Notes: generated by a model from the letters alone, not told the origin. Shown: positions 1-64,000, counted from the stretch's first letter. The stretch: DNA of 64,000 nucleotides from an uncultured delta proteobacterium (GCA_963848295.1 CAWKDB010000002.1:128001-192000); one strand, 5' to 3'. Numbers and translations are program-made.

Positions 1-815
1 CGGGCGGCGAATCGCTGACGATCGAGACGACCGCGCTCGCGACGCTCGCGCTGATCAAGGCGAGCCCCGCGAACGAATTCGAACCGAACATCCGCGGCGC
101 GGTCGACTGGGTCAACGCTCGGCGCGGCAGCTACGGGCAATGGGGCAACACCCAGGCGACGATCCTCGGACTGAAGGCGCTGACCGCGTACGCCGATCAC
201 GCGCGCCAGATGCAAGCCGGCGGCTCGGCGACGTTGATCGTCAATGGCCACGAGGCCGGCACGATCGCGTTCGACAAGGGCCGCAAGGACGCGCTCGTGT
301 GGAACGACCTCGCCGGGGCGCTGCACACCGGCAAGAACACGATCGAGCTGCGGCTCGAAGGTGGCGCGACGCTGCCGTACACCGTCTCGATCGATTACCG
401 CTCGGCGCGGCCGCAATCGAGCGCCAAGGCGAAGGTCTCGGTCGCGACGACGCTCGACAAGGACCACGTCAAGATGGGCGAAGGCGTCAAGCTGCGCGCT
501 CACATCGAGAACCGCACCGCCGACGGCATCCCGATGACGCTCGCGCGGGTCGGCCTGCCCGGCGGCCTGGTCACGCAGACCTGGCAGCTCAAGGAGCTCA
601 AGGACAAGGGCCTGATCGACTTCTACGAGACCCGCCCGCGCGAGGTCATCCTGTACTGGCGCGGCATGGCGCCGACCGCGAAGAAGGACATCGATCTCGA
701 TCTACTCGCGGCGGTGCCCGGCGACTACGAAGCTCCCGCGAGCTCGGCGTACCTCTATTACACGGCCGAGGACAAGGCGTGGGCGCCGCCGCTCAAGGTC
801 TCGGTCGCGAAGTGA
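1..815 (+). CDS. Alpha-2-macroglobulin family protein, C-terminal part (5' truncated by the window)
   Basis: Motifs IETTALATLAL...YGQWGNTQAT and a receptor-binding-like end (VGLPGGL...FYETRPREVILYW...PGDYEAPASSAYLYY). Confidence 0.75.
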   Translation, partial: GGESLTIETTALATLALIKASPANEFEPNIRGAVDWVNARRGSYGQWGNTQATILGLKALTAYADHARQMQAGGSATLIVNGHEAGTIAFDKGRKDALVWNDLAGALHTGKNTIELRLEGGATLPYTVSIDYRSARPQSSAKAKVSVATTLDKDHVKMGEGVKLRAHIENRTADGIPMTLARVGLPGGLVTQTWQLKELKDKGLIDFYETRPREVILYWRGMAPTAKKDIDLDLLAAVPGDYEAPASSAYLYYTAEDKAWAPPLKVSVAK

Positions 816-2610
816 CCGGCTCATCCCGGCGGGCGAGCACGCGGTAGGTGTTGGTGTGCCGCCGCGAGCGCAGGAACGGCTTGGCCGCATGGTCGGTGAG
901 GATGCCGAGCGCGATCAGCGGCGAGCCCAGCGTCCACACGACCGTGTGCCACAGCGAGCCACCGCCGCCGCGCCAGCGCCAGGGCTGATACGCGGGCGGC
1001 GCGATCCGATCGAGCAGCAGCCAGGCGGCAAAGAAGAAGTCGACGACCTGATGCGCTTCGCGGTAGTGCCAGACCAGCGGCGTGAAGCCGGCGTCGCGCA
1101 GCAGCTCGCCGAGCCGGTCGGCCGGGATCAGGTGCTGGTGCTGAGGCTGAAACCACGGCAGCCACCACTTGCCGAGCACGCGGCCGAGCCGGTACTCGGG
1201 GTCCGGAACTTCGATCATCAGGTGGCCGCCCGGTGACAACGCGGTGTGCGCGGCGGCGAGCTCGGCTTTCGGATCGCGGACGTGCTCGAGATAGTGGCTC
1301 ATGCTGATCGCGTCGTACGCACCCGCGATCGTCGGCGCGACGTCGGGGAACATGCCGCGATACGCCTTGTCGACCCAGCCGCGCGCCGCGGCTTCGGTGA
1401 TCGCATCGCCGAAGTCCAGGCCGTCGAATTGCGTCGCGGGCAGGTGCTCGCGCGCCGCGGCGCAGAAGTGGCCGTGGCCGCCGCCGACGTCGAGCCAGCG
1501 CGCTGGAGTCGCCACCGCTCTCATCATCAGCGCGCGGTTGTGATACGGCTCGGCGCCGTAGCCGAAGATCATCTCCATGCCGGCTTCGCCGAGGCCGTCG
1601 TAGAAGTCTTTGTAGTAGAAGTCGAGGCCCTCGATCGTCAGCCGCGGGTTCTGGAACACGACGCCGCAGCTCGCGCAACGGTCGAGCGTGAACGCCCCGG
1701 GCTTGTGCTGGAACAGATCCGGCGAGCGCAGATGGACCGCGAGCTCGGTCGAGCCGCACAACGGACAGTCGGCGCGGCGGGGCTCGAGCAAGCGGGACGG
1801 ATCGCCGGCGAGCAACGCGTCGTACGCGGGACGTTGCGCGCGCGCGGCGACGTGCGAGCGCCCCGACGCGAGCGTGCGGACGAGCAGCCATAGCTCGATC
1901 GGGAAGCGAAACACGGTCGCGACCGCGAGGTCGCGCGGTCGCAAGCCCGAGCCGGCGAGCGCCCCCGGCGCCTGCAGGTGCCAGGCCGCGAGCGCGATCC
2001 AACCGGCGATCGGCGCGAACGTCATGCCGAGCCCGATCAGCGCCCAGAAGATCGGTTGCGCGGCGAGCGCGGCTCCGGTCGCGGGCCCGAGCACGACGCG
2101 CAGCGTATCGAGTCGTCGCGAGCCGTCGAGGGTCCGCGCGTGCTCGGCCGGCGCGATCGCGAGATCGGCGCGTGCGGTGAAGTACTTGAGCCGTGCCGCG
2201 AGCTGGGCGAACGCGGGGTCGTCCGCAGGCGTCGCGTCACCGAGACCCGCGCGCTCCGCGATCGCGCGCGTGACGAGCTGGGCGTGGCCGGCGGTGCGCC
2301 CGGGCGTCGTGCGATCGCGGCGGTAGCGTTCGAGATCGAGGATCTGCGCGAGGCTGAGCGCTCGGATCGTCGGCAGGTCGCGCGGGATCAGATCGAGCTG
2401 CTCGAAGCCATGTTCGCGCGCGTAGGCCGTCGCGCCGCGGCGGGTCGCCTCGTCGAGCGTGACGCCCGGCGCGGTGACGAACACGTAGCCCGCATCCGCC
2501 GGAGCGTCGGTCTCGGGCAACGTGCCGATCGATCGCAGGCGACCGCGCATGCGCAGCGTGTCGAGCGCGATCAGCGCGGCGAGCAGCGCCATCACGATCG
2601 TCCAGATCAT
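793..2610 (-). CDS. Membrane-anchored class I SAM methyltransferase with an N-terminal unknown/TM region and a Cx2C...Cx2C Zn site
   Basis: True start MIWTIVMALL overlaps the upstream stop (ATGA); CPLC...CASC, WLDVGGGHG, SMSHYLEHVRDP, IEVP motifs. Confidence 0.8.
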   Translation of the reverse strand: MIWTIVMALLAALIALDTLRMRGRLRSIGTLPETDAPADAGYVFVTAPGVTLDEATRRGATAYAREHGFEQLDLIPRDLPTIRALSLAQILDLERYRRDRTTPGRTAGHAQLVTRAIAERAGLGDATPADDPAFAQLAARLKYFTARADLAIAPAEHARTLDGSRRLDTLRVVLGPATGAALAAQPIFWALIGLGMTFAPIAGWIALAAWHLQAPGALAGSGLRPRDLAVATVFRFPIELWLLVRTLASGRSHVAARAQRPAYDALLAGDPSRLLEPRRADCPLCGSTELAVHLRSPDLFQHKPGAFTLDRCASCGVVFQNPRLTIEGLDFYYKDFYDGLGEAGMEMIFGYGAEPYHNRALMMRAVATPARWLDVGGGHGHFCAAAREHLPATQFDGLDFGDAITEAAARGWVDKAYRGMFPDVAPTIAGAYDAISMSHYLEHVRDPKAELAAAHTALSPGGHLMIEVPDPEYRLGRVLGKWWLPWFQPQHQHLIPADRLGELLRDAGFTPLVWHYREAHQVVDFFFAAWLLLDRIAPPAYQPWRWRGGGGSLWHTVVWTLGSPLIALGILTDHAAKPFLRSRRHTNTYRVLARRDEPVTSRPRP

Positions 2611-3764
2611 GCGAGCGCCTCGAGGAGCTCGGCCGCTCGCGGTGCCCCGCCGGCGGCGGCGAAGCTCCCGCGCACGACGCCCGCGGCGGCGCGATAACTC
2701 GGTTCGGCGAGCACGCGATCGATCGCGGCACCGAGCTCGCCCGCGTCGACCCGGCCGAACTTGACACGGATGCCCGCGCCGGCCGCGACGACCTGGTCCG
2801 CGACGATCGGCTGATCGTCCTTGATCGGCGCGATCACGAGCGGCAGGCCATGCGCGAGCGCTTCGCACACCGTGTTGTGGCCGCCATGACAGACGACCGC
2901 GTCGAGCTGCGGCAACAGCTGGAGCTGCGGCACGTAGCGCTGGACGAGCACGTTGCGCGGGGGATCGCTCGCGAGCTCCGGCGGGGCCGCGACGATCGCG
3001 CGCAGCTGTGGCCGATCGCGCAGCGCCGCGAGCGCGACTTGATAGAACCGACCGGCTGCTTCCGCGTTCACCGTGCCCATCGACACCAACACGCGCGGGC
3101 GGTCGCCGAGCTGATCCCACGGAAACGGCGTCGGCTCGGGGCGGTCGCTGATCGACGGTCCGACGAACCGGTAGTGCGCCGGGAACTGCGCGAGCGGCCC
3201 GACGAGCGCCTCGGTCGTGAAAGCGATCACGAGCTGCGGCGACAGCTCGCCGGTTTCGGACGCCGGCAGGTGCGCTTCGCGCTCGAGCCCGCCGATCAGC
3301 TCGCGCAGCCAGCGCTTGACCTCGGGCAGCCCGCCGAGCGGATCGGTGACCCCGGCCGAGGTGGTCGCGAGCGTGGCCCACGGCAGTCCCCGCGCGCGCG
3401 CAACGAGCCCGCCGGCGAGCGCTTGCTGATCGACCGCGAGCACGTCGGGCCGATAGCCGGCGACCGCGGCGTCGAGCGCCGGTCGCATCGAGCGCGCGAG
3501 CGGCACGAGAAAGTCCTCCCATAGAAACTTCAGCGCTGCCGCGCCGCGCACGGCCTTCGCGCGCGCCGCGACGTCGGCGGCTTCGCGGTCCGACACGTCC
3601 TCCGGCATCGCGAGGATCGTGGCGCCCGCGGGCAGCAGCTTGGCGACCGTGCCGGGATGCGCGGCCCACGCGACCTCGTGGCCGCGCGCTTGCAACGCGC
3701 GTGCGACCGACACCGTCGGGTTCGTGTGACCGGTCAACGGCGGCACGACGAACAAGAACCTCAT
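2607..3764 (-). CDS. GT1 family (MGT/UDP-glycosyltransferase-like) glycosyltransferase
   Basis: MRFLFVVPPLTGHTNP start; VSMGT, YVPQLQLL, CHGGHNTVCEAL, DQP motifs. Confidence 0.9.
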   Translation of the reverse strand: MRFLFVVPPLTGHTNPTVSVARALQARGHEVAWAAHPGTVAKLLPAGATILAMPEDVSDREAADVAARAKAVRGAAALKFLWEDFLVPLARSMRPALDAAVAGYRPDVLAVDQQALAGGLVARARGLPWATLATTSAGVTDPLGGLPEVKRWLRELIGGLEREAHLPASETGELSPQLVIAFTTEALVGPLAQFPAHYRFVGPSISDRPEPTPFPWDQLGDRPRVLVSMGTVNAEAAGRFYQVALAALRDRPQLRAIVAAPPELASDPPRNVLVQRYVPQLQLLPQLDAVVCHGGHNTVCEALAHGLPLVIAPIKDDQPIVADQVVAAGAGIRVKFGRVDAGELGAAIDRVLAEPSYRAAAGVVRGSFAAAGGAPRAAELLEALA

Positions 3765-4621
3765 GCGCCACCACCTGCGAAGCTGACGATCCGATCGCGC
3801 ACGAGCGCGGTCGCCTCCCACAACACCGAATGCGTCGCGCCCGGCACGATCACGAGCTCGCAGCGCGGCAACGTGCGCGCGAGTTGTTCGCCGCGCTCGC
3901 GCACGTCCGACCGTTCGCCGTACAGCGCGAGCACCGGGCAAGCGATCCGCGCGAGCTCGTCATGGGCGACCGGTGGCGAGCGACGAAGATCGGCGACCAG
4001 CGTCGTGCCGTTGACGAGCGCCTCGGCCGCGGTCGCGAGTCGCGTCCGCTTGCGCTCGCTGTGCCGGCCGAGCCACGCCTGGAACGACTCGGCGATCTTC
4101 GCGTCGCGCGCATCGCCCTGCAGCGCGAGCGTCGCCGCCATCTGCGCGGCCCAGCCCGCCGTGCCGTCGTGCGCGTCGATCAGCGCGAGGCTCGCGACCT
4201 TGCCCGGCTGGGCCGCCGCGAGCGCGAGTGCGACCACGCCGCCGAAGCTATTGCCGACGAGGTGCACCGGGCCACCCGCGGCGAGCTCGTCGATCAGCGC
4301 GGCGAGATCCGCGACGAAGTCGCCGACCGTATAGCCCGTGGCCGGGCGCTCGGACATGCCGTGACCGCGCAGATCGTAGAGCATGACCTCGGCGCGCGTC
4401 GCGAGCGGGTTTGCGAGCGTGAAGTAGAAGCTCGACAGGTTGTCCATCACGAGGCCGTGGACGAACACGACCCGAGGACGATCGATCGCTCGGCGGTCCG
4501 CTGCGAAGCGAGGATCGCCGACACCCCAGTCCGAGGGTCCCCCGCGAAGCGGGGTCGCCACCGACCCGCCGCCGAGCCGCTGCACGTGATGGCGGACGCC
4601 GTTCGCGATCACGTCAGCCAA
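3761..4621 (-). CDS. Alpha/beta hydrolase (thioesterase-like) carrying an in-frame palindromic insertion
   Basis: HGL, YDLRGHG, GNSFGG nucleophile elbow, C-terminal His; TTG start overlaps the upstream gene. Confidence 0.85.
   Translation of the reverse strand: MADVIANGVRHHVQRLGGGSVATPLRGGPSDWGVGDPRFAADRRAIDRPRVVFVHGLVMDNLSSFYFTLANPLATRAEVMLYDLRGHGMSERPATGYTVGDFVADLAALIDELAAGGPVHLVGNSFGGVVALALAAAQPGKVASLALIDAHDGTAGWAAQMAATLALQGDARDAKIAESFQAWLGRHSERKRTRLATAAEALVNGTTLVADLRRSPPVAHDELARIACPVLALYGERSDVRERGEQLARTLPRCELVIVPGATHSVLWEATALVRDRIVSFAGGGA
4481..4554 (+). repeat. Dispersed three-hairpin palindromic element, family A, copy 1 (in frame in the hydrolase)
   Basis: gatcgc-tcggcggtcc-gctgcgaagcga-ggatcgccga-cacc...agggt-ccccgcgaagcgggg aligns with the 34449 unit. 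Confidence 0.8.
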
Positions 4622-5369
4622 GGTGCGCCTCGATCTCGCGCGCGAGCTCGGCGCGCGCGTCGAGGTGCAAGTAGTGGCCGCCCGGGAGGATCCGCAAGAT
4701 CGAGCCGGTCACCGCACGCGCGAGCCGCTCGCCCGCGGGCTTGCAGCTCGACCGATCGCCGTACGCCGCGAGCAACGGCGGCGCGAGCGTCGCGAGCTCG
4801 GCGTCGCCGAGATCGGGCTCGCCGCGAACATCGGCGAGCAAGCTCGAGTGCAGCGCGAGGAACTCGATGGATGCGACGAGCCGGGTCGCGGGCCGCCGAC
4901 CGCCGGCGACTGCTTCGCGCAGCGGTTGTGGCAACGCGGCGATCAGCTTCTGCGGATCGGTGGTGTCGAGAAACGAGGCCATCTCGAGTGCGCTCGAGGG
5001 CGGCAGCGGCGCCTCGACGACGACGATCCGGCGCACGCGGTCCGGATGATCGAGCGCGAATCGCAGCGCGACGAGCCCGCCCCAGCTGTGGCCGACGAGA
5101 TCGAACGGCGGAAGATCCGCGGTCAGCGCCTCGAGATCGCGCGCGAGCGTGCGGACGTCGTACCCGGTGGCGGCGCGTTCGCTGCGACCGTGGCCGCGCA
5201 GGTCGTAGACCCGAACGCGGCGGCGCGCCGCCAGCACGGGCGCGGCGGTGAAGTACCAGGATGCGAGGCTGCCGATCACGAGGCCATGGACCATGACGAT
5301 CGGCGTGGCGGTCGCGTCGCCCAACTCTTGGACGTGGAACGACAGCCCGTTCGCCGCTACGAGCGGCAT
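4614..5369 (-). CDS. Alpha/beta hydrolase (thioesterase-like)
   Basis: MPLVAANG start; HGL, YDLRGHG, GHSWGG, GGHY motifs. Confidence 0.85.
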   Translation of the reverse strand: MPLVAANGLSFHVQELGDATATPIVMVHGLVIGSLASWYFTAAPVLAARRRVRVYDLRGHGRSERAATGYDVRTLARDLEALTADLPPFDLVGHSWGGLVALRFALDHPDRVRRIVVVEAPLPPSSALEMASFLDTTDPQKLIAALPQPLREAVAGGRRPATRLVASIEFLALHSSLLADVRGEPDLGDAELATLAPPLLAAYGDRSSCKPAGERLARAVTGSILRILPGGHYLHLDARAELAREIEAHLG

Positions 5370-5650
5370 GATGCGATGAACTCCACGAGCTCGCCGACGG
5401 TCAACGCGATGATCTGATCGAGCTCCTTGCCCGAGATCCAAGCGACGAAGTCGACGCCGCCGCCGTAGTGCTGCTGGAGCTTTTCGGCGAGCGCGACGAA
5501 CTCGATGCTCTCGAGCTCGAGATCGGCGTTGAACGATGTCGTCATCGCGATCGGGCCGTCGAGCAGCAGCTCGTCGCCGACGATCTCGGTGACCAGCTGC
5601 TCGACCACGCGGAGGATCTCACCGCGATCGGCTGTGGGTGCGGCGGTCAC
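5357..5650 (-). CDS. Stand-alone acyl carrier protein
   Basis: 97 aa acidic protein with ADLELESIEFVAL (Ppant Ser) and TVGELVEFI; GTG start overlaps the PKS stop. Confidence 0.85.
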   Translation of the reverse strand: MTAAPTADRGEILRVVEQLVTEIVGDELLLDGPIAMTTSFNADLELESIEFVALAEKLQQHYGGGVDFVAWISGKELDQIIALTVGELVEFIASCRS

Positions 5651-8600
5651 GACGGGGTGCGCTCCAACGTGGTCCACGCGACGATATAGGGTCCTTCGCG
5701 CCGAGTGTCGATCGTGGCGTCGTCGATCGTCAGGCGATCGCCGTGCGCGGCGCGGACCTCGAGCTTGCGCGGATCGGTGACGCCGGTGCCGCGCGCTTTG
5801 CCGAGCGCCTCTTTCGCCGTCCACAACCGGGCGAGCCACTCGTCGCGCGGCCGGCCGGCACCCAGCGCGAGCTCGGCGGCGGTGAACGCGACGGCGACAA
5901 ACGAGGGCTCGCGCGACGCGATCTTTTCGATGTCGACTCCGACCGCGTGACGATCGTCGACGAGCGCGACCGCGACATCGTCTTTGTGCGCGACCGAGAC
6001 CTGGGGGGCGACCGCGCCGGTCGCGAGCGTGACGTGCGGGCGCCCGCCATCGTCGTTGCCGATCGCGACCTCGACCGGGAACATCTCGGCGCCGCCGCGG
6101 TGCCACAGGCGACGGCGCACCGCATCCTTGATCGCGATCCGCCCGAGCAGCCAACCGCGCCGGCGCGGCGCGGGCATCGCATCGTGCTCGGTGCGCTCGC
6201 GCTCGGTCAGGTAGCGCCGCATCATCAGCTCGCGCGATGCCGCCGCGTGCCAGTGCTCGGTGACGAGCGCGTACGGCTCGGCGGTCGCGAGCACGTTGCG
6301 CTCGGGGTACATCAGCACCGCCCACACGGCATCGTCGCTGTCGAACCGGCGATCTTCCCAGCCCGTGATCCGCGCCCACACGCGGCCGGCGTGCGTCAGC
6401 TCGAGATCGGCGCGGACCTCGCGCTCGCGCACGTCGCGAATCCGCACGCTGCACGCGACGCGCTCGCCGGCGGCGGGCTCCGGCCCGAACAGCTCGACGC
6501 GCTCGAGCCGGACCGGCATCGCGAGCCGATCGCGGGCCTCGGTCTGCATCACCCACCAGCCCATCAGCTGGCCGGCGCAATCGAGCAGCGCGCCGTGCGC
6601 CGGCAGCACCTCGATCACGCCGTCGACGCCGCGCTCGCTGCCGTTCGGACCGTCGGCCATCTGACCGAGCTCGGCGACGCCTTGATAAGCCGGGCCGTGG
6701 AACATCCAGCGATCGGCGTACATCCGCGCGGCGGTCATCGGCGCGGTCCGGGGTTCGGACAACGGCGCGAGTGCCGGCGCCGGTGCCGCGGGGAACGCAG
6801 CAGCGAGTCGGACCGTCGCGCGCGAATAGCCGGGAATCTCGACCTCGACCCGGTCGTCCGCGGTCCGGACACAACGCAGCTCGATCTCGACGGGCGGCGC
6901 GACCGCGAGCCAGCGATAGGCGCGGATGTCTTCGAGCGCGATGGCGACGCGATCCGGCGCGAGCGTGCGCGCGGCGTCGATCATCATCCCGATCGTCATC
7001 GTCATCGGCACGACCGGGTAGCGATCGGCGACGATCGGCCAGCCGGCCGGCTGGCGGTAGAAGCAGTGATCGAGCAGCGCGGGGTCGCTGTCCGCAGACA
7101 GCGACCGGCGGATCACGGCCTGACGCGGCGCCGCCGCCTCGTCGCGCTTGCGCCACGCCTCGACGATCGCGCGACTCGCGTCGGCCGCTGCGCGCAACGT
7201 CGCGAGCAGCTCGGCCGCGATCGGATCGGCCGAGAGCCCGGCCGGCGGCGCGAACGCGGTATTGATCGCTGGCATCGAGCCTCCGAGCTTGACGAGCGGC
7301 ACGCCGAGCGCGAGCGGCTGAGGCACGCGTGATGCCGAGACTCGTGCAGCGGGCTCGCCTGCGAGCTCCCAGCCGACGTCGAAGCCTTCCGCCCACAGCG
7401 CGGCGCCGACGCGCGCGAGCTGGCCGACGCCACCGTCCGCGTCCTTGTCGCTCGCTGCGGCGATCGCGAGATGGTCCTTGCCGCGCAGCGTGTCGCCGAC
7501 GAACCCCGCGAGGCTGCCGACGCCGAGCTGGACGAACGCGCGCACGCCACTGGCGTAGAGGTTGTCGACCAGCTCGCGAAACCGGACCGGTGCGACGAGG
7601 TGCTCGATCGCGAGCGCGCGGATCGCGACGGGGTCGTCCGGATACGGCGCGCACGTCGTCGCCGACCACAGCGGCAGCGCGCCGCGGACGAGCTCGAGCC
7701 CCGCGAGGTGACGGCGATGCGGCGCGAGATAGTCCGCGAATAGCGGCGAGTGGAAGCCCGACCGAAACGGCAGCTCCTGACACAGCACGCCGCGCGCACC
7801 GAGCCGTTCGATCGCGGTGCGCACGCGATCGCGCTTACCGCAGATGATCGCCTGATGCGGGCAGTTGTCGTGCGACACCGCGATCGCGTCGAGTCCGTCG
7901 AGCGCCTGCTCCGCGCCATTCGCACTGCAACCGACCGCGGCGAACACGACGTCGGGCACCTCGAGGCTGCCGGCGCCCAGCCCCGCGACGAACGCATCGA
8001 GCGCGCGCGGTGGGATCACGCCGGCGAGCGCCATGCCGGTCCACTCGCCGATGCTGTGCCCGGCGATCGCGTCGGCACGGACCCGCAGGCGATCGAGCGC
8101 CGCCGCGAGATAGCGACCGAGCGCGAACACCCCGAAGCCTCGGCGCTCGAGCTCGGCCGGCGTCGCGCCCTGCCCGGCTCGCGCGGCCTCGATCGTCGGT
8201 GGCAGCGGGACGCCGAGCGCGCGCGGCAGCTCGGCGATGGCCGGCGCGAACGCCGCCTCGACGCCGGGCGCGAGCAGGGCGATCTTGCCACCGTCGAGCG
8301 CGAACCCGCGCGGGGCGAAGAAGATGTCGTGATTGCCGCGCCACGGCTTGCCGCGATCGAGCACCTTGCCGGCCTGAGCGCGGCGCGCCGGCGTCGGATC
8401 GACGATCGCGAGCCGCAGCCTGCCGCGGCCGATCGCGGTCGGTCGTGGCCGATCGGTCGCGAGCCGAGCGCGCAGCTCGTCGATCGAATCGGCGGCGAGC
8501 GCGAGCACCTCCACGTGCCGATGGTCGGCGACCGCGACCGACACGCCCCCGCGCGGACGCGAGCCGGCGTGCTGCTCGAGCACGACGTGCGCGTTGATCC

Positions 8601-9927
8601 CGCCGAACCCGAACGCGCTGACCCCGGCGCGCCGGTCGTCGCCGCGCCACGGCTCGGCCGCGCCGATCACGCGAAACCGCGTGCGCTCGAGCTCGGGATG
8701 AGGATCGTCGCAGTGCAAGCTCGGCGGCAGCACGCCGTGATGGATCGCGAGCGCGGTCTTGATCAGGCCAGCCGCGCCTGCGGCGGGCATCGCGTGACCG
8801 ATCATCGACTTGACCGAGCCGACGACCGCGCGCGGACCGGCGCCGGCTGGCCCGAACTGTCGGCCGAGCGCGCGGAGCTCGACCTCGTCGCCGGTTGGGG
8901 TCGCGGTGCCGTGCGCTTCGACCAGACCGACCGTCGCCGGATCGCGTTCCGCGGCGCGCCACGCCTGGCCGAGCGCCGCGAGCTGACCATCGAGCCGCGG
9001 CCGCATCGGGCTCGCGCCAGAACCGTCGCTCGACACACCGGCGCCGCGCAGCACCGCATAGATCCGATCGCCGTCGCGCTCCGCATCGGCGAGCCGCTTC
9101 AACACGACGATGCCCGCGCCCTCGCCGATCAAGATGCCGTCGGCGCTGCGATCGAATGGCCGGATCCGCTGGGCGCGGCTGAGCGCGCCGAGCTGCGTGA
9201 ACACGCTCCAGAACGTGACGTCGTGACAGACGTGGACGCCGCCGGCGACGATCAGATCGCAGCGCCCGGACGCGAGCTCGCGCATCCCGTGATCGACCGC
9301 GATCAGCGAGCTCGCACACGCCGCATCGACGGTGTACGCCGGGCCGCGCAGATCGAGGCGGCTCGCGATCCGCGACGCCGCGAGGTTCGGCACCAAGCCG
9401 ATCGCGGTCTCGGGTCCGGCCTCGCCGGCGCGCGCTGCGAACGCCGTGCGGATCTTGTCGAGCGTCGCCGCGTCGAGATCGGGCACGAGCTCGGCGAGCG
9501 TCGTGACGAGCTGCTGCGCGGTGCCGATCCGCTGGGTCAGCCGCGCGATGCCCGGCGTGACGTAGCCGCCTCGGCCGAGGATTACCGCGGTGCGATCGCG
9601 CGGGACCGCGCACCCGGCGTCGTCGAGCGCCTTCGCGGCGACCGAGAGCGCGAGCAGCTGATCGGGCTCGGCGCCGGCGGCGGCGACGGGCATGATGCCG
9701 AACGCGATCGGATCGAACACCGGTTCGATGAACCCGCCGCGCCGACAATAGAACCGGTCCGCGCTCCCGGCCGGCGCGTTGTCCGCGAAGAACACCGGAT
9801 CGACGCGCGCGGCCGGAGCTTCGCGGATCGCGTCGACGCCGCCGGCGATGTTGCGCCAGTACGCGTCGAGATCGGGTGCGCCCGGAAACACCGCGGCCAT
9901 GCCGACGATCGCGACCGCGTCGGCCAC
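5647..9927 (-). CDS. Iterative type I PKS subunit, KS-AT-DH-PPTase
   Basis: KS VDAACASS/EAHGTAT/KSMIGH; AT GHSIGE/GFHS; DH LLDHC...VVP; Sfp-type VSVAH..VGVDIE..WTAKEA; GTG start overlaps the upstream TAG. Confidence 0.9.
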   Translation of the reverse strand: MADAVAIVGMAAVFPGAPDLDAYWRNIAGGVDAIREAPAARVDPVFFADNAPAGSADRFYCRRGGFIEPVFDPIAFGIMPVAAAGAEPDQLLALSVAAKALDDAGCAVPRDRTAVILGRGGYVTPGIARLTQRIGTAQQLVTTLAELVPDLDAATLDKIRTAFAARAGEAGPETAIGLVPNLAASRIASRLDLRGPAYTVDAACASSLIAVDHGMRELASGRCDLIVAGGVHVCHDVTFWSVFTQLGALSRAQRIRPFDRSADGILIGEGAGIVVLKRLADAERDGDRIYAVLRGAGVSSDGSGASPMRPRLDGQLAALGQAWRAAERDPATVGLVEAHGTATPTGDEVELRALGRQFGPAGAGPRAVVGSVKSMIGHAMPAAGAAGLIKTALAIHHGVLPPSLHCDDPHPELERTRFRVIGAAEPWRGDDRRAGVSAFGFGGINAHVVLEQHAGSRPRGGVSVAVADHRHVEVLALAADSIDELRARLATDRPRPTAIGRGRLRLAIVDPTPARRAQAGKVLDRGKPWRGNHDIFFAPRGFALDGGKIALLAPGVEAAFAPAIAELPRALGVPLPPTIEAARAGQGATPAELERRGFGVFALGRYLAAALDRLRVRADAIAGHSIGEWTGMALAGVIPPRALDAFVAGLGAGSLEVPDVVFAAVGCSANGAEQALDGLDAIAVSHDNCPHQAIICGKRDRVRTAIERLGARGVLCQELPFRSGFHSPLFADYLAPHRRHLAGLELVRGALPLWSATTCAPYPDDPVAIRALAIEHLVAPVRFRELVDNLYASGVRAFVQLGVGSLAGFVGDTLRGKDHLAIAAASDKDADGGVGQLARVGAALWAEGFDVGWELAGEPAARVSASRVPQPLALGVPLVKLGGSMPAINTAFAPPAGLSADPIAAELLATLRAAADASRAIVEAWRKRDEAAAPRQAVIRRSLSADSDPALLDHCFYRQPAGWPIVADRYPVVPMTMTIGMMIDAARTLAPDRVAIALEDIRAYRWLAVAPPVEIELRCVRTADDRVEVEIPGYSRATVRLAAAFPAAPAPALAPLSEPRTAPMTAARMYADRWMFHGPAYQGVAELGQMADGPNGSERGVDGVIEVLPAHGALLDCAGQLMGWWVMQTEARDRLAMPVRLERVELFGPEPAAGERVACSVRIRDVREREVRADLELTHAGRVWARITGWEDRRFDSDDAVWAVLMYPERNVLATAEPYALVTEHWHAAASRELMMRRYLTERERTEHDAMPAPRRRGWLLGRIAIKDAVRRRLWHRGGAEMFPVEVAIGNDDGGRPHVTLATGAVAPQVSVAHKDDVAVALVDDRHAVGVDIEKIASREPSFVAVAFTAAELALGAGRPRDEWLARLWTAKEALGKARGTGVTDPRKLEVRAAHGDRLTIDDATIDTRREGPYIVAWTTLERTPS

Positions 9928-12900
9928 TAGTTCTCCGCGGGCGACTCGACCACCGTGGCGGGCGTCTGTGCGGATGTCGCCGGTCGAGACCACAACGCAC
10001 GTGGATCTGCCGCCGACAGGATCACCTGCGGCTCGCCGACCGCGGCGAGCTCGTCGAGCACCGCCGCGACCCCGGCTTCGGTCGCGATCAGCTCGACGCC
10101 ACGCCGGGCGTACTCGCGCGCGAGCTCGGGCGACACCATACCGGCGCCGGCCCACGGCCCCCAATCGATCGAGACCACGCGCCCGCTGACCTTGCGCGCG
10201 AGCGACCATGCGAGCTTGTCGAGCGCATCGCCCGCCGCCGCGTAATCCGCTTGGCCGCGATTGCCGAACGCGCCGACGATGCTCGAGAACAGCACGACCA
10301 GCTTCGTGTCGGAGCGCAGCTTGTCGGCGATCGTGTGGGCGCCGGCGACCTTCGTCGCGTAGACCCGCTCGAACGCGTCGCCGGTCTTGTGCTTCATCAG
10401 CTTGTCGTCGAGCACGCCGGCGCCGTGGATCACGCCGTCGATCCGACCGCGCGTTCGATACAGCTCGTCGATCAGCGCGCCGAACTGCGGCGTGCGCACG
10501 TCGACCGCGTGGTACGTGCCGCGGTCCCCGAGCGCTGCGAGCGTCGCGCGGATCTCGCGGTCGGCGAGGATCCGCGCGCATCGTTTTTCGATCTCGGCAG
10601 GAGTCGCGCCCCCGACCGCGAGCGCGCGGCGCAGCGCCGGGGCATCGGCCGCCGCGACGAGCTCGGCCGGTTCGGCCCCGGGCAACGGCGAACGGCCGAC
10701 CAGCTCGATCCGGCAGCCGTAGCGCTCGGCGACGGCGATCGCGGTCCGCGCCGTGATGCCGCGAGCGCCACCGGTGACGAGCACGACCGATTGCGCATCA
10801 AACGCGGGCGGTCGGCCGAGCTCGCGCGGCGCGGGTTGCAGCTCGCGCGTCACCCGCTCTCCGGCGAGGTAGCCGATCTCGAAGTGCGCGTCGTGCGCGT
10901 GGAGCTCGGCATGAACGAGCGCGGCGACATCGGCGGTGCCTGGCTCGACGTCGACGACGCGTGCGCGAATCGCCGGGAACTCGGCGGCGACGGTCTTGAC
11001 CAGGCCCGCCGGGCCACCGAGCACGTCGCCGGCTTGCTGGCCGAAACCGCCGTGTGCGGTCACGACGATGATCGTCTTGGCCCCGGCGAGCGCGGCTTCG
11101 CGCACGCGCTCGAACTGCGCGCGCATCGCGGCGACCGAGTCGATCCTGCCGAGATAGACGAGGCCATCGAGCTCGTCGCCGAGCGCGATGGCGCCCGCGA
11201 CGCGGCGCACCGTCGCGCCCTCCGCGAACAGCTTCGCCTCGAGCGCGATCGCGACATCGTCGTCGCCGCCGCAGATCGCGATGCGCTGACCGGCGAGCGT
11301 CGAATAGCCGTTGACCGGCGCGGGCGCCGGCACGATCGCGAGGCGATAACGACCGACCTGCGCGCCCGCGGTGGCGCCGGTGCGAATCGGGCCGGTGTCG
11401 GCGTCGTCGGCGGCGGCGATCGGAGCCGCGGCGTCGACCGTCGATGTGATCGGCGACGGCGCGCCGGCCGCCGGGGTGGCGAGCCGTTCGGACAGCCACG
11501 CGACGAGTGCGCGCAACGTCTTGCGGGTAGCGAGCTCTTCGACGATCGCATCCGCGTTGCCGTCGCCGTCGACCTTCAGCCCGAGCCGCTGCGCGAGCTC
11601 GCCGATGATCTCGATCCGCTTGATCGAGTCGATGCTGAGATCGGCCTCGAGGTCGAGATCGACGCCGAGCGTGTCGATCGGATAGCCGGTGCGCTCGCTG
11701 ACGATCGACAGCACGAGCTGCATCGGGTCGACGACGGCTGGGGTCTCTCGCACGGGCTGGGGCACCGGGGCTTCCGCAACTCGAGCCGGCGACGGTCGCG
11801 AGCGACGGCAGCTCGATGACCTCGAGCGCGCGAGCCGGCACCGCGCCGAGGTACGACAGCATGACGTCGCGTTGCGCCGCGATCATCTCGCGCATGCCGC
11901 GCAGGTACTCGACCACGACACCTTCGCGCTCCCCACCGGGGGCGATCGTCGAGCTACTCGGGCGGCCAGGTGAACGCATGGCGGGTACCTCTGAGCGAAC
12001 GGCGACCATCGGCTGCCGTTCCGCGGCGTGCAGTGTCTCACCTTCCGGCCTCGCCGAGTGTCCGTTGACCAACCAGCGCGGCCCCTTCGCGACGACCGGC
12101 GGGGTGTCGAGATCGAGCACCGCCGCATCGCGATCCCAGAACAGCGGCGCCGGATCGACCGCGACGCCGGCGGCGGCGAGCGTCGCGAACGCGCGCATGA
12201 GCTGGCGCAGGCCCGCATCGCCGATATCGCACGCGACCGCGACGTGGGGTCGATCGCCGAGAATCTCGCCGACGAGCTTGGTCAGTACTTGACCCGGGCC
12301 GGCCTCGACGAACACGCGCGCACCAGCGTCGTACATCGCGCGGATCTCGTCCGCGAACCGCACGGGGCTCGCGACTTGTTCGGCGAGCAGCTCGCGCACC
12401 GCCTCGGCGCGCCCGGGATACGGGGCCGCGGTCACGTTCGAGTACACCGGGAAGGCCGGCGGATAGGTCTCGATGTCGACGAGGCGTTGCGCGAGCGCCG
12501 TGCGCGCACCGGCGACGATCGGGCTGTGGAACGCGCACGCGACGGGCAGCTTGCGCGCGGCCAGGCCGGCGGCGCCGACGAGCACGAGCGCCATGTCGAT
12601 CGCCGCGGTGCCTCCCGACAGCACGCACTGGGCCGGCGAGTTGTGGTTTGCGACGACGACGCCGTCGATCTCGGCGACGAGCGGTGCGACGACCGCAGCA
12701 TCGGCCGCGACCGCCGCCATCGCGCCCGGATCGCTGCCCGCGGCATCGAGGATCGCTTCGCCGCGCGCGGCGCTGAGCGCGAGCAGATCCGCTTGGCCGT
12801 ACGCGCCCGCGAGGCAGAGCGCGACCAGCTCGCCGTAGCTATGGCCGGCGGCCATCGCCGGCCGCACGCCGCACAACGCGAGGATCTCGGCCACCGCGAG

Positions 12901-15900
12901 ATCGGCGATGCCGAGCGCGGGCTGCGCGACGCGGGTGTCGGTGAGCGCCGCGAGCTGCGCCGCCTTGCCGTCCCGAGTGAACGCCGCCGGCGGATAGAGT
13001 GTGCCGGCCCATGGCGCGCCGAGCTCGAGCAAGCGATGCAGGCGCGGAAACGCGACGAACAGCTCGGCGAGCATGCCCGGCCGTTGGCTGCCCTGCCCCG
13101 GGCACAGGATCGCGAGCTTGCCGTCGATCGCACCGTCGATCGGTGCCGCGAACCACACGCCGCGCCGATCGGCAGTCCCCTGCCGCGCGAGCGCGAGCTT
13201 CGCCGCGAGATCCGCGACCGAATCGGCGACGATCGCGACTTGCACCGGGCCATCGCCGGACAGGCATGCGGTGCGCGCGAGGTCGCGCAGCCGCGGCGGC
13301 TCGAGTGCGTCGGCGATCCGCTGCTCGAGCTTGCTGCCGATCACGAGCGCGGCGGCGCGATCGCTGCCGCGCAGCAACACGAGCTCGGCCGGCCACGCGC
13401 CGGTCGCGGGCAGCTCGTCGCCACCGCCGCGATGCGCGGTGAGCACGGCGTGGAAGTTCGTACCGCCGAACCCGAACGCGCTGACCGCGGCGACGCGCTT
13501 CTCGGTCGCCCACGGCCGCGCCTGATCGAGGAACACGAACGGGCTCGTGTCGCCGTCCCACGCGGAGTTCGGCTTCTTGATGTTGAGCGTCGGCGGCAGC
13601 ACGCCGTGATGGATCGACAGCGCGGCCTTGATCAGGCCCGCCATGCCGGCGGCGCACTTCGTGTGCCCGATCTGCGACTTGACCGAGCCAAGCACGCACG
13701 CGCCGACCTCGGCGCCCGCGTTCGTGAAGACCTCGGTCAGCGTCTGCAGCTCGGTGCGATCACCGACGACGGTACCCGTGCCGTGCGCTTCGACCAGCCC
13801 GACGTCGGCGGCCGACACTCCGGCCTGGCGATACGCGCGATCGAGCGCGCGGACCTGCCCGTCCTTGCGCGGCGCGGTCAGCCCGAGGCTCTTGCCGTCG
13901 CTCGCGCCCGCAACGCCTTTGATCACCGCGTAGACGCGATCGCCGTCGCGCTCGGCATCGGCGAGCCGCTTGACCACGATGCACGCGACGCCTTCGCCGA
14001 GCACGATCCCGTCGGCCGCCGCATCGAACGTATGACACTGGCCGGTCGGCGACAGCGCGTGCACGCTCGAGAACATCAGGTAGTCGTTGATGCTGTTGTG
14101 CAGATCGGCGCCGCCGCACAACACCATGTCGGAGCTGCCCGCGACCAGCTCTTTGACCGCCATGTCGAGCGCGGCGAGCGACGCGGCGCACGCGGCATCG
14201 ACGGTGTAGTTGACGCCGCCGAGATCGAGCCGGTTCGCGATCCGGCCGGCGATCACGTTCGACAGCACGCCGGGGAACGAATCCTCGGACAGCGTCGGCA
14301 GCGACTCGTCGAGGCCGGCCGGCAAAGGGCCGACGTAGTGCGGGAACAACGCGCGGAAGCTGTACGCGCTCGACAGATCGGTGCCGGCTTCGGCGCCGAA
14401 GATCACCGACGTTCGCGCGCGATCGAACGGGCGATTCCCGTACCCGGCGTCGGCGATCGCCCGCCGCGCGATCTCGAGCGACAACAGCTGGACCGGCTCG
14501 ATCGCGTTGAGCGACTTCGGCGGGATGCCGTACGCGAGCGGGTCGAACGGGACGTCGTCGAGAAACCCGCCCCACTTGCACGGCGTCTTCTTGCCGGCAT
14601 CGGCGCCCACCGCGGCCGGGTCGTAATACGTCTCGACGCTCCAGCGCTCGGCCGGGACCTCGCGGATCGCGTTCTTGCCAGCGACGATGTTCGACCAGAA
14701 CGCGTCGGTGTCGGGCGCGCCCGGGAAGATCGCGGCGACGCCGATGATCGCGACGTCGGTGCCGCGTCCGCCCGCGAGCTCGTCGTGATCACGGGCATCC
14801 GCGACTTGGTGAACGCGCGCGGTGCCACCGACCGAGACGTCGCGATGCAGATCGAGCACGCTGCACGTCCCGCGGCGCAGCGCGGCGACCTGGCCGATCA
14901 TGAACATCCCCTCGCGCGCTTGGACCTCGGCATCGACCGGCGCGATCACGTCGCCGGTGCGGCGCAGGCCTTTCGCGGCGATCCGCAGCCGGCCGAGGTT
15001 GAGCTGCTCGAGCGCGGCCCAGATCTCCTGCGGCGTGGCGCCGGCGACTTCGAGCCGCGCGCGCTCGTCGGCGAACGCGTTCGTGAACTCGGTGTCGGCG
15101 CAGCGGGTCGAGTGCCCGGGCGCGGTCTCGACCAGCACCGTGCGATCGCACGCGATCGCGGCTTGCTGGAAGCCTGGTTGGATCGCGCCGCACAGCACCG
15201 CCTCGTCGGTGAACAGATACGCCGTGCCCATCAGCACGCCGATCTTCGCGCCGCGTGCCGCGAGCGGCGCCGCCATCGTCGCGACCATCGCCGCGGAGCG
15301 CGCATCGTGAATACCGCCCGCGAACAACACGTGGAGCTCGCTCGGATCGGGGTGCGCGAGCAGCCGCTCGAGCTGCACTTCCCACAGCGCGAAGCTCGAG
15401 CGCGGCCCGACGTGCCCGCCGCACTCGCGGCCTTCGAACACGAACTTGCGCGCGCCGTCCTTCAAGAACAGCTCGAGCAAGCCCGGCGACGGCACGTGCA
15501 AGTACGTCGCGGTGCCCTGCGCCTCGAGCGGATGCGCCTGCGATGGGCGGCCGCCCGCGATCAGCGCGACCGGCGGCGGCAGCTCGCGCAACACCTCGAG
15601 TTGTTGCTCGCGTACGTCGGGCGGGACGAACCCCAAGATCCCGACGCCCCACGGCCGATCGCCGAGCAGCTCGCGGGTCTCGCGCAACAGCTCGCGGACC
15701 TCGTTGCCGGTCATCAGCGTCAGCGCGAGGAACGGCAGGCCGCCGCCCGACGCGACCGCTTCGGCGAAGCGCGCGCGATCCGACACGCGCGACATCGGGC
15801 CTTGCGCGATCGGATACTTCACGCCGTGCGCCGCAGCGAGCGGCGAGCGCGGCCCGAGCGGTGCGTACGCGACGGCGTCGGCGAGGTGGGTCTCGATCGC

Positions 15901-16698
15901 CGAGCGCACGCCGCGGATCAACGCCGCGCACGTCGGGAACTGCTGCGCGAGCGCGCGAGCGAGCGCGCCGTCCTGACCGACCGGCACGAGATCGCGGTGC
16001 AGATCGTCCCCGCCGAGCAGCGCGCGGACGTCGCCGGCTGCGGCGCGAGCCATCTGCGCGACCGGCAGATCGGGCCGCGTGAACACGCGATAACCGGCGA
16101 GCACGACGGTCTCGCTGCCGTCCATCGCCGCGATCGCCGACTTGATCGGCGCCGCGAGTGATGACTCGCGAACCAACGCGAGCTGCGAATCGAGCACGAC
16201 GCCCGCCGCGCCGCCCGCGATACACGCCGCCGCGGTATGCAGGCCGATGCCGCCCTGCGCCCAGACCGGAACGTCGAGCGCCGCGACCAGGCGCTGGACC
16301 AGCACGAACGTCGTCTCTTCGCCGACGCGGCCTCCGGCCTCGTGGCCCTTCGCGATCACGCCGGCCGCGCGCGCTGCGATCGCGGCACGCGCTTCGGCCT
16401 CGGACGTGACCTGGACGTAGACGCAATGATCGGCGAACCGCGCGATATCGGCGACCGACTCGACGATCACGGTGTGGACTTGTGGCGGCAGCTCGGGGGC
16501 TGAAGCGCCCTCGGGGACGCGGACGCCGAAGCCGCGGGGGAGTCGGCGCGCCAACGCGGCGAGCGCGCGCTCTGCCACTGCGGGATCGCGTCCGAGATCG
16601 AGGACGCCCAGCGCACCGGCGTCGCACGCGGCCGCGACCAACCCGGGATCGGGGCGGTCCAGGGGCGAGATGCCGATGACTTCGAACACTGCAGTCAT
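9927..16698 (-). CDS. Pfa-like iterative type I PKS, ER-ER-KS-AT-ACP-KR, split by one frameshift near 11770-11810
   Basis: Two nitronate-monooxygenase-like barrels (GHEAGGRVG, GRECGGHVG); KS VDAACAAS/HGTGT/KSQIGH; AT GHSYGE; Pfa-type ACP DLSIDSIKRIEI and KR VTGGARGIT/GQADYAAA in the second frame (ORF 9927-11765). Confidence 0.85.
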
Positions 16699-16877
16699 GA
16701 GCGGTCCGACGGTACCAGCCGGGTACTTCAAGCGTCGAGGCCCTAGTTTGCCACGCGCTGTAATGATTTAGGGCGGTTGGTTGCCATACCGATGTAAAGA
16801 ATCAGCGTCATCGACGGGGCGATCTTGGTGACCGATTCATGACAGGGCCGGGTCGGCATTCTGACCGTAGATCGGCG

Positions 16878-17933
16878 ATGTTCCCCAAGATGTCAGCAGA
16901 GCTCGGGACCTTACGGACGGAGCTGCGAGACGCCGGTGTGTTCGAGCACCGCGAATTGCGCAGTTGGCTCGAGCTCGCGGGGCTCGGCTCGGCGCTCGCC
17001 GCATGCCTGGTCGGGATCGTTCATTGGGGCCCGCTTGGGGCATTGGCGCTCATCCCGGTCGCTGCGGTTTTTGCCACGTCGATCGCGATGTATGGCCACG
17101 GTGGCAGTCATCGCAGCTTTTCGTCGTCGCCGTTTCGCAACCAGTTGCTGACCACCGTCGCGTTCCCGCTGTTCTCCGGGCTCGGCACCCTGTACTGGCA
17201 TAACAAGCACGACCGGCTCCACCACGGCCATCCGAACGTCGAGGGTAAGGACCCGGACATTCGGCCGTTCCCGTTCGCATCCTCCGCTGGCGATCACGCG
17301 AAGTGCGGGCGCGCCGAGCAGTGGTTCCAGCGCAACTTCCAGCGCTGGATGTTCTGGCCGATGTCCACCCTGATGACGCTCGGCATGCGGCGCTCGTCGA
17401 TCAACTACCTGCTGCGCTATCCGAACAAGCACACCGCGGAGTATCGGCTCGAGGTGGTGGCCATGGCGCTCCATTACGTGTGCTGGTTGGTGATTCCAGC
17501 GCTGATCTGGGGCCCGCTCGCCGCGCTCGTCGTGTACGCAGGGATCTGGGCGCTCGTCGGCGTGTTCCTCGCGCTCGTGTTCGCACCCGCGCACATGGGT
17601 CTGCCGGTGATGGCCGACCAACACCACGATTGGCTGCACCAGCTCGAGACCACCCGCAACCTCGAGATGCCGCGCCTCATGTCGTTCTTCTTCGTCGGTC
17701 TCGACTACCAGGTCGAGCACCACCTGTTCCCGAAGATCCCGCATCACAACCTGCCCCGCGCCGCGGAGATCACGCGCCGATGGTGCGCGGCGAACGGCGT
17801 CGTCTATCACTCCACGCCGTACCTGCACGCGCTCGTCGATTCGGTCCAGTTCATGGCGAACGCGTGGGAACGCGATTCGATCCCGGCGGCGTCGGTGCGG
17901 ATCATCCGCCCGATCGACGTCGTCATGGCGTAG
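16878..17933 (+). CDS. Membrane fatty acid (acyl-lipid) desaturase
   Basis: His boxes HGGSH, HDRLHH, QVEHHLFP; hydrophobic segments; start could be 16878 or 16890. Confidence 0.9.
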   Translation: MFPKMSAELGTLRTELRDAGVFEHRELRSWLELAGLGSALAACLVGIVHWGPLGALALIPVAAVFATSIAMYGHGGSHRSFSSSPFRNQLLTTVAFPLFSGLGTLYWHNKHDRLHHGHPNVEGKDPDIRPFPFASSAGDHAKCGRAEQWFQRNFQRWMFWPMSTLMTLGMRRSSINYLLRYPNKHTAEYRLEVVAMALHYVCWLVIPALIWGPLAALVVYAGIWALVGVFLALVFAPAHMGLPVMADQHHDWLHQLETTRNLEMPRLMSFFFVGLDYQVEHHLFPKIPHHNLPRAAEITRRWCAANGVVYHSTPYLHALVDSVQFMANAWERDSIPAASVRIIRPIDVVMA

Positions 17934-17966
17934 CTCACCGCCGCATCCAGTGGTGAGCGACCGTGC

Positions 17967-18926
17967 TTAGTGAACCGTGTAGTAGTTGTACAAGGTGGCG
18001 ATCTCGGTCGCGTCGAGCGCGCGGCTGAACACCATGACTTCGTCGACCGCGCCGTCTAGTCCTAGCGACGGTTCGAAGCCCATCGCCCCGAGCTCCAGCT
18101 CGAACGATGGAGGTGAAGCGAGCACGGCGGTACGCGTGCCTGCAGACTGTCCGTCTACGTAGAGAGTGCTCGTCGTGCCGTCGAACGTGCCGGCGACGAA
18201 GTGCCATTCGCCGAGCGACAGGTTCGACGACCCGGCGAGCAGGTACGACGTGGTCCCGTCCTGCAGTTGGAACGCCGGTGCGTCCCCGTAGTGCGATGCC
18301 CACAGCGCGAAGCCGGCATAGGCGCCACAGCAATCGCGATTGTTGGACAAGATGTATCCGTACTGGCTGGCGCTGTTCAACATGACCCAGCCGAGCACGG
18401 TGAGTTGAGTGGACAGCATCGTGAGCGACGGTCCAGAGCCGACGTCGATGTTCGTCGTTGTCGAGAACGCGGCCGCGGTCCCGCGTATGCCGGGGACTCC
18501 CGCTGCCGGGCACATCGTACACATCCCGGTATTTGCGTTCGCTGACAGATCGCGAAACATCGTCGAGCCTTGAACATCGTCGAGCGGCCAGTACGCGACG
18601 AGGTCAGGATCGCTCGCGATCGAGGGCGCACACACGCCAGTCAACCTCGTTTCCCCCGCGAGGCACGCGAGCAGCGCGTCCGCAGGGGCATCGCTGATCC
18701 GCGTGCTGTCGTACGGCTCGGAACCGGAGTCGCCGCCGGCCGCGAGGTCGCATGTCCATGAGGCAGGATTGCAGACCAGGCCGCTCGGACACGCGTCGCC
18801 GGTGGCACACGGCGCGCCGGGTACCGGATGGGGCGCGTAACAGCTCGCCATGGCAACCGAAGCGATCACTGCCGAGAGAGCCGCGCGCAAGACGCAATCG
18901 TCCGCCGTGGAGGCGGACGGTGTCAA
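17967..18926 (-). CDS. LamG/concanavalin-like domain lipoprotein with a Cys-rich N-terminus (start uncertain)
   Basis: LVAYWPLDD, GEWHFVAGTFDG...LYVDG, GAVDEVMVFSRAL motifs; lipobox-like AMASC. Confidence 0.8.
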   Translation of the reverse strand: MTPSASTADDCVLRAALSAVIASVAMASCYAPHPVPGAPCATGDACPSGLVCNPASWTCDLAAGGDSGSEPYDSTRISDAPADALLACLAGETRLTGVCAPSIASDPDLVAYWPLDDVQGSTMFRDLSANANTGMCTMCPAAGVPGIRGTAAAFSTTTNIDVGSGPSLTMLSTQLTVLGWVMLNSASQYGYILSNNRDCCGAYAGFALWASHYGDAPAFQLQDGTTSYLLAGSSNLSLGEWHFVAGTFDGTTSTLYVDGQSAGTRTAVLASPPSFELELGAMGFEPSLGLDGAVDEVMVFSRALDATEIATLYNYYTVH

Positions 18927-18932
18927 CGCCGA

Positions 18933-20129
18933 CTATACGGCGCGGCAGTATTCGGGATGCGCGCGGCCCGGCTTCGTCAGCACGAACTGGAACAAGTTGC
19001 CGTCGCGCGAGCGCGACGCGCCGGCGGCGGCGAGCAAGTAGAACTTCCACATCAGGTAGAACTTGCGATCGTAGCGGTGCGCGATCTCGCTGTACGTCGC
19101 GTCGAACTTGTCCCACCACGCCATCAGCGTCGGGTCGTAGTCCGGGCCGATGTTGTGGAGGTCCTCGATCACGAACTTGCCCTCGATCGCGCGGCCGATC
19201 TGGGCGAGCGACGGCGCGACCGCGTTCGGGAAGATGTACTTCTCGATGAACGGCGTGCCGTGGCGCAGGCTGATGTTGTTCGAGATCGTGTGGACGAGCG
19301 CGACCCCGTCCTTGACGAGGCAGCGATCGATCACGCGCATCATCTCGGCGTGGTTCTTCGGGCCGACGTGCTCCATCATGCCGATCGAGACGACGCGATC
19401 GAACGTGCCGTGGACGTCGCGGTAGTCGCACAGCCGGAGCTCGACCGGCAGGTGCTTCCACTTCTGGTTGCCGAGCGAGACCTGGTCCTTCGACAGGGTC
19501 ACGCCGAGCACGGTCGCGCCGTACTTCTCGGCCGCCCAGCTCGCGAACCCGCCCCAGCCGCATCCGAGATCGAGCACCTTCATGCCGGGCTCGAGGCCGA
19601 TCTTCCGGCACACGAGGTCGAGCTTGGCTTCCTGCGCCTCGGTCAGGGTCTTCGCATGCTTCCAGTACGCGCAGGTGTAGACCATGCGCTCGTCGAGCAT
19701 CCGGGTGTACAGGTCGTTGCCGATGTCGTAGTGCGCCTCGACCGACGCGCCCGAGCGGGTCTTGGCCTGGAGGTTGAGCAGCACGGCCTTCGCGGTCAGC
19801 GCGCGCATCCGCCAGCTGCCGGTGATCTTTTGCTTGAGGTTCGCGCGCATGATCTTGTCGATCGTGACGTCGAGCGCGTCGGTCTCGAACCACTCGTCCA
19901 TGTACGCCTCGCCGAACCCGACCGAGGCCTCGCGCACGACCCGCTCGTAGAACCGCGGGTCGCGGACGCGAATATCGCCCGGCGCGTGACCGCCGATCTC
20001 GATCCCGGCCATGCCGAATAGCTCGCGCACGATCGCCTCGGCGTCCGAGCGACGGGTGGGGACCATGCGGCGAAACATCTCCGCGGGCGAAAACGAACGG
20101 CTTGGGGTGGGCGGGGTTTCGACCTGCAT
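18933..20129 (-). CDS. cfa: Cyclopropane-fatty-acyl-phospholipid synthase
   Basis: HYDIGNDLY, MVYTCAYW, LDLGCGWGG, VSIGMMEHVG, KYIFPN, HNIGPDY motifs. Confidence 0.92.
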   Translation of the reverse strand: MQVETPPTPSRSFSPAEMFRRMVPTRRSDAEAIVRELFGMAGIEIGGHAPGDIRVRDPRFYERVVREASVGFGEAYMDEWFETDALDVTIDKIMRANLKQKITGSWRMRALTAKAVLLNLQAKTRSGASVEAHYDIGNDLYTRMLDERMVYTCAYWKHAKTLTEAQEAKLDLVCRKIGLEPGMKVLDLGCGWGGFASWAAEKYGATVLGVTLSKDQVSLGNQKWKHLPVELRLCDYRDVHGTFDRVVSIGMMEHVGPKNHAEMMRVIDRCLVKDGVALVHTISNNISLRHGTPFIEKYIFPNAVAPSLAQIGRAIEGKFVIEDLHNIGPDYDPTLMAWWDKFDATYSEIAHRYDRKFYLMWKFYLLAAAGASRSRDGNLFQFVLTKPGRAHPEYCRAV

Positions 20130-20191
20130 GGGGCCGTGAGTCTCACGGCCCCGAGGCACGAACAAGCCGAAAGGGTTGTAGGGTCCCCGGC

Positions 20192-21988
20192 ATGACCGCG
20201 GTCGTGACCGTCAAGGACGTCCATAAGAGGTTCGGCAATCGCCGAGTTCTCGTAGGAGCGTCATTTGCCGTTCACGAGCGCGATCGGATCGGCCTGATCG
20301 GCGCAAACGGCAGCGGCAAGTCCACGCTGCTCAAGATGATGGTGGAGCCGAGCGCGCTGGCTCCCGACGAGGGCGAGATCACCTGGCGCAGAGGGCTCAA
20401 GCTCGAATACGTCGCGCAGGAGCCGACGTTGCCGGGCATTACCGTCGGCGACGCACTGGTTCGACCGGAGCTCGCGGACCATATCGTCGCGACGGTCGCG
20501 GCGGCGCTACGCCTCGCACCGAACCACGCGGTGGTCGCGACGCTGTCGATCGGCGAACGACGGCGGGTCGCGCTCGCTCGCGCGCTGCTCGGTAACCCGG
20601 ACGTGCTCGCGCTCGACGAACCGACGAACCATCTCGACGCGCAGACGATCGAATGGCTCGAGGCTCGGCTCGCGGCGTGGCGCGGCGCGCTGGTCGTCGT
20701 CACGCACGATCGCTACTTCCTCGATCGGGTCGCGACCCGGATCGTCGAGATCGATCGCGGTAAGGCATACGCGTACGAAGGCGACTACGAAGCGTTCCTC
20801 GAAGCGCAGGCCGCGCGGCTCGCGATCGAGAGCGAAGGCGAGCGCCAGCGCAGCACGTTCGTGCGGCGCGAGCTCGATTGGATCCGGCGCGGACCGAAAG
20901 CGCGCACGACCAAAGCGAAGGCGCGGATCGACCGCTTCGATCGCGCGGTCGCGGCGGCGCCGGCGCAAGACGACCGGTTGCAAGCCGACCTCGTGTTGCG
21001 GTTGCCGACCGGGCCGCGGCTCGGCAGCACGATCGTCGAGCTCCGCAAGGTCGGCCGCACGCTCGGCGGCAAGCGGCTGTTCAGCGGGCTCGATCTGATG
21101 ATGAAGCCGGGCGACCGGATCGGCATCGTGGGCCCGAACGGCGCGGGCAAGACGACGTTGATCCGCACGATCCTGGGCATCGACCCACCGGATAGCGGCG
21201 AGGCGATCATCGGCGCGAATACGCGGCCGGCGTACTTCGAGCAAGGGCGCAGCGAGCTGCGCGACGAGCTCACCGTGCTCGAAGAAGTCGGCGACGGCTA
21301 CGACTTTGTCGAGCTCCCCGACGGCAAGGTCCACGTCCGCGGGTTCTTGCGCATGCTGTCGATTCCGGACAACGTCGCCGACACCAAGATCGGCCAGCTG
21401 TCGGGAGGCGAGCGCAATCGCGTCCAGCTCGCGCGGCTGTTGCGGCGCGGCGGCAACCTCTTGGTGCTCGACGAGCCGACCAACGATCTCGATCTGCCGA
21501 CGCTCGCCGCGCTCGAAGACGGGCTCGCGAGCTTCCCGGGCTGCGCGCTGATCGTGTCGCACGATCGCTGGTTCCTCGATCGCGTCGCGACCGCGATCCT
21601 CGCGTTCGAGGGCGACGGCCAGGTCACGCTCTACGAAGGCAGCTATTCGTTCTATGCCGAGCGCCGCGCGCTTAGCCCGAGCCCGAGCCCGAGCCCGAGC
21701 GGCGACAAGCCCGCGTCGCGCGACACCCGCCAGAAGCCGGTCGGCCGGCGCAAGCTCACGTTCAAAGAGCAGCAAGACCTCGCGGCGATCGAGCAGACGA
21801 TCGGCAGCGCCGAGGCCGCGGTCGCCGAGCTCGAAGCAAAGCTCTCGGATCCCGCGGTCTTCAAGGACCGCGCGACCGACGTGCCGGCGCTGATCGCGAA
21901 GCTCGACCTCGCGCGCGCCGACGTCGAACGGCTGTACGCGCGCTGGCAAGAGCTCGATGCGATCGCGCAAGCGAGCAGTCCGCGCTAA
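20192..21988 (+). CDS. ABC-F family ATPase (Uup-like)
   Basis: Two ABC domains (GANGSGKS, GPNGAGKT, LDEPTN twice), no TM helices, C-terminal coiled coil RKLTFKEQ...YARWQEL. Confidence 0.9.
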   Translation: MTAVVTVKDVHKRFGNRRVLVGASFAVHERDRIGLIGANGSGKSTLLKMMVEPSALAPDEGEITWRRGLKLEYVAQEPTLPGITVGDALVRPELADHIVATVAAALRLAPNHAVVATLSIGERRRVALARALLGNPDVLALDEPTNHLDAQTIEWLEARLAAWRGALVVVTHDRYFLDRVATRIVEIDRGKAYAYEGDYEAFLEAQAARLAIESEGERQRSTFVRRELDWIRRGPKARTTKAKARIDRFDRAVAAAPAQDDRLQADLVLRLPTGPRLGSTIVELRKVGRTLGGKRLFSGLDLMMKPGDRIGIVGPNGAGKTTLIRTILGIDPPDSGEAIIGANTRPAYFEQGRSELRDELTVLEEVGDGYDFVELPDGKVHVRGFLRMLSIPDNVADTKIGQLSGGERNRVQLARLLRRGGNLLVLDEPTNDLDLPTLAALEDGLASFPGCALIVSHDRWFLDRVATAILAFEGDGQVTLYEGSYSFYAERRALSPSPSPSPSGDKPASRDTRQKPVGRRKLTFKEQQDLAAIEQTIGSAEAAVAELEAKLSDPAVFKDRATDVPALIAKLDLARADVERLYARWQELDAIAQASSPR

Positions 21989-22088
21989 TAGCGGTACGGC
22001 TTCGCCGCCATTTTGCCGTGCACCAACCCCTTCCGCTTATCCCGACCGTTTGCGCTTCGCGCTACGGTCTCCTAACCTAGCCCCGCAG

Positions 22089-23528
22089 ATGTTCGCGACC
22101 ACGTTCCTCGGTCACCAGGGTTGGGCGTTTCGCACCGAGCGCGCGACCGTGCTGATCGATCCGCTGTTGCGCGAGGACTTCGGCGAGATCCACGCGCTCG
22201 GCTACCGCGTGTGGCCGCCGCGCGAGCTCGATCTCGCCAAGCTCGGCCCGGTCGACGCGATCGTGCTCAGCCACGAGCACGACGACCACTTCGACATCCC
22301 TTCGCTCGCGCAGCTCGATCGCAAGATCCCGATCTACCTGTCGGCGCGCTCGTCGACCGCGGCGCCGGCGATCCTGCGGACGATGGGCTTCGAGGTCCGG
22401 CCGCTCGTGCCCGGGATCGCGCACGCGATCGGCGACCTCGAGATCACGCCGTTCACCGGCGATCACGTCGGCACGAACTGCGGCGACGAATGGGACACCC
22501 TGCCCTACCTCGTCCGCCACACCGGCGGTCACGGCAGCTTCTTCACGATGGTCGACATCCCGATCACCGAGCGCCACGTGCAGTGGGCGGCGGCGAAGGC
22601 GGCGCGGCCGGGCCTCGTCGGGTGGACGAACAACGCGATCGACTGGGCGCACATGGCGCACTACCTCGCGGGCCGCGAAGAGGGCACGCAGCAGACGTTC
22701 ATCAAGATGGGCATGGGCCACAAGATGATCGAGCAGCACTGGGGCACGCCGGCCGCGATGATGATGTGCGCCGGCGGGTTCTCGTTCGTCGGCGATCGCG
22801 AGTGGCTCAATCGCCGCGTGTTCTGCGTCGACAACGACGCGGTGTGCACCGCGATGACGAAGGTCTATCGCAAGGAGAAGTTCGTCACCGCGACGCCGGG
22901 CCAGACGTTCAACCTCGTCGCGAACAAGCTCAAGTCGATCGACGCGACCGCGCCGTTCCTCGGCACCGCGCCGCGCGAGACCTGGCCGACCCGCGGGTGG
23001 AGCGCGACCGGCGACGTGCCCGACTACGCGCCCGCGACCGGCCGGCGCGAATTCACCGATCGCGAGCTCGCGGAGCTGACCGGCGATCTCGAAGGGGTCG
23101 CGGCGGCGTGGTTCGGCGGCAAGCTGTTCGCAAGCCTGTCCTCGCTGCTCGACTCCGAGGTCGCCGACCGCAAGCGCGCGTTCGCGTTCTCGCTGCGCCG
23201 CGACCCGGGCGAGACCATCGTGCTCGAGTACGCACCGACCGCGTGCAGGTTCGCGCGCAGCTCCGACCCGCCCGAGCGCTATCTCGGTGGGCTCGAGTGC
23301 TGGGCGAGCGACTTCGCGGCCGTCGCCGCGGGCGAGCTCGGTCCGATCGCGCTCAGCTTCGGTCGCGCGCGGGTGTGGAACGCGCTCTCGGAGCGGTTCC
23401 AGTTCGATCCGTTCGCCGAGCTGTATCGCGTCAGTCACCCGCTGCGCCGGCCGGCCGAGACCTTGCGCAACTACGAGAAGATCTGGCAGTCGGTCGCGAG
23501 CACGCAGCCGGTGGTTCCCGCGCGCTGA
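22089..23528 (+). CDS. Metallo-beta-lactamase-fold protein
   Basis: FLGHQGW, LIDP, LSHEHDDHFD motif. Confidence 0.75.
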   Translation: MFATTFLGHQGWAFRTERATVLIDPLLREDFGEIHALGYRVWPPRELDLAKLGPVDAIVLSHEHDDHFDIPSLAQLDRKIPIYLSARSSTAAPAILRTMGFEVRPLVPGIAHAIGDLEITPFTGDHVGTNCGDEWDTLPYLVRHTGGHGSFFTMVDIPITERHVQWAAAKAARPGLVGWTNNAIDWAHMAHYLAGREEGTQQTFIKMGMGHKMIEQHWGTPAAMMMCAGGFSFVGDREWLNRRVFCVDNDAVCTAMTKVYRKEKFVTATPGQTFNLVANKLKSIDATAPFLGTAPRETWPTRGWSATGDVPDYAPATGRREFTDRELAELTGDLEGVAAAWFGGKLFASLSSLLDSEVADRKRAFAFSLRRDPGETIVLEYAPTACRFARSSDPPERYLGGLECWASDFAAVAAGELGPIALSFGRARVWNALSERFQFDPFAELYRVSHPLRRPAETLRNYEKIWQSVASTQPVVPAR

Positions 23529-24710
23529 TCAGTTCCCGACGTACGCCCACCACTCGGACACGCCTTGGCCGGCGACGGTGGACTCGATCAGCAGCGAGCT
23601 CCCGTTGCCGCCGATCTGTCCGTTGGCGACCCGCTCGATCGTCAGGTGCAGCGTCGTCCCGTTCGAGCCGTCGGTGCGGTCCCACGTCAGCTCGAGCTCG
23701 GGTGGCAACCCGAAGATCGCGTGGTCGGCATCGGTCGCGCGAACGTTCCACAGGTCGGTCGGCTGATCGCTGAACAGCACGACGTCGATCGTCTTGGACA
23801 TGCCGTACGGGACCTGTACTCCTTCGGTCGTGATCCCGCCGGTCGCGCTATCGAACGGCAGCAGGTCCGGTAGCACCGGCTCGGCGCCGTGATAGGCGCC
23901 GGCGGGCGCCGGTACGCACGGATCGCCGTTGGTCCCGGCCGCGACGTTCGACCACGTGCGCTGGACCAGGTAGTTGCCGACGAGCCGCTGGGCGGCGTTG
24001 CCGAGGTATTCGCACATGTCGCCGAGCTCGCCGCCCGGCATCTCGCCCCAGATCGCGTGAAATGGATCGGGGAGCACGTAGGCAGGATTCGATGCGACAT
24101 GCGGATCGGTCGAGGCTTCGAGCAGCTCGTGGCTGAGCGCCAAGGTGGCCGTGTCGAGCGTGTCGTCGCAGCGCGGGATCAGCGCGTAGACCACGAGCTG
24201 TTGGGTCTCGTCGTGATAGCCGCCGAACGCCTGGCAGCTGTTGCCGAACGGCGTCGATAGCATCGCGCCGTGCGGCAGGAACACCGTGTAGATCGTGTTC
24301 GGCGTGTCGAGCGGCCACGCGCCACCGGCCTGCGAGTTCGCATCGACGTAGGCCTGGAGCTCGGCGTCGGTCGTCGGCACCGTGTCGGTGGTGACGATCG
24401 GGGTCGCGAACGTGATGCCGGAGATCCCGTACTCGGACGTGATCGCGGTCCAATAGGCCGAGCCCGGCAAAGCCGCGAAGAACCCCTCGAGCGCGGTCTG
24501 CATCGTGTCGTCGCCGGTGAAGAAGATCGGCACGACGACCGGCGCGGCCAGCACCACGCCGCCCGCGCGCGGCAACACGACCGGTTGCGGCCCGTGCGGC
24601 GCCGTGAAGCCGGCGTCGCTCGACGAATCGAAGTATTGCGCGTCGGGGAGCCCCGAGCCGCCACCACACCCGATGCCGACGATGATCCCCAACCCCGCGG
24701 CGAGCTTCAT
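23529..24710 (-). CDS. Secreted lipoprotein, paralogue 1 of 3 (PHI-1/EXORDIUM-like motifs)
   Basis: Lipobox GIGC; GGYHDE, SHELLEASTDP, GELGDMC, LVQRTWSN. Confidence 0.75.
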   Translation of the reverse strand: MKLAAGLGIIVGIGCGGGSGLPDAQYFDSSSDAGFTAPHGPQPVVLPRAGGVVLAAPVVVPIFFTGDDTMQTALEGFFAALPGSAYWTAITSEYGISGITFATPIVTTDTVPTTDAELQAYVDANSQAGGAWPLDTPNTIYTVFLPHGAMLSTPFGNSCQAFGGYHDETQQLVVYALIPRCDDTLDTATLALSHELLEASTDPHVASNPAYVLPDPFHAIWGEMPGGELGDMCEYLGNAAQRLVGNYLVQRTWSNVAAGTNGDPCVPAPAGAYHGAEPVLPDLLPFDSATGGITTEGVQVPYGMSKTIDVVLFSDQPTDLWNVRATDADHAIFGLPPELELTWDRTDGSNGTTLHLTIERVANGQIGGNGSSLLIESTVAGQGVSEWWAYVGN

Positions 24711-24735
24711 CGCACGAGCGTACACCCGCGGCGCG

Positions 24736-25926
24736 TCAGTTCCCAATCCAACCCCACCACTCGCTGACCGACTCGCCGCCGACGAACGACTCGATCAACA
24801 AGACGCTGCCGCCGTTCGCGCCCGACGCCACGCGGTAGATCGTCAGATCGAGCTTCGAGCCGTTGTTGCCGGTCGGCTGATCGAACGCGAGCTGCAGCTC
24901 GCTCTGGGTGTGGAACAGGTCGTGGTCGGCGTCGTAGGCCTCGACCTGCCAGTCGGTCGTCGGCTCGTCGCTGAACAAGTCGACCTCGACCTGGACCGTC
25001 GTGCCGGTCGCGACGCTGACCCCCGGCGTCGTGATGGCGTTGCCCTCGGCGTCGATGAACGGCAACTGATCGCTGAACACCGGCTCGGCCGCGACGTAGG
25101 GCATCGCCAGCGCGGGCACGCATGGATCGTGCGAGGTCAACGCCGCCGCGTTCGACCACGTGCGCTGCACGTAGTAGTCGGTCTGGTCGAGCTGCGTGAA
25201 CGCATCTTGGACGTACTCGCACATGTCGCCGAGCTCGCCACCGGGCGAGACCCCCCACACCGCGTGCGCGGCGTCGGTGTTCTGATAGGCCGGGTTGCTG
25301 AACGGGAATGGATCGCTCGAGGCTTCGACCAGCTCGTGACTCGTCACGATCGTGAGCGAGGGCAAGTCGCCGCTGCACCGGGGCAGCAGCGCATAGACCA
25401 CGCCGCCCGGCGTCTCGTCGTGATAGCCGCCGAAGTCGAAGCAGCTCGTCCCGAACGGCGTCGTCTCGGTGATGCCATCGGGCAAGAACACCGCGTAGAT
25501 CGTGTTCGGCGTGGTCGCGGGCCAGCCGTGAACGCCGGCGCTATTCGTCGTGATCAGCGCTTGCAGATCGGCATCGCTCGTCGGCGGCGGATCGGTGTCG
25601 ACGACGGTCGGCGCGATCGCGATGTCGCCGATGCCGTACTCCGCGGTCGTCGCGTGCCAATACGACGAGCCCGGCAGCGCCGCGAGGTAGCCCTCGACCT
25701 GCGATTGCATCATCGAGTCGCCGGCGAAGAACACCGGCACGACGAGCGGTGCGGAGAGCACCGGCCCGGCGAGCGGGACGACCTGCGGTTGCGCCCCGTG
25801 CGGCGCGGTCACGAACGGCGCGGCATCGACGCTCGCATCGACGACCGCGGCATCCGGGCCGGTCGACTCGCCGAACGAGAAGCAGCCGCCGAAGGCGAGG
25901 ATCGCCAGCCCCGAGGCGGATCGCAA
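24736..25926 (-). CDS. Secreted lipoprotein, paralogue 2 of 3 (start uncertain, abuts a repeat element)
   Basis: FGGC lipobox-like; same motifs SHELVEASSDP, GELGDMC, VQRTWSN. Confidence 0.72.
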   Translation of the reverse strand: MRSASGLAILAFGGCFSFGESTGPDAAVVDASVDAAPFVTAPHGAQPQVVPLAGPVLSAPLVVPVFFAGDSMMQSQVEGYLAALPGSSYWHATTAEYGIGDIAIAPTVVDTDPPPTSDADLQALITTNSAGVHGWPATTPNTIYAVFLPDGITETTPFGTSCFDFGGYHDETPGGVVYALLPRCSGDLPSLTIVTSHELVEASSDPFPFSNPAYQNTDAAHAVWGVSPGGELGDMCEYVQDAFTQLDQTDYYVQRTWSNAAALTSHDPCVPALAMPYVAAEPVFSDQLPFIDAEGNAITTPGVSVATGTTVQVEVDLFSDEPTTDWQVEAYDADHDLFHTQSELQLAFDQPTGNNGSKLDLTIYRVASGANGGSVLLIESFVGGESVSEWWGWIGN

Positions 25927-25992
25927 GATCGGCTGTCCGTCGCGAAGCAAGGACGGCCGAGTCCTCGCGCCGAGGGGCCCCCGTTTACGGGG
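25927..25992 (+). repeat. Family A palindromic element, copy 2
   Basis: tcggctgtcc-gtcgcgaagcaa-ggacggccga-gtcctcgcgccgagg-ggccccCgtttacgggg. Confidence 0.8.
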
Positions 25993-26002
25993 CGCCGGCC
26001 AG

Positions 26003-27208
26003 CTACTGCGCGACATAGCCCCACCACTCCGAGACGGAGTGGCCATCGACCGTCGACTCGATCAGCACGATGCTGCCGCCGCCATCGCCGTTCGCGAGCC
26101 GACGGATCGTCAGCTCGAGCTTCGAGCCATTGTTGCCGGTGGTGTGATCCCACGTGAACGCGAGCTCGGGCTGACTCCCATAGAACTGGTTGTCGGCGTC
26201 GATCGCTTGCACCGTCCAGTCGGCGGTGGGGGTATCGGCAAACAAATCCACCTCGATCGTCGCGGACGAGCCGTTCGTGACCGTCACGCCCGGCGTCGTG
26301 ATGCTGTTGCCTTCGACATCCTCGAACGGCAGCTGCTCGGTCAGCACCGGCTCTGCGCCGAGGTACGGCGTGGCCGGCAGGTCGGGCACGCACGGGTCGT
26401 GTTGCGCGGCAGCCGCGGCGTTCGACCAGGTGCGCTGCACGAGGTAGTTGCCGACGAGGATCTGAAATGCCGAGTGGACGTACTCGCACATGTCGCCGAG
26501 CTCACCGCCCGGCGCGAGACCCCAGATCGCGTGCATCGCGTCGGTGGTCTGATAGGCCGGGTTGCTCGAGAACAGCGGATCGCTCGACGCTTCGATCAGC
26601 TCGTGCGACAGCGCCGGCGTGAGGCCCGACAGGACGCCGCTCGTGCAACGCGGCAGCAGCGCGTACACGATCGAGCCGGCTTGGGTCTCCGCGTGATAGC
26701 CGCCGAAGGAGTCGCAGCTCGTGCCGAACCCCGTCGATAAAGTCACACCGTCCGGCAAGAACACCGTGTAGATCGTGTTCGGCGTGTTCGCGGGCCAGCC
26801 GTGCGCGCCGTCGCTGTTCGTCGTGATGAACGTCTGCAGCGCTGCATCGGTCGTGGGCGGCGGATCGCTCGACACGATGCTCGGGGCGATCGCGATGTCG
26901 CCGATGCCGTACTCCGCGGTCGTCGCGTGCCAATACGTCGAGCCCGGCAGCGCCGCGAGGAAGCCCTCGACCTGGGCTTGCATCGCATCGTCGCCGGTGA
27001 AGAAGATCGGCACGACGAGCGGCGCGGTCAGCACCGGGCCGCCCAGCGTGACCGCTTGGGGCTGGGCTCCGTGCGGGGCGATCGCGAATGCGGCGTCGAC
27101 CGGCGTGGCATCGGGCAGCTCGGCGTCGGGTCCATGATCGTGCGAGCCACCGCCGCCGCAGGCACCAAACGCGAGCAGCCCGGCGAGCGCGAGCGACGGG
27201 TTCCACAT
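26003..27208 (-). CDS. Secreted lipoprotein, paralogue 3 of 3
   Basis: LAFGAC lipobox; SHELIEASSDP, GELGDMC, LVQRTWSN; closely similar to both neighbours. Confidence 0.75.
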   Translation of the reverse strand: MWNPSLALAGLLAFGACGGGGSHDHGPDAELPDATPVDAAFAIAPHGAQPQAVTLGGPVLTAPLVVPIFFTGDDAMQAQVEGFLAALPGSTYWHATTAEYGIGDIAIAPSIVSSDPPPTTDAALQTFITTNSDGAHGWPANTPNTIYTVFLPDGVTLSTGFGTSCDSFGGYHAETQAGSIVYALLPRCTSGVLSGLTPALSHELIEASSDPLFSSNPAYQTTDAMHAIWGLAPGGELGDMCEYVHSAFQILVGNYLVQRTWSNAAAAAQHDPCVPDLPATPYLGAEPVLTEQLPFEDVEGNSITTPGVTVTNGSSATIEVDLFADTPTADWTVQAIDADNQFYGSQPELAFTWDHTTGNNGSKLELTIRRLANGDGGGSIVLIESTVDGHSVSEWWGYVAQ

Positions 27209-27341
27209 GCGAGGATCAGACACCGCGACCTCGGCGGTGTCGAGGACGCCCCGGCCAACACCCTCTCACCGGGCGAGACTCGCGCCATTCACAGAGCCGC
27301 CCGGTGATCGCGTCGCGTCCGGCGAAGTAAGGGCGATGTCC

Positions 27342-28133
27342 TTACGGGCGCCTGCGACCCCAGGCGGCAATCATCGGCGCGGTCACGACCTCGACGCGTC
27401 CAGCCGCGACGTTCGCGACATGGCGATCGACCTGCTCGTCGGTGGCATGGCCCTTGGCGACGAGCGCTGAACGTAAGATCTCGATCGTCGCGAGCTCGAG
27501 AGTGGCGAGCTCCGGCATCGCGACCGGGAACTGCGCCTCGGCGCGAACGTCGACGAGTCCGGCGGCGCGCAGCCGGCGCGGCAACGTCCGGCCAAAGCCG
27601 AGGTCGGCACCGCGGTCCGCGAGCAGCGCGCGAAAGCCGGTGCGGATGTGGTTCGCGAGCGCGTGCTCGGGCGTGATCGCATCGAGATGCGCGAGCGGTT
27701 GTAGCGCTGGATCGGCGTCTTCGATCAGCAGCCAGCCGCCGGGGGCGAGCGTCGCGACCATCGCGCGCAGCGCGGCGTCACGATCGACGACGTGGACCAG
27801 GACGAGCCGCGCGTGGACGAGATCGAACTGCTCGGCAGGAGCCGGATCCGCCGCGACGTCGTGGCGGCGAACTTCGATCGGCGCCGAGGCCGCGGCGTCC
27901 ATCCACGCCGTGTCGAGATCGGTCGCGAGCACGCGCCCGGTCGAGCCGACCTGCGCGCCGAGCCAGCGCGGCACGTTGTCGCCGCCGGCGCCGACCTCCC
28001 ACACCCGCCAACCCGCCGCGATGCCGAGCGCGCCGATCCGGCGAAACGTAGCGGGATCGAACAATGCCGACATCGCCGCGAAGCGCCGCCCCGCTGCGGG
28101 TGCGCGGTTGTCGAGCAGGTACCCGGCGGTCAC
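27342..28133 (-). CDS. Class I SAM-dependent methyltransferase
   Basis: VWEVGAGG, FDLVHARLVLVHV, LAPGGWLLIED motifs. Confidence 0.85.
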   Translation of the reverse strand: MTAGYLLDNRAPAAGRRFAAMSALFDPATFRRIGALGIAAGWRVWEVGAGGDNVPRWLGAQVGSTGRVLATDLDTAWMDAAASAPIEVRRHDVAADPAPAEQFDLVHARLVLVHVVDRDAALRAMVATLAPGGWLLIEDADPALQPLAHLDAITPEHALANHIRTGFRALLADRGADLGFGRTLPRRLRAAGLVDVRAEAQFPVAMPELATLELATIEILRSALVAKGHATDEQVDRHVANVAAGRVEVVTAPMIAAWGRRRP

Positions 28134-28142
28134 CGCGCTAGG

Positions 28143-28769
28143 TTACTGCCAGTAGAAGTTCGCGGCGATGCCGGTCACGGTCGACAGATCGATGTTCTTG
28201 AACGAGTTCGTGAAGTTCAAGTTGCCGCCGATCGAGCCGGAGAACGAGAACCAGTCGGAGATGAAGCGCTCGACGCCGAAGTCGCCGCCGACCAGGACGT
28301 CGAGGTTGGTGCTCGCGCTGGTATCGGGCCATGCGAGGGCGACCCGTGGCTCGACATAGGCGTAGAACTTGCCCTTGTGCTTGTACAACCGATAGCCGGC
28401 GCCGACCTCGAAGCCGAACGTCGTCGTGGTCGTGGCTGGCGCGGTCATCGTCGCCGGGACCGACGCGTGGTTGAGGTCGAACCCGGCGATCACGTCGATC
28501 GCGCTGCTCGGATCGAGGAAGTACAACACGTCGAGCGTCGTCAGCCCCACGCTGTGCGCTGACACCGCGGCGTCGAGACCTTGCAGCACGCCGACGAGTG
28601 GCACCGAGATCCCGAGGGTGCCCTTATCGAACATGTTGTCGCCGCTCGGGCCCGCGGCCGCGGTCGCGGCGGGCGGTGGCATCGCGGTGCCGGCTTCGGG
28701 CTCGTCGGCGCGCGCGGCGCCGGCCGCAGCCGCTAACAGAGTGAACGCGAGTAGCGAGTTCTTGAACAT
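28143..28769 (-). CDS. Outer-membrane beta-barrel protein (small, OmpA-like fold probable)
   Basis: Signal peptide, alternating beta strands, aromatic C-terminus ANFYWQ; GGAG RBS upstream. Confidence 0.65.
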   Translation of the reverse strand: MFKNSLLAFTLLAAAAGAARADEPEAGTAMPPPAATAAAGPSGDNMFDKGTLGISVPLVGVLQGLDAAVSAHSVGLTTLDVLYFLDPSSAIDVIAGFDLNHASVPATMTAPATTTTTFGFEVGAGYRLYKHKGKFYAYVEPRVALAWPDTSASTNLDVLVGGDFGVERFISDWFSFSGSIGGNLNFTNSFKNIDLSTVTGIAANFYWQ

Positions 28770-28854
28770 GGACAGCTCCCCCTCCGAGGATGGTCTGGAG
28801 AGATTGGAGTCCACCTGGCCCCGCTGGCGCAAATTTTTGGCAAGCGCGGTGACG

Positions 28855-29685
28855 CTAATCGATCACGGGCGCGACCGTGGTCACCGCGGCGCCCCACCAC
28901 GTCGGGCCGTTGCTCGACACCAGCGTGCCGACGCCGGTCGTCGGATCGATCAGGATGAAGTCGCCGCCGTTCGTGAAGCCGTAGACCTTGTTCTTCCAGT
29001 ACGCGAGGCCCCAGATCTCGCCGTACCCGGTGTCGGTGCCGATCGTGGTCGCCGAGAACGAGACCGGCGCGAGGCGCGCGAGCTCGTCGTTCGAGCTGCC
29101 GGGGACGGTCTGCACCGTGCCGAAGCCATCGACCGCGACGAGATCGCCGCTCGACGCGAACGCGCTGCCCATATTGCCGACTTGAGTCGACACGCCGGTC
29201 ATCGGATCGATGCGGAACACGATCCCGTCGGCATTGCGGGTCGCGATCAACACGTCGTCGCCGGTCTCGCCGAGCATCGCCGCGGGCACGAACGACAAGC
29301 CGTTGTACGTGCCGTCGAGGCTGTCCGACAACAACGTCGTCTGCGCGGTGTCGGGATCGATCTTGTAGACCGCGGTGAACGACACGCCGATCATGTTGCC
29401 GTTCTTGTCGATCGCGATGTCGGTCATCTGATCGGGCAGGAGCGCGATCGGCCAGCCGAACGCGCCGACCTCGGTGATGGCGAGCGAGTCGGGGTCGATG
29501 CGATACAACGTCGAGTCGGTGTGCGCGTAGACGTAGGTCTGGCCCGAGTTGTCGGCATCGCCAGCTCCGGGGTTGGCGTCGGGACCTTCGCCGCCGCCAC
29601 CTCCTCCGCCACCGCCGCCACCCGGGCGCGAGCTCGGTCCACATGCGGTGACGGCGAGCACGAGCAAGGCGATCGCGGGCTTCAT
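28855..29685 (-). CDS. Lipoprotein, probable beta-propeller
   Basis: LAVTAC lipobox, poly-Gly linker, repeated YRIDP/FRIDP/ILIDP blades. Confidence 0.7.
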   Translation of the reverse strand: MKPAIALLVLAVTACGPSSRPGGGGGGGGGGGEGPDANPGAGDADNSGQTYVYAHTDSTLYRIDPDSLAITEVGAFGWPIALLPDQMTDIAIDKNGNMIGVSFTAVYKIDPDTAQTTLLSDSLDGTYNGLSFVPAAMLGETGDDVLIATRNADGIVFRIDPMTGVSTQVGNMGSAFASSGDLVAVDGFGTVQTVPGSSNDELARLAPVSFSATTIGTDTGYGEIWGLAYWKNKVYGFTNGGDFILIDPTTGVGTLVSSNGPTWWGAAVTTVAPVID

Positions 29686-29751
29686 CGCGGCGGACGATAC
29701 TCCGCGGCGATCGCGATGAGAAGCGCTCAGTTCACGCGGCCGTGGGCCTCG

Positions 29752-30645
29752 TTACGGCGTGTACATCTCGCCGAGCGAGTCGCTCGCCGCCGCGAGCCCG
29801 GCGCGCCGCACGATCGAGGCGATCGGCATCGTCGACGACAACTGCAGCGAGACGATCGCATCGCGCGACACCGCGATCACGCCGGCGCTGCCGCCGGTCG
29901 TGCGCTGCAGGTCGCCGAGCGCATCGGTGACGGCGGGGCGGAGCGCCACACCGTCGGCGACTCGGGCCGCGATGCCGCGTGCGAGCGCGACGCGGAGCAC
30001 CGCTTCGCCATCGCCCGTCGCCGAGATCGCGGCGTAGTGGTCCGCCCACGTCCCTGCGCCAGCGATCGGCGAGTCGCCGATCCGGCCCGCGCGTTTGCCG
30101 GCGATGCCACCGGTCGAGGTCGCGGCGGCGAGCCGACCCTCGCGATCGCGCGCGACCGCGCCGACGGTGCCGCCGGACTTGGCGCTCGCGCCGGCGAGCA
30201 CGTCGCGCAGCCGAGCCCGCGCGCGCTCGGTCACCAGCGAGCCCGGCGCCGCGGGCTCGATCCCGACCTCGGCGGCGAATCGCCACGCAGCTGGGCCCGC
30301 GAGCAGGACGTGCTCGCCGGCGTCGAGCACCGCGCGCGCGAGCGCGATCGCGCGGCCGAGATCCGGTACCGCGCCGACCGCGCCGATGCGTTGATCGTGG
30401 CCGTCCATCACCGCGGCATCGGTCTCGACCGTCCCGTCGCGAGTCAAGGCCGCACCGATCCCGGCGTTGTACTCCGGGTCATCTTCGAGCACGCGCACCG
30501 CGGCGACGACCGCATCGAGCGCCGAGCCGCCGGCGGCGAGGATCGCATCGCCCGCTGCGGCGGCTGCTCGCACGCCGGCGCGCAAGCGATCGTGGCGATC
30601 GGGGGCGACGTCGCCGGCTCCGCCGTGGACGACGATCGCGGTCAT
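29752..30645 (-). CDS. iaaA: Isoaspartyl peptidase/L-asparaginase (Ntn hydrolase)
   Basis: IVVHGGAG, GTVGAVA, ATSTGG, GRIGDSP, SATGDGE motifs. Confidence 0.88.
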   Translation of the reverse strand: MTAIVVHGGAGDVAPDRHDRLRAGVRAAAAAGDAILAAGGSALDAVVAAVRVLEDDPEYNAGIGAALTRDGTVETDAAVMDGHDQRIGAVGAVPDLGRAIALARAVLDAGEHVLLAGPAAWRFAAEVGIEPAAPGSLVTERARARLRDVLAGASAKSGGTVGAVARDREGRLAAATSTGGIAGKRAGRIGDSPIAGAGTWADHYAAISATGDGEAVLRVALARGIAARVADGVALRPAVTDALGDLQRTTGGSAGVIAVSRDAIVSLQLSSTMPIASIVRRAGLAAASDSLGEMYTP

Positions 30646-31808
30646 GAGGCGTCCGCCGCGCAACGAAACCCGATGATCACGTGACGCACCGCTTTGCCGC
30701 GACCGTGGCGCGCCGCACCGCGGCCGAGTCCGCCGTAGTCGTCCCATGCCGAGCCTTTGACCGTCATCTCGTCGTCTACCTCCGCTCCGCCGTCGGCTGC
30801 GCTACGCGTCGGGCGTTCGCCCGACTTGTCTACTACCTCCGCTCCGCCGTCGGCTGCGCTACGCGTCGGGCGTTCGCCCGACTTGTCTACTACCTCCGCT
30901 CCGCCGTCGGCTGCGCTACGCGTCGGGCGTTCGCCCGACTTGTCTACTACCTCCGCTCCGCCGTCGGCTGCGCTACGCGTCGGGCGTTCGCCCGACTTGT
31001 CTACTACCTCCGCTCCGCCGTCGGCTGCGCTACGCGTCGGGCGTTCGCCCGACTTGTCTTGCAGCGGAGTCGAGGTCCACTCGTAGACGTTGCCGGCGAG
31101 ACCGAGCACACCGAACGGGCTCGCTCCGTCGGGATACCCACCGACCGGCGTCGTATCGCCAGGCCCGCCGACCGCGCAGTCGAGCTTGCTCGCCTCGAAC
31201 GCATTGCCCCACGGATACGACAGCCCGCCGTCTCCGCGGAGCGCGCGCTCGTACTCGTCTGCGGTCGGCAAGCGCCGCGGTAAGCCAGCGAGCTCACCGC
31301 GCCACGCGCAATAGGCCGCGGCTTCGGTCCAGGTCACGAGCACGACCGGATGGTCCTCGCGCCCGGCCGGCGGCGCACTGCCACGCCACACGAACCGCGC
31401 GACCTGCGTCGCGTAGTCCTGGGTGAACCCGGTCGCCTTCCACGCGGTCTTGTCGATCGCAGGCGCTGGCGCTTTGCCCGCCGCGACGAACTCCGCGTAC
31501 GCGGCTTCGGTCACCGGCATCAGGTCGATGCGGTAGCCGGCGAGCGTCACCATGTGGCGTGCCTCTTCGCCATCGAACCAGTGCTGCTCGCGCGCGGTGT
31601 CGCGCCCGGCGGTCGCGCGATAATCGTCGTACGCGGCGTCGCGCTCCTCGGGCGTCGAGCCGGCGACGAACCTGCCGGCGGGGATCGCGATCATCTGCGC
31701 GTCGGCGGCCAACGACAGCGGTGCGATCGCGGCTGCGGTCGGATGGGCCGGAGACGGCGCCGAGCACGCGCCGGCAAGCGCGACGAGGATCGCGCCCCAT
31801 CCGGTCAT
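30642..31808 (-). CDS. FGE-sulfatase (SUMF1/EgtB-like) domain lipoprotein with an in-frame tandem repeat
   Basis: LAGAC lipobox; HPVVLVTW, RLPTADEYE, YPWGN, GNVYEWT, IGFRCA. Confidence 0.88.
   Translation of the reverse strand: MTGWGAILVALAGACSAPSPAHPTAAAIAPLSLAADAQMIAIPAGRFVAGSTPEERDAAYDDYRATAGRDTAREQHWFDGEEARHMVTLAGYRIDLMPVTEAAYAEFVAAGKAPAPAIDKTAWKATGFTQDYATQVARFVWRGSAPPAGREDHPVVLVTWTEAAAYCAWRGELAGLPRRLPTADEYERALRGDGGLSYPWGNAFEASKLDCAVGGPGDTTPVGGYPDGASPFGVLGLAGNVYEWTSTPLQDKSGERPTRSAADGGAEVVDKSGERPTRSAADGGAEVVDKSGERPTRSAADGGAEVVDKSGERPTRSAADGGAEVVDKSGERPTRSAADGGAEVDDEMTVKGSAWDDYGGLGRGAARHGRGKAVRHVIIGFRCAADAS
30776..31058. repeat. 5 x 57-bp identical tandem repeat with internal hairpin gtcgggc-gttc-gcccgac
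   Basis: Units start at 30776, 30833, 30890, 30947, 31004; no spacers; encodes DKSGERPTRSAADGGAEVV on the minus strand. Confidence 0.95.
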
Positions 31809-32890
31809 CGTGCCTTCGCCTGCGCCATCGCGGGCGCGAGCAACCGCGCCAGCTCTGGAAGGTACTCTGGATCGGCATCGAGTGCTTTTGGGTCGAGCGC
31901 CACGTGCGTGAGCGCCGGCGTCAGGCGCGGAAACAGGCCAGCGTGATCCTCCAGCATGCGCGCGACCCGCGGATCTGCTTGCATGTCGATCTCGATCACC
32001 GACGAGAACACGGCCTTGCCCTTGCTGTCGCGCAGCGCCGAGGTCGCGAACAGGAAGTGGCCGTCCGCCGACCACACCGGGCCGCTCTCGTCGGTCAAAG
32101 GCAGATCGACGATCCGCTCGGCGCCGCCGCCGCCGGTGGCCTTGATCCGGCACAGATCCGCGTCGACCATGTCACCGCCTGTCGTGGTCCGCGGGATCGC
32201 GGCCGAGAACGCGATCGTCTTGTCGTCCGGCGAGAACGCCGGCGTGGTGTCGGCCGGGCCGTCGGTCAAGCGCACGATCACGCCGTCTGGCGTGCGCAGC
32301 TCGAGGTGGCTATCGACGCCGGCGCTGCCATCGCGGTGCGGCGTGACCTCGGCATAGACGATCGCACCGTCGTGCGCGACCGAAGGCGTGACCTCGTGGC
32401 CCGGCCCGCTCGTCAGCTGCTCGGGTTCGCCGCGCGCGTTGCCGTTGCGATCGATCGCGAGGCGATACAGATCGAAGTTCCCGCCCGGGGTCGCGCGCGC
32501 GAACACGATCGCGCTGCCGTCCGGCACCCACGTCGGTTGACTGTCGATCGCGGGGCCCGAGGTCAGCGCACGCGAGCTCGCGTCGGGCGCGACCGGCGCG
32601 ATCCACAAGCTGGTCTCGTCGAACGCTCGACCGCGGCTCGAGGCGAACACCACGAACCGATCGTCCGGGGAGATCGCGGGATTCGTATCGCGTGCGCGCG
32701 TCGTCGCCGGCGACACGACCACGAGCTGGCGGTCGCCGTGCTCGTCGATCGCGACCAACCGGATCCCGGTGACCGATCGTTCCGCGACGACGATCGCGAT
32801 CCGCGCCGGTGGTGGACGCGGCTCGCTCGGCGGAGCCGACGGCAGCGAGCAAGCAGCGCAAGCGGCGCTCGCTGCGAGAGCGAACCTACT
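31805..32890 (-). CDS. TolB-like WD40/PD40 beta-propeller lipoprotein (start unclear)
   Basis: Repeated PAISPDD/PTWVPDG/PAFSPDD/PVWSADG; the frame stays open upstream of TTG 32758 through a signal-like RFALAASAACAAC with no canonical start codon seen. Confidence 0.75.
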   Translation of the reverse strand, partial: SRFALAASAACAACSLPSAPPSEPRPPPARIAIVVAERSVTGIRLVAIDEHGDRQLVVVSPATTRARDTNPAISPDDRFVVFASSRGRAFDETSLWIAPVAPDASSRALTSGPAIDSQPTWVPDGSAIVFARATPGGNFDLYRLAIDRNGNARGEPEQLTSGPGHEVTPSVAHDGAIVYAEVTPHRDGSAGVDSHLELRTPDGVIVRLTDGPADTTPAFSPDDKTIAFSAAIPRTTTGGDMVDADLCRIKATGGGGAERIVDLPLTDESGPVWSADGHFLFATSALRDSKGKAVFSSVIEIDMQADPRVARMLEDHAGLFPRLTPALTHVALDPKALDADPEYLPELARLLAPAMAQAKAR

Positions 32891-33302
32891 TCGTCGCAGC
32901 GGGAGCCGGAGCGGCGGCGGGAGCCGCAGCAGGAGCGGCCGCAGCTGGTGCCGCCGCGGGAGCTGCGCTACCCGCTGGAGCAGGGGCAGCTGCCGGCGCT
33001 GCGCTGCCGGCGGGCGCAGGCGCTGGAGCCGCCGCGCTCCCTGCAGCGGGATCTGGCGTCGGAGCCGGGGCGACGGCCGCCGTCGACTTCTTCGTCAGGT
33101 TGGACATGTTCATGCCCTTGGTCAGATCCTTCTTATCGGGCTCGACTCCGACGTAGATGCCGAGCGCGAGGATGAGGACGGCGAGCGAAGACACGGCCGC
33201 GACGATGACAGCGCGCTTCTGCGACTCCGCAGCGTGCTGCTCGTAGACGACAAAGCTGTGTTCCTGCTCGCGTGGCCAGGACGAGAAATCGACGTAACTC
33301 AT
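32886..33302 (-). CDS. Small single-TM protein with an Ala/Pro-rich tail
   Basis: GGAGG RBS, MSYVDF start, one hydrophobic helix, AAPA repeats. Confidence 0.6.
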   Translation of the reverse strand: MSYVDFSSWPREQEHSFVVYEQHAAESQKRAVIVAAVSSLAVLILALGIYVGVEPDKKDLTKGMNMSNLTKKSTAAVAPAPTPDPAAGSAAAPAPAPAGSAAPAAAPAPAGSAAPAAAPAAAAPAAAPAAAPAPAATK

Positions 33303-33418
33303 CGGAACCTCCGACTGTCGGCAACGGTAGAGCGAATCAACGAATGGCGCAATGGAATCGAACTTCGACGTGTCTCGTGCGTTGCTATGATCAGCCCGAC
33401 GATAGGGCTTGGGTGGAT

Positions 33419-34429
33419 ATGACACCGCACCGGCGCCTCGGTTCCATCATTCTCGCGGTCGCGATCCCCACGATCTTGGTCGTGATCTCGGTGGGTTGCG
33501 GCCAGAGCCAGGCCGAGCCCGCGGCGCCGGTCGCGAGTCGTGCGCGCCTGACCGCGCCCCCAGCCGCCGCGCCCCCGGCCGAGGTCGCGCTCGGGCTCGA
33601 CGACAAGGGGATCTGGAACGACCTCGACGACCAGGTCCAGATCGCGTTGCCGCGGGGGCTCGATCCAGCGCGCGTCTCGGCCCGGTTCGATGATGTCCAC
33701 GAGGTGCTCGTCCTGTCGATCGATGGCTTCCCGCGCAAGGCCTACCCGACCGGCGGCGGCACCGAGCTCACAGTCGGGCACTTTGATTTGTCGTTGCGAC
33801 CCGGCGATCGCGCCGAGCTCGCGCCGCTCCTCTCCGAGGCGCGGCTCAGTGCAGGCGAGGCCACGCACGATCGCGACAGCGACGGCATCCCCGATCCACT
33901 CGACGTCCTGATCGGCGCGAAGAAGACCGTGCTCAACGCCGACGCCTATACCGAAGAGGCCGAAGGCTACATCGGGATGAAGTATCCGATGGGCGACGTG
34001 CCGCGCACGGTCGGCGTGTGCACGGACGTGATCGTTCGCGCGGTCCGGAACGCCGGCCTCGACATCCAGAAGGAGCTGCACGAAGACATCGCACGCGCGC
34101 ACGCGGCCTATCCGATGGTGAAGGGGATGGGTGATCCGAGCATCGATCAGCGGCGCGTCGGCACGCTCCTGCCCTACTTCAAGCGGCATTGGGAGCAGCA
34201 CGGCACGAAGCTCGACGATCCGGCGGATCCGCTCCGTCCCGGCGACGTGATCTTCATGGATACGTTCCCGAGCCGGCCCGGCCCCGACCACATCGGTATC
34301 TTGTCGGACACGCTCGACGACGGCGGCATGCCGTTGGTGATCAACAATTGGACCGATGGCACGACGACCCGCGAGATGGATCTGTTGACGTTCGTGCCGG
34401 TGCTCTATCGGTTCCGCTTGCCACCGTAG
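33419..34429 (+). CDS. DUF1287 (YijF-like) domain lipoprotein
   Basis: YPMGDVP..GVCTDVIVRA, SIDQRRV, PGDVIF, HIGI motifs; SVGC lipobox. Confidence 0.8.
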   Translation: MTPHRRLGSIILAVAIPTILVVISVGCGQSQAEPAAPVASRARLTAPPAAAPPAEVALGLDDKGIWNDLDDQVQIALPRGLDPARVSARFDDVHEVLVLSIDGFPRKAYPTGGGTELTVGHFDLSLRPGDRAELAPLLSEARLSAGEATHDRDSDGIPDPLDVLIGAKKTVLNADAYTEEAEGYIGMKYPMGDVPRTVGVCTDVIVRAVRNAGLDIQKELHEDIARAHAAYPMVKGMGDPSIDQRRVGTLLPYFKRHWEQHGTKLDDPADPLRPGDVIFMDTFPSRPGPDHIGILSDTLDDGGMPLVINNWTDGTTTREMDLLTFVPVLYRFRLPP

Positions 34430-34442
34430 TAGTTTCGGCGAC

Positions 34443-36272
34443 GTGAGGGGCCTGAGCCGCACCGATCGCTCGGCTGTCCGTGCGAAGCAAAGGACGGCCG
34501 ACACCTTGCGGCGAGGGTCTCCCTTTAGCGGGGGCCTGAGCCGCACCGATCGCTCGGCTGTCCGTGCGAAGCAAAGGACGGCCGACACCTTGCGGCGAGG
34601 GTCTCCCTTTAGCGGAGGCCTGAGCCGCACCGATCGCTCGGCTGTCCGTGCGAAGCAAAAGACGGCCGACACCTTGCGGCGAGGGTCTCCCTTTAGAGGG
34701 AGCCTCTTCGTCGCCGCGGCGCTGAGCTTCGTGCTCTCGACCCCGACGGCGCGCGCCGACTCCGACGACGGAACGCGGTCGATCTATCGCGGCGTGATCG
34801 ATCGGGTCGAGGTCGAGCCCGCGACGATCGGCGGCTATCGCCTCCGGATCTATCTGTCGGCGCTCGCGCTTCAGGGTCAGGTGCTCGACCTCACGGATCC
34901 GAAATCGCTCAAGCTCTACCTCGGCACGAGCGAAGAGAAGGCGCCGTACGCGCTCGGTCGCTACGCCGCGACCGATGCAGACACCGCGATCGTGCTCGTC
35001 ATCCAGGTGACGCAAGACTTCGCCGACGCGTTGCCCGCGATCGGCGATGCCCTATCGAGCGCGGCGCTCGCCCCGATAGGTGAGCACACGGAGGTCGCGG
35101 TGATCCCGTTCGGCGACGCGCCCGGCCAGGCCAAGCTCGGGACGGTCAAGCAAGCGCACGCGAAGCTCGAAGGGCTCGCGACCGACGGCACGAGCGGTGA
35201 CCCGGGCCTGCTCGACGCACTCGACCGTGCGCTCGGCTTGTTGCGCAAAGCGAAGACCACGCCGGAAGGTCGCCCGCTCCGCAAGGTGATCATCATCGTC
35301 GGCGACGGTCGGGACCGCGCGGGCGATCGCGATCGCGTGACTCGGCTCGGCACGCGCGCCGGCAAAGAAGGCGTGCGGATCGATGCGGTCGCTTACTCCG
35401 CGAACAAGGTGCTGCGGCCGATGCTCACCCTCGGCGAGCTCGCGAAGCGATCGCTGGGCACGTTCCGCTGGGTCCGCACGTCGACCCCCGATTCGTGGAC
35501 CGCAGCGTTCAAGCAGCTCGGCGAAGAGCTCGCGCAGCAATACGTGCTGACCTACTTCGTGTTCGACAACCCCGCGGGCAGGCGCGTCCACCTCGTCAGC
35601 GTCGGCCGGACCGAGCTGACGTCGAACGAAGTGCGCGTGCCCCCGGCCGGGTGCGGTGGCAAGCCCTGCGACCCGGGTGCCTACTGCGCCTCGGACCGCT
35701 GCGTGATGCCGCTGCAAGACAGCGAGCGCGGCATCCTCGGCTGGGTGCTGATCATCGGTGGCGCGATCGTCGGCGGGCTCGTCATCCTGGGCTTCGTCGG
35801 CGCCGCGATGTCTCGCCGGCAACATCGGCTGAGACCGATGATGCCGCCAGGCGTGATGCCGCCAGGCGTGATGCCGCCAGGCGTGATGCCGCCAGGCGTG
35901 ATGCCGCCGGGCTATCCCGCGATGCCCGCGGCGCTGCCGATTCCACCGCCGGTCGTCGCGCCGCAACCCGCGCACCAAGGGCCGATCGCGGCGCTGCTCG
36001 TCGTCAACGGGCCGCGCGCCGGAGAGCGCCTGCTCGTCCGCAACGGCTTCGTGATCGGCAAGCAGCCGGGCTGCGACCTCGTGATCGAGGACGGCTTCAC
36101 GTCGAGCCAACATGCGCAGATCGCGATGGATCGGCTCGGCAACTGCTATCTCTACGACCGCGGCTCGACCAACGGCACGTTTGTCAACGGCTCGCGCATC
36201 GCCGAGGCTCCACTCGCCCACGGAGTCGTCATCCGGATAGGCTCGACAGAGCTGCGGTTCTTGGCACAATGA
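34443..36272 (+). CDS. Membrane protein with a vWA-like exported domain, TM helix, Pro-rich linker and C-terminal FHA domain (N-terminus overlaps 3 repeat copies; start uncertain)
   Basis: IIIVGDG (vWA-like), TM segment, MPPGV repeats, FHA IGK...SSQHA...GSTNGTFVNG. Confidence 0.8.
   Translation: MRGLSRTDRSAVRAKQRTADTLRRGSPFSGGLSRTDRSAVRAKQRTADTLRRGSPFSGGLSRTDRSAVRAKQKTADTLRRGSPFRGSLFVAAALSFVLSTPTARADSDDGTRSIYRGVIDRVEVEPATIGGYRLRIYLSALALQGQVLDLTDPKSLKLYLGTSEEKAPYALGRYAATDADTAIVLVIQVTQDFADALPAIGDALSSAALAPIGEHTEVAVIPFGDAPGQAKLGTVKQAHAKLEGLATDGTSGDPGLLDALDRALGLLRKAKTTPEGRPLRKVIIIVGDGRDRAGDRDRVTRLGTRAGKEGVRIDAVAYSANKVLRPMLTLGELAKRSLGTFRWVRTSTPDSWTAAFKQLGEELAQQYVLTYFVFDNPAGRRVHLVSVGRTELTSNEVRVPPAGCGGKPCDPGAYCASDRCVMPLQDSERGILGWVLIIGGAIVGGLVILGFVGAAMSRRQHRLRPMMPPGVMPPGVMPPGVMPPGVMPPGYPAMPAALPIPPPVVAPQPAHQGPIAALLVVNGPRAGERLLVRNGFVIGKQPGCDLVIEDGFTSSQHAQIAMDRLGNCYLYDRGSTNGTFVNGSRIAEAPLAHGVVIRIGSTELRFLAQ
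34449..34700 (+). repeat. Family A palindromic element, 3 tandem 84-bp copies
   Basis: Units start at 34449, 34533, 34617 and are nearly identical; each encodes GLSRTDRSAVRAKQRTADTLRRGSPFSG. Confidence 0.95.
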
Positions 36273-36278
36273 GGATCT

Positions 36279-38264
36279 GTGGGTAAGTACAGACCATCCG
36301 GGGTGATCTACGTCGCGGGACAGAAGTTCCACGTCGAAGCGCCTGTCGTGAACTTCACCGAAGGCCCGAGGTGGGACGCGACCGCAAAGACGTGCCTGCC
36401 GACCGACAACGACGGCATGCGCCTGTGCACGAGCCCCGAGGGGTTTCCGTCGACCGTCAACTACAACCAGCGCTACGCGTTGCGCCCGGCGCTGCGTCAC
36501 TACGGCGAGCATCCGCCACTCGAGGCGGTCAAGGCGGTGATCAAGCAGTTCGTCGTCCACCACGATGGCTGCAGCTCCTCGGACATGTGCTTCGACGTCC
36601 TGCAGAACGAGCGCGGCCTGTCGGTCCACTTCATGGTCGACAACGACGGCACGATCTTCCAGACGATCGATCTCGCGCTGATGGCCTATCACGCCGCCGA
36701 ATGGAACACGGCGTCGATCGGCGTCGAGCTATGCAACCGAGGCGATTGGCTCAAGGAGCCGCACTACTACGACGGCGGACGGTTCGGCCCGCTGCGCGCG
36801 CCGAAGCTGTGCCGGATCAACGGCCACACGTTCAAGGCGTTCGAATACACCAAGCCGCAGATGGAGTCGTTCCGCGCGCTGTGTCGCGACTTGATCCGGA
36901 TCTTGCCGAACCTGCCGACGGAGTTTCCGCAGAGCAGCCCGGGCGAGCCGATGTGGGACACGATGCCGACCGCGGCGTCGTTCGGGTTCGCGGGGTTCAT
37001 CGGCCACTACCACCTCACCGCGCAGAAGTGGGATCCGGGTCCGTTCGACTTCAAAGACTTTTGCCGCTCGCTGCGCGGATCGTTCTGCTTCCCGCTGTAC
37101 AACGCGCCGGATCCGAAGCGCGCCGAGCGCGACATCCCGGCGATCCCGACCGACCCCGACAAGCTGCAAGCCGCGGCGACCGAGCTGTTCAAGAATAACG
37201 AGACCAGGGCCGACGGCGGCTACTTCCCGGTCGGGCCCTGGGGCGAGGCGCGGCTGTGGCACGGCGGCGTTCACCTCGTCGGCAAAGAGGGCGATCCGAT
37301 CTACGCGCCGTTCCCCGGGCGGTTGGTCGCGGCGCGCATGGGCAAGAACGCGCCGATCGGGTCGGTCAACTTCGTGCTGCTTCGTCACGACATGGCGCTC
37401 GGCAAGTCGAAGGTCCAGTTCTACTCGCTGTACATGCACCTCGCCGACGAGCTCGCCGGCGCCGGACCGCGCGTCGATTGGATGACCTCGAAGAACAGCG
37501 GCTGGAAGCAGAACGGCAGGCCCGGCGAGGTGTCGCTGCTCGACGAGCCGGTCGAAGCCGGTGCCTTGATCGGTCACATGGGCACCGCGGGGCCAGCCGA
37601 GCTGTCGCGCGCGCAGATCCACCTCGAGTTTTTCGCGACCAGCGAGCTGTTCACCGACGTCCCCGGCTCGCCGTGGACGGTGGTCGATGGCACCTCCAGC
37701 GGACGGTTCTGCGAGGCGATCGAGATCAACAACAACATCGACACCGACCACGACGGGACCCTGTCGAGGCAGGAGCTGTCGAGCTTCTACTCGGGCGGCG
37801 GCGGGGAGGCGCTCCATCACACGGTCACGCTCAACATCTCCGAGTGGACCACCGAGCCGAGCTGGTCCGAAGCGCTGCGCGTACCGAAGGACTTCAAGAA
37901 GTGGAAGGCCGCCGACATCGACGACCTCGTCGATAATCAGATCACGCCCGGACTGTGGTGGGACGCGGCGACCGCGGCGCACTGCAAGCTGTCGCCCGAC
38001 GGCGTCGTGTTCCACTATCACCCGGTCACGTTCCTCGCTTGGTTCAACCAGCAGCTGCTCGACGCCGCGGCCCAGGCGAAGAAGACCGGCAAGGATCTCG
38101 ACGAGCGCGACGCGACGAAGGTGCCTCCGACGATCCTCGGTGACTACGACGATGTCAGCGGCAAGTCGATGCGCTCGGCCGCGACGGTCGAGGACGATCC
38201 CTGCAACAAGCTCACGCTCAGCGACATGGTGCTCGGCTACGACGCGCCGGAGTGCGGCCAATGA
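36279..38264 (+). CDS. N-acetylmuramoyl-L-alanine amidase fused to an M23-like/WHIX-like region and an EF-hand-like loop
   Basis: VVHHD, SVHFMVD..G.I.Q, AYHA, SIGVE, GHYH..KWDPG; WHGGVHL, FYSLYMHL, IHLEFF; DTDHDGTLSRQEL; FHYHP. Confidence 0.8.
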   Translation: MGKYRPSGVIYVAGQKFHVEAPVVNFTEGPRWDATAKTCLPTDNDGMRLCTSPEGFPSTVNYNQRYALRPALRHYGEHPPLEAVKAVIKQFVVHHDGCSSSDMCFDVLQNERGLSVHFMVDNDGTIFQTIDLALMAYHAAEWNTASIGVELCNRGDWLKEPHYYDGGRFGPLRAPKLCRINGHTFKAFEYTKPQMESFRALCRDLIRILPNLPTEFPQSSPGEPMWDTMPTAASFGFAGFIGHYHLTAQKWDPGPFDFKDFCRSLRGSFCFPLYNAPDPKRAERDIPAIPTDPDKLQAAATELFKNNETRADGGYFPVGPWGEARLWHGGVHLVGKEGDPIYAPFPGRLVAARMGKNAPIGSVNFVLLRHDMALGKSKVQFYSLYMHLADELAGAGPRVDWMTSKNSGWKQNGRPGEVSLLDEPVEAGALIGHMGTAGPAELSRAQIHLEFFATSELFTDVPGSPWTVVDGTSSGRFCEAIEINNNIDTDHDGTLSRQELSSFYSGGGGEALHHTVTLNISEWTTEPSWSEALRVPKDFKKWKAADIDDLVDNQITPGLWWDAATAAHCKLSPDGVVFHYHPVTFLAWFNQQLLDAAAQAKKTGKDLDERDATKVPPTILGDYDDVSGKSMRSAATVEDDPCNKLTLSDMVLGYDAPECGQ

Positions 38265-38431
38265 GCGAAGGCAACGGCGCCAAGACCTGGCGACTACCGA
38301 CCCGACGCGCCTTCGTCGCGATGCTCGCGGGTGCGGTCGGCGCCGCGACGATCGTCGGCGTGCGCAAGCTCGGCGTGCCCGCCCCCGCGCCTGCGGATCC
38401 CGCGTTGCCGCGGTGGATCGGCCACGTCTAA
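38261..38431 (+). CDS. 56-aa peptide with a twin-arginine-like motif (absent from the ORF track)
   Basis: ATGA overlap with the amidase stop; MSEGNGAKTWRLPTRRAFVAMLAGAVGAATIVGVRKLGVPAPAPADPALPRWIGHV. Confidence 0.6.
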   Translation: MSEGNGAKTWRLPTRRAFVAMLAGAVGAATIVGVRKLGVPAPAPADPALPRWIGHV

Positions 38432-38443
38432 AGGCGCCCGAGC

Positions 38444-38515
38444 GGGCCCGAGCCGAGCCGATCGCTCGGCTGTCCGCGCGAAGCAAAGGACGGCCGACAC
38501 CACACGGCGCGGGCC
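38444..38515 (+). repeat. Family A palindromic element, partial intergenic copy
   Basis: ccgatcgctcggctgtccgcgcgaagcaaaggacggccgacacc is nearly identical to the 5' part of the 34449 unit. Confidence 0.88.
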
Positions 38516-38537
38516 GGCGTTGTTGTAATGTCCGCGC

Positions 38538-39593
38538 ATGGTTCGCCGCCTAGCCTGGGTCCTTAGCGCCGTCGTCCTCGCATCCGTGTCGGTTGCGACC
38601 GCGCAGCCGAAAAAGAATGTGCCCGCGAAGAAAGGTCCGATCGCGCCCGCGAAGGACGCGCCGGCAGCGGGCTCGGGCTCGGGCTCGGGCTCGGGCGATG
38701 CAGGTGCCGGCAGCGCGGTGCAGATGACCGAGGACGCGCCGCCGTCGGACATGAACGGCACCGACGAGAACCCGGACAACCCGCACGAGGTTGGCAACGC
38801 CGACAACGGCAAGCCGAAGCCGCCGCCGTCGACCGCACCCGCCGTTTATCCGATCGAAGAGGCGCTTCGCCCGATCACGCTGTTCGAGGGCATGGCCGAG
38901 CTGTCGATCGCGCCGCACGCCGAGGTGTCGCCGTTCTGGAGCTCGGACGCGCTACGCGCTCGCTACGGCATCACCCGCCAGTTCCAACTTGGAATCACCT
39001 ACGCGTTCGCCGGCGTCTACGATGATCCGGCGACGGTGCAGAAGCAGTACGCGATCCACCCCGGCAAGGCGGTCGGGATCGACGTCACGTATTTGATCCA
39101 GAGCTGGATCGGCGTGCGGATCGGGCTGCCGTTCTACTTGAACCCGTTCGCGATGTCGTTGTCGATCGCGGCCCCGATCAAGTTTCACTTCGGCGACAAG
39201 TTCGCGCTCGGTGCGTTCGATGATCTATTGAACATCAAGCTCTCGAAGTTCCCACCGAGCTTCACGAACGAGCTGCAGAACGCGAGTGCCGCGCAAGGCA
39301 CGACGACCGGCACCGAGCAATCCGCTGGCACGCTGCGCCTGTCCGGCTACGGCATCTATCAGGTGCAGTCGAACGCCGCGGTCACCGGTCGGATCGGCAT
39401 CGACATCGACGACCTGTCCGGCGGCTCGAGCACCGCGGGGGCGGGCACGACCGGAACGACCCAGGTGTTCATCCGCGCCGGGATCGACTTCACGCCGCGC
39501 CACTGGATCGATCTCGGCGTGTCGCTCGGCTTCGACGATCTCGCGCACGGCGGATCGTTCGACCCGCAGCTCTACTTGGCGCTGCGGATCTGA
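38538..39593 (+). CDS. Exported protein, probable outer-membrane beta-barrel
   Basis: Signal peptide, GS linker, amphipathic strands, C-terminal LYLALRI. Confidence 0.65.
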   Translation: MVRRLAWVLSAVVLASVSVATAQPKKNVPAKKGPIAPAKDAPAAGSGSGSGSGDAGAGSAVQMTEDAPPSDMNGTDENPDNPHEVGNADNGKPKPPPSTAPAVYPIEEALRPITLFEGMAELSIAPHAEVSPFWSSDALRARYGITRQFQLGITYAFAGVYDDPATVQKQYAIHPGKAVGIDVTYLIQSWIGVRIGLPFYLNPFAMSLSIAAPIKFHFGDKFALGAFDDLLNIKLSKFPPSFTNELQNASAAQGTTTGTEQSAGTLRLSGYGIYQVQSNAAVTGRIGIDIDDLSGGSSTAGAGTTGTTQVFIRAGIDFTPRHWIDLGVSLGFDDLAHGGSFDPQLYLALRI

Positions 39594-40669
39594 GTCGACG
39601 GTGCGTCGGGTGCGGCGATCACTTCGAACCGCTTGACGCCGACGAGCTGGCCGCCGACCGTGTAGGTCTTGCACGACCACATCCCGATCGGATCCTTCGG
39701 TAGGTCCTCGGCCGGGAAGTAGCTGCGGTACACGACCGCATCGCCGTCGCACTCGATGCGGTCGGGCGACACGCGGGCGATCTCGGCGCCACGCAGCGTC
39801 CACACGTGCTCGATCGGTTCCTTGAGCCCGCCCGGCTCCCGCAACAACGAGCCACAGCGCAGGCGCTCGAGCTGATCGCGACGGAGCTGATGCTTGCTCG
39901 GTGGCAAGCACTCGTAGCTGCCCTCGGTGCCGTTGCCGACCGCGGTCTCGGGCATCGCGAGCGGTGCCGGCGGGATGAACGCGCGGCCGTACCACACCGC
40001 GGCGAGCAAGCCGCCGGTCGTGGCGAGCGTGAGGAGCGCGCCTTGCGGCGACAGCACCTGGCGGACCGAGAACGACAACAGCGCGACCGACGTCGGGGTC
40101 GCCGCGGCGGCGCAGATCAAGCTCGTGCGATGGTCGATCCCGAGCACGAGCGGCAGCAACACGTTGAGCAAAGCGAACATCGCGAGGCCGTACATCGCGG
40201 AGGCGAGCCAGCGCCGCTCCATCACGAAGTGATCGAACACGAGGTCCATCGTCGACAGCACCGCGCAGATCAGCAGGATCGGCGCGAGCCACCAATTCCA
40301 CGACTGGAACGACCAGGTCGCGCTCGACGCGTAGAGCGGCGTCAGGAAGAAGAACATCTGCTGGTAGAACTGCTTGATGACGTAGTTCGTGACGGTCCGG
40401 ATGCCTCTGCGCGCGATGCCCTCGTCCTCGCGACGATTCGCCGGCCCGACGATGAAGCGCAGCGCGACGAACAGCAGCAGCCACGACGCGAACAGCGCGA
40501 TCATGACCTTGTCGGCGTGGGCGAGCCCGGCGCGGGCGAACAACATCACGCCGACGCCGAACGACAGCGCGAACCCCGAGTGCAGCCACCACAGCTTGCG
40601 CAGGATCCGGCGCAGCCGCGACGGCGGTGCACCAGGCTGCGTGCCGGGATCGGCGTCGGGTGCTCCCAC
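39572..40669 (-). CDS. Integral membrane protein with a DUF2914-like C-terminus
   Basis: Multiple TM helices (QQMFFFLTPLY), then IEHVW...YRSY...GMWSC. Confidence 0.65.
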   Translation of the reverse strand: MGAPDADPGTQPGAPPSRLRRILRKLWWLHSGFALSFGVGVMLFARAGLAHADKVMIALFASWLLLFVALRFIVGPANRREDEGIARRGIRTVTNYVIKQFYQQMFFFLTPLYASSATWSFQSWNWWLAPILLICAVLSTMDLVFDHFVMERRWLASAMYGLAMFALLNVLLPLVLGIDHRTSLICAAAATPTSVALLSFSVRQVLSPQGALLTLATTGGLLAAVWYGRAFIPPAPLAMPETAVGNGTEGSYECLPPSKHQLRRDQLERLRCGSLLREPGGLKEPIEHVWTLRGAEIARVSPDRIECDGDAVVYRSYFPAEDLPKDPIGMWSCKTYTVGGQLVGVKRFEVIAAPDAPSTQIRSAK

Positions 40670-40705
40670 GCGCCTATCTTACCCGCACGGTCGCGTCGCG
40701 GGCGG

Positions 40706-42013
<1,308 letters not shown>

Positions 42014-42049
42014 CGGCGCGCAGCGTAGCCGAGATGCGGCACCGAGCCG

Positions 42050-43009
42050 ATGGCGGTCGCAAAATATTCGGGCTACGGTGGCGGCGTGTCTGGATGGCAA
42101 GCGATCGTCGGCCAAGACCGCGTGATCGCGCTGTTGCGCGGCGCCATCGAGCGCGACCGCGTGCCGCACGCTTATCTATTTTCGGGCCCGGTCGGCGCGC
42201 CGCTGCTCGACACCGGGCTCGCCCTCGCCTGCGCGTTGAATTGCCTGACCTCGCCGGGCGAAGGCTGCACCGGCGCCGCAAGCGGCGGACCTTCGGCCCA
42301 GGGTGTCGGCCATCCTCATTCTTCGGACGGCCGAACGATCGATCAGCCTCAGGTCTGCGATGCCTGCTCGAAGATCATCGCGGGGATCCACCCCGATGTC
42401 GTGACGCTCGTGCGCGAAGGCGCCGCGCAGATCGTGCCGATCGAGAACGTGCGCAACCAGGTGATCGCGCGGATGGGCTTGCCGCCGCACGAGGCCGACA
42501 CCCGCGTGTTCATCATCGAAGAGGCGACCGCGCTGGCGCCCCCGGCGGCGAACGCGCTGCTGAAGACGCTCGAGGAGCCACCGAACCGGACGTTGTTCGT
42601 GTTGTGCACGACGTCGCCCGAGCAGCTGTTGCCGACGATCCGCAGCCGGTGTCAGCGCGTGCGCTTCGCGGCCGGGTCACCGATCGCGGATGCCGATCCG
42701 GCGCGCGCGGAACGGATCTCGGCGCTCGCCGACGAGCTCGCGAGCGTGGATGAAATCCGCGACCCGTGGTTGCCGGTGCGCGTCGCCGAAACCAAGGGCG
42801 ATGCCGCGCCGGTGCTGGTCGCGGCGGCGCAACGGCTTCACGCCAAGGCGATCGCGGCGGCGGCAGCCGGCCAGCTCGAGGTGGCGGCGCGAGCCTCGCG
42901 CCAGGCGCAGACCGTGCTGTCGTGGCACACCGCGATCGCGATCCACAACGCGAACCCGCAGCTCGCGATCGAAGCGGTGATCGCGCAGATCGCCGAGGAG
43001 CGCGCGTGA
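42050..43009 (+). CDS. holB: DNA polymerase III delta-prime subunit, with an insertion in the Zn module
   Basis: IVGQ, PHAYLFSGP, HPDV, AANALLKTLEEPP, LLPTIRSRCQ; lies upstream of PSP1 and metG. Confidence 0.85.
   Translation: MAVAKYSGYGGGVSGWQAIVGQDRVIALLRGAIERDRVPHAYLFSGPVGAPLLDTGLALACALNCLTSPGEGCTGAASGGPSAQGVGHPHSSDGRTIDQPQVCDACSKIIAGIHPDVVTLVREGAAQIVPIENVRNQVIARMGLPPHEADTRVFIIEEATALAPPAANALLKTLEEPPNRTLFVLCTTSPEQLLPTIRSRCQRVRFAAGSPIADADPARAERISALADELASVDEIRDPWLPVRVAETKGDAAPVLVAAAQRLHAKAIAAAAAGQLEVAARASRQAQTVLSWHTAIAIHNANPQLAIEAVIAQIAEERA
42274..42344 (-). repeat. Family A palindromic element, diverged copy in frame in holB
   Basis: Reverse complement gatcgt-tcggccgtcc-gaagaatga-ggatggccga-caccctgggccgaaggt-ccgccgcttgcggcg. 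Confidence 0.75.
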
Positions 43010-44700
43010 CCGACAGCGACGCGCCAAGCGGCGGTGGTAGCCAGAACGCCGATGGCGGCGGCGGCGGTGGTGGACGACGGCGGAGACGCCGACGCGGTGG
43101 CGGCGGCGGTGCTGCGCGAGAAGACGGCCCGCCACACGGAACCGGTAACCGGCCACAGGCACCGAGCCATGCCCCGGCGGCCGCGCCGACGCCGGCGGCG
43201 GCGACCGCGTATGTCGAGCCCGACGATGCCGGCGGCGGCGACGACGAACAGGATCCGTCGCGCGACCCGTCGCGGGACGCCGAGGACACCGCCGGCGAGG
43301 ATCCGTCGCACGATCCGTCGCGCGAACCGCAAGAGCAGGCCCGCGCACCGCAAGGCAGCGCTCCACGCGGGCCACGCGATCAACAAGGCCGCGAGCAACG
43401 TTCGCGCGGCCAACGAGGTCGCGATCAGCGGCCACGCGATCAACAAGCTCGCGATCAGCGGCCACGCGACCAGCAAGCTCGCGATCAACGACCGCGCGAT
43501 CAGCAAGCTCGCGATCAGCGCGGCGCGCAAGCTCGCGATCAGCGTCCGCGTGATCCGCAAGGTCAGCAGCCGCGCGATCAGCCGCCGCGCGACCAGCCCG
43601 CAACCGCGAAGCCGAGCGAGGCCGGGCGCGAAGATGCGTATGCCGACGAAGCGCCGCTCGAGCCGGTCGAGGCGTGGGGCCAGGAGGACGACAGCCCGGC
43701 TCCGGCGATCGCGCTGACCCCCGATCTGCCGGCCGAGCCGCCCGCCGATGACCCCGACCCCTCGAGCTTTCCGCTCGTCGATGGCCCGGGCGCGACGCTC
43801 GGCGACGACGTCGCGAGTGTCGTCGCGGTCAAGTTGACGCCGGCGGGCCGCTTGCAATGGTGCGATGCGGGCGAAGCCGACTACGCGATCGGCGAGCGGG
43901 TGATCGTCGACTCCGAGCGCGGTCCGCGGACCGCGTGGATCGCCGGCGCGGCGTTGCGACGAGCGGTCCGCGATCGCGGGTTGCGCCGCGTGATCCGGCG
44001 CGCGAACGAGCAAGATCTGCGCGCCGAACGCGAAGACAGTGAAGGCGCGAGCACGCGCGCGCTGCGGATCGCGAAGGACAAGGCGGCCGCGCTCGAGCTG
44101 CCGCTCAAGGTGTTCCGGGTCGAAGCGCGCGGCGGCAAGCTCAACGTGTACTACACGACCGACGAGCAGCGGCTCGACGTTCGCGAGTTCGTCCAGGGCG
44201 TCGCGCTCGCGACCGGCACGCGGGTCGAGCTCCGCCAGATCGGCGCGCGCGATGAGGCCAAGCAGATCGGCGGCATCGGGTCGTGTGGGCTCACGCTGTG
44301 CTGCACGACGTGGCTGCCCGAGTTCGTGCCGGTGTCGATCAAGATGGCCAAAGATCAGGGCCTCGTGCTGTCGCCGACCAAGGTCGCCGGCCAGTGCGGT
44401 CGGCTCAAGTGCTGCCTGGTCTACGAGCAAGCCGGCTACGCCGAGATGCGCAAGGGCCTGCCGAAGCTCGGCAAGCGCGTGATCTCGGCGCGAGGTGAAG
44501 GCCGCGTCGTCGAGGTCGACGTGTTGCGCCAGCGCGTACGCGTGTCGTACGGCATGGGCGACACCGAGGTCTTGCCCGCGGCCGAGGTCAAGCCAATGTT
44601 CCCTGCCGCGAACGCACCGGGTGCGCCGCGCGAGCCCGATCTACATGACGCGCCGGACGCCGACGACGATCCCGGCGACCCCTCCCTGCCCTCGTCGTAA
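43006..44700 (+). CDS. PSP1/RicT (YaaT-like) Fe-S regulatory protein with a long disordered N-terminus
   Basis: ELRQIGARDEAK..GGIGSCG..LCC, KMAKDQ, GQCGRLKCCL; GTG start overlaps the holB stop; QRPRDQQAR repeats. Confidence 0.88.
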   Translation: MTDSDAPSGGGSQNADGGGGGGGRRRRRRRGGGGGAAREDGPPHGTGNRPQAPSHAPAAAPTPAAATAYVEPDDAGGGDDEQDPSRDPSRDAEDTAGEDPSHDPSREPQEQARAPQGSAPRGPRDQQGREQRSRGQRGRDQRPRDQQARDQRPRDQQARDQRPRDQQARDQRGAQARDQRPRDPQGQQPRDQPPRDQPATAKPSEAGREDAYADEAPLEPVEAWGQEDDSPAPAIALTPDLPAEPPADDPDPSSFPLVDGPGATLGDDVASVVAVKLTPAGRLQWCDAGEADYAIGERVIVDSERGPRTAWIAGAALRRAVRDRGLRRVIRRANEQDLRAEREDSEGASTRALRIAKDKAAALELPLKVFRVEARGGKLNVYYTTDEQRLDVREFVQGVALATGTRVELRQIGARDEAKQIGGIGSCGLTLCCTTWLPEFVPVSIKMAKDQGLVLSPTKVAGQCGRLKCCLVYEQAGYAEMRKGLPKLGKRVISARGEGRVVEVDVLRQRVRVSYGMGDTEVLPAAEVKPMFPAANAPGAPREPDLHDAPDADDDPGDPSLPSS

Positions 44701-44706
44701 CCAGCC

Positions 44707-46755
<2,049 letters not shown>

Positions 46756-46760
46756 CCGCG

Positions 46761-47186
46761 ATGAGCGCAACCGCCGATCATCGCCGCGCTCCGCGGCTCG
46801 TGGTCAACGCACCGGCCGTCGTCGAATCGATCGGCCAGCCGTCGATGGAGCTCCACCCGAACCTCGCCGCAGTGTTCCGGCGCGTCGATGCCGACAAGAC
46901 GTCGATCGGCAAGCGGTTCCCCGCGGTCGTCCGCGATCTCTCGACCAACGGCGCGTTCATCTCGTGCCCGCCGCTGCCGTTGCTCGCCCGCGTCGCGCTC
47001 AAGCTCGAGATCAAGGGCATCGGCTCGATCGACGCGGTCGGTTGGGTGTTGTGGCAACGCACCGAGGACTGCGAGGTCCCGGGCGCGACCGGCGCGCTGC
47101 CGAAAGGCTTCGGCGTCTTGTTCGAGGCGATTCCGCTAGACACGCGCTCTGCGATCGCGGCTCTCGTCGCGCGCAGCACGCTGTGA
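46761..47186 (+). CDS. PilZ domain protein
   Basis: RRAPR and DLSTNG c-di-GMP-binding motifs; GFGVLF. Confidence 0.8.
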   Translation: MSATADHRRAPRLVVNAPAVVESIGQPSMELHPNLAAVFRRVDADKTSIGKRFPAVVRDLSTNGAFISCPPLPLLARVALKLEIKGIGSIDAVGWVLWQRTEDCEVPGATGALPKGFGVLFEAIPLDTRSAIAALVARSTL

Positions 47187-47653
47187 CCGCCGTACGCAGC
47201 TTTGCGTTTCGGCCGCGCTATCGCGCGCTCGCGTGGGCTGCGGTTGGCGTCGGCGGTGCGCTGTCGGTCGCCAGCGCGGTCGCGCTCGCCGCGATGATTC
47301 CGATCGCGAGTGGTGTGCTCGGCGTCGGCCTCGGCGCCGCGTATCTGATGTCGCCGATGTGGCGGCTCGAGGTCGTGATCGACGACAGCGCGCTCGAGGT
47401 CCGATCGGCGAGAGGATCGAAGTTCCGCGTCCTGTGGCCCGATGTCGTCCGCGTCGTCGCGTCGCCGACGACGCACACGTGCTTCGTCGACGGTGGCACA
47501 CCCGAGTGCAGCCTGATCGTGCCTGGCGTCGGCGCACCGGCACCTTACGACCTCGCGGACAAGCAGGCGCTCTACGACGCGATCGTCGCGCACGTCGATC
47601 CGGCGAAGGTCGAGACCGTCGACACGCTCGACGCGGCGCGCGCCGCGACCTGA
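47183..47653 (+). CDS. Hypothetical 2-TM protein with a PH-like soluble part
   Basis: GTGA overlap with the PilZ stop; two hydrophobic helices. Confidence 0.6.
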   Translation: MTAVRSFAFRPRYRALAWAAVGVGGALSVASAVALAAMIPIASGVLGVGLGAAYLMSPMWRLEVVIDDSALEVRSARGSKFRVLWPDVVRVVASPTTHTCFVDGGTPECSLIVPGVGAPAPYDLADKQALYDAIVAHVDPAKVETVDTLDAARAAT

Positions 47654-47798
47654 GATACCCGCGGCGCCACACGAGTCGCGATCCGCGCCACGAACCGGCA
47701 CTCCGGAGCGCGAACGCAGCCGCAGCTGCGACGAGCGCGCAACACGTGCGTGTTACAAACGCCGTCGGGGAAATTTCCATTTCAAGAGGGAGCACGCC

Positions 47799-48791
47799 AT
47801 GGGTTTGTTCGACAAGTTGAAGGGAATCAAGAACGCGGTGCAGAGCGCGACGCAGGCGCCGCCGCAGCAGCAGGCGCAGCCGGAGCAACACCAGCACCAG
47901 CAAGCACCGCAGCAGCAACAGTACGCCCAGGCGCAGCCCGAGCCCGAGCCGCAGCTCGACATCGCCGGCTTCGATCCCGACAACGACGAAGAGGCGTTCT
48001 TCAACGCCGTGCTCCACATGGAGTCCGAGGGTCAGTTCGGCGGCACCGACGAATCGCGCGCCGAGATCATGGCCCGCTACGGCATCCGCAACCGCAGCCA
48101 CTGGCAAGACGTCAAGGCCGCGGTCTATCACGTGCTCACGCACAAGTACGGCGACTTCAACGAAGTGACCCAGCGCGAGATGAACTGGCGCCAGGGCCAG
48201 ATGCAGCGCCACATGCAGGCGCAGACCCAAAAGGCCGCGGCCGGCGGCGCGTTCAAGCCGGTCGAGGGTGTCACGCTCGAAGCGTGGGCCGCGCTCAACG
48301 CCGCGATCGTCAGCGGCGGCAACGCCGAGGATCTGATCAAGGGCGCGGGCATCGACATGGCGCGCTGGCAGCGGGTGTCGGCGGAGTGGAACGCGGCGAT
48401 GGCGCGCGACACGACGTTCGCGATCACGACGGTCTACGGCAACGCGTTCCAGGCCGCGTCGCAGGGCAAGTACGGCAACTTCGCGCGTGAAGCGGCCGCC
48501 GCTCGCGCCGCGAATCGCGATCTCCAGCTCGAGGCGCCGATGCCGTACGAGAACTACTACCGGCTGATGCTCGAGCAGGCGTACGCCGCCAAGCAAGGCA
48601 AGGATCCGATCCAGTCGCTCAAGGACAGCGGGCTCACCGTCGTCGACTGGACCGACCTCGGCGCGTACTACGGCTACCTGTTCAACCGCGACGCCGGTCG
48701 CAATTGGGCAAAGTACCAGGCGATCCACGAGAAGCTCGACGCCGAGTACAAGGCGAAGAACCCCGGCGTCGACGTCGACATCTCGTTCTGA
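47799..48791 (+). CDS. Hypothetical protein with a Gln-rich N-terminus
   Basis: GAGGGAG RBS, strong codon bias, MGLFDKLK start. Confidence 0.75.
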   Translation: MGLFDKLKGIKNAVQSATQAPPQQQAQPEQHQHQQAPQQQQYAQAQPEPEPQLDIAGFDPDNDEEAFFNAVLHMESEGQFGGTDESRAEIMARYGIRNRSHWQDVKAAVYHVLTHKYGDFNEVTQREMNWRQGQMQRHMQAQTQKAAAGGAFKPVEGVTLEAWAALNAAIVSGGNAEDLIKGAGIDMARWQRVSAEWNAAMARDTTFAITTVYGNAFQAASQGKYGNFAREAAAARAANRDLQLEAPMPYENYYRLMLEQAYAAKQGKDPIQSLKDSGLTVVDWTDLGAYYGYLFNRDAGRNWAKYQAIHEKLDAEYKAKNPGVDVDISF

Positions 48792-48792
48792 G

Positions 48793-49473
48793 ATGAGCGC
48801 GGTCGCCCGATGGGATGCGTTCTTGGCGCAGATCCAAGGGCGACACGAGCAAGCGCGCGCCGAGGCCGACGGCTCGGCGCGCCAGTTCATCGCGCAGGTC
48901 GCGGCGGGCGGTGACGTCCAGCCGCTGTCGCACCAGCTGATGGCGTTGAAGGGTCGGCTCCAGGATCTGGAGAAGATGATCATCGACACCTGGCACGCGA
49001 AGGTCGACGCGGCGTTCGAAGCCGACGGCCGCTCGAACGACGAGCGAGTCGCCGGCCAGGCGAAGGGCCGCGCGCTGCAACACGCGCTCGACGACGCCCG
49101 CGAAGAGCACGAGATCCGGCTCCTGGCCGAGCTCGCGCGCGCTCGGATCGCGCACGGCCAACCCGACGGTGCGAACCTCGCGAGCCACGCGGTTGCGCAA
49201 GAAGCGGCGACCTCGGAGTGGCGAGCGATGCGCGCGTCGCTGCGGGCGTTGAACGACATCCGGCCGCCGCGCACGCTCGCGCCGATCGTCGCGTACGAGC
49301 ACGCGCAGATCGCGTACTGGCGCAAGTACCTCTCTGTGCGCGCGCAGTACGAGCCGATCCTCGCGCGCGATCCGGCGCTCGAGGTCCGCGCGCGGATGGA
49401 GCAGTGGTACGTCTACACCGCCGAGCACGAGCCTGCGTGGGTCGCCGCCGGTCGACCGCGCACGCCGATCTAA
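48793..49473 (+). CDS. Hypothetical helical protein
   Basis: Starts 2 nt after the previous stop; typical codon usage. Confidence 0.7.
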   Translation: MSAVARWDAFLAQIQGRHEQARAEADGSARQFIAQVAAGGDVQPLSHQLMALKGRLQDLEKMIIDTWHAKVDAAFEADGRSNDERVAGQAKGRALQHALDDAREEHEIRLLAELARARIAHGQPDGANLASHAVAQEAATSEWRAMRASLRALNDIRPPRTLAPIVAYEHAQIAYWRKYLSVRAQYEPILARDPALEVRARMEQWYVYTAEHEPAWVAAGRPRTPI

Positions 49474-50570
49474 GGCGTCGGCGCAGGAGCGAACGTCTGC
49501 GGCGCCTCGTCAGGCTTGAGGCAGCGGCCGTTATCGATGATCGCTTCGATCGCCGGCGTTGCCTTGGCGTCCGGAACCATGGCGATCACGACGGCAGTCG
49601 CGGTCGGGCACGGCACGAGCTGGACGAACCCGGTCACCGAGTCGCCGCCGTTCTTGAGCGTCATCGGCGCGCGGCCGTGCGTCGCCGCGCCGACCGTCAT
49701 ATCGATGCCCTTCGCCTTCGCGAGCGTGGCGATGAACGAGACCACGTCGCGGTCGAGATCCGGCACCGCCTGCTGCAGGAGCAGGCTCGAGCTGCCGTCG
49801 GTGATCTGGGTCTGATCTGGCTCGGTCGCGATCGTATGCCAGCCGGGGACGTCGAGCACGAGCGGGAACGCGAGCGCCGCCGCGCTCGCCTCTTTCGAGG
49901 CATCGGGGTGACAGTGGAAGCTCGCGACGATCCGGCGATGCAGCTTGTCGACGCCGTCGCCGCCGCCGCCGGTCGCGATCGCGATGTGGCGCACGCCGCA
50001 CTTCTCCATCGAGACCTCGAACAAGCCTTTGTCGGTCGAGACCTCGACCGTGGGCACCCCGTCGACCGCGGTGACCGCGCCGGGCTTCGTTCCGCCGGCG
50101 GCGGCGCCGATCCCGATCGCGATCGTCTCGAGCTCGCCATCGGTGAACGCGCCGCCGGGCTCCCACTGGACCATCGCGACCGTCGTCGCACCGTTGATCG
50201 CGAGCTCGAGCTTGCCGGTAGGGTAGCCGCGATCCTCGGAGTGAATGTCTCCGCTCGGCAGATCGAGGGTAAACCCGGGGAACTGGTGCGTCGACAGCCG
50301 GCTCGATCCGAGCGGCGGCACCACCACGTACGACCCGGCGAGCCCGAGCCCGAGCCCGGCGAAGCCCGCGATGATCAACGGCGGGATCGACGGCCGGTCC
50401 TGGTTGCGAACCGCCAGGCGCCCGAGGACCGCGAGCGCCACGACCGCGACCGGGAAGCCATACCCGTCGCCCATCGCGGTGAGGCCGAGGATCGCGACGC
50501 GATAGATCGCGACGCCGACCGCGGCGCCCCAGCACGCGAAGGCCAACGCATACGCGGCGCGGTTCGACAT
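49470..50570 (-). CDS. Hypothetical membrane protein (3 TM helices plus an exported domain)
   Basis: MSNRAAYAL start; three hydrophobic segments. Confidence 0.65.
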   Translation of the reverse strand: MSNRAAYALAFACWGAAVGVAIYRVAILGLTAMGDGYGFPVAVVALAVLGRLAVRNQDRPSIPPLIIAGFAGLGLGLAGSYVVVPPLGSSRLSTHQFPGFTLDLPSGDIHSEDRGYPTGKLELAINGATTVAMVQWEPGGAFTDGELETIAIGIGAAAGGTKPGAVTAVDGVPTVEVSTDKGLFEVSMEKCGVRHIAIATGGGGDGVDKLHRRIVASFHCHPDASKEASAAALAFPLVLDVPGWHTIATEPDQTQITDGSSSLLLQQAVPDLDRDVVSFIATLAKAKGIDMTVGAATHGRAPMTLKNGGDSVTGFVQLVPCPTATAVVIAMVPDAKATPAIEAIIDNGRCLKPDEAPQTFAPAPTP

Positions 50571-50602
50571 GGCGCGACCATACCCGGCTCGGCGGCGAAG
50601 CG

Positions 50603-51340
50603 TTAGCGCTTGTGCGGAGACGGCGTCGCGGCCTTCGCGGGCGCAGGGCAGTCGAGCACCGCGTGGCTGAGCCGGCCCTTGCTCGCCGGCGAAACGATGA
50701 TCGAGTACCGGAGCTTGGTCGGAGCCGGCGTGCAGAACGCGAGCTGCGGGTCGGGCATCGACGCGACCGCTCTGAGCTCTTTGCCGTCGGCGGCGTAGAG
50801 CTTGAGCCCGAGCTCGCCGTGACCCGAGCCACCGGCGGCGAGCACCTCGATGCAACCGGTCGCGTCGAACAGCGCGGTGACGTTCGCGCTGGTGTACTCC
50901 GAGGCCACCGGCTCGATCACCTTGCAGCCGGTCGACGTCAGTTGCTGCACGGCGAGATCGAGCCGACTCGACCCGGAGTCGCCGAAGCCGAGGCGCGCCG
51001 GCAGGTCGAACACGACGACCGCGATGATCGCGGGTGCGAGTAACATCGCGAACAGCGACGTGATCCGCCCCCAGCTGCGGGTCTTCTTCGCTTCCTTGCG
51101 GTCCTCGTGGCGTTCGCGCTGGGCCGCCGCCTGCGCCGCGACCTCGCGCTCGTGGGCGAGCCGTTGCTGCTCGGCGAGGCGAGCCTCGCGCTGTTGCTCG
51201 AGCAGCAGCTTGCGCCGGGCTTCGAGATCCGGCACCGGCTGCTCGTGGCCGCAATAGCCACAGCGCATCTTCAAGGCTTCGAGATCAACGGGCAGCGGGA
51301 TCGCGGCGTTGCACTCACCGCACCGCGTGGTCGAGGTCAT
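50603..51340 (-). CDS. Zn-ribbon, coiled-coil, TM protein
   Basis: CGEC...CGYC, Q/R/E-rich coil, one TM helix. Confidence 0.65.
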   Translation of the reverse strand: MTSTTRCGECNAAIPLPVDLEALKMRCGYCGHEQPVPDLEARRKLLLEQQREARLAEQQRLAHEREVAAQAAAQRERHEDRKEAKKTRSWGRITSLFAMLLAPAIIAVVVFDLPARLGFGDSGSSRLDLAVQQLTSTGCKVIEPVASEYTSANVTALFDATGCIEVLAAGGSGHGELGLKLYAADGKELRAVASMPDPQLAFCTPAPTKLRYSIIVSPASKGRLSHAVLDCPAPAKAATPSPHKR

Positions 51341-51385
51341 CGCCGCGATGGTAACCGCGGCGAGCTCTGGTACGGTAGCCGCGCG

Positions 51386-52434
51386 ATGTCGTACCTGTTT
51401 CCAGCCTCGACGATCACGTTCGAAGCGGCGCTGCGCGACCTCGCGAGCGGCAGCCCCAAAGCGCGCGCCCTCGCCGCTCACGCGCTCGGCGACGTCACCG
51501 ATCCAGACTCGCGCCGCGGCGCGCGCTCGACGCGCTCATCCGCGCGCTCGACGACGACCGTCCCGAGGTTCGCGCCGAGGCTTGCTCGTCACTCGGCGAG
51601 CTCGGCGATGCCTCCGCGCTCGCTCCACTCGTCAAGCGCCTCGGAGACGGCGCCGCGCCGGTGCGCCAGAATGCGGCGATCGCACTCGGCACGCTGCGCT
51701 TGCCCGAGAGCTTCGAGCCCCTCGCCGACGCGCTGCGCGATGGCCCCGCCGATCTGCGGTTTCAAGCCGCGAGCTCGATCGCCGAGATCGATGCGACCCG
51801 CGCCTACGCCTTGCTCGTCGCCGCGCTCGGCGATCGCGATCCGCAGGTCGTCGGCGCCGCGGCGCTCGCGCTCGGTGCGATCGGCGATGCGCGTGCGCTC
51901 GAAGTCCTGGCTCCGCTCGCGGCGCATGCCGACGCCGGCGCCAGGTTCGACGTCGCCTATGCACTCGCCGAGCTGTCCGTGACCGGCGCTGCCGGTCCGG
52001 GGCAAGCCCGGCCCGTCGTCGTTGGCGCCGGCCGCGCCGTGCTCGTCGCCGCGCTGTCCGACGAGGATCGCGCGTGGGATGCGGTGACCGCGCTCGGCTG
52101 GCTCGGCGATCGCGAAGCCGCCGCCGCGCTCGGCGACGCGCTGACGAGCAAGCGCACGCCGCTCGAGGCGATCGTGCTCGCCGCCGGCACGCTGCTCGCC
52201 ACCGGCAACGCGAGCGAGGCCCATGACGCCGCCGCACGACGCGTGCTGATCGCGGCGTTGACCGCTCGCAAGATCCACGTGCGCGGGCTCGCGGTCGAGC
52301 AGCTCGCTGACGTCGGCGGTTCGTGGGCGCACGCGCCGCTCGACAAGCTCGCGCGCTCGGGCAAGGGCTCCGACTTCCTGACGCAGATCGCCGCGGCGCT
52401 CGAGAAGATCGCGAGCGCGCAGGCGGCGAAGTGA
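51386..52434 (+). CDS. HEAT-repeat protein (frameshift near 51520)
   Basis: Repeats RALAAHALG, VRQNAAIALG, VVGAAALALG across two frames. Confidence 0.75.
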
Positions 52435-53223
52435 CCGCGACGTTGTTCGACTCGCACGCGCACGTCGACGGGCCGGAGTTCGACGCCGATCGCGACGCCG
52501 TGCTCGCCCGCGCTCGCGCCGCCGGCGTTCGCCGCATCGTCGTGATCGGCGCGGTCGGCGAGCCGTCGAGCGCCGAACGCGCGGTCGCGCTCGCCGAACG
52601 CGATCCGAACATCTGGGCGACCGTCGCCACCCACCCGCACGACGTCGACGAAGATGACGCCCGAGTGGTGGGCGGTGCACGAACGCCTCGCACCGCACCC
52701 GCGCGTCGTCGCGATCGGCGAGACCGGGCTCGACTATTACTACGACCACTCGCCGCGCCAGGCGCAGCAAGAGGCGTTCGTCCGGTTCATCGAGCTCGCC
52801 CGCACGGTCGGCAAGCCGGTCGTCTGCCATATCCGGGACGCGCACGACGGACGCGCTCGCGATCCTGCGCGACCACCGCGCGGCCGAGCTCGGCTGCGTC
52901 ATCCACTGCTTCACCGGCACGCCGGACGACGCGCGCGCCTACGCCGAGCTCGGCTGCTACGTGTCGTTCAGCGGCATCGTCACGTACAAGACCGCCCAGC
53001 CCCTCCGCGACGCGGTCGCGCTCGTGCCTCGCGACCGCCTGCTGGTCGAGACCGATTGCCCGTACCTCGCCCCGGTCCCGGTCCGCGGGCAGGCGCAACG
53101 AGCCGGCGTACGTCGTCCACACCGCCGAGGTCGTCGCGCGCTGCGCCGGCATGAGCTTTCGAGGAGTTAGCCGCGGTCACGACCGAGAACGCGCATCGCA
53201 TCTATCGCCTGCCGGCAGCGTGA
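52431..53223 (+). CDS. tatD: TatD family DNase (about 4 frameshifts, likely errors)
   Basis: FDSHAH, HPH, AIGETGLDYYY, CHIRDA, IHCFTG, LVETDCPYL spread over several frames. Confidence 0.85.
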
Positions 53224-53231
53224 CCTGCGGC

Positions 53232-53260
53232 TTGACGGTTCCGCCGCACGCGGGTATAGA
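53232..53260 (+). promoter_or_regulatory. Sigma70-like promoter for rplC
   Basis: TTGACG-17 nt-TATAGA, followed by a GGAG RBS at 53276 and ATG at 53289. Confidence 0.6.
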
Positions 53261-53288
53261 TTGCCGCCTCGTTTCGGAGAATTAGACG

Positions 53289-54038
<750 letters not shown>

Positions 54039-54059
54039 TCCCGGCGCGCGTTCAAGGCG

Positions 54060-54667
54060 TTGTCACGCAACAAGCTCGACGATCGCTCCAACCGGCGCGA
54101 TCGCGTTTCATCGCAAGGCAAGCGCGAGGGCTTCCTCGCGCGCGCGGTGTACAAGCTCGCCGAGCTCGACGACAAGCATGCGATCTTCAAGCCTGGACAG
54201 CGCGTCCTCGATCTCGGCTGCTCGCCGGGCTCGTGGCTGCAATACGCGCGCAGCAAGGTCGGCCCGACCGGCATCCTCGTCGGGCTCGATCGCGGGCCGT
54301 TGCGCGCTGAGACCAGCGGCGCGCGGATCGAGGTCGGCGACGTGATGACGATCGATCCAGCGGTGCTCAAGGGCGACCTGAGCGGCGTTCGACGTCGTGC
54401 TGTCGGACATGGCACCCGACACGACCGGGATTCGCAGCCTCGACCAGGCGCGGAGCGAAGCGCTGTTCGAGCGCGCACTCGAGCTCGCGACGCTGATGCT
54501 CGCGCCCGGCGGCAACTTCGTCGGCAAGCTGTTCCAAGGCCCGGACTTCAAGCGGCTGATCGAAGCGGTGCGCGCGAGGTTCGAGGTCGGCAAGAGCGCG
54601 AAGCCCGAGTCGAGCCGTCAGATCTCGATCGAGCAGTACGTGATCGGTAAGGGCGAAGAAGCGATGA
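54060..54667 (+). CDS. rlmE: 23S rRNA Um2552 methyltransferase RlmE/FtsJ (frameshifted)
   Basis: [40 protein letters not shown]. Confidence 0.88.
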
Positions 54668-55363
54668 CGCTGCGCCTCGTCATCGACCCGTGGGGCGAGC
54701 CCGCGCCGCGCAAGATCCAGCAGGCGATCGACGCGTTGCACGCCGGTGGCGTCGCGGCCTACCCGACCGATTCGATCTATGCGCTCGGCTGCGCGCTCGA
54801 AGCGCGCGATGCGATCGAGCGGATCTTTCGCGCGAAGCAAATGAACAAGAACCAGCGGCTCGCGCTGATCTGCCCGGACCTGTCGACCGCGTCCGAGTTC
54901 GGCATGTTCTCGCAGACCGCGTTTCGGCTCGCGCAGCGGATCTTCCCCGGCCCGTACACGCTGGTCGTGCCGGCGACCCGCGCGGTGCCGCGCACGCTCA
55001 CCGATCACAAGCGGCGCACCGTCGGCATCCGCGTGACCAGCCATCCGATCGCGCAAGCCCTGGCACGGGGGCTCGGGCGGCCGCTGCTGACGTCGAGCGC
55101 GATCGTGCCCGAGAGCCACGAGCCGTGTCGCGACGCGGACGAGATCCTCGAGGCTTTCGGCAACGCGCGTCGACGTCGTGATCGATGCGGCGCAGACGCC
55201 AGCGGAGCCGTCGACCGTGATCGAGGTCGACGGCGAGGAGATCCGCCTGCTGCGCCAGGGCCAGGGCCCGGTCGAGGGCCTGTTCGAGATCGAAGAGGTC
55301 GCCGCGCCCGCGGCGGCTGGTGGCTCGCGGCGCCGCGCGTCGCGCGTCGCGCTAAGAAATTGA
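54664..55363 (+). CDS. Sua5/YciO/YrdC family protein (frameshift near 55170)
   Basis: [41 protein letters not shown]. Confidence 0.85.
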
Positions 55364-55519
55364 TCACTTGATCAACAGGCGACAGGCAACAGGCAGTGCC
55401 TGAGGATTGCACGGCATCCGGTATTCGGATCCAGAGGATCCATGGCGGCGGCCCGGCCCCATCCCTTCCGTCGTTGCCTGTTGCCTGTTGCCTGCTGCCT
55501 GTTGATCAGTTGATCAATT
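55358..55519. mobile_element. MITE-like element with ~40-bp imperfect terminal inverted repeats containing CAGGCAA-like heptamers
   Basis: Left aattgatcacttgatcaacaggcgacaggcaacaggca versus reverse complement of right aattgatcaactgatcaacaggcagcaggcaacaggca. Confidence 0.5.
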
Positions 55520-55535
55520 CGCCGGAACACGGAAA

Positions 55536-58328
55536 TCAATGATGGTGATGATGGTGCTCCGGCGCGGCCGGCGCACCGGGCGCGGGCGCCGCACCTTCAC
55601 ACTTGTCCGGGACGGCGAGCGTCGCGGGCAGCTTCGGGTCGATCATGGCGGCCACCCGGCCGACTTCACACGGCGGCGTGATCTTGTCCTTGATCTCCTC
55701 GAGGTAGGCCTGCGCTTGCTTCTTGTCGTCCTCGGTCACGGTCTTGCGGGCGACGAGCGCCTCGGCTCGCGTCAGCTTCGCGGCGGGCGTGAACGCCGCT
55801 TCTTCCTTGCTGACCGCATCGATCATGTCGAGCGCCGCGTCGGGATCGTTCTTCGCCAGCAGGATCTTCGCATCGAGCGCCCGCGCCGGCAGGTAGCCGG
55901 AGTTCGCCTTGAGCGCTGCGTCGATCTGTTTTTGCGCGCCGTCGACGTCTTTCGCCGCGAGCAAGATGTCGGCGAGCGCGGTGTGCGTGCGGTAGGCGAG
56001 CGGGTTCGGCGACTCTTCGGTGATGTCGGTGAGCGCTTGCTCGAGCTGGGGTTGCGCGTCCTTGTTGTCGCCGACCATCCAGTAGCCCATGCCGAGCGCG
56101 TGGCGGCCGAGCTTGCTCTTCGCTCTGCGGGCGAGCTTCTCGAGCGCATCGGCGGCGGCCGCGCGTTCCTTGTCGGTGCTCGCGACGAGCCGCGCTTCTT
56201 CGCGCAGGATCTGAGCCTCGAGGTTGTCCGGCGCCTTCTTGAGGATCTCGTCGGCGTCGGCCATCGCGTCTTTCGGCTTGTTGAGATCGAGCTCGGCGTA
56301 GGCGCGCAGCAAGCGCTGGCGCACCCCATCGATCTTCGACGCGGTATCGAGCGCGCGATCCGGCAGGCCACGCGCGAGGTACAGGCCGGCATCGACGAGG
56401 GTCACGCTCGGATCGGGCTCGGCGTCCGACTTGCCCGGTGCGGTCGGATTCTTGGGATCGATGTGAACCGTGCCGTAGTACGCGACCTTGTTGCGGGCGG
56501 TCGCGGCGAAGGCGAACTCGCCGCGCGTCAGGTAGACCCACGCGACGCGTGACCAGAACCGCGGCTCGATCGGCGGCTTGTTCGCGACCGCTTTCGCGAG
56601 CGCTTCGGCCGAGTGCGTATAGTCCTCGATCCCGGCTTGCGCGAGCGCGAGCGCGAGGAACCGATACGATGCGACGCGCGGCCCGAGCTTCTTGTCGAGC
56701 TTGACGTTGAGATCGTCGATCGCCTCGTCACCCTGCACGGATGACTCGGCGCGGGCGAGCGCACGGCCGACGAGCGCGAGCGGATGATCCTTGGACTTCG
56801 CGAGCACCTTCTCGTACAGCGCGAGGCCATCGTCGAGCTGGCCATCGTCGATCATCAGATCGGCTTCATCGATCATCGCGACCGTGAGGCCGCCATCGCC
56901 CTCGGCGGCGGCCCGCAGCGCCGCGCTCGCCGCCTTGCGCTCACCGGCCGCCAGCATCGCGCGCGCCTTGAGCCAGTGCGCCCACTTGTCGCCGTCGTTC
57001 TTCGCGAGGAACTCGTCGAGCTTCGTGCGCTCGTTGGCGAGCGCGGTCGCAGCATTATCGTTCGTACCGAGCTTCGCGAGCTCGACCGCGGCCCTTCCGA
57101 TCACGACCTCGCGCCAGCCCGGATCTCCCGGCTTGAGCGCGCCCGTGGTGCCCTTGATCGCTTCGGTCGCGAGGCCCGGATCGAGGCCGTAGAGCAGCGA
57201 CTCGAGCCCGCCGCTCTGCGCGAAGTCCGCGATCGACACGACGTTCGCCGGATCGATCTTGAGCGCCTCTTGCAGCTTGCTGAGGCTGAGCTCGAACCCG
57301 GCGAAGTCGCCGTTGGCGATCGCCTGCGTCGCATCTTTCTGCAGCTTCGCGATCGCGTCGGCCTTCTGCTTCTCGCTCCAGAAGTACCAGGTGGTGCCGC
57401 CGCCGAGGCCGAGCACGAGGACCACGAACAAGAAGATGAACGATCGCCGGGTCGAGCGTCCCCAGCGGCGATCCGGCCGCAGGTCGTACTCGGCGTCGGC
57501 CACGCGCACGCCCGCGACCTCGAGCAGGCCGCCGGTCAGCAGGTCGTTGAGGTAGTTCTCGCCGACCGCGGCGGATTGCCGCAGCGAGGCCGCGGCTGCG
57601 TTCTGGGGCTTCGCGCCGGAGATCACGCGTGGTCGGACGCCGTCGATATTCACCGGCGGCGGCGCGGTCGGCTTGTGGCCACGGCTCTGGTCGGGTGCGA
57701 GCCCGCTCGGCTGCGGCGCCGGCGCGATCGGCGCGGGCTGTGCGGCCATCGGGGCGCTGCGCGGGGCCTTCGGCGGCGGCGGCGCGGCCGCGGGCGCGGG
57801 CCTCGGCGGCGCAGACCTCGGCGGCGTGCGCGCGATCGGGGCCTCGTTCTCGGTCTCGCCGCGCGGCGGGACCGGGGTGGGAATCGGCGGAGCCGAGTCG
57901 AGCGTCTGGCCGGAGCGCGCGCGCTTGAGCATCGACAGGATCGCCGGGCTGGTCGGATCGAGGTTCTGCGCGTGCTGGAGCACCGGCACCGCGCGCTCGA
58001 AGTCGCTCCGCCTGAGCAACACCTCGCCGAGCAGCGCGAACCCGACCCGATTCGACTTGTCGACCTTGACGACCCGGAGCAGCTCGCCCTGGGCCTCTTT
58101 CCATTGATGGAGCGAGGCATGGGCCCGCGCGACCATCACGCGCCCTTCGAGGCTGTCCGGAGCGGCCTCGAGGCCGATCGTGCCGACCCCGATCGCGTCC
58201 TTGGGACGGCCGAGGGCCAGGTACGCTTCACCGAGGTCGATGAACGCCGGTGACGAGGGGTCACGGCGCACCAAGTCGATGAGCTCCTCGATTTCTTGAG
58301 CCGTTGGCCGGCGATCGGTATCGACCAT
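55536..58328 (-). CDS. TPR-repeat bitopic membrane protein ending in His6
   Basis: N-terminal TPRs, Pro-rich linker, TM helix, C-terminal TPRs, PEHHHHHH stop. Confidence 0.85.
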   Translation of the reverse strand: MVDTDRRPTAQEIEELIDLVRRDPSSPAFIDLGEAYLALGRPKDAIGVGTIGLEAAPDSLEGRVMVARAHASLHQWKEAQGELLRVVKVDKSNRVGFALLGEVLLRRSDFERAVPVLQHAQNLDPTSPAILSMLKRARSGQTLDSAPPIPTPVPPRGETENEAPIARTPPRSAPPRPAPAAAPPPPKAPRSAPMAAQPAPIAPAPQPSGLAPDQSRGHKPTAPPPVNIDGVRPRVISGAKPQNAAAASLRQSAAVGENYLNDLLTGGLLEVAGVRVADAEYDLRPDRRWGRSTRRSFIFLFVVLVLGLGGGTTWYFWSEKQKADAIAKLQKDATQAIANGDFAGFELSLSKLQEALKIDPANVVSIADFAQSGGLESLLYGLDPGLATEAIKGTTGALKPGDPGWREVVIGRAAVELAKLGTNDNAATALANERTKLDEFLAKNDGDKWAHWLKARAMLAAGERKAASAALRAAAEGDGGLTVAMIDEADLMIDDGQLDDGLALYEKVLAKSKDHPLALVGRALARAESSVQGDEAIDDLNVKLDKKLGPRVASYRFLALALAQAGIEDYTHSAEALAKAVANKPPIEPRFWSRVAWVYLTRGEFAFAATARNKVAYYGTVHIDPKNPTAPGKSDAEPDPSVTLVDAGLYLARGLPDRALDTASKIDGVRQRLLRAYAELDLNKPKDAMADADEILKKAPDNLEAQILREEARLVASTDKERAAAADALEKLARRAKSKLGRHALGMGYWMVGDNKDAQPQLEQALTDITEESPNPLAYRTHTALADILLAAKDVDGAQKQIDAALKANSGYLPARALDAKILLAKNDPDAALDMIDAVSKEEAAFTPAAKLTRAEALVARKTVTEDDKKQAQAYLEEIKDKITPPCEVGRVAAMIDPKLPATLAVPDKCEGAAPAPGAPAAPEHHHHHH

Positions 58329-58410
58329 GGAGCCGCCGATCCAGGGTAACCCAGCCGGGGCGGCTACGGCAAATGGCGCCCGGTCATCTTAAGCCGGATA
58401 CACTGCGCGG

Positions 58411-59487
58411 GTGGGAAGCAGCTACGGCGTGCTGTTCCGGATCACGACGTTCGGCGAGTCGCACGGGCCCGCGCTCGGCGTCGTCGTCGATGGTTGCCCG
58501 GCGCGCCTGCCGATCGATGTCGGACAGATCCAGACCGAGCTCGACCGTCGCCGACCCGGGCAGTCGCGGCTGACGAGCCCGCGCAAGGAAACCGACCACA
58601 TCGAGATCTTGTCGGGAGTGCTCGACGGCGTCGCCCTCGGCACCCCGATCGCGATGACCGTCCGCAACGAGGACGCTCGGGGCAAGGATTACGAGGCGAT
58701 CGCGCGCGCGTATCGGCCGAGCCACGCGGACTACACGTACGACGCGAAGTACGGTGTCCGCGCCGTCGCCGGTGGCGGTCGGGCGAGCGCCCGCGAGACG
58801 CTCGGCCGGGTCGCCGGCGGGGCGATCGCGCAGCAGCTGCTCGCTCGCGCCGGCGTGCAGATCGTCGCGTGGGTCGACGAGGTCGCGGGGATCGCGGCGA
58901 GCGTCGACAGCGCGGCGGTCTCGCGCGTCGCGGTCGACGGCAACGAGATCCGCTGTCCCGATCCCGCGGTCGCGGCGCAGATGATCGAGCGCGTCGAGCG
59001 TGCCCGCAAGGATGGCGATTCGGTCGGCGGCGTGATCCGCGCGGTCGCGCGGGGCGTACCCGCGGGCTGGGGCGAGCCTGTGTTCGACAAGCTCGACGGC
59101 GAGCTCGCGAAGGCGATGATGAGCATCCCCGCGGTCAAGGGCGTCGAGGTCGGCTCGGGCTTCGCTGGCACGCTCCTGACCGGCAGCGAGCACAACGACT
59201 TGTTCTACCGCCGGCCCGACGGCGCGATCGGCACGCGGACGAATCGCTCCGGCGGGATCCAGGGCGGCATCTCGAACGGCGAGCCGATCGAGCTGCGCAT
59301 CGCGTTCAAGCCGACCGCGACGATCATGCGCGCGCAGGACACGGTCGATCGCGACGGCAATCCGACCGTGCTCGAGCCGAAGGGCCGCCACGATCCGTGC
59401 GTACTGCCGCGCGCGGTGCCGATCGTCGAGGCGATGTTCGCGCTCGTGCTCGCGGATATGCATCTGCGGCAGCGCGCGCGCGGTTAG
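58411..59487 (+). CDS. aroC: Chorismate synthase
   Basis: [35 protein letters not shown]. Confidence 0.97.
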
Positions 59488-59789
59488 ACCCGCACGCAGC
59501 GCCCCGCGCAGACCTTCAGCTCCCAGCCGTGGCGCGCGCACACGATCGTCTCGCCGACGACGTAGCCGTCGCTGATCCGGCCGCCGTCGTGCGGGCACTC
59601 GTCGTCGACGACCACGACCTTGCCGCTGGTCAGCCGCGCGATCGCCACGAACCGGCCGCGGTCGCGCGCTCCGATCACGCCGCCGGCGGGAAGCGTCGCC
59701 AGATCGACGTCGCCGAGCTCGCGCGGCGCCGGCTCGCGCTCGGGGTCGTACCCGAGCTCGTCGACGAGACGCGCCGCGATCGTGGCCAT
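59484..59789 (-). CDS. Rieske 2Fe-2S ferredoxin
   Basis: CPH...CARH ligand motifs. Confidence 0.8.
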
Positions 59790-59903
59790 GTCAGCGACGG
59801 TAACGGCTGGATCTGACGCCGGCCGGCCGCGTCGCTCGAGCGGTACGCCGCAAGTTGCTGCAATTCTTGCCGTCGTCGGAGATCTCCACTAACGTGGGCC
59901 AAC

Positions 59904-60857
59904 GTGGCGGCGGTCCTCGTCCACATCGACCTCGACGACGAGCGTCCGCTTCCGGCATCGCTGGTCGCGCTCGCCGCCGGGCGTGACATCGCCTCGTCGT
60001 GGGGCGCGACGCTGTACGCCGCGGTGATCGTGCACGACTCGGGCGAGCGGTCACCCGCCGACTCACTCGCCGCCGCGAACGTTCCGGGCCTCGGCGCGAT
60101 CGAGAGCGCGCTCGCGCGCGCCGGCGCCGACAAGGTCGTCGTCGCGACCACGGATGCGCCGATCTCGCCGCTGTGGGAGACCGTCGGCGGCGCGTGGCAG
60201 CGCGTGATCAGTCAGCTGCGACCGCGCCTCGTGTTGTTCGGGGCGGATGCGCCTTCGGCGCCGGAGCTCGCGCCGCGCACCGGCGCACGCATCGGCGCGC
60301 GCTTGCTCGCCCGGGCGCGCGCGATCGGCATCGACGATGTCGAGCTCCGCGATCGCGACGGCGGCTACGCGCGGATCGGCGACACCGGCGCGGTGGTCGC
60401 GATGATCGGCGGCCGGGCTGGCGCGCTGGCCGGCGACGATGATGTCGATCTCGTCGCGATTCCCGATCCGGACGATGCGCCGTGGAGGATCGAGCTCGGC
60501 GGCTCGCGCGCGGCCGACATCGTCCACGTCGGCGGCGTCGTGATCGCGATCGGAGACGACGTCGCGGGCGATCCGCACATCGTCGCGAGCGCGCGCCGGC
60601 TCGCGGATGCGCTCGGCGGTCAGCTCGTCGGCAATCGCGGCGGCCGTGCGATCGTGCCGGCCGGGTCGATCGTCGAACGCGCCACACCGCTCGCGCCGGA
60701 CCTGTGCGTGACGCTCGGCGCCGCGCAGCTCGATCTCGCGGGCTCGACGAGCCTGGTCCGGATCGGCGTCGGCGCCGGCCGCACCGCCGATGGCGCCCTG
60801 CCCGGTCCGGTCGGCCCCGCGCTCGACGCGTTGCTCGACGCGTTGGAGGCGATGTGA
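59904..60857 (+). CDS. Degenerate electron transfer flavoprotein alpha-like protein
   Basis: AGADKVVV, PRLVLFG, ELAPRTGARIG, LADALGG, APDLCVTLG; canonical FAD motifs eroded. Confidence 0.55.
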   Translation: MAAVLVHIDLDDERPLPASLVALAAGRDIASSWGATLYAAVIVHDSGERSPADSLAAANVPGLGAIESALARAGADKVVVATTDAPISPLWETVGGAWQRVISQLRPRLVLFGADAPSAPELAPRTGARIGARLLARARAIGIDDVELRDRDGGYARIGDTGAVVAMIGGRAGALAGDDDVDLVAIPDPDDAPWRIELGGSRAADIVHVGGVVIAIGDDVAGDPHIVASARRLADALGGQLVGNRGGRAIVPAGSIVERATPLAPDLCVTLGAAQLDLAGSTSLVRIGVGAGRTADGALPGPVGPALDALLDALEAM

Positions 60858-61510
60858 CGATCGCGGTGTGGCTCGGCTCGGCCGCGCCGTTGCGCTCGGT
60901 GCGCTGGCTCGACGGTGCGCTCGCCGCCGCCGCGCGGCTCGGGCCTGCGACCGCGATCGCGGCCGGCGACGCGACCTGGCTCGAGCTCGCGGCCGATCGC
61001 GCGGCGCGCGCGCGCTGCGCCTGCATCGGCGTACCGACCGAGCTCAAGCTCGACTACCTCGGCTGGGCCCAGATCGTCGCCGCGGTCGCGCGCGAGCTCG
61101 GCGCCGCGACGATCCTCGTCGACGAAGCGAGCCGGCCGGAACGCGCACCCGAGGTCGGCGCGATCGCCGAGCTGCTCGATGTCGCGCAGTTGACCCGCGC
61201 GGTCGCGCTGTGGGCCGAGGGCGCGCTGCTCCACGCGAGCCGTGCGGTAGGATCGTCGCTCGACACGGTGAAGCTACGCGGCCCGGCGGTGATCGGCGTG
61301 CGGCTCGCGGCCGCGGCGCTCGACGAGTATCCGACGCCCGCGCCCGCGGTCGCGCTGCGCCGCATGGATCTCACCGCGCTCGGCCTCGATCCGAACGTGC
61401 TCGCGCATCGCGCGTTGCCGCCGCGGGTGGCGCAACCACCGCGCGATACGGCCGCGAAGGTCGCCGAGCACCTCATCACCCACATCGTCCGCCAGGCGAG
61501 CGAGGCCTGA
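60854..61510 (+). CDS. Degenerate ETF beta-like protein
   Basis: LDYLGWAQIVAA, VGAIAELLDVAQLT, LRGPAVIGV; GTGA overlap with the previous stop. Confidence 0.5.
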   Translation: MTIAVWLGSAAPLRSVRWLDGALAAAARLGPATAIAAGDATWLELAADRAARARCACIGVPTELKLDYLGWAQIVAAVARELGAATILVDEASRPERAPEVGAIAELLDVAQLTRAVALWAEGALLHASRAVGSSLDTVKLRGPAVIGVRLAAAALDEYPTPAPAVALRRMDLTALGLDPNVLAHRALPPRVAQPPRDTAAKVAEHLITHIVRQASEA

Positions 61511-61513
61511 GCC

Positions 61514-62932
61514 ATGGCCGCAGCCGCTGCCCAACTCGCGGTCGGCGTCATCGCACCGTCGCATCTCGCGGCGACCGCGCTCGAGGCACTCGAGGTGCGC
61601 GGCATCGAAGCGCGCGCGGTCGATGCGGGGGTCGAAGCGCGTGCGACCCGAGGCACCGACACCGGGATCATCGGCTGGGCACTCGATGCACCGCCGCCGC
61701 CGAAGCTCGCACTCGAGCTCGCCGCGACTTGCGCGCGCGCCGCCGCGGCCGGCCGCCCGGTGTGCTTGCTCGCCCCAGCGCCGCGAGGATCGGGCCGCAC
61801 CGCGATCGAGCGCGCCGCGACGCTGGCGTACCTCCGCGCTCATGGCGCCGCCTTGTGCCACGACGTGGACGTCTGGCTCGAAGCGATGGTCGCGCTCGTG
61901 CGGTTCGGATTGCCGTCCGGCCCGCGCTGCGCGGTGATCGCGCCCGCCGGGTCGTGGCTCGAGGCGCAGACTCAAGCGCTGTCGCTCGAGGCCGACCTCG
62001 TCGGCGCACGCCCGCCGGTCGTGGCCAAGGCCGACGATCCGACCGACGTCATCCTCTACGACGAAGCCGCCGGACCGCCGCCGGCAGGGCGATTCGCGAT
62101 CCCGGTCGTGCCGCGCGGCGAGCTCGTCGATCCGAAACGCCCGGCGTTGTTCGGAGTGCGCGCAGCGCTCGGCGCGATCGCGATCCTCGGTCGCGCGGCA
62201 CAACGCATCGCGATCGGCTTGGGCCCGGCCGACCCGAGCGCGACCGCGGAGCTCGCGATCGATGCCGCGCTGCTGGCGCGCAGCATCGCGAAGCACGGCC
62301 CCGAGCCGCGGCTCGGCGATCACGAGACGAAGTTGTTGCTGCGCGCTTACGGCGTGGCGATCACCCGCCAGACCGTCGCGACCACGCCGTCCGCGGCGGT
62401 CAAGGACGCGCGCAAGGTCGGGTTCCCGGTCGAGATCAAGCCGTGGGGCTTCGACGTCCCGAGCGAGCCGGCCGGCTGCCCGGTCGAGCGCGGGATCACG
62501 AGCGACGCGTTGGTCCGCCGTGGGTTCTCCGCCGTGCTCGCCGCCGCCGGCCGGTTGCCGACGACGACCGATGGCGGCGCGGTGATCGTGCGCGAAGCCC
62601 CTCCGCCCGGACGCGAAGTCTCGGCGACGTTCATCAAGCTGCCCGCGCTCGGCTGGACGGTCGTGCTCGACGTGCCTGGCGCGCCCGCGATCGCCGCCGC
62701 ACCCGCACCGTTGCGGCTGCTCGATGCCCAGGCCCTCGCCGCCACGCTCGTCGCCTCGCGCGCCGCGGATGCCGAGCCCGATCGCGCCGGCCTCGCGAAC
62801 TTGTTGCGCCGCGCCTCGCACCTCGTCGTCGACCTCGACACCCGGCTGACCAAGCTCGAGCTGTCGCGCATCGTCGTCGGCGCGCGCGGCTCGCGCACGC
62901 TCGTGATCGACGCATACGCCGAGCTGTCATGA
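61514..62932 (+). CDS. Degenerate ADP-forming acyl-CoA ligase-like protein (ATP-grasp C-terminus)
   Basis: HETKLLLRAYGV, KVGFPVEIK, GREV, APAPL, LVIDA. Confidence 0.6.
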   Translation: MAAAAAQLAVGVIAPSHLAATALEALEVRGIEARAVDAGVEARATRGTDTGIIGWALDAPPPPKLALELAATCARAAAAGRPVCLLAPAPRGSGRTAIERAATLAYLRAHGAALCHDVDVWLEAMVALVRFGLPSGPRCAVIAPAGSWLEAQTQALSLEADLVGARPPVVAKADDPTDVILYDEAAGPPPAGRFAIPVVPRGELVDPKRPALFGVRAALGAIAILGRAAQRIAIGLGPADPSATAELAIDAALLARSIAKHGPEPRLGDHETKLLLRAYGVAITRQTVATTPSAAVKDARKVGFPVEIKPWGFDVPSEPAGCPVERGITSDALVRRGFSAVLAAAGRLPTTTDGGAVIVREAPPPGREVSATFIKLPALGWTVVLDVPGAPAIAAAPAPLRLLDAQALAATLVASRAADAEPDRAGLANLLRRASHLVVDLDTRLTKLELSRIVVGARGSRTLVIDAYAELS

Positions 62933-63654
62933 AGGCGTGCGCGCTCGTGCTCGTGGTCGCGGCGTGCGGAGACAACTCCCGGGCGCCCGATCCGCTCGCC
63001 TACGACTGGGATGATCGGCGCGTGCTGTGCAGCCAGCCGATCGACGACTACGAGGTCCCGCTCGACTTCGGCCGGATCGACTTCGAGCTGTCGACCGCCG
63101 CGAAGAACGGCTACGTCGCGATCATGCATGCGCACGTCCCGACCGAGACGATCGCGCTCGCGACGCTCGAGCACGTCTTCGAGCTCGCCGATCACTACGA
63201 CCTGACGTACTTCACGTTTCGCGAGCTCGTGCCGAGCGCGACGCCGGTCGCCGGCCTCGCGTTCGCGTTCGACGACGACTCGCCCGATCAGTGGATGCTC
63301 GCGCGCGACATGCTGACCGCGCACGGCGCGAAGATCACGCTGTTCATCACGCGCTGGACCGAGATGACCGACGCCGAGCACGCCGAGATCGCGACGCTGC
63401 ACGGCGACGGCCACGACGTCGAGCCTCACACCGTCAACCATCTCCATGGAGCGGACTACGTCGCGCAATACGGCCTCGATGCGTACATGGCCGACGAGGT
63501 CTTGCCATCGTTCACCGCGCTGACCGATGCCGGCTATCCGACCCCGGTCGCGTTCGCGTATCCGTTCGGCGACCACACGCCCGAGATGGACGCGGCGATC
63601 TTGCCCTATGTCGATACGGTCAGGACGACGCCTGGGCCGTGCCCGAACTACTGA
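62929..63654 (+). CDS. Polysaccharide deacetylase family lipoprotein
   Basis: VAAC lipobox; FAFDD, HDVEPHTVNH, FAYPFG; ATGA overlap with the previous stop. Confidence 0.8.
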   Translation: MKACALVLVVAACGDNSRAPDPLAYDWDDRRVLCSQPIDDYEVPLDFGRIDFELSTAAKNGYVAIMHAHVPTETIALATLEHVFELADHYDLTYFTFRELVPSATPVAGLAFAFDDDSPDQWMLARDMLTAHGAKITLFITRWTEMTDAEHAEIATLHGDGHDVEPHTVNHLHGADYVAQYGLDAYMADEVLPSFTALTDAGYPTPVAFAYPFGDHTPEMDAAILPYVDTVRTTPGPCPNY

Positions 63655-63707
63655 CGAGGTTCAGACGTGTCCGTCGACGTCGACGTGACACGTGCACGTC
63701 CACGATC

Positions 63708-64000
63708 TCACTTCCTTGCTGCGGAAGCCGAGCCCGAACCCGCTGGCGCCTCGGCGACCTCGACGCTATCGCCGTCGATCAGCGACGGCACCGCGATCTT
63801 CACGATCTTCTCGTCGCCGGTCAGCCCGCCGCCGATCCACAGCGTCGCTCCGGTATCGCGCTCGATCACGATCTTCACGAAGTGGATCTTGTGCTCCGCA
63901 TCGACCGTGGCGACCCGAACGCCGGAGGCGTCGTTGTACAGCGCGGTCGAGGGAATCTCGACGACCCGGTGCGGGACCGAGAGCGTCACCTGAGCCTGCA
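63708..64000 (-). CDS. RND efflux periplasmic adaptor, C-terminal part (truncated by the window)
   Basis: IPSTAL...GLTGDEKIV...LIDGDSV. Confidence 0.7.
   Translation of the reverse strand, partial: QAQVTLSVPHRVVEIPSTALYNDASGVRVATVDAEHKIHFVKIVIERDTGATLWIGGGLTGDEKIVKIAVPSLIDGDSVEVAEAPAGSGSASAARK

Follow-up and report, generated by a model that had tools for sequence, protein, structure and literature searches.

A recently mobile, structure-conserved family of 79-85-nt repeats, partly in frame within genes, in one Kofleriaceae genus

We report, from one myxobacterial genus, a family of short repeats that is real, recently mobile and conserved in structure, and that places some of its copies in frame within protein-coding genes. 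The family was first noticed in a window of 64,000 nucleotides from an uncultured delta proteobacterium, where the first-pass annotation had read it as a non-autonomous element that is selected for its structure and adds new peptide segments to host proteins. This reading is borne out by covariation between paired bases and by orthologous sites that are empty in a sister genome: the element is mobile, non-autonomous and structure-conserved, and it adds 27-28 residues to its hosts.

All seven copies originally described at five loci in the window were found, together with the stem arms quoted for them, and the GCGAAGC motif ascribed to most copies is present in six of the seven, the copy at 42274 having a different loop. 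The first copy does not start at 4481 as had been proposed. Its unit begins about 12 nt upstream, giving a full copy of 84 nt on the plus strand (4470-4553) that is antisense and in frame within an alpha/beta-hydrolase gene (3761-4621, minus strand; PF12697), where it adds 28 codons ahead of the first core strand of the hydrolase. Another full 84-nt copy (25909-25992, plus strand), also antisense and in frame, falls within the part of a lipoprotein-like gene (24736-26015, minus strand) that encodes the N-terminal signal region. This gene is one of three tandem paralogues, has no NCBIfam match and probably starts near 26015, judging from its orthologue in the sister genome, G107. Three head-to-tail units of 84 nt (34450-34701, plus strand) are located, sense and in frame, directly after the GTG start of a gene for a predicted membrane protein with a C-terminal FHA domain (34443-36272, plus strand); a contig of sequencing run X3 skips this array (34447-34748). 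The fourth locus is intergenic and is occupied by a copy without the last hairpin (38446-38516, plus strand) that is common to G107. In addition, we detected a degenerate intergenic copy of a sister subfamily (27286-27347, plus strand) that is absent from the original list and corresponds to a full-length copy in G107. A 57-nt array that also lies in the window is matched by neither the HMM nor the covariance model (CM) of the repeat.

The fifth locus holds a full copy of 81 nt (42274-42354, minus strand) that is antisense and in frame in holB, encoding DNA polymerase III delta-prime (42050-43009, plus strand; TIGR00678, E 1.6e-43, below the curated cut-off). The insert contributes 27 residues between cysteines 73 and 103, and none of 28 holB orthologues carries it. 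In 22 of these the two cysteines are 2 residues apart, so that the window HolB has exactly 27 extra residues, and the remaining 6 have shorter, unrelated loops between the cysteines. A contig of run X3 shows a net gap of 81 nt at the insert, and AlphaFold renders residues 76-99 as a low-confidence loop.

The repeat is dispersed well beyond the window. An HMM iterated from the seven window copies and run on the 7.78-Mb genome with a cut-off of E<1e-5 returned 58 copies at 51 loci, compared with only three matches, the best at E 0.29, in the reversed genome. A sister subfamily whose inner stem differs contributes 12 copies at 12 further loci, bringing the total to 70 copies at 63 loci, with a unit length of 79-85 nt. 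Based on our own gene model, 12 of the 63 loci are in genes and 51 are intergenic; given a coding density of about 87%, genes are strongly avoided by the element or purged of it. Insertion in frame into proteins, the behaviour by which the family was first characterized, therefore describes four of the five window loci but not the genome as a whole. The in-gene loci comprise ten internal and two N-terminal insertions, eight of the 12 antisense to the host. The internal hosts are the hydrolase, holB, Mfd, RecG, TsaE, a DUF4011/AAA helicase, a PP2C-like gene, a glycosyltransferase, a GNAT gene and one unnamed gene, four of the ten being DNA replication or repair genes. Among the intergenic loci, 15 of 51 are found in convergent gene gaps (P 0.016), and 12 of 28 copies start no more than 15 nt from a stop codon. 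Between co-directional genes, 13 copies are sense and 13 antisense, and no replication-strand bias is seen (32 of 63 loci).

At none of the 63 loci did we detect a copy that shifts the frame of a gene. We considered whether frame preservation might be intrinsic to the element, and this is ruled out by its behaviour between genes: the exact tandem period is 84 nt in the two in-gene arrays, but 85, 79 and 81 nt in the three intergenic arrays, with a period of 82 nt also recorded outside genes, and clean intergenic gaps measure 82-86 nt. As units vary from 79 to 85 nt and only 12 of 63 loci are genic, frame is probably kept by selection, and its preservation is best read as a filter on in-gene copies, which would survive only if divisible by three in length and placed in a tolerant loop or N-terminus. 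Both orientations and several reading frames of the element are used, yielding unrelated peptides.

Evidence of mobility comes from G107, which is 86-91% identical and has 50 copies. The first-pass annotation had suggested looking for empty sites in orthologues, and eight of the nine sites that we compared, four from the window and five others within genes, are empty in G107. The net difference is 84 nt at the hydrolase site, 90 nt at the lipoprotein-like site, 81 nt in each of Mfd, RecG and the glycosyltransferase, 84 nt in the helicase and 234 nt at the GNAT array; holB is empty in G107 as well, and the site at 34450 has a single copy of a different subtype. The further in-gene sites were compared by DNA alignment, with a protein-level comparison for the hydrolase pair only; TsaE, the PP2C-like gene and the site at C10:4410355 fell outside the set. 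In the opposite direction, 38 G107 copies could be mapped, of which 27 have no full copy in our genome and 11 are common to both. Among those listed, some of the 27 unshared sites retain the ends of the element and are probably deletions. Finally, one codon of what appears from its sequence to be an aminoacyl-tRNA-synthetase-like gene is occupied by the element in two genomes, which carry it in opposite orientations at positions no more than one base apart, and is empty in our genome.

To examine the structure of the element, we aligned 44 of the 70 copies on sequence alone. Three covarying stems had been proposed, of which two are upheld, with double changes at 6 of 10 pairs in stem 1 and at 5 of 5 in stem 3. 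The middle stem (cct/agg) is not: it shows a double change at one of four pairs and 81% pairing, and draws on the same 3' bases as an outer stem that had been overlooked, in which 8 of 8 pairs covary with 91% pairing. The best-supported fold is one long rod followed by a short hairpin. From its base, the rod runs through a 4-bp foot, a tandem GA/GA mismatch, four pairs and an internal loop to a 10-bp stem that ends in a 2-bp GC-GNA-GC tip. Double changes occur at 20 of the 25 pairs in the 44 copies, and 24 of 25 covary in 61 distinct copies from several genomes, a set that leans towards the model since its copies were fitted to it. The inner-stem sequence changes between genomes, whereas YGAG, GATC, GTCC/GGA, CCT and CGAR are constant. 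At the foot, 44 of 46 copies have G at -4; position -5 is A in 22 and G in 16, and -6 is mixed. The tip loop is GNA in 46 of the 70 copies (GAA 27, GCA 14, GGA 4, GTA 1). Mismatches in the inner stem are G-T in 47 cases versus A-C in 3 (46 of 58 copies parsed), which indicates that one strand folds. Taken singly, copies outscore shuffled sequences only modestly in folding (RNA z -0.95 to -2.84), and the structure thus rests on covariation. Nor do the energies favour a DNA form, the mean z over 46 full copies being -1.76 for DNA and -2.82 for RNA. Mutual information gave no convincing extra pairs or pseudoknot beyond the model, and no terminal inverted repeat closes the whole unit, the ends of which pair internally or over only about 4 nt. 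A hammerhead-like RNA was considered and rejected: the GA/GA stem recalls domain 2 of that ribozyme, but the rest of the core is absent when the sequence is set against the consensus.

Clean junctions mostly fit an exchange just after a conserved G, 4 bases before YGAG, and the 3' end falls within the G-run of the short hairpin, both as judged by eye. Overlaps at the junctions are 1-5 nt, and up to about 10 nt, with no fixed target duplication; several junctions show direct repeats of 4-5 nt, which also fit a short target duplication. Of 79 copies, 94-97% allow the tetramer that follows CGAR to pair with the left 4 bases, a higher share than in any of 2000 shuffles, and the left-junction bases involved are mostly borne by the element itself. 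Pairing of the tetramer with the right junction is weak, at 0.51-0.66 for three target positions with a 3' register uncertain by 1 base (P 0.04 in our genome, 0.03 in G107 and 0.81 in others). For comparison, the guide of IS608 sits at the 5' foot of a hairpin, according to PMC8266576.

The family has a narrow range. With the CM, copies were found in 18 of 40 genomes of one Kofleriaceae genus, a set that includes the unpublished genome G010, which has none. No copy was detected in 45 genomes from 16 other genera of the family, or with a broader model in 139 other genomes of the phylum, a few dozen candidates being scored per genome in both searches. Scanning 185,579 species for the pattern yielded 54 stretches, of which 43 pass the CM (42 Kofleriaceae and one Deltaproteobacteria); the 11 matches from named taxa outside Kofleriaceae fail it and were rejected. 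Twelve metagenome matches all fall under a single assembly prefix, and several of them duplicate sites known from G107, so they are not independent. Viral, phage and plasmid collections gave no match to the element. One carrier genome, G070, has the unit embedded within a longer repeat, which measures about 190 nt and has terminal inverted repeats; the second module of this longer repeat is also present in 23 viral contigs and on alphaproteobacterial plasmids.

How does a repeat with no gene of its own move? Our single best guess, owing to its structural likeness to known substrates of Y1/HUH enzymes, is that this transposase-free 79-85-nt repeat moves as folded single-stranded DNA through a Y1/HUH (TnpA-REP-like) enzyme acting in trans, and we give this proposal an even chance of being correct. 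DNA lends particular stability to GNA triloops and to tandem GA pairs in a Y-GA-R context, and the GC-GNA-GC tip with its free middle base, the tandem GA pairs in that context and the use of either orientation in genes suggest that the folded form would be DNA. An enzyme supplied in trans would cut and paste the folded strand, with exchange just after a G into G|C-rich targets resembling the element's own junction, and the tetramer at the base of the short hairpin, on its 5' side, may pair with either end in the manner of the IS608 guide.

The linked RAYT/IS200-type transposase that the first-pass annotation had suggested looking for did not emerge, which weighs against the proposal: in the genomes available, which are incomplete, none of 47 Y1 loci is adjoined by a copy. 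The nearest pair of a Y1 gene and a copy is 2.2 kb apart, with the copy at the start of another gene, and the flanks of 78 loci from relatives contain no Y1 match. Our genome has nine Y1 matches, and the two proteins tested score higher against the REP tyrosine transposase model than against IS200, but below the cut-off of the former. These Y1 genes form an IS-like family with its own, different 5' repeat, which resembles the element weakly over about 18 nt (empirical P 0.006-0.06, from non-independent copies). No IS200/IS605 element with the ends of the repeat was found. Y1 genes are present in 38 of the 40 genomes of the genus, making co-occurrence uninformative. The 98% complete genome G070, with 23 copies, has no PF01797 match, and for this reason the enzyme is taken to be other than a classical Y1 in a further reading that we consider distinctly unlikely. 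There, the element would be a self-guided single-stranded DNA mini-transposon of new architecture, whose tetramer pairs in turn with each of its two junctions and with the target. Its identity would be read from DNA-specific structure (tandem GA, GNA tip and internal loop) with the stem sequence free, and an unlinked, non-classical-Y1 enzyme would act on it.

Movement might instead require no dedicated transposase, if replication stalls at the hairpins and host enzymes move or convert copies through template switching and microhomology-mediated recombination. We hold this to be unlikely, but it would account for the missing linked enzyme, for junction overlaps that vary from 1 to about 10 nt, for sites that retain only the ends of the element, for the different subtypes at the 34450 site of two sister genomes, and for the four DNA replication or repair genes among the ten internal hosts. 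It is harder to reconcile with clean full-length insertions of 81-86 nt at unrelated sites, unpaired motifs that are conserved between genomes and strand-specific pairing, which suggest recognition by a protein. Reverse transcription offers another route, in which a structured RNA or msDNA-like product is copied by a reverse transcriptase (RT) and reinserted, as has been proposed for msDNA-like repeats in Nannocystis, a precedent named in the reference titles of PMC6868368. The RNA folding scores, at least as good as those for DNA, and the short direct repeats at some junctions are compatible with it, as is the presence of RTs in 38 of the 40 genomes of the genus, a prevalence that makes co-occurrence uninformative here too. 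We nevertheless think it improbable: the three RT matches of our genome look, from their sequence, like group II intron RTs and have no copy nearer than 4.9 kb, 20 RT loci from carrier genomes contain none (best E 0.038), and most copies are full length.

The location of the repeats raises the question of whether they serve the host, as RNA hairpins at gene ends that stabilize mRNA or resemble terminators, in-gene copies being by-products. The 51 intergenic loci, the 15 of these in convergent gaps and the 12 of 28 starts close to a stop codon conform to this, and the same pattern is described for REPs in PMC3733652. Sense and antisense copies are equally frequent between co-directional genes, 27 of 38 sites are not shared between sister genomes and no Rfam family is matched at the gathering threshold, all of which leave a host function very improbable. 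At integron attC sites a folded single strand is exchanged just after a G, and such sites lie after stop codons. The element recalls them on both counts, and another recombinase could be envisaged, either one of IS110 type or a tyrosine recombinase that, like those of integrons, works on folded single strands. This is the least probable of the explanations, as our genome (85% complete) has no IS110 match and the ends of the element do not contain attC core motifs.

We favour the Y1/HUH proposal, and the closest relatives in behaviour are known from other systems. The element resembles Rickettsia palindromic elements (RPEs) in being a short palindromic repeat that lies partly in frame in unrelated conserved genes and is absent from orthologues; RPEs and CIRs are summarized in PMC2229807 and PMC10969869. 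RPEs are about 105-150 nt with a terminal inverted repeat and nearly half of them are in genes, versus 79-85 nt without such a repeat and 12 of 63 loci here, and none of four insert peptides matches an NCBIfam RPE model at E<=1. With GTAG/CGTC REPs and BIMEs, described in PMC3733652, PMC2817692 and PMC8266576, it shares a mostly intergenic location near stop codons and convergent ends, tandem arrays, GC-GNA-GC tips, an internal AA bulge and in-frame copies in DNA-repair genes. REPs at stop codons are reported in PMC3733652, as are REPs that lie in frame, span 20-30 residues and often occur in DNA-repair genes, and the RAYT-linked REPs in Table 1 of PMC2817692 carry GC-GNA-GC tips. Compared with these REPs, the element is 2-3 times longer, its arrays are head-to-tail and not inverted, it lacks a constant GTAG or CGTC at the foot, where the G at -4 alone is fixed, and it flanks no rayt gene. 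It also recalls PATEs and the ends of IS200/IS605 elements in having end palindromes and a similar minimal size with no transposase, no terminal inverted repeats (TIRs) and, at junctions with overlaps of 1-5 nt and sometimes more, apparently no fixed target duplication (PMC3119063 and PMC8266576), and IS200/IS605 ends in the tetramer at the 5' foot of its last hairpin (PMC8266576), but differs from both in lacking a fixed 4-5-nt target and a replication-strand bias. MITEs of the DDE type have TIRs and a target duplication of fixed length, neither of which is seen here, and retron msDNA repeats are encoded upstream of an RT, whereas the element is present at none of 3 RT loci in our genome and none of 20 in relatives.

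On the features tested, the element therefore belongs to none of the RPEs, REPs, MITEs or msDNA repeats. The initial impression that it matches no described family agrees with the lack of an Rfam or NCBIfam RPE match and of any description in the literature searched, which lay mostly outside subscription journals and supplements such as the REP tables of PMC3733652. The family is new, and its behaviour, the insertion of palindromic sequence in frame, is known from RPEs and intragenic REPs, which limits the surprise. Core genes, including those for Mfd, RecG and HolB (in the last between the cysteines of the zinc module), are shown at the DNA level to tolerate 27-28 extra residues. With about 70 copies in one genome, clean empty sites in a sister genome, mapped junctions, a structure fixed by covariation and stems that have diverged while the fold is kept, it provides a test set for RPE-like movement.

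The 79-85-nt element shares the window with other repeat families. A tandem array of 57-nt units occupies positions 30711-31116, with approximately 30 BLAST matches in the genome, and this array is distinct from the element. Located between convergent genes at 55358-55519 is an inverted-arm element, the 38-nt arms of which are made of short repeats and the 16-mers of which are found at 13-17 dispersed loci. Genome-wide, two more abundant REP-like families are present at 46 and 32 dispersed loci of the same genome (G000), and both are often arranged as inverted pairs. Repetition also extends to genes of the window: two very long genes at 5647-16731 have repeats in common, and three lipoprotein-like paralogues are arranged in tandem at 23529-27223, the one paralogue tested showing no NCBIfam match.

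Elsewhere in G000, a 170-nt structured repeat lies 5' of genes for the HUH-type transposase (Y1, PF01797), being found at L005:960-1160, a locus of this genome, and at 11 more places, and located upstream of six of the nine Y1 matches. These genes are a decaying IS-like family of approximately 1.2 kb. Based on sequence, three reverse transcriptase genes (G000:C11:619500, C11:721418 and C2:795818) look like those of group II introns, and many truncated copies of them are scattered throughout the genome. A partial copy of the 79-85-nt element is found at G000:C2:1077902-1077946, in the opposite orientation, at the same site as a full copy in the sister genome G107.

In the carrier genome G070, the element is nested within a larger repeat (L358:1425-1630) that bears terminal inverted repeats and has a DNA-fold z of -7. 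The second module of this larger repeat occurs 31 times in G070; plasmids of the Sphingobium group carry it as well, as do 23 viral contigs. One frame gives a weak match to the RPE5 model of the Rickettsia palindromic elements (E 0.053), and there may be a resemblance to the cores of Caulobacter CIR elements.
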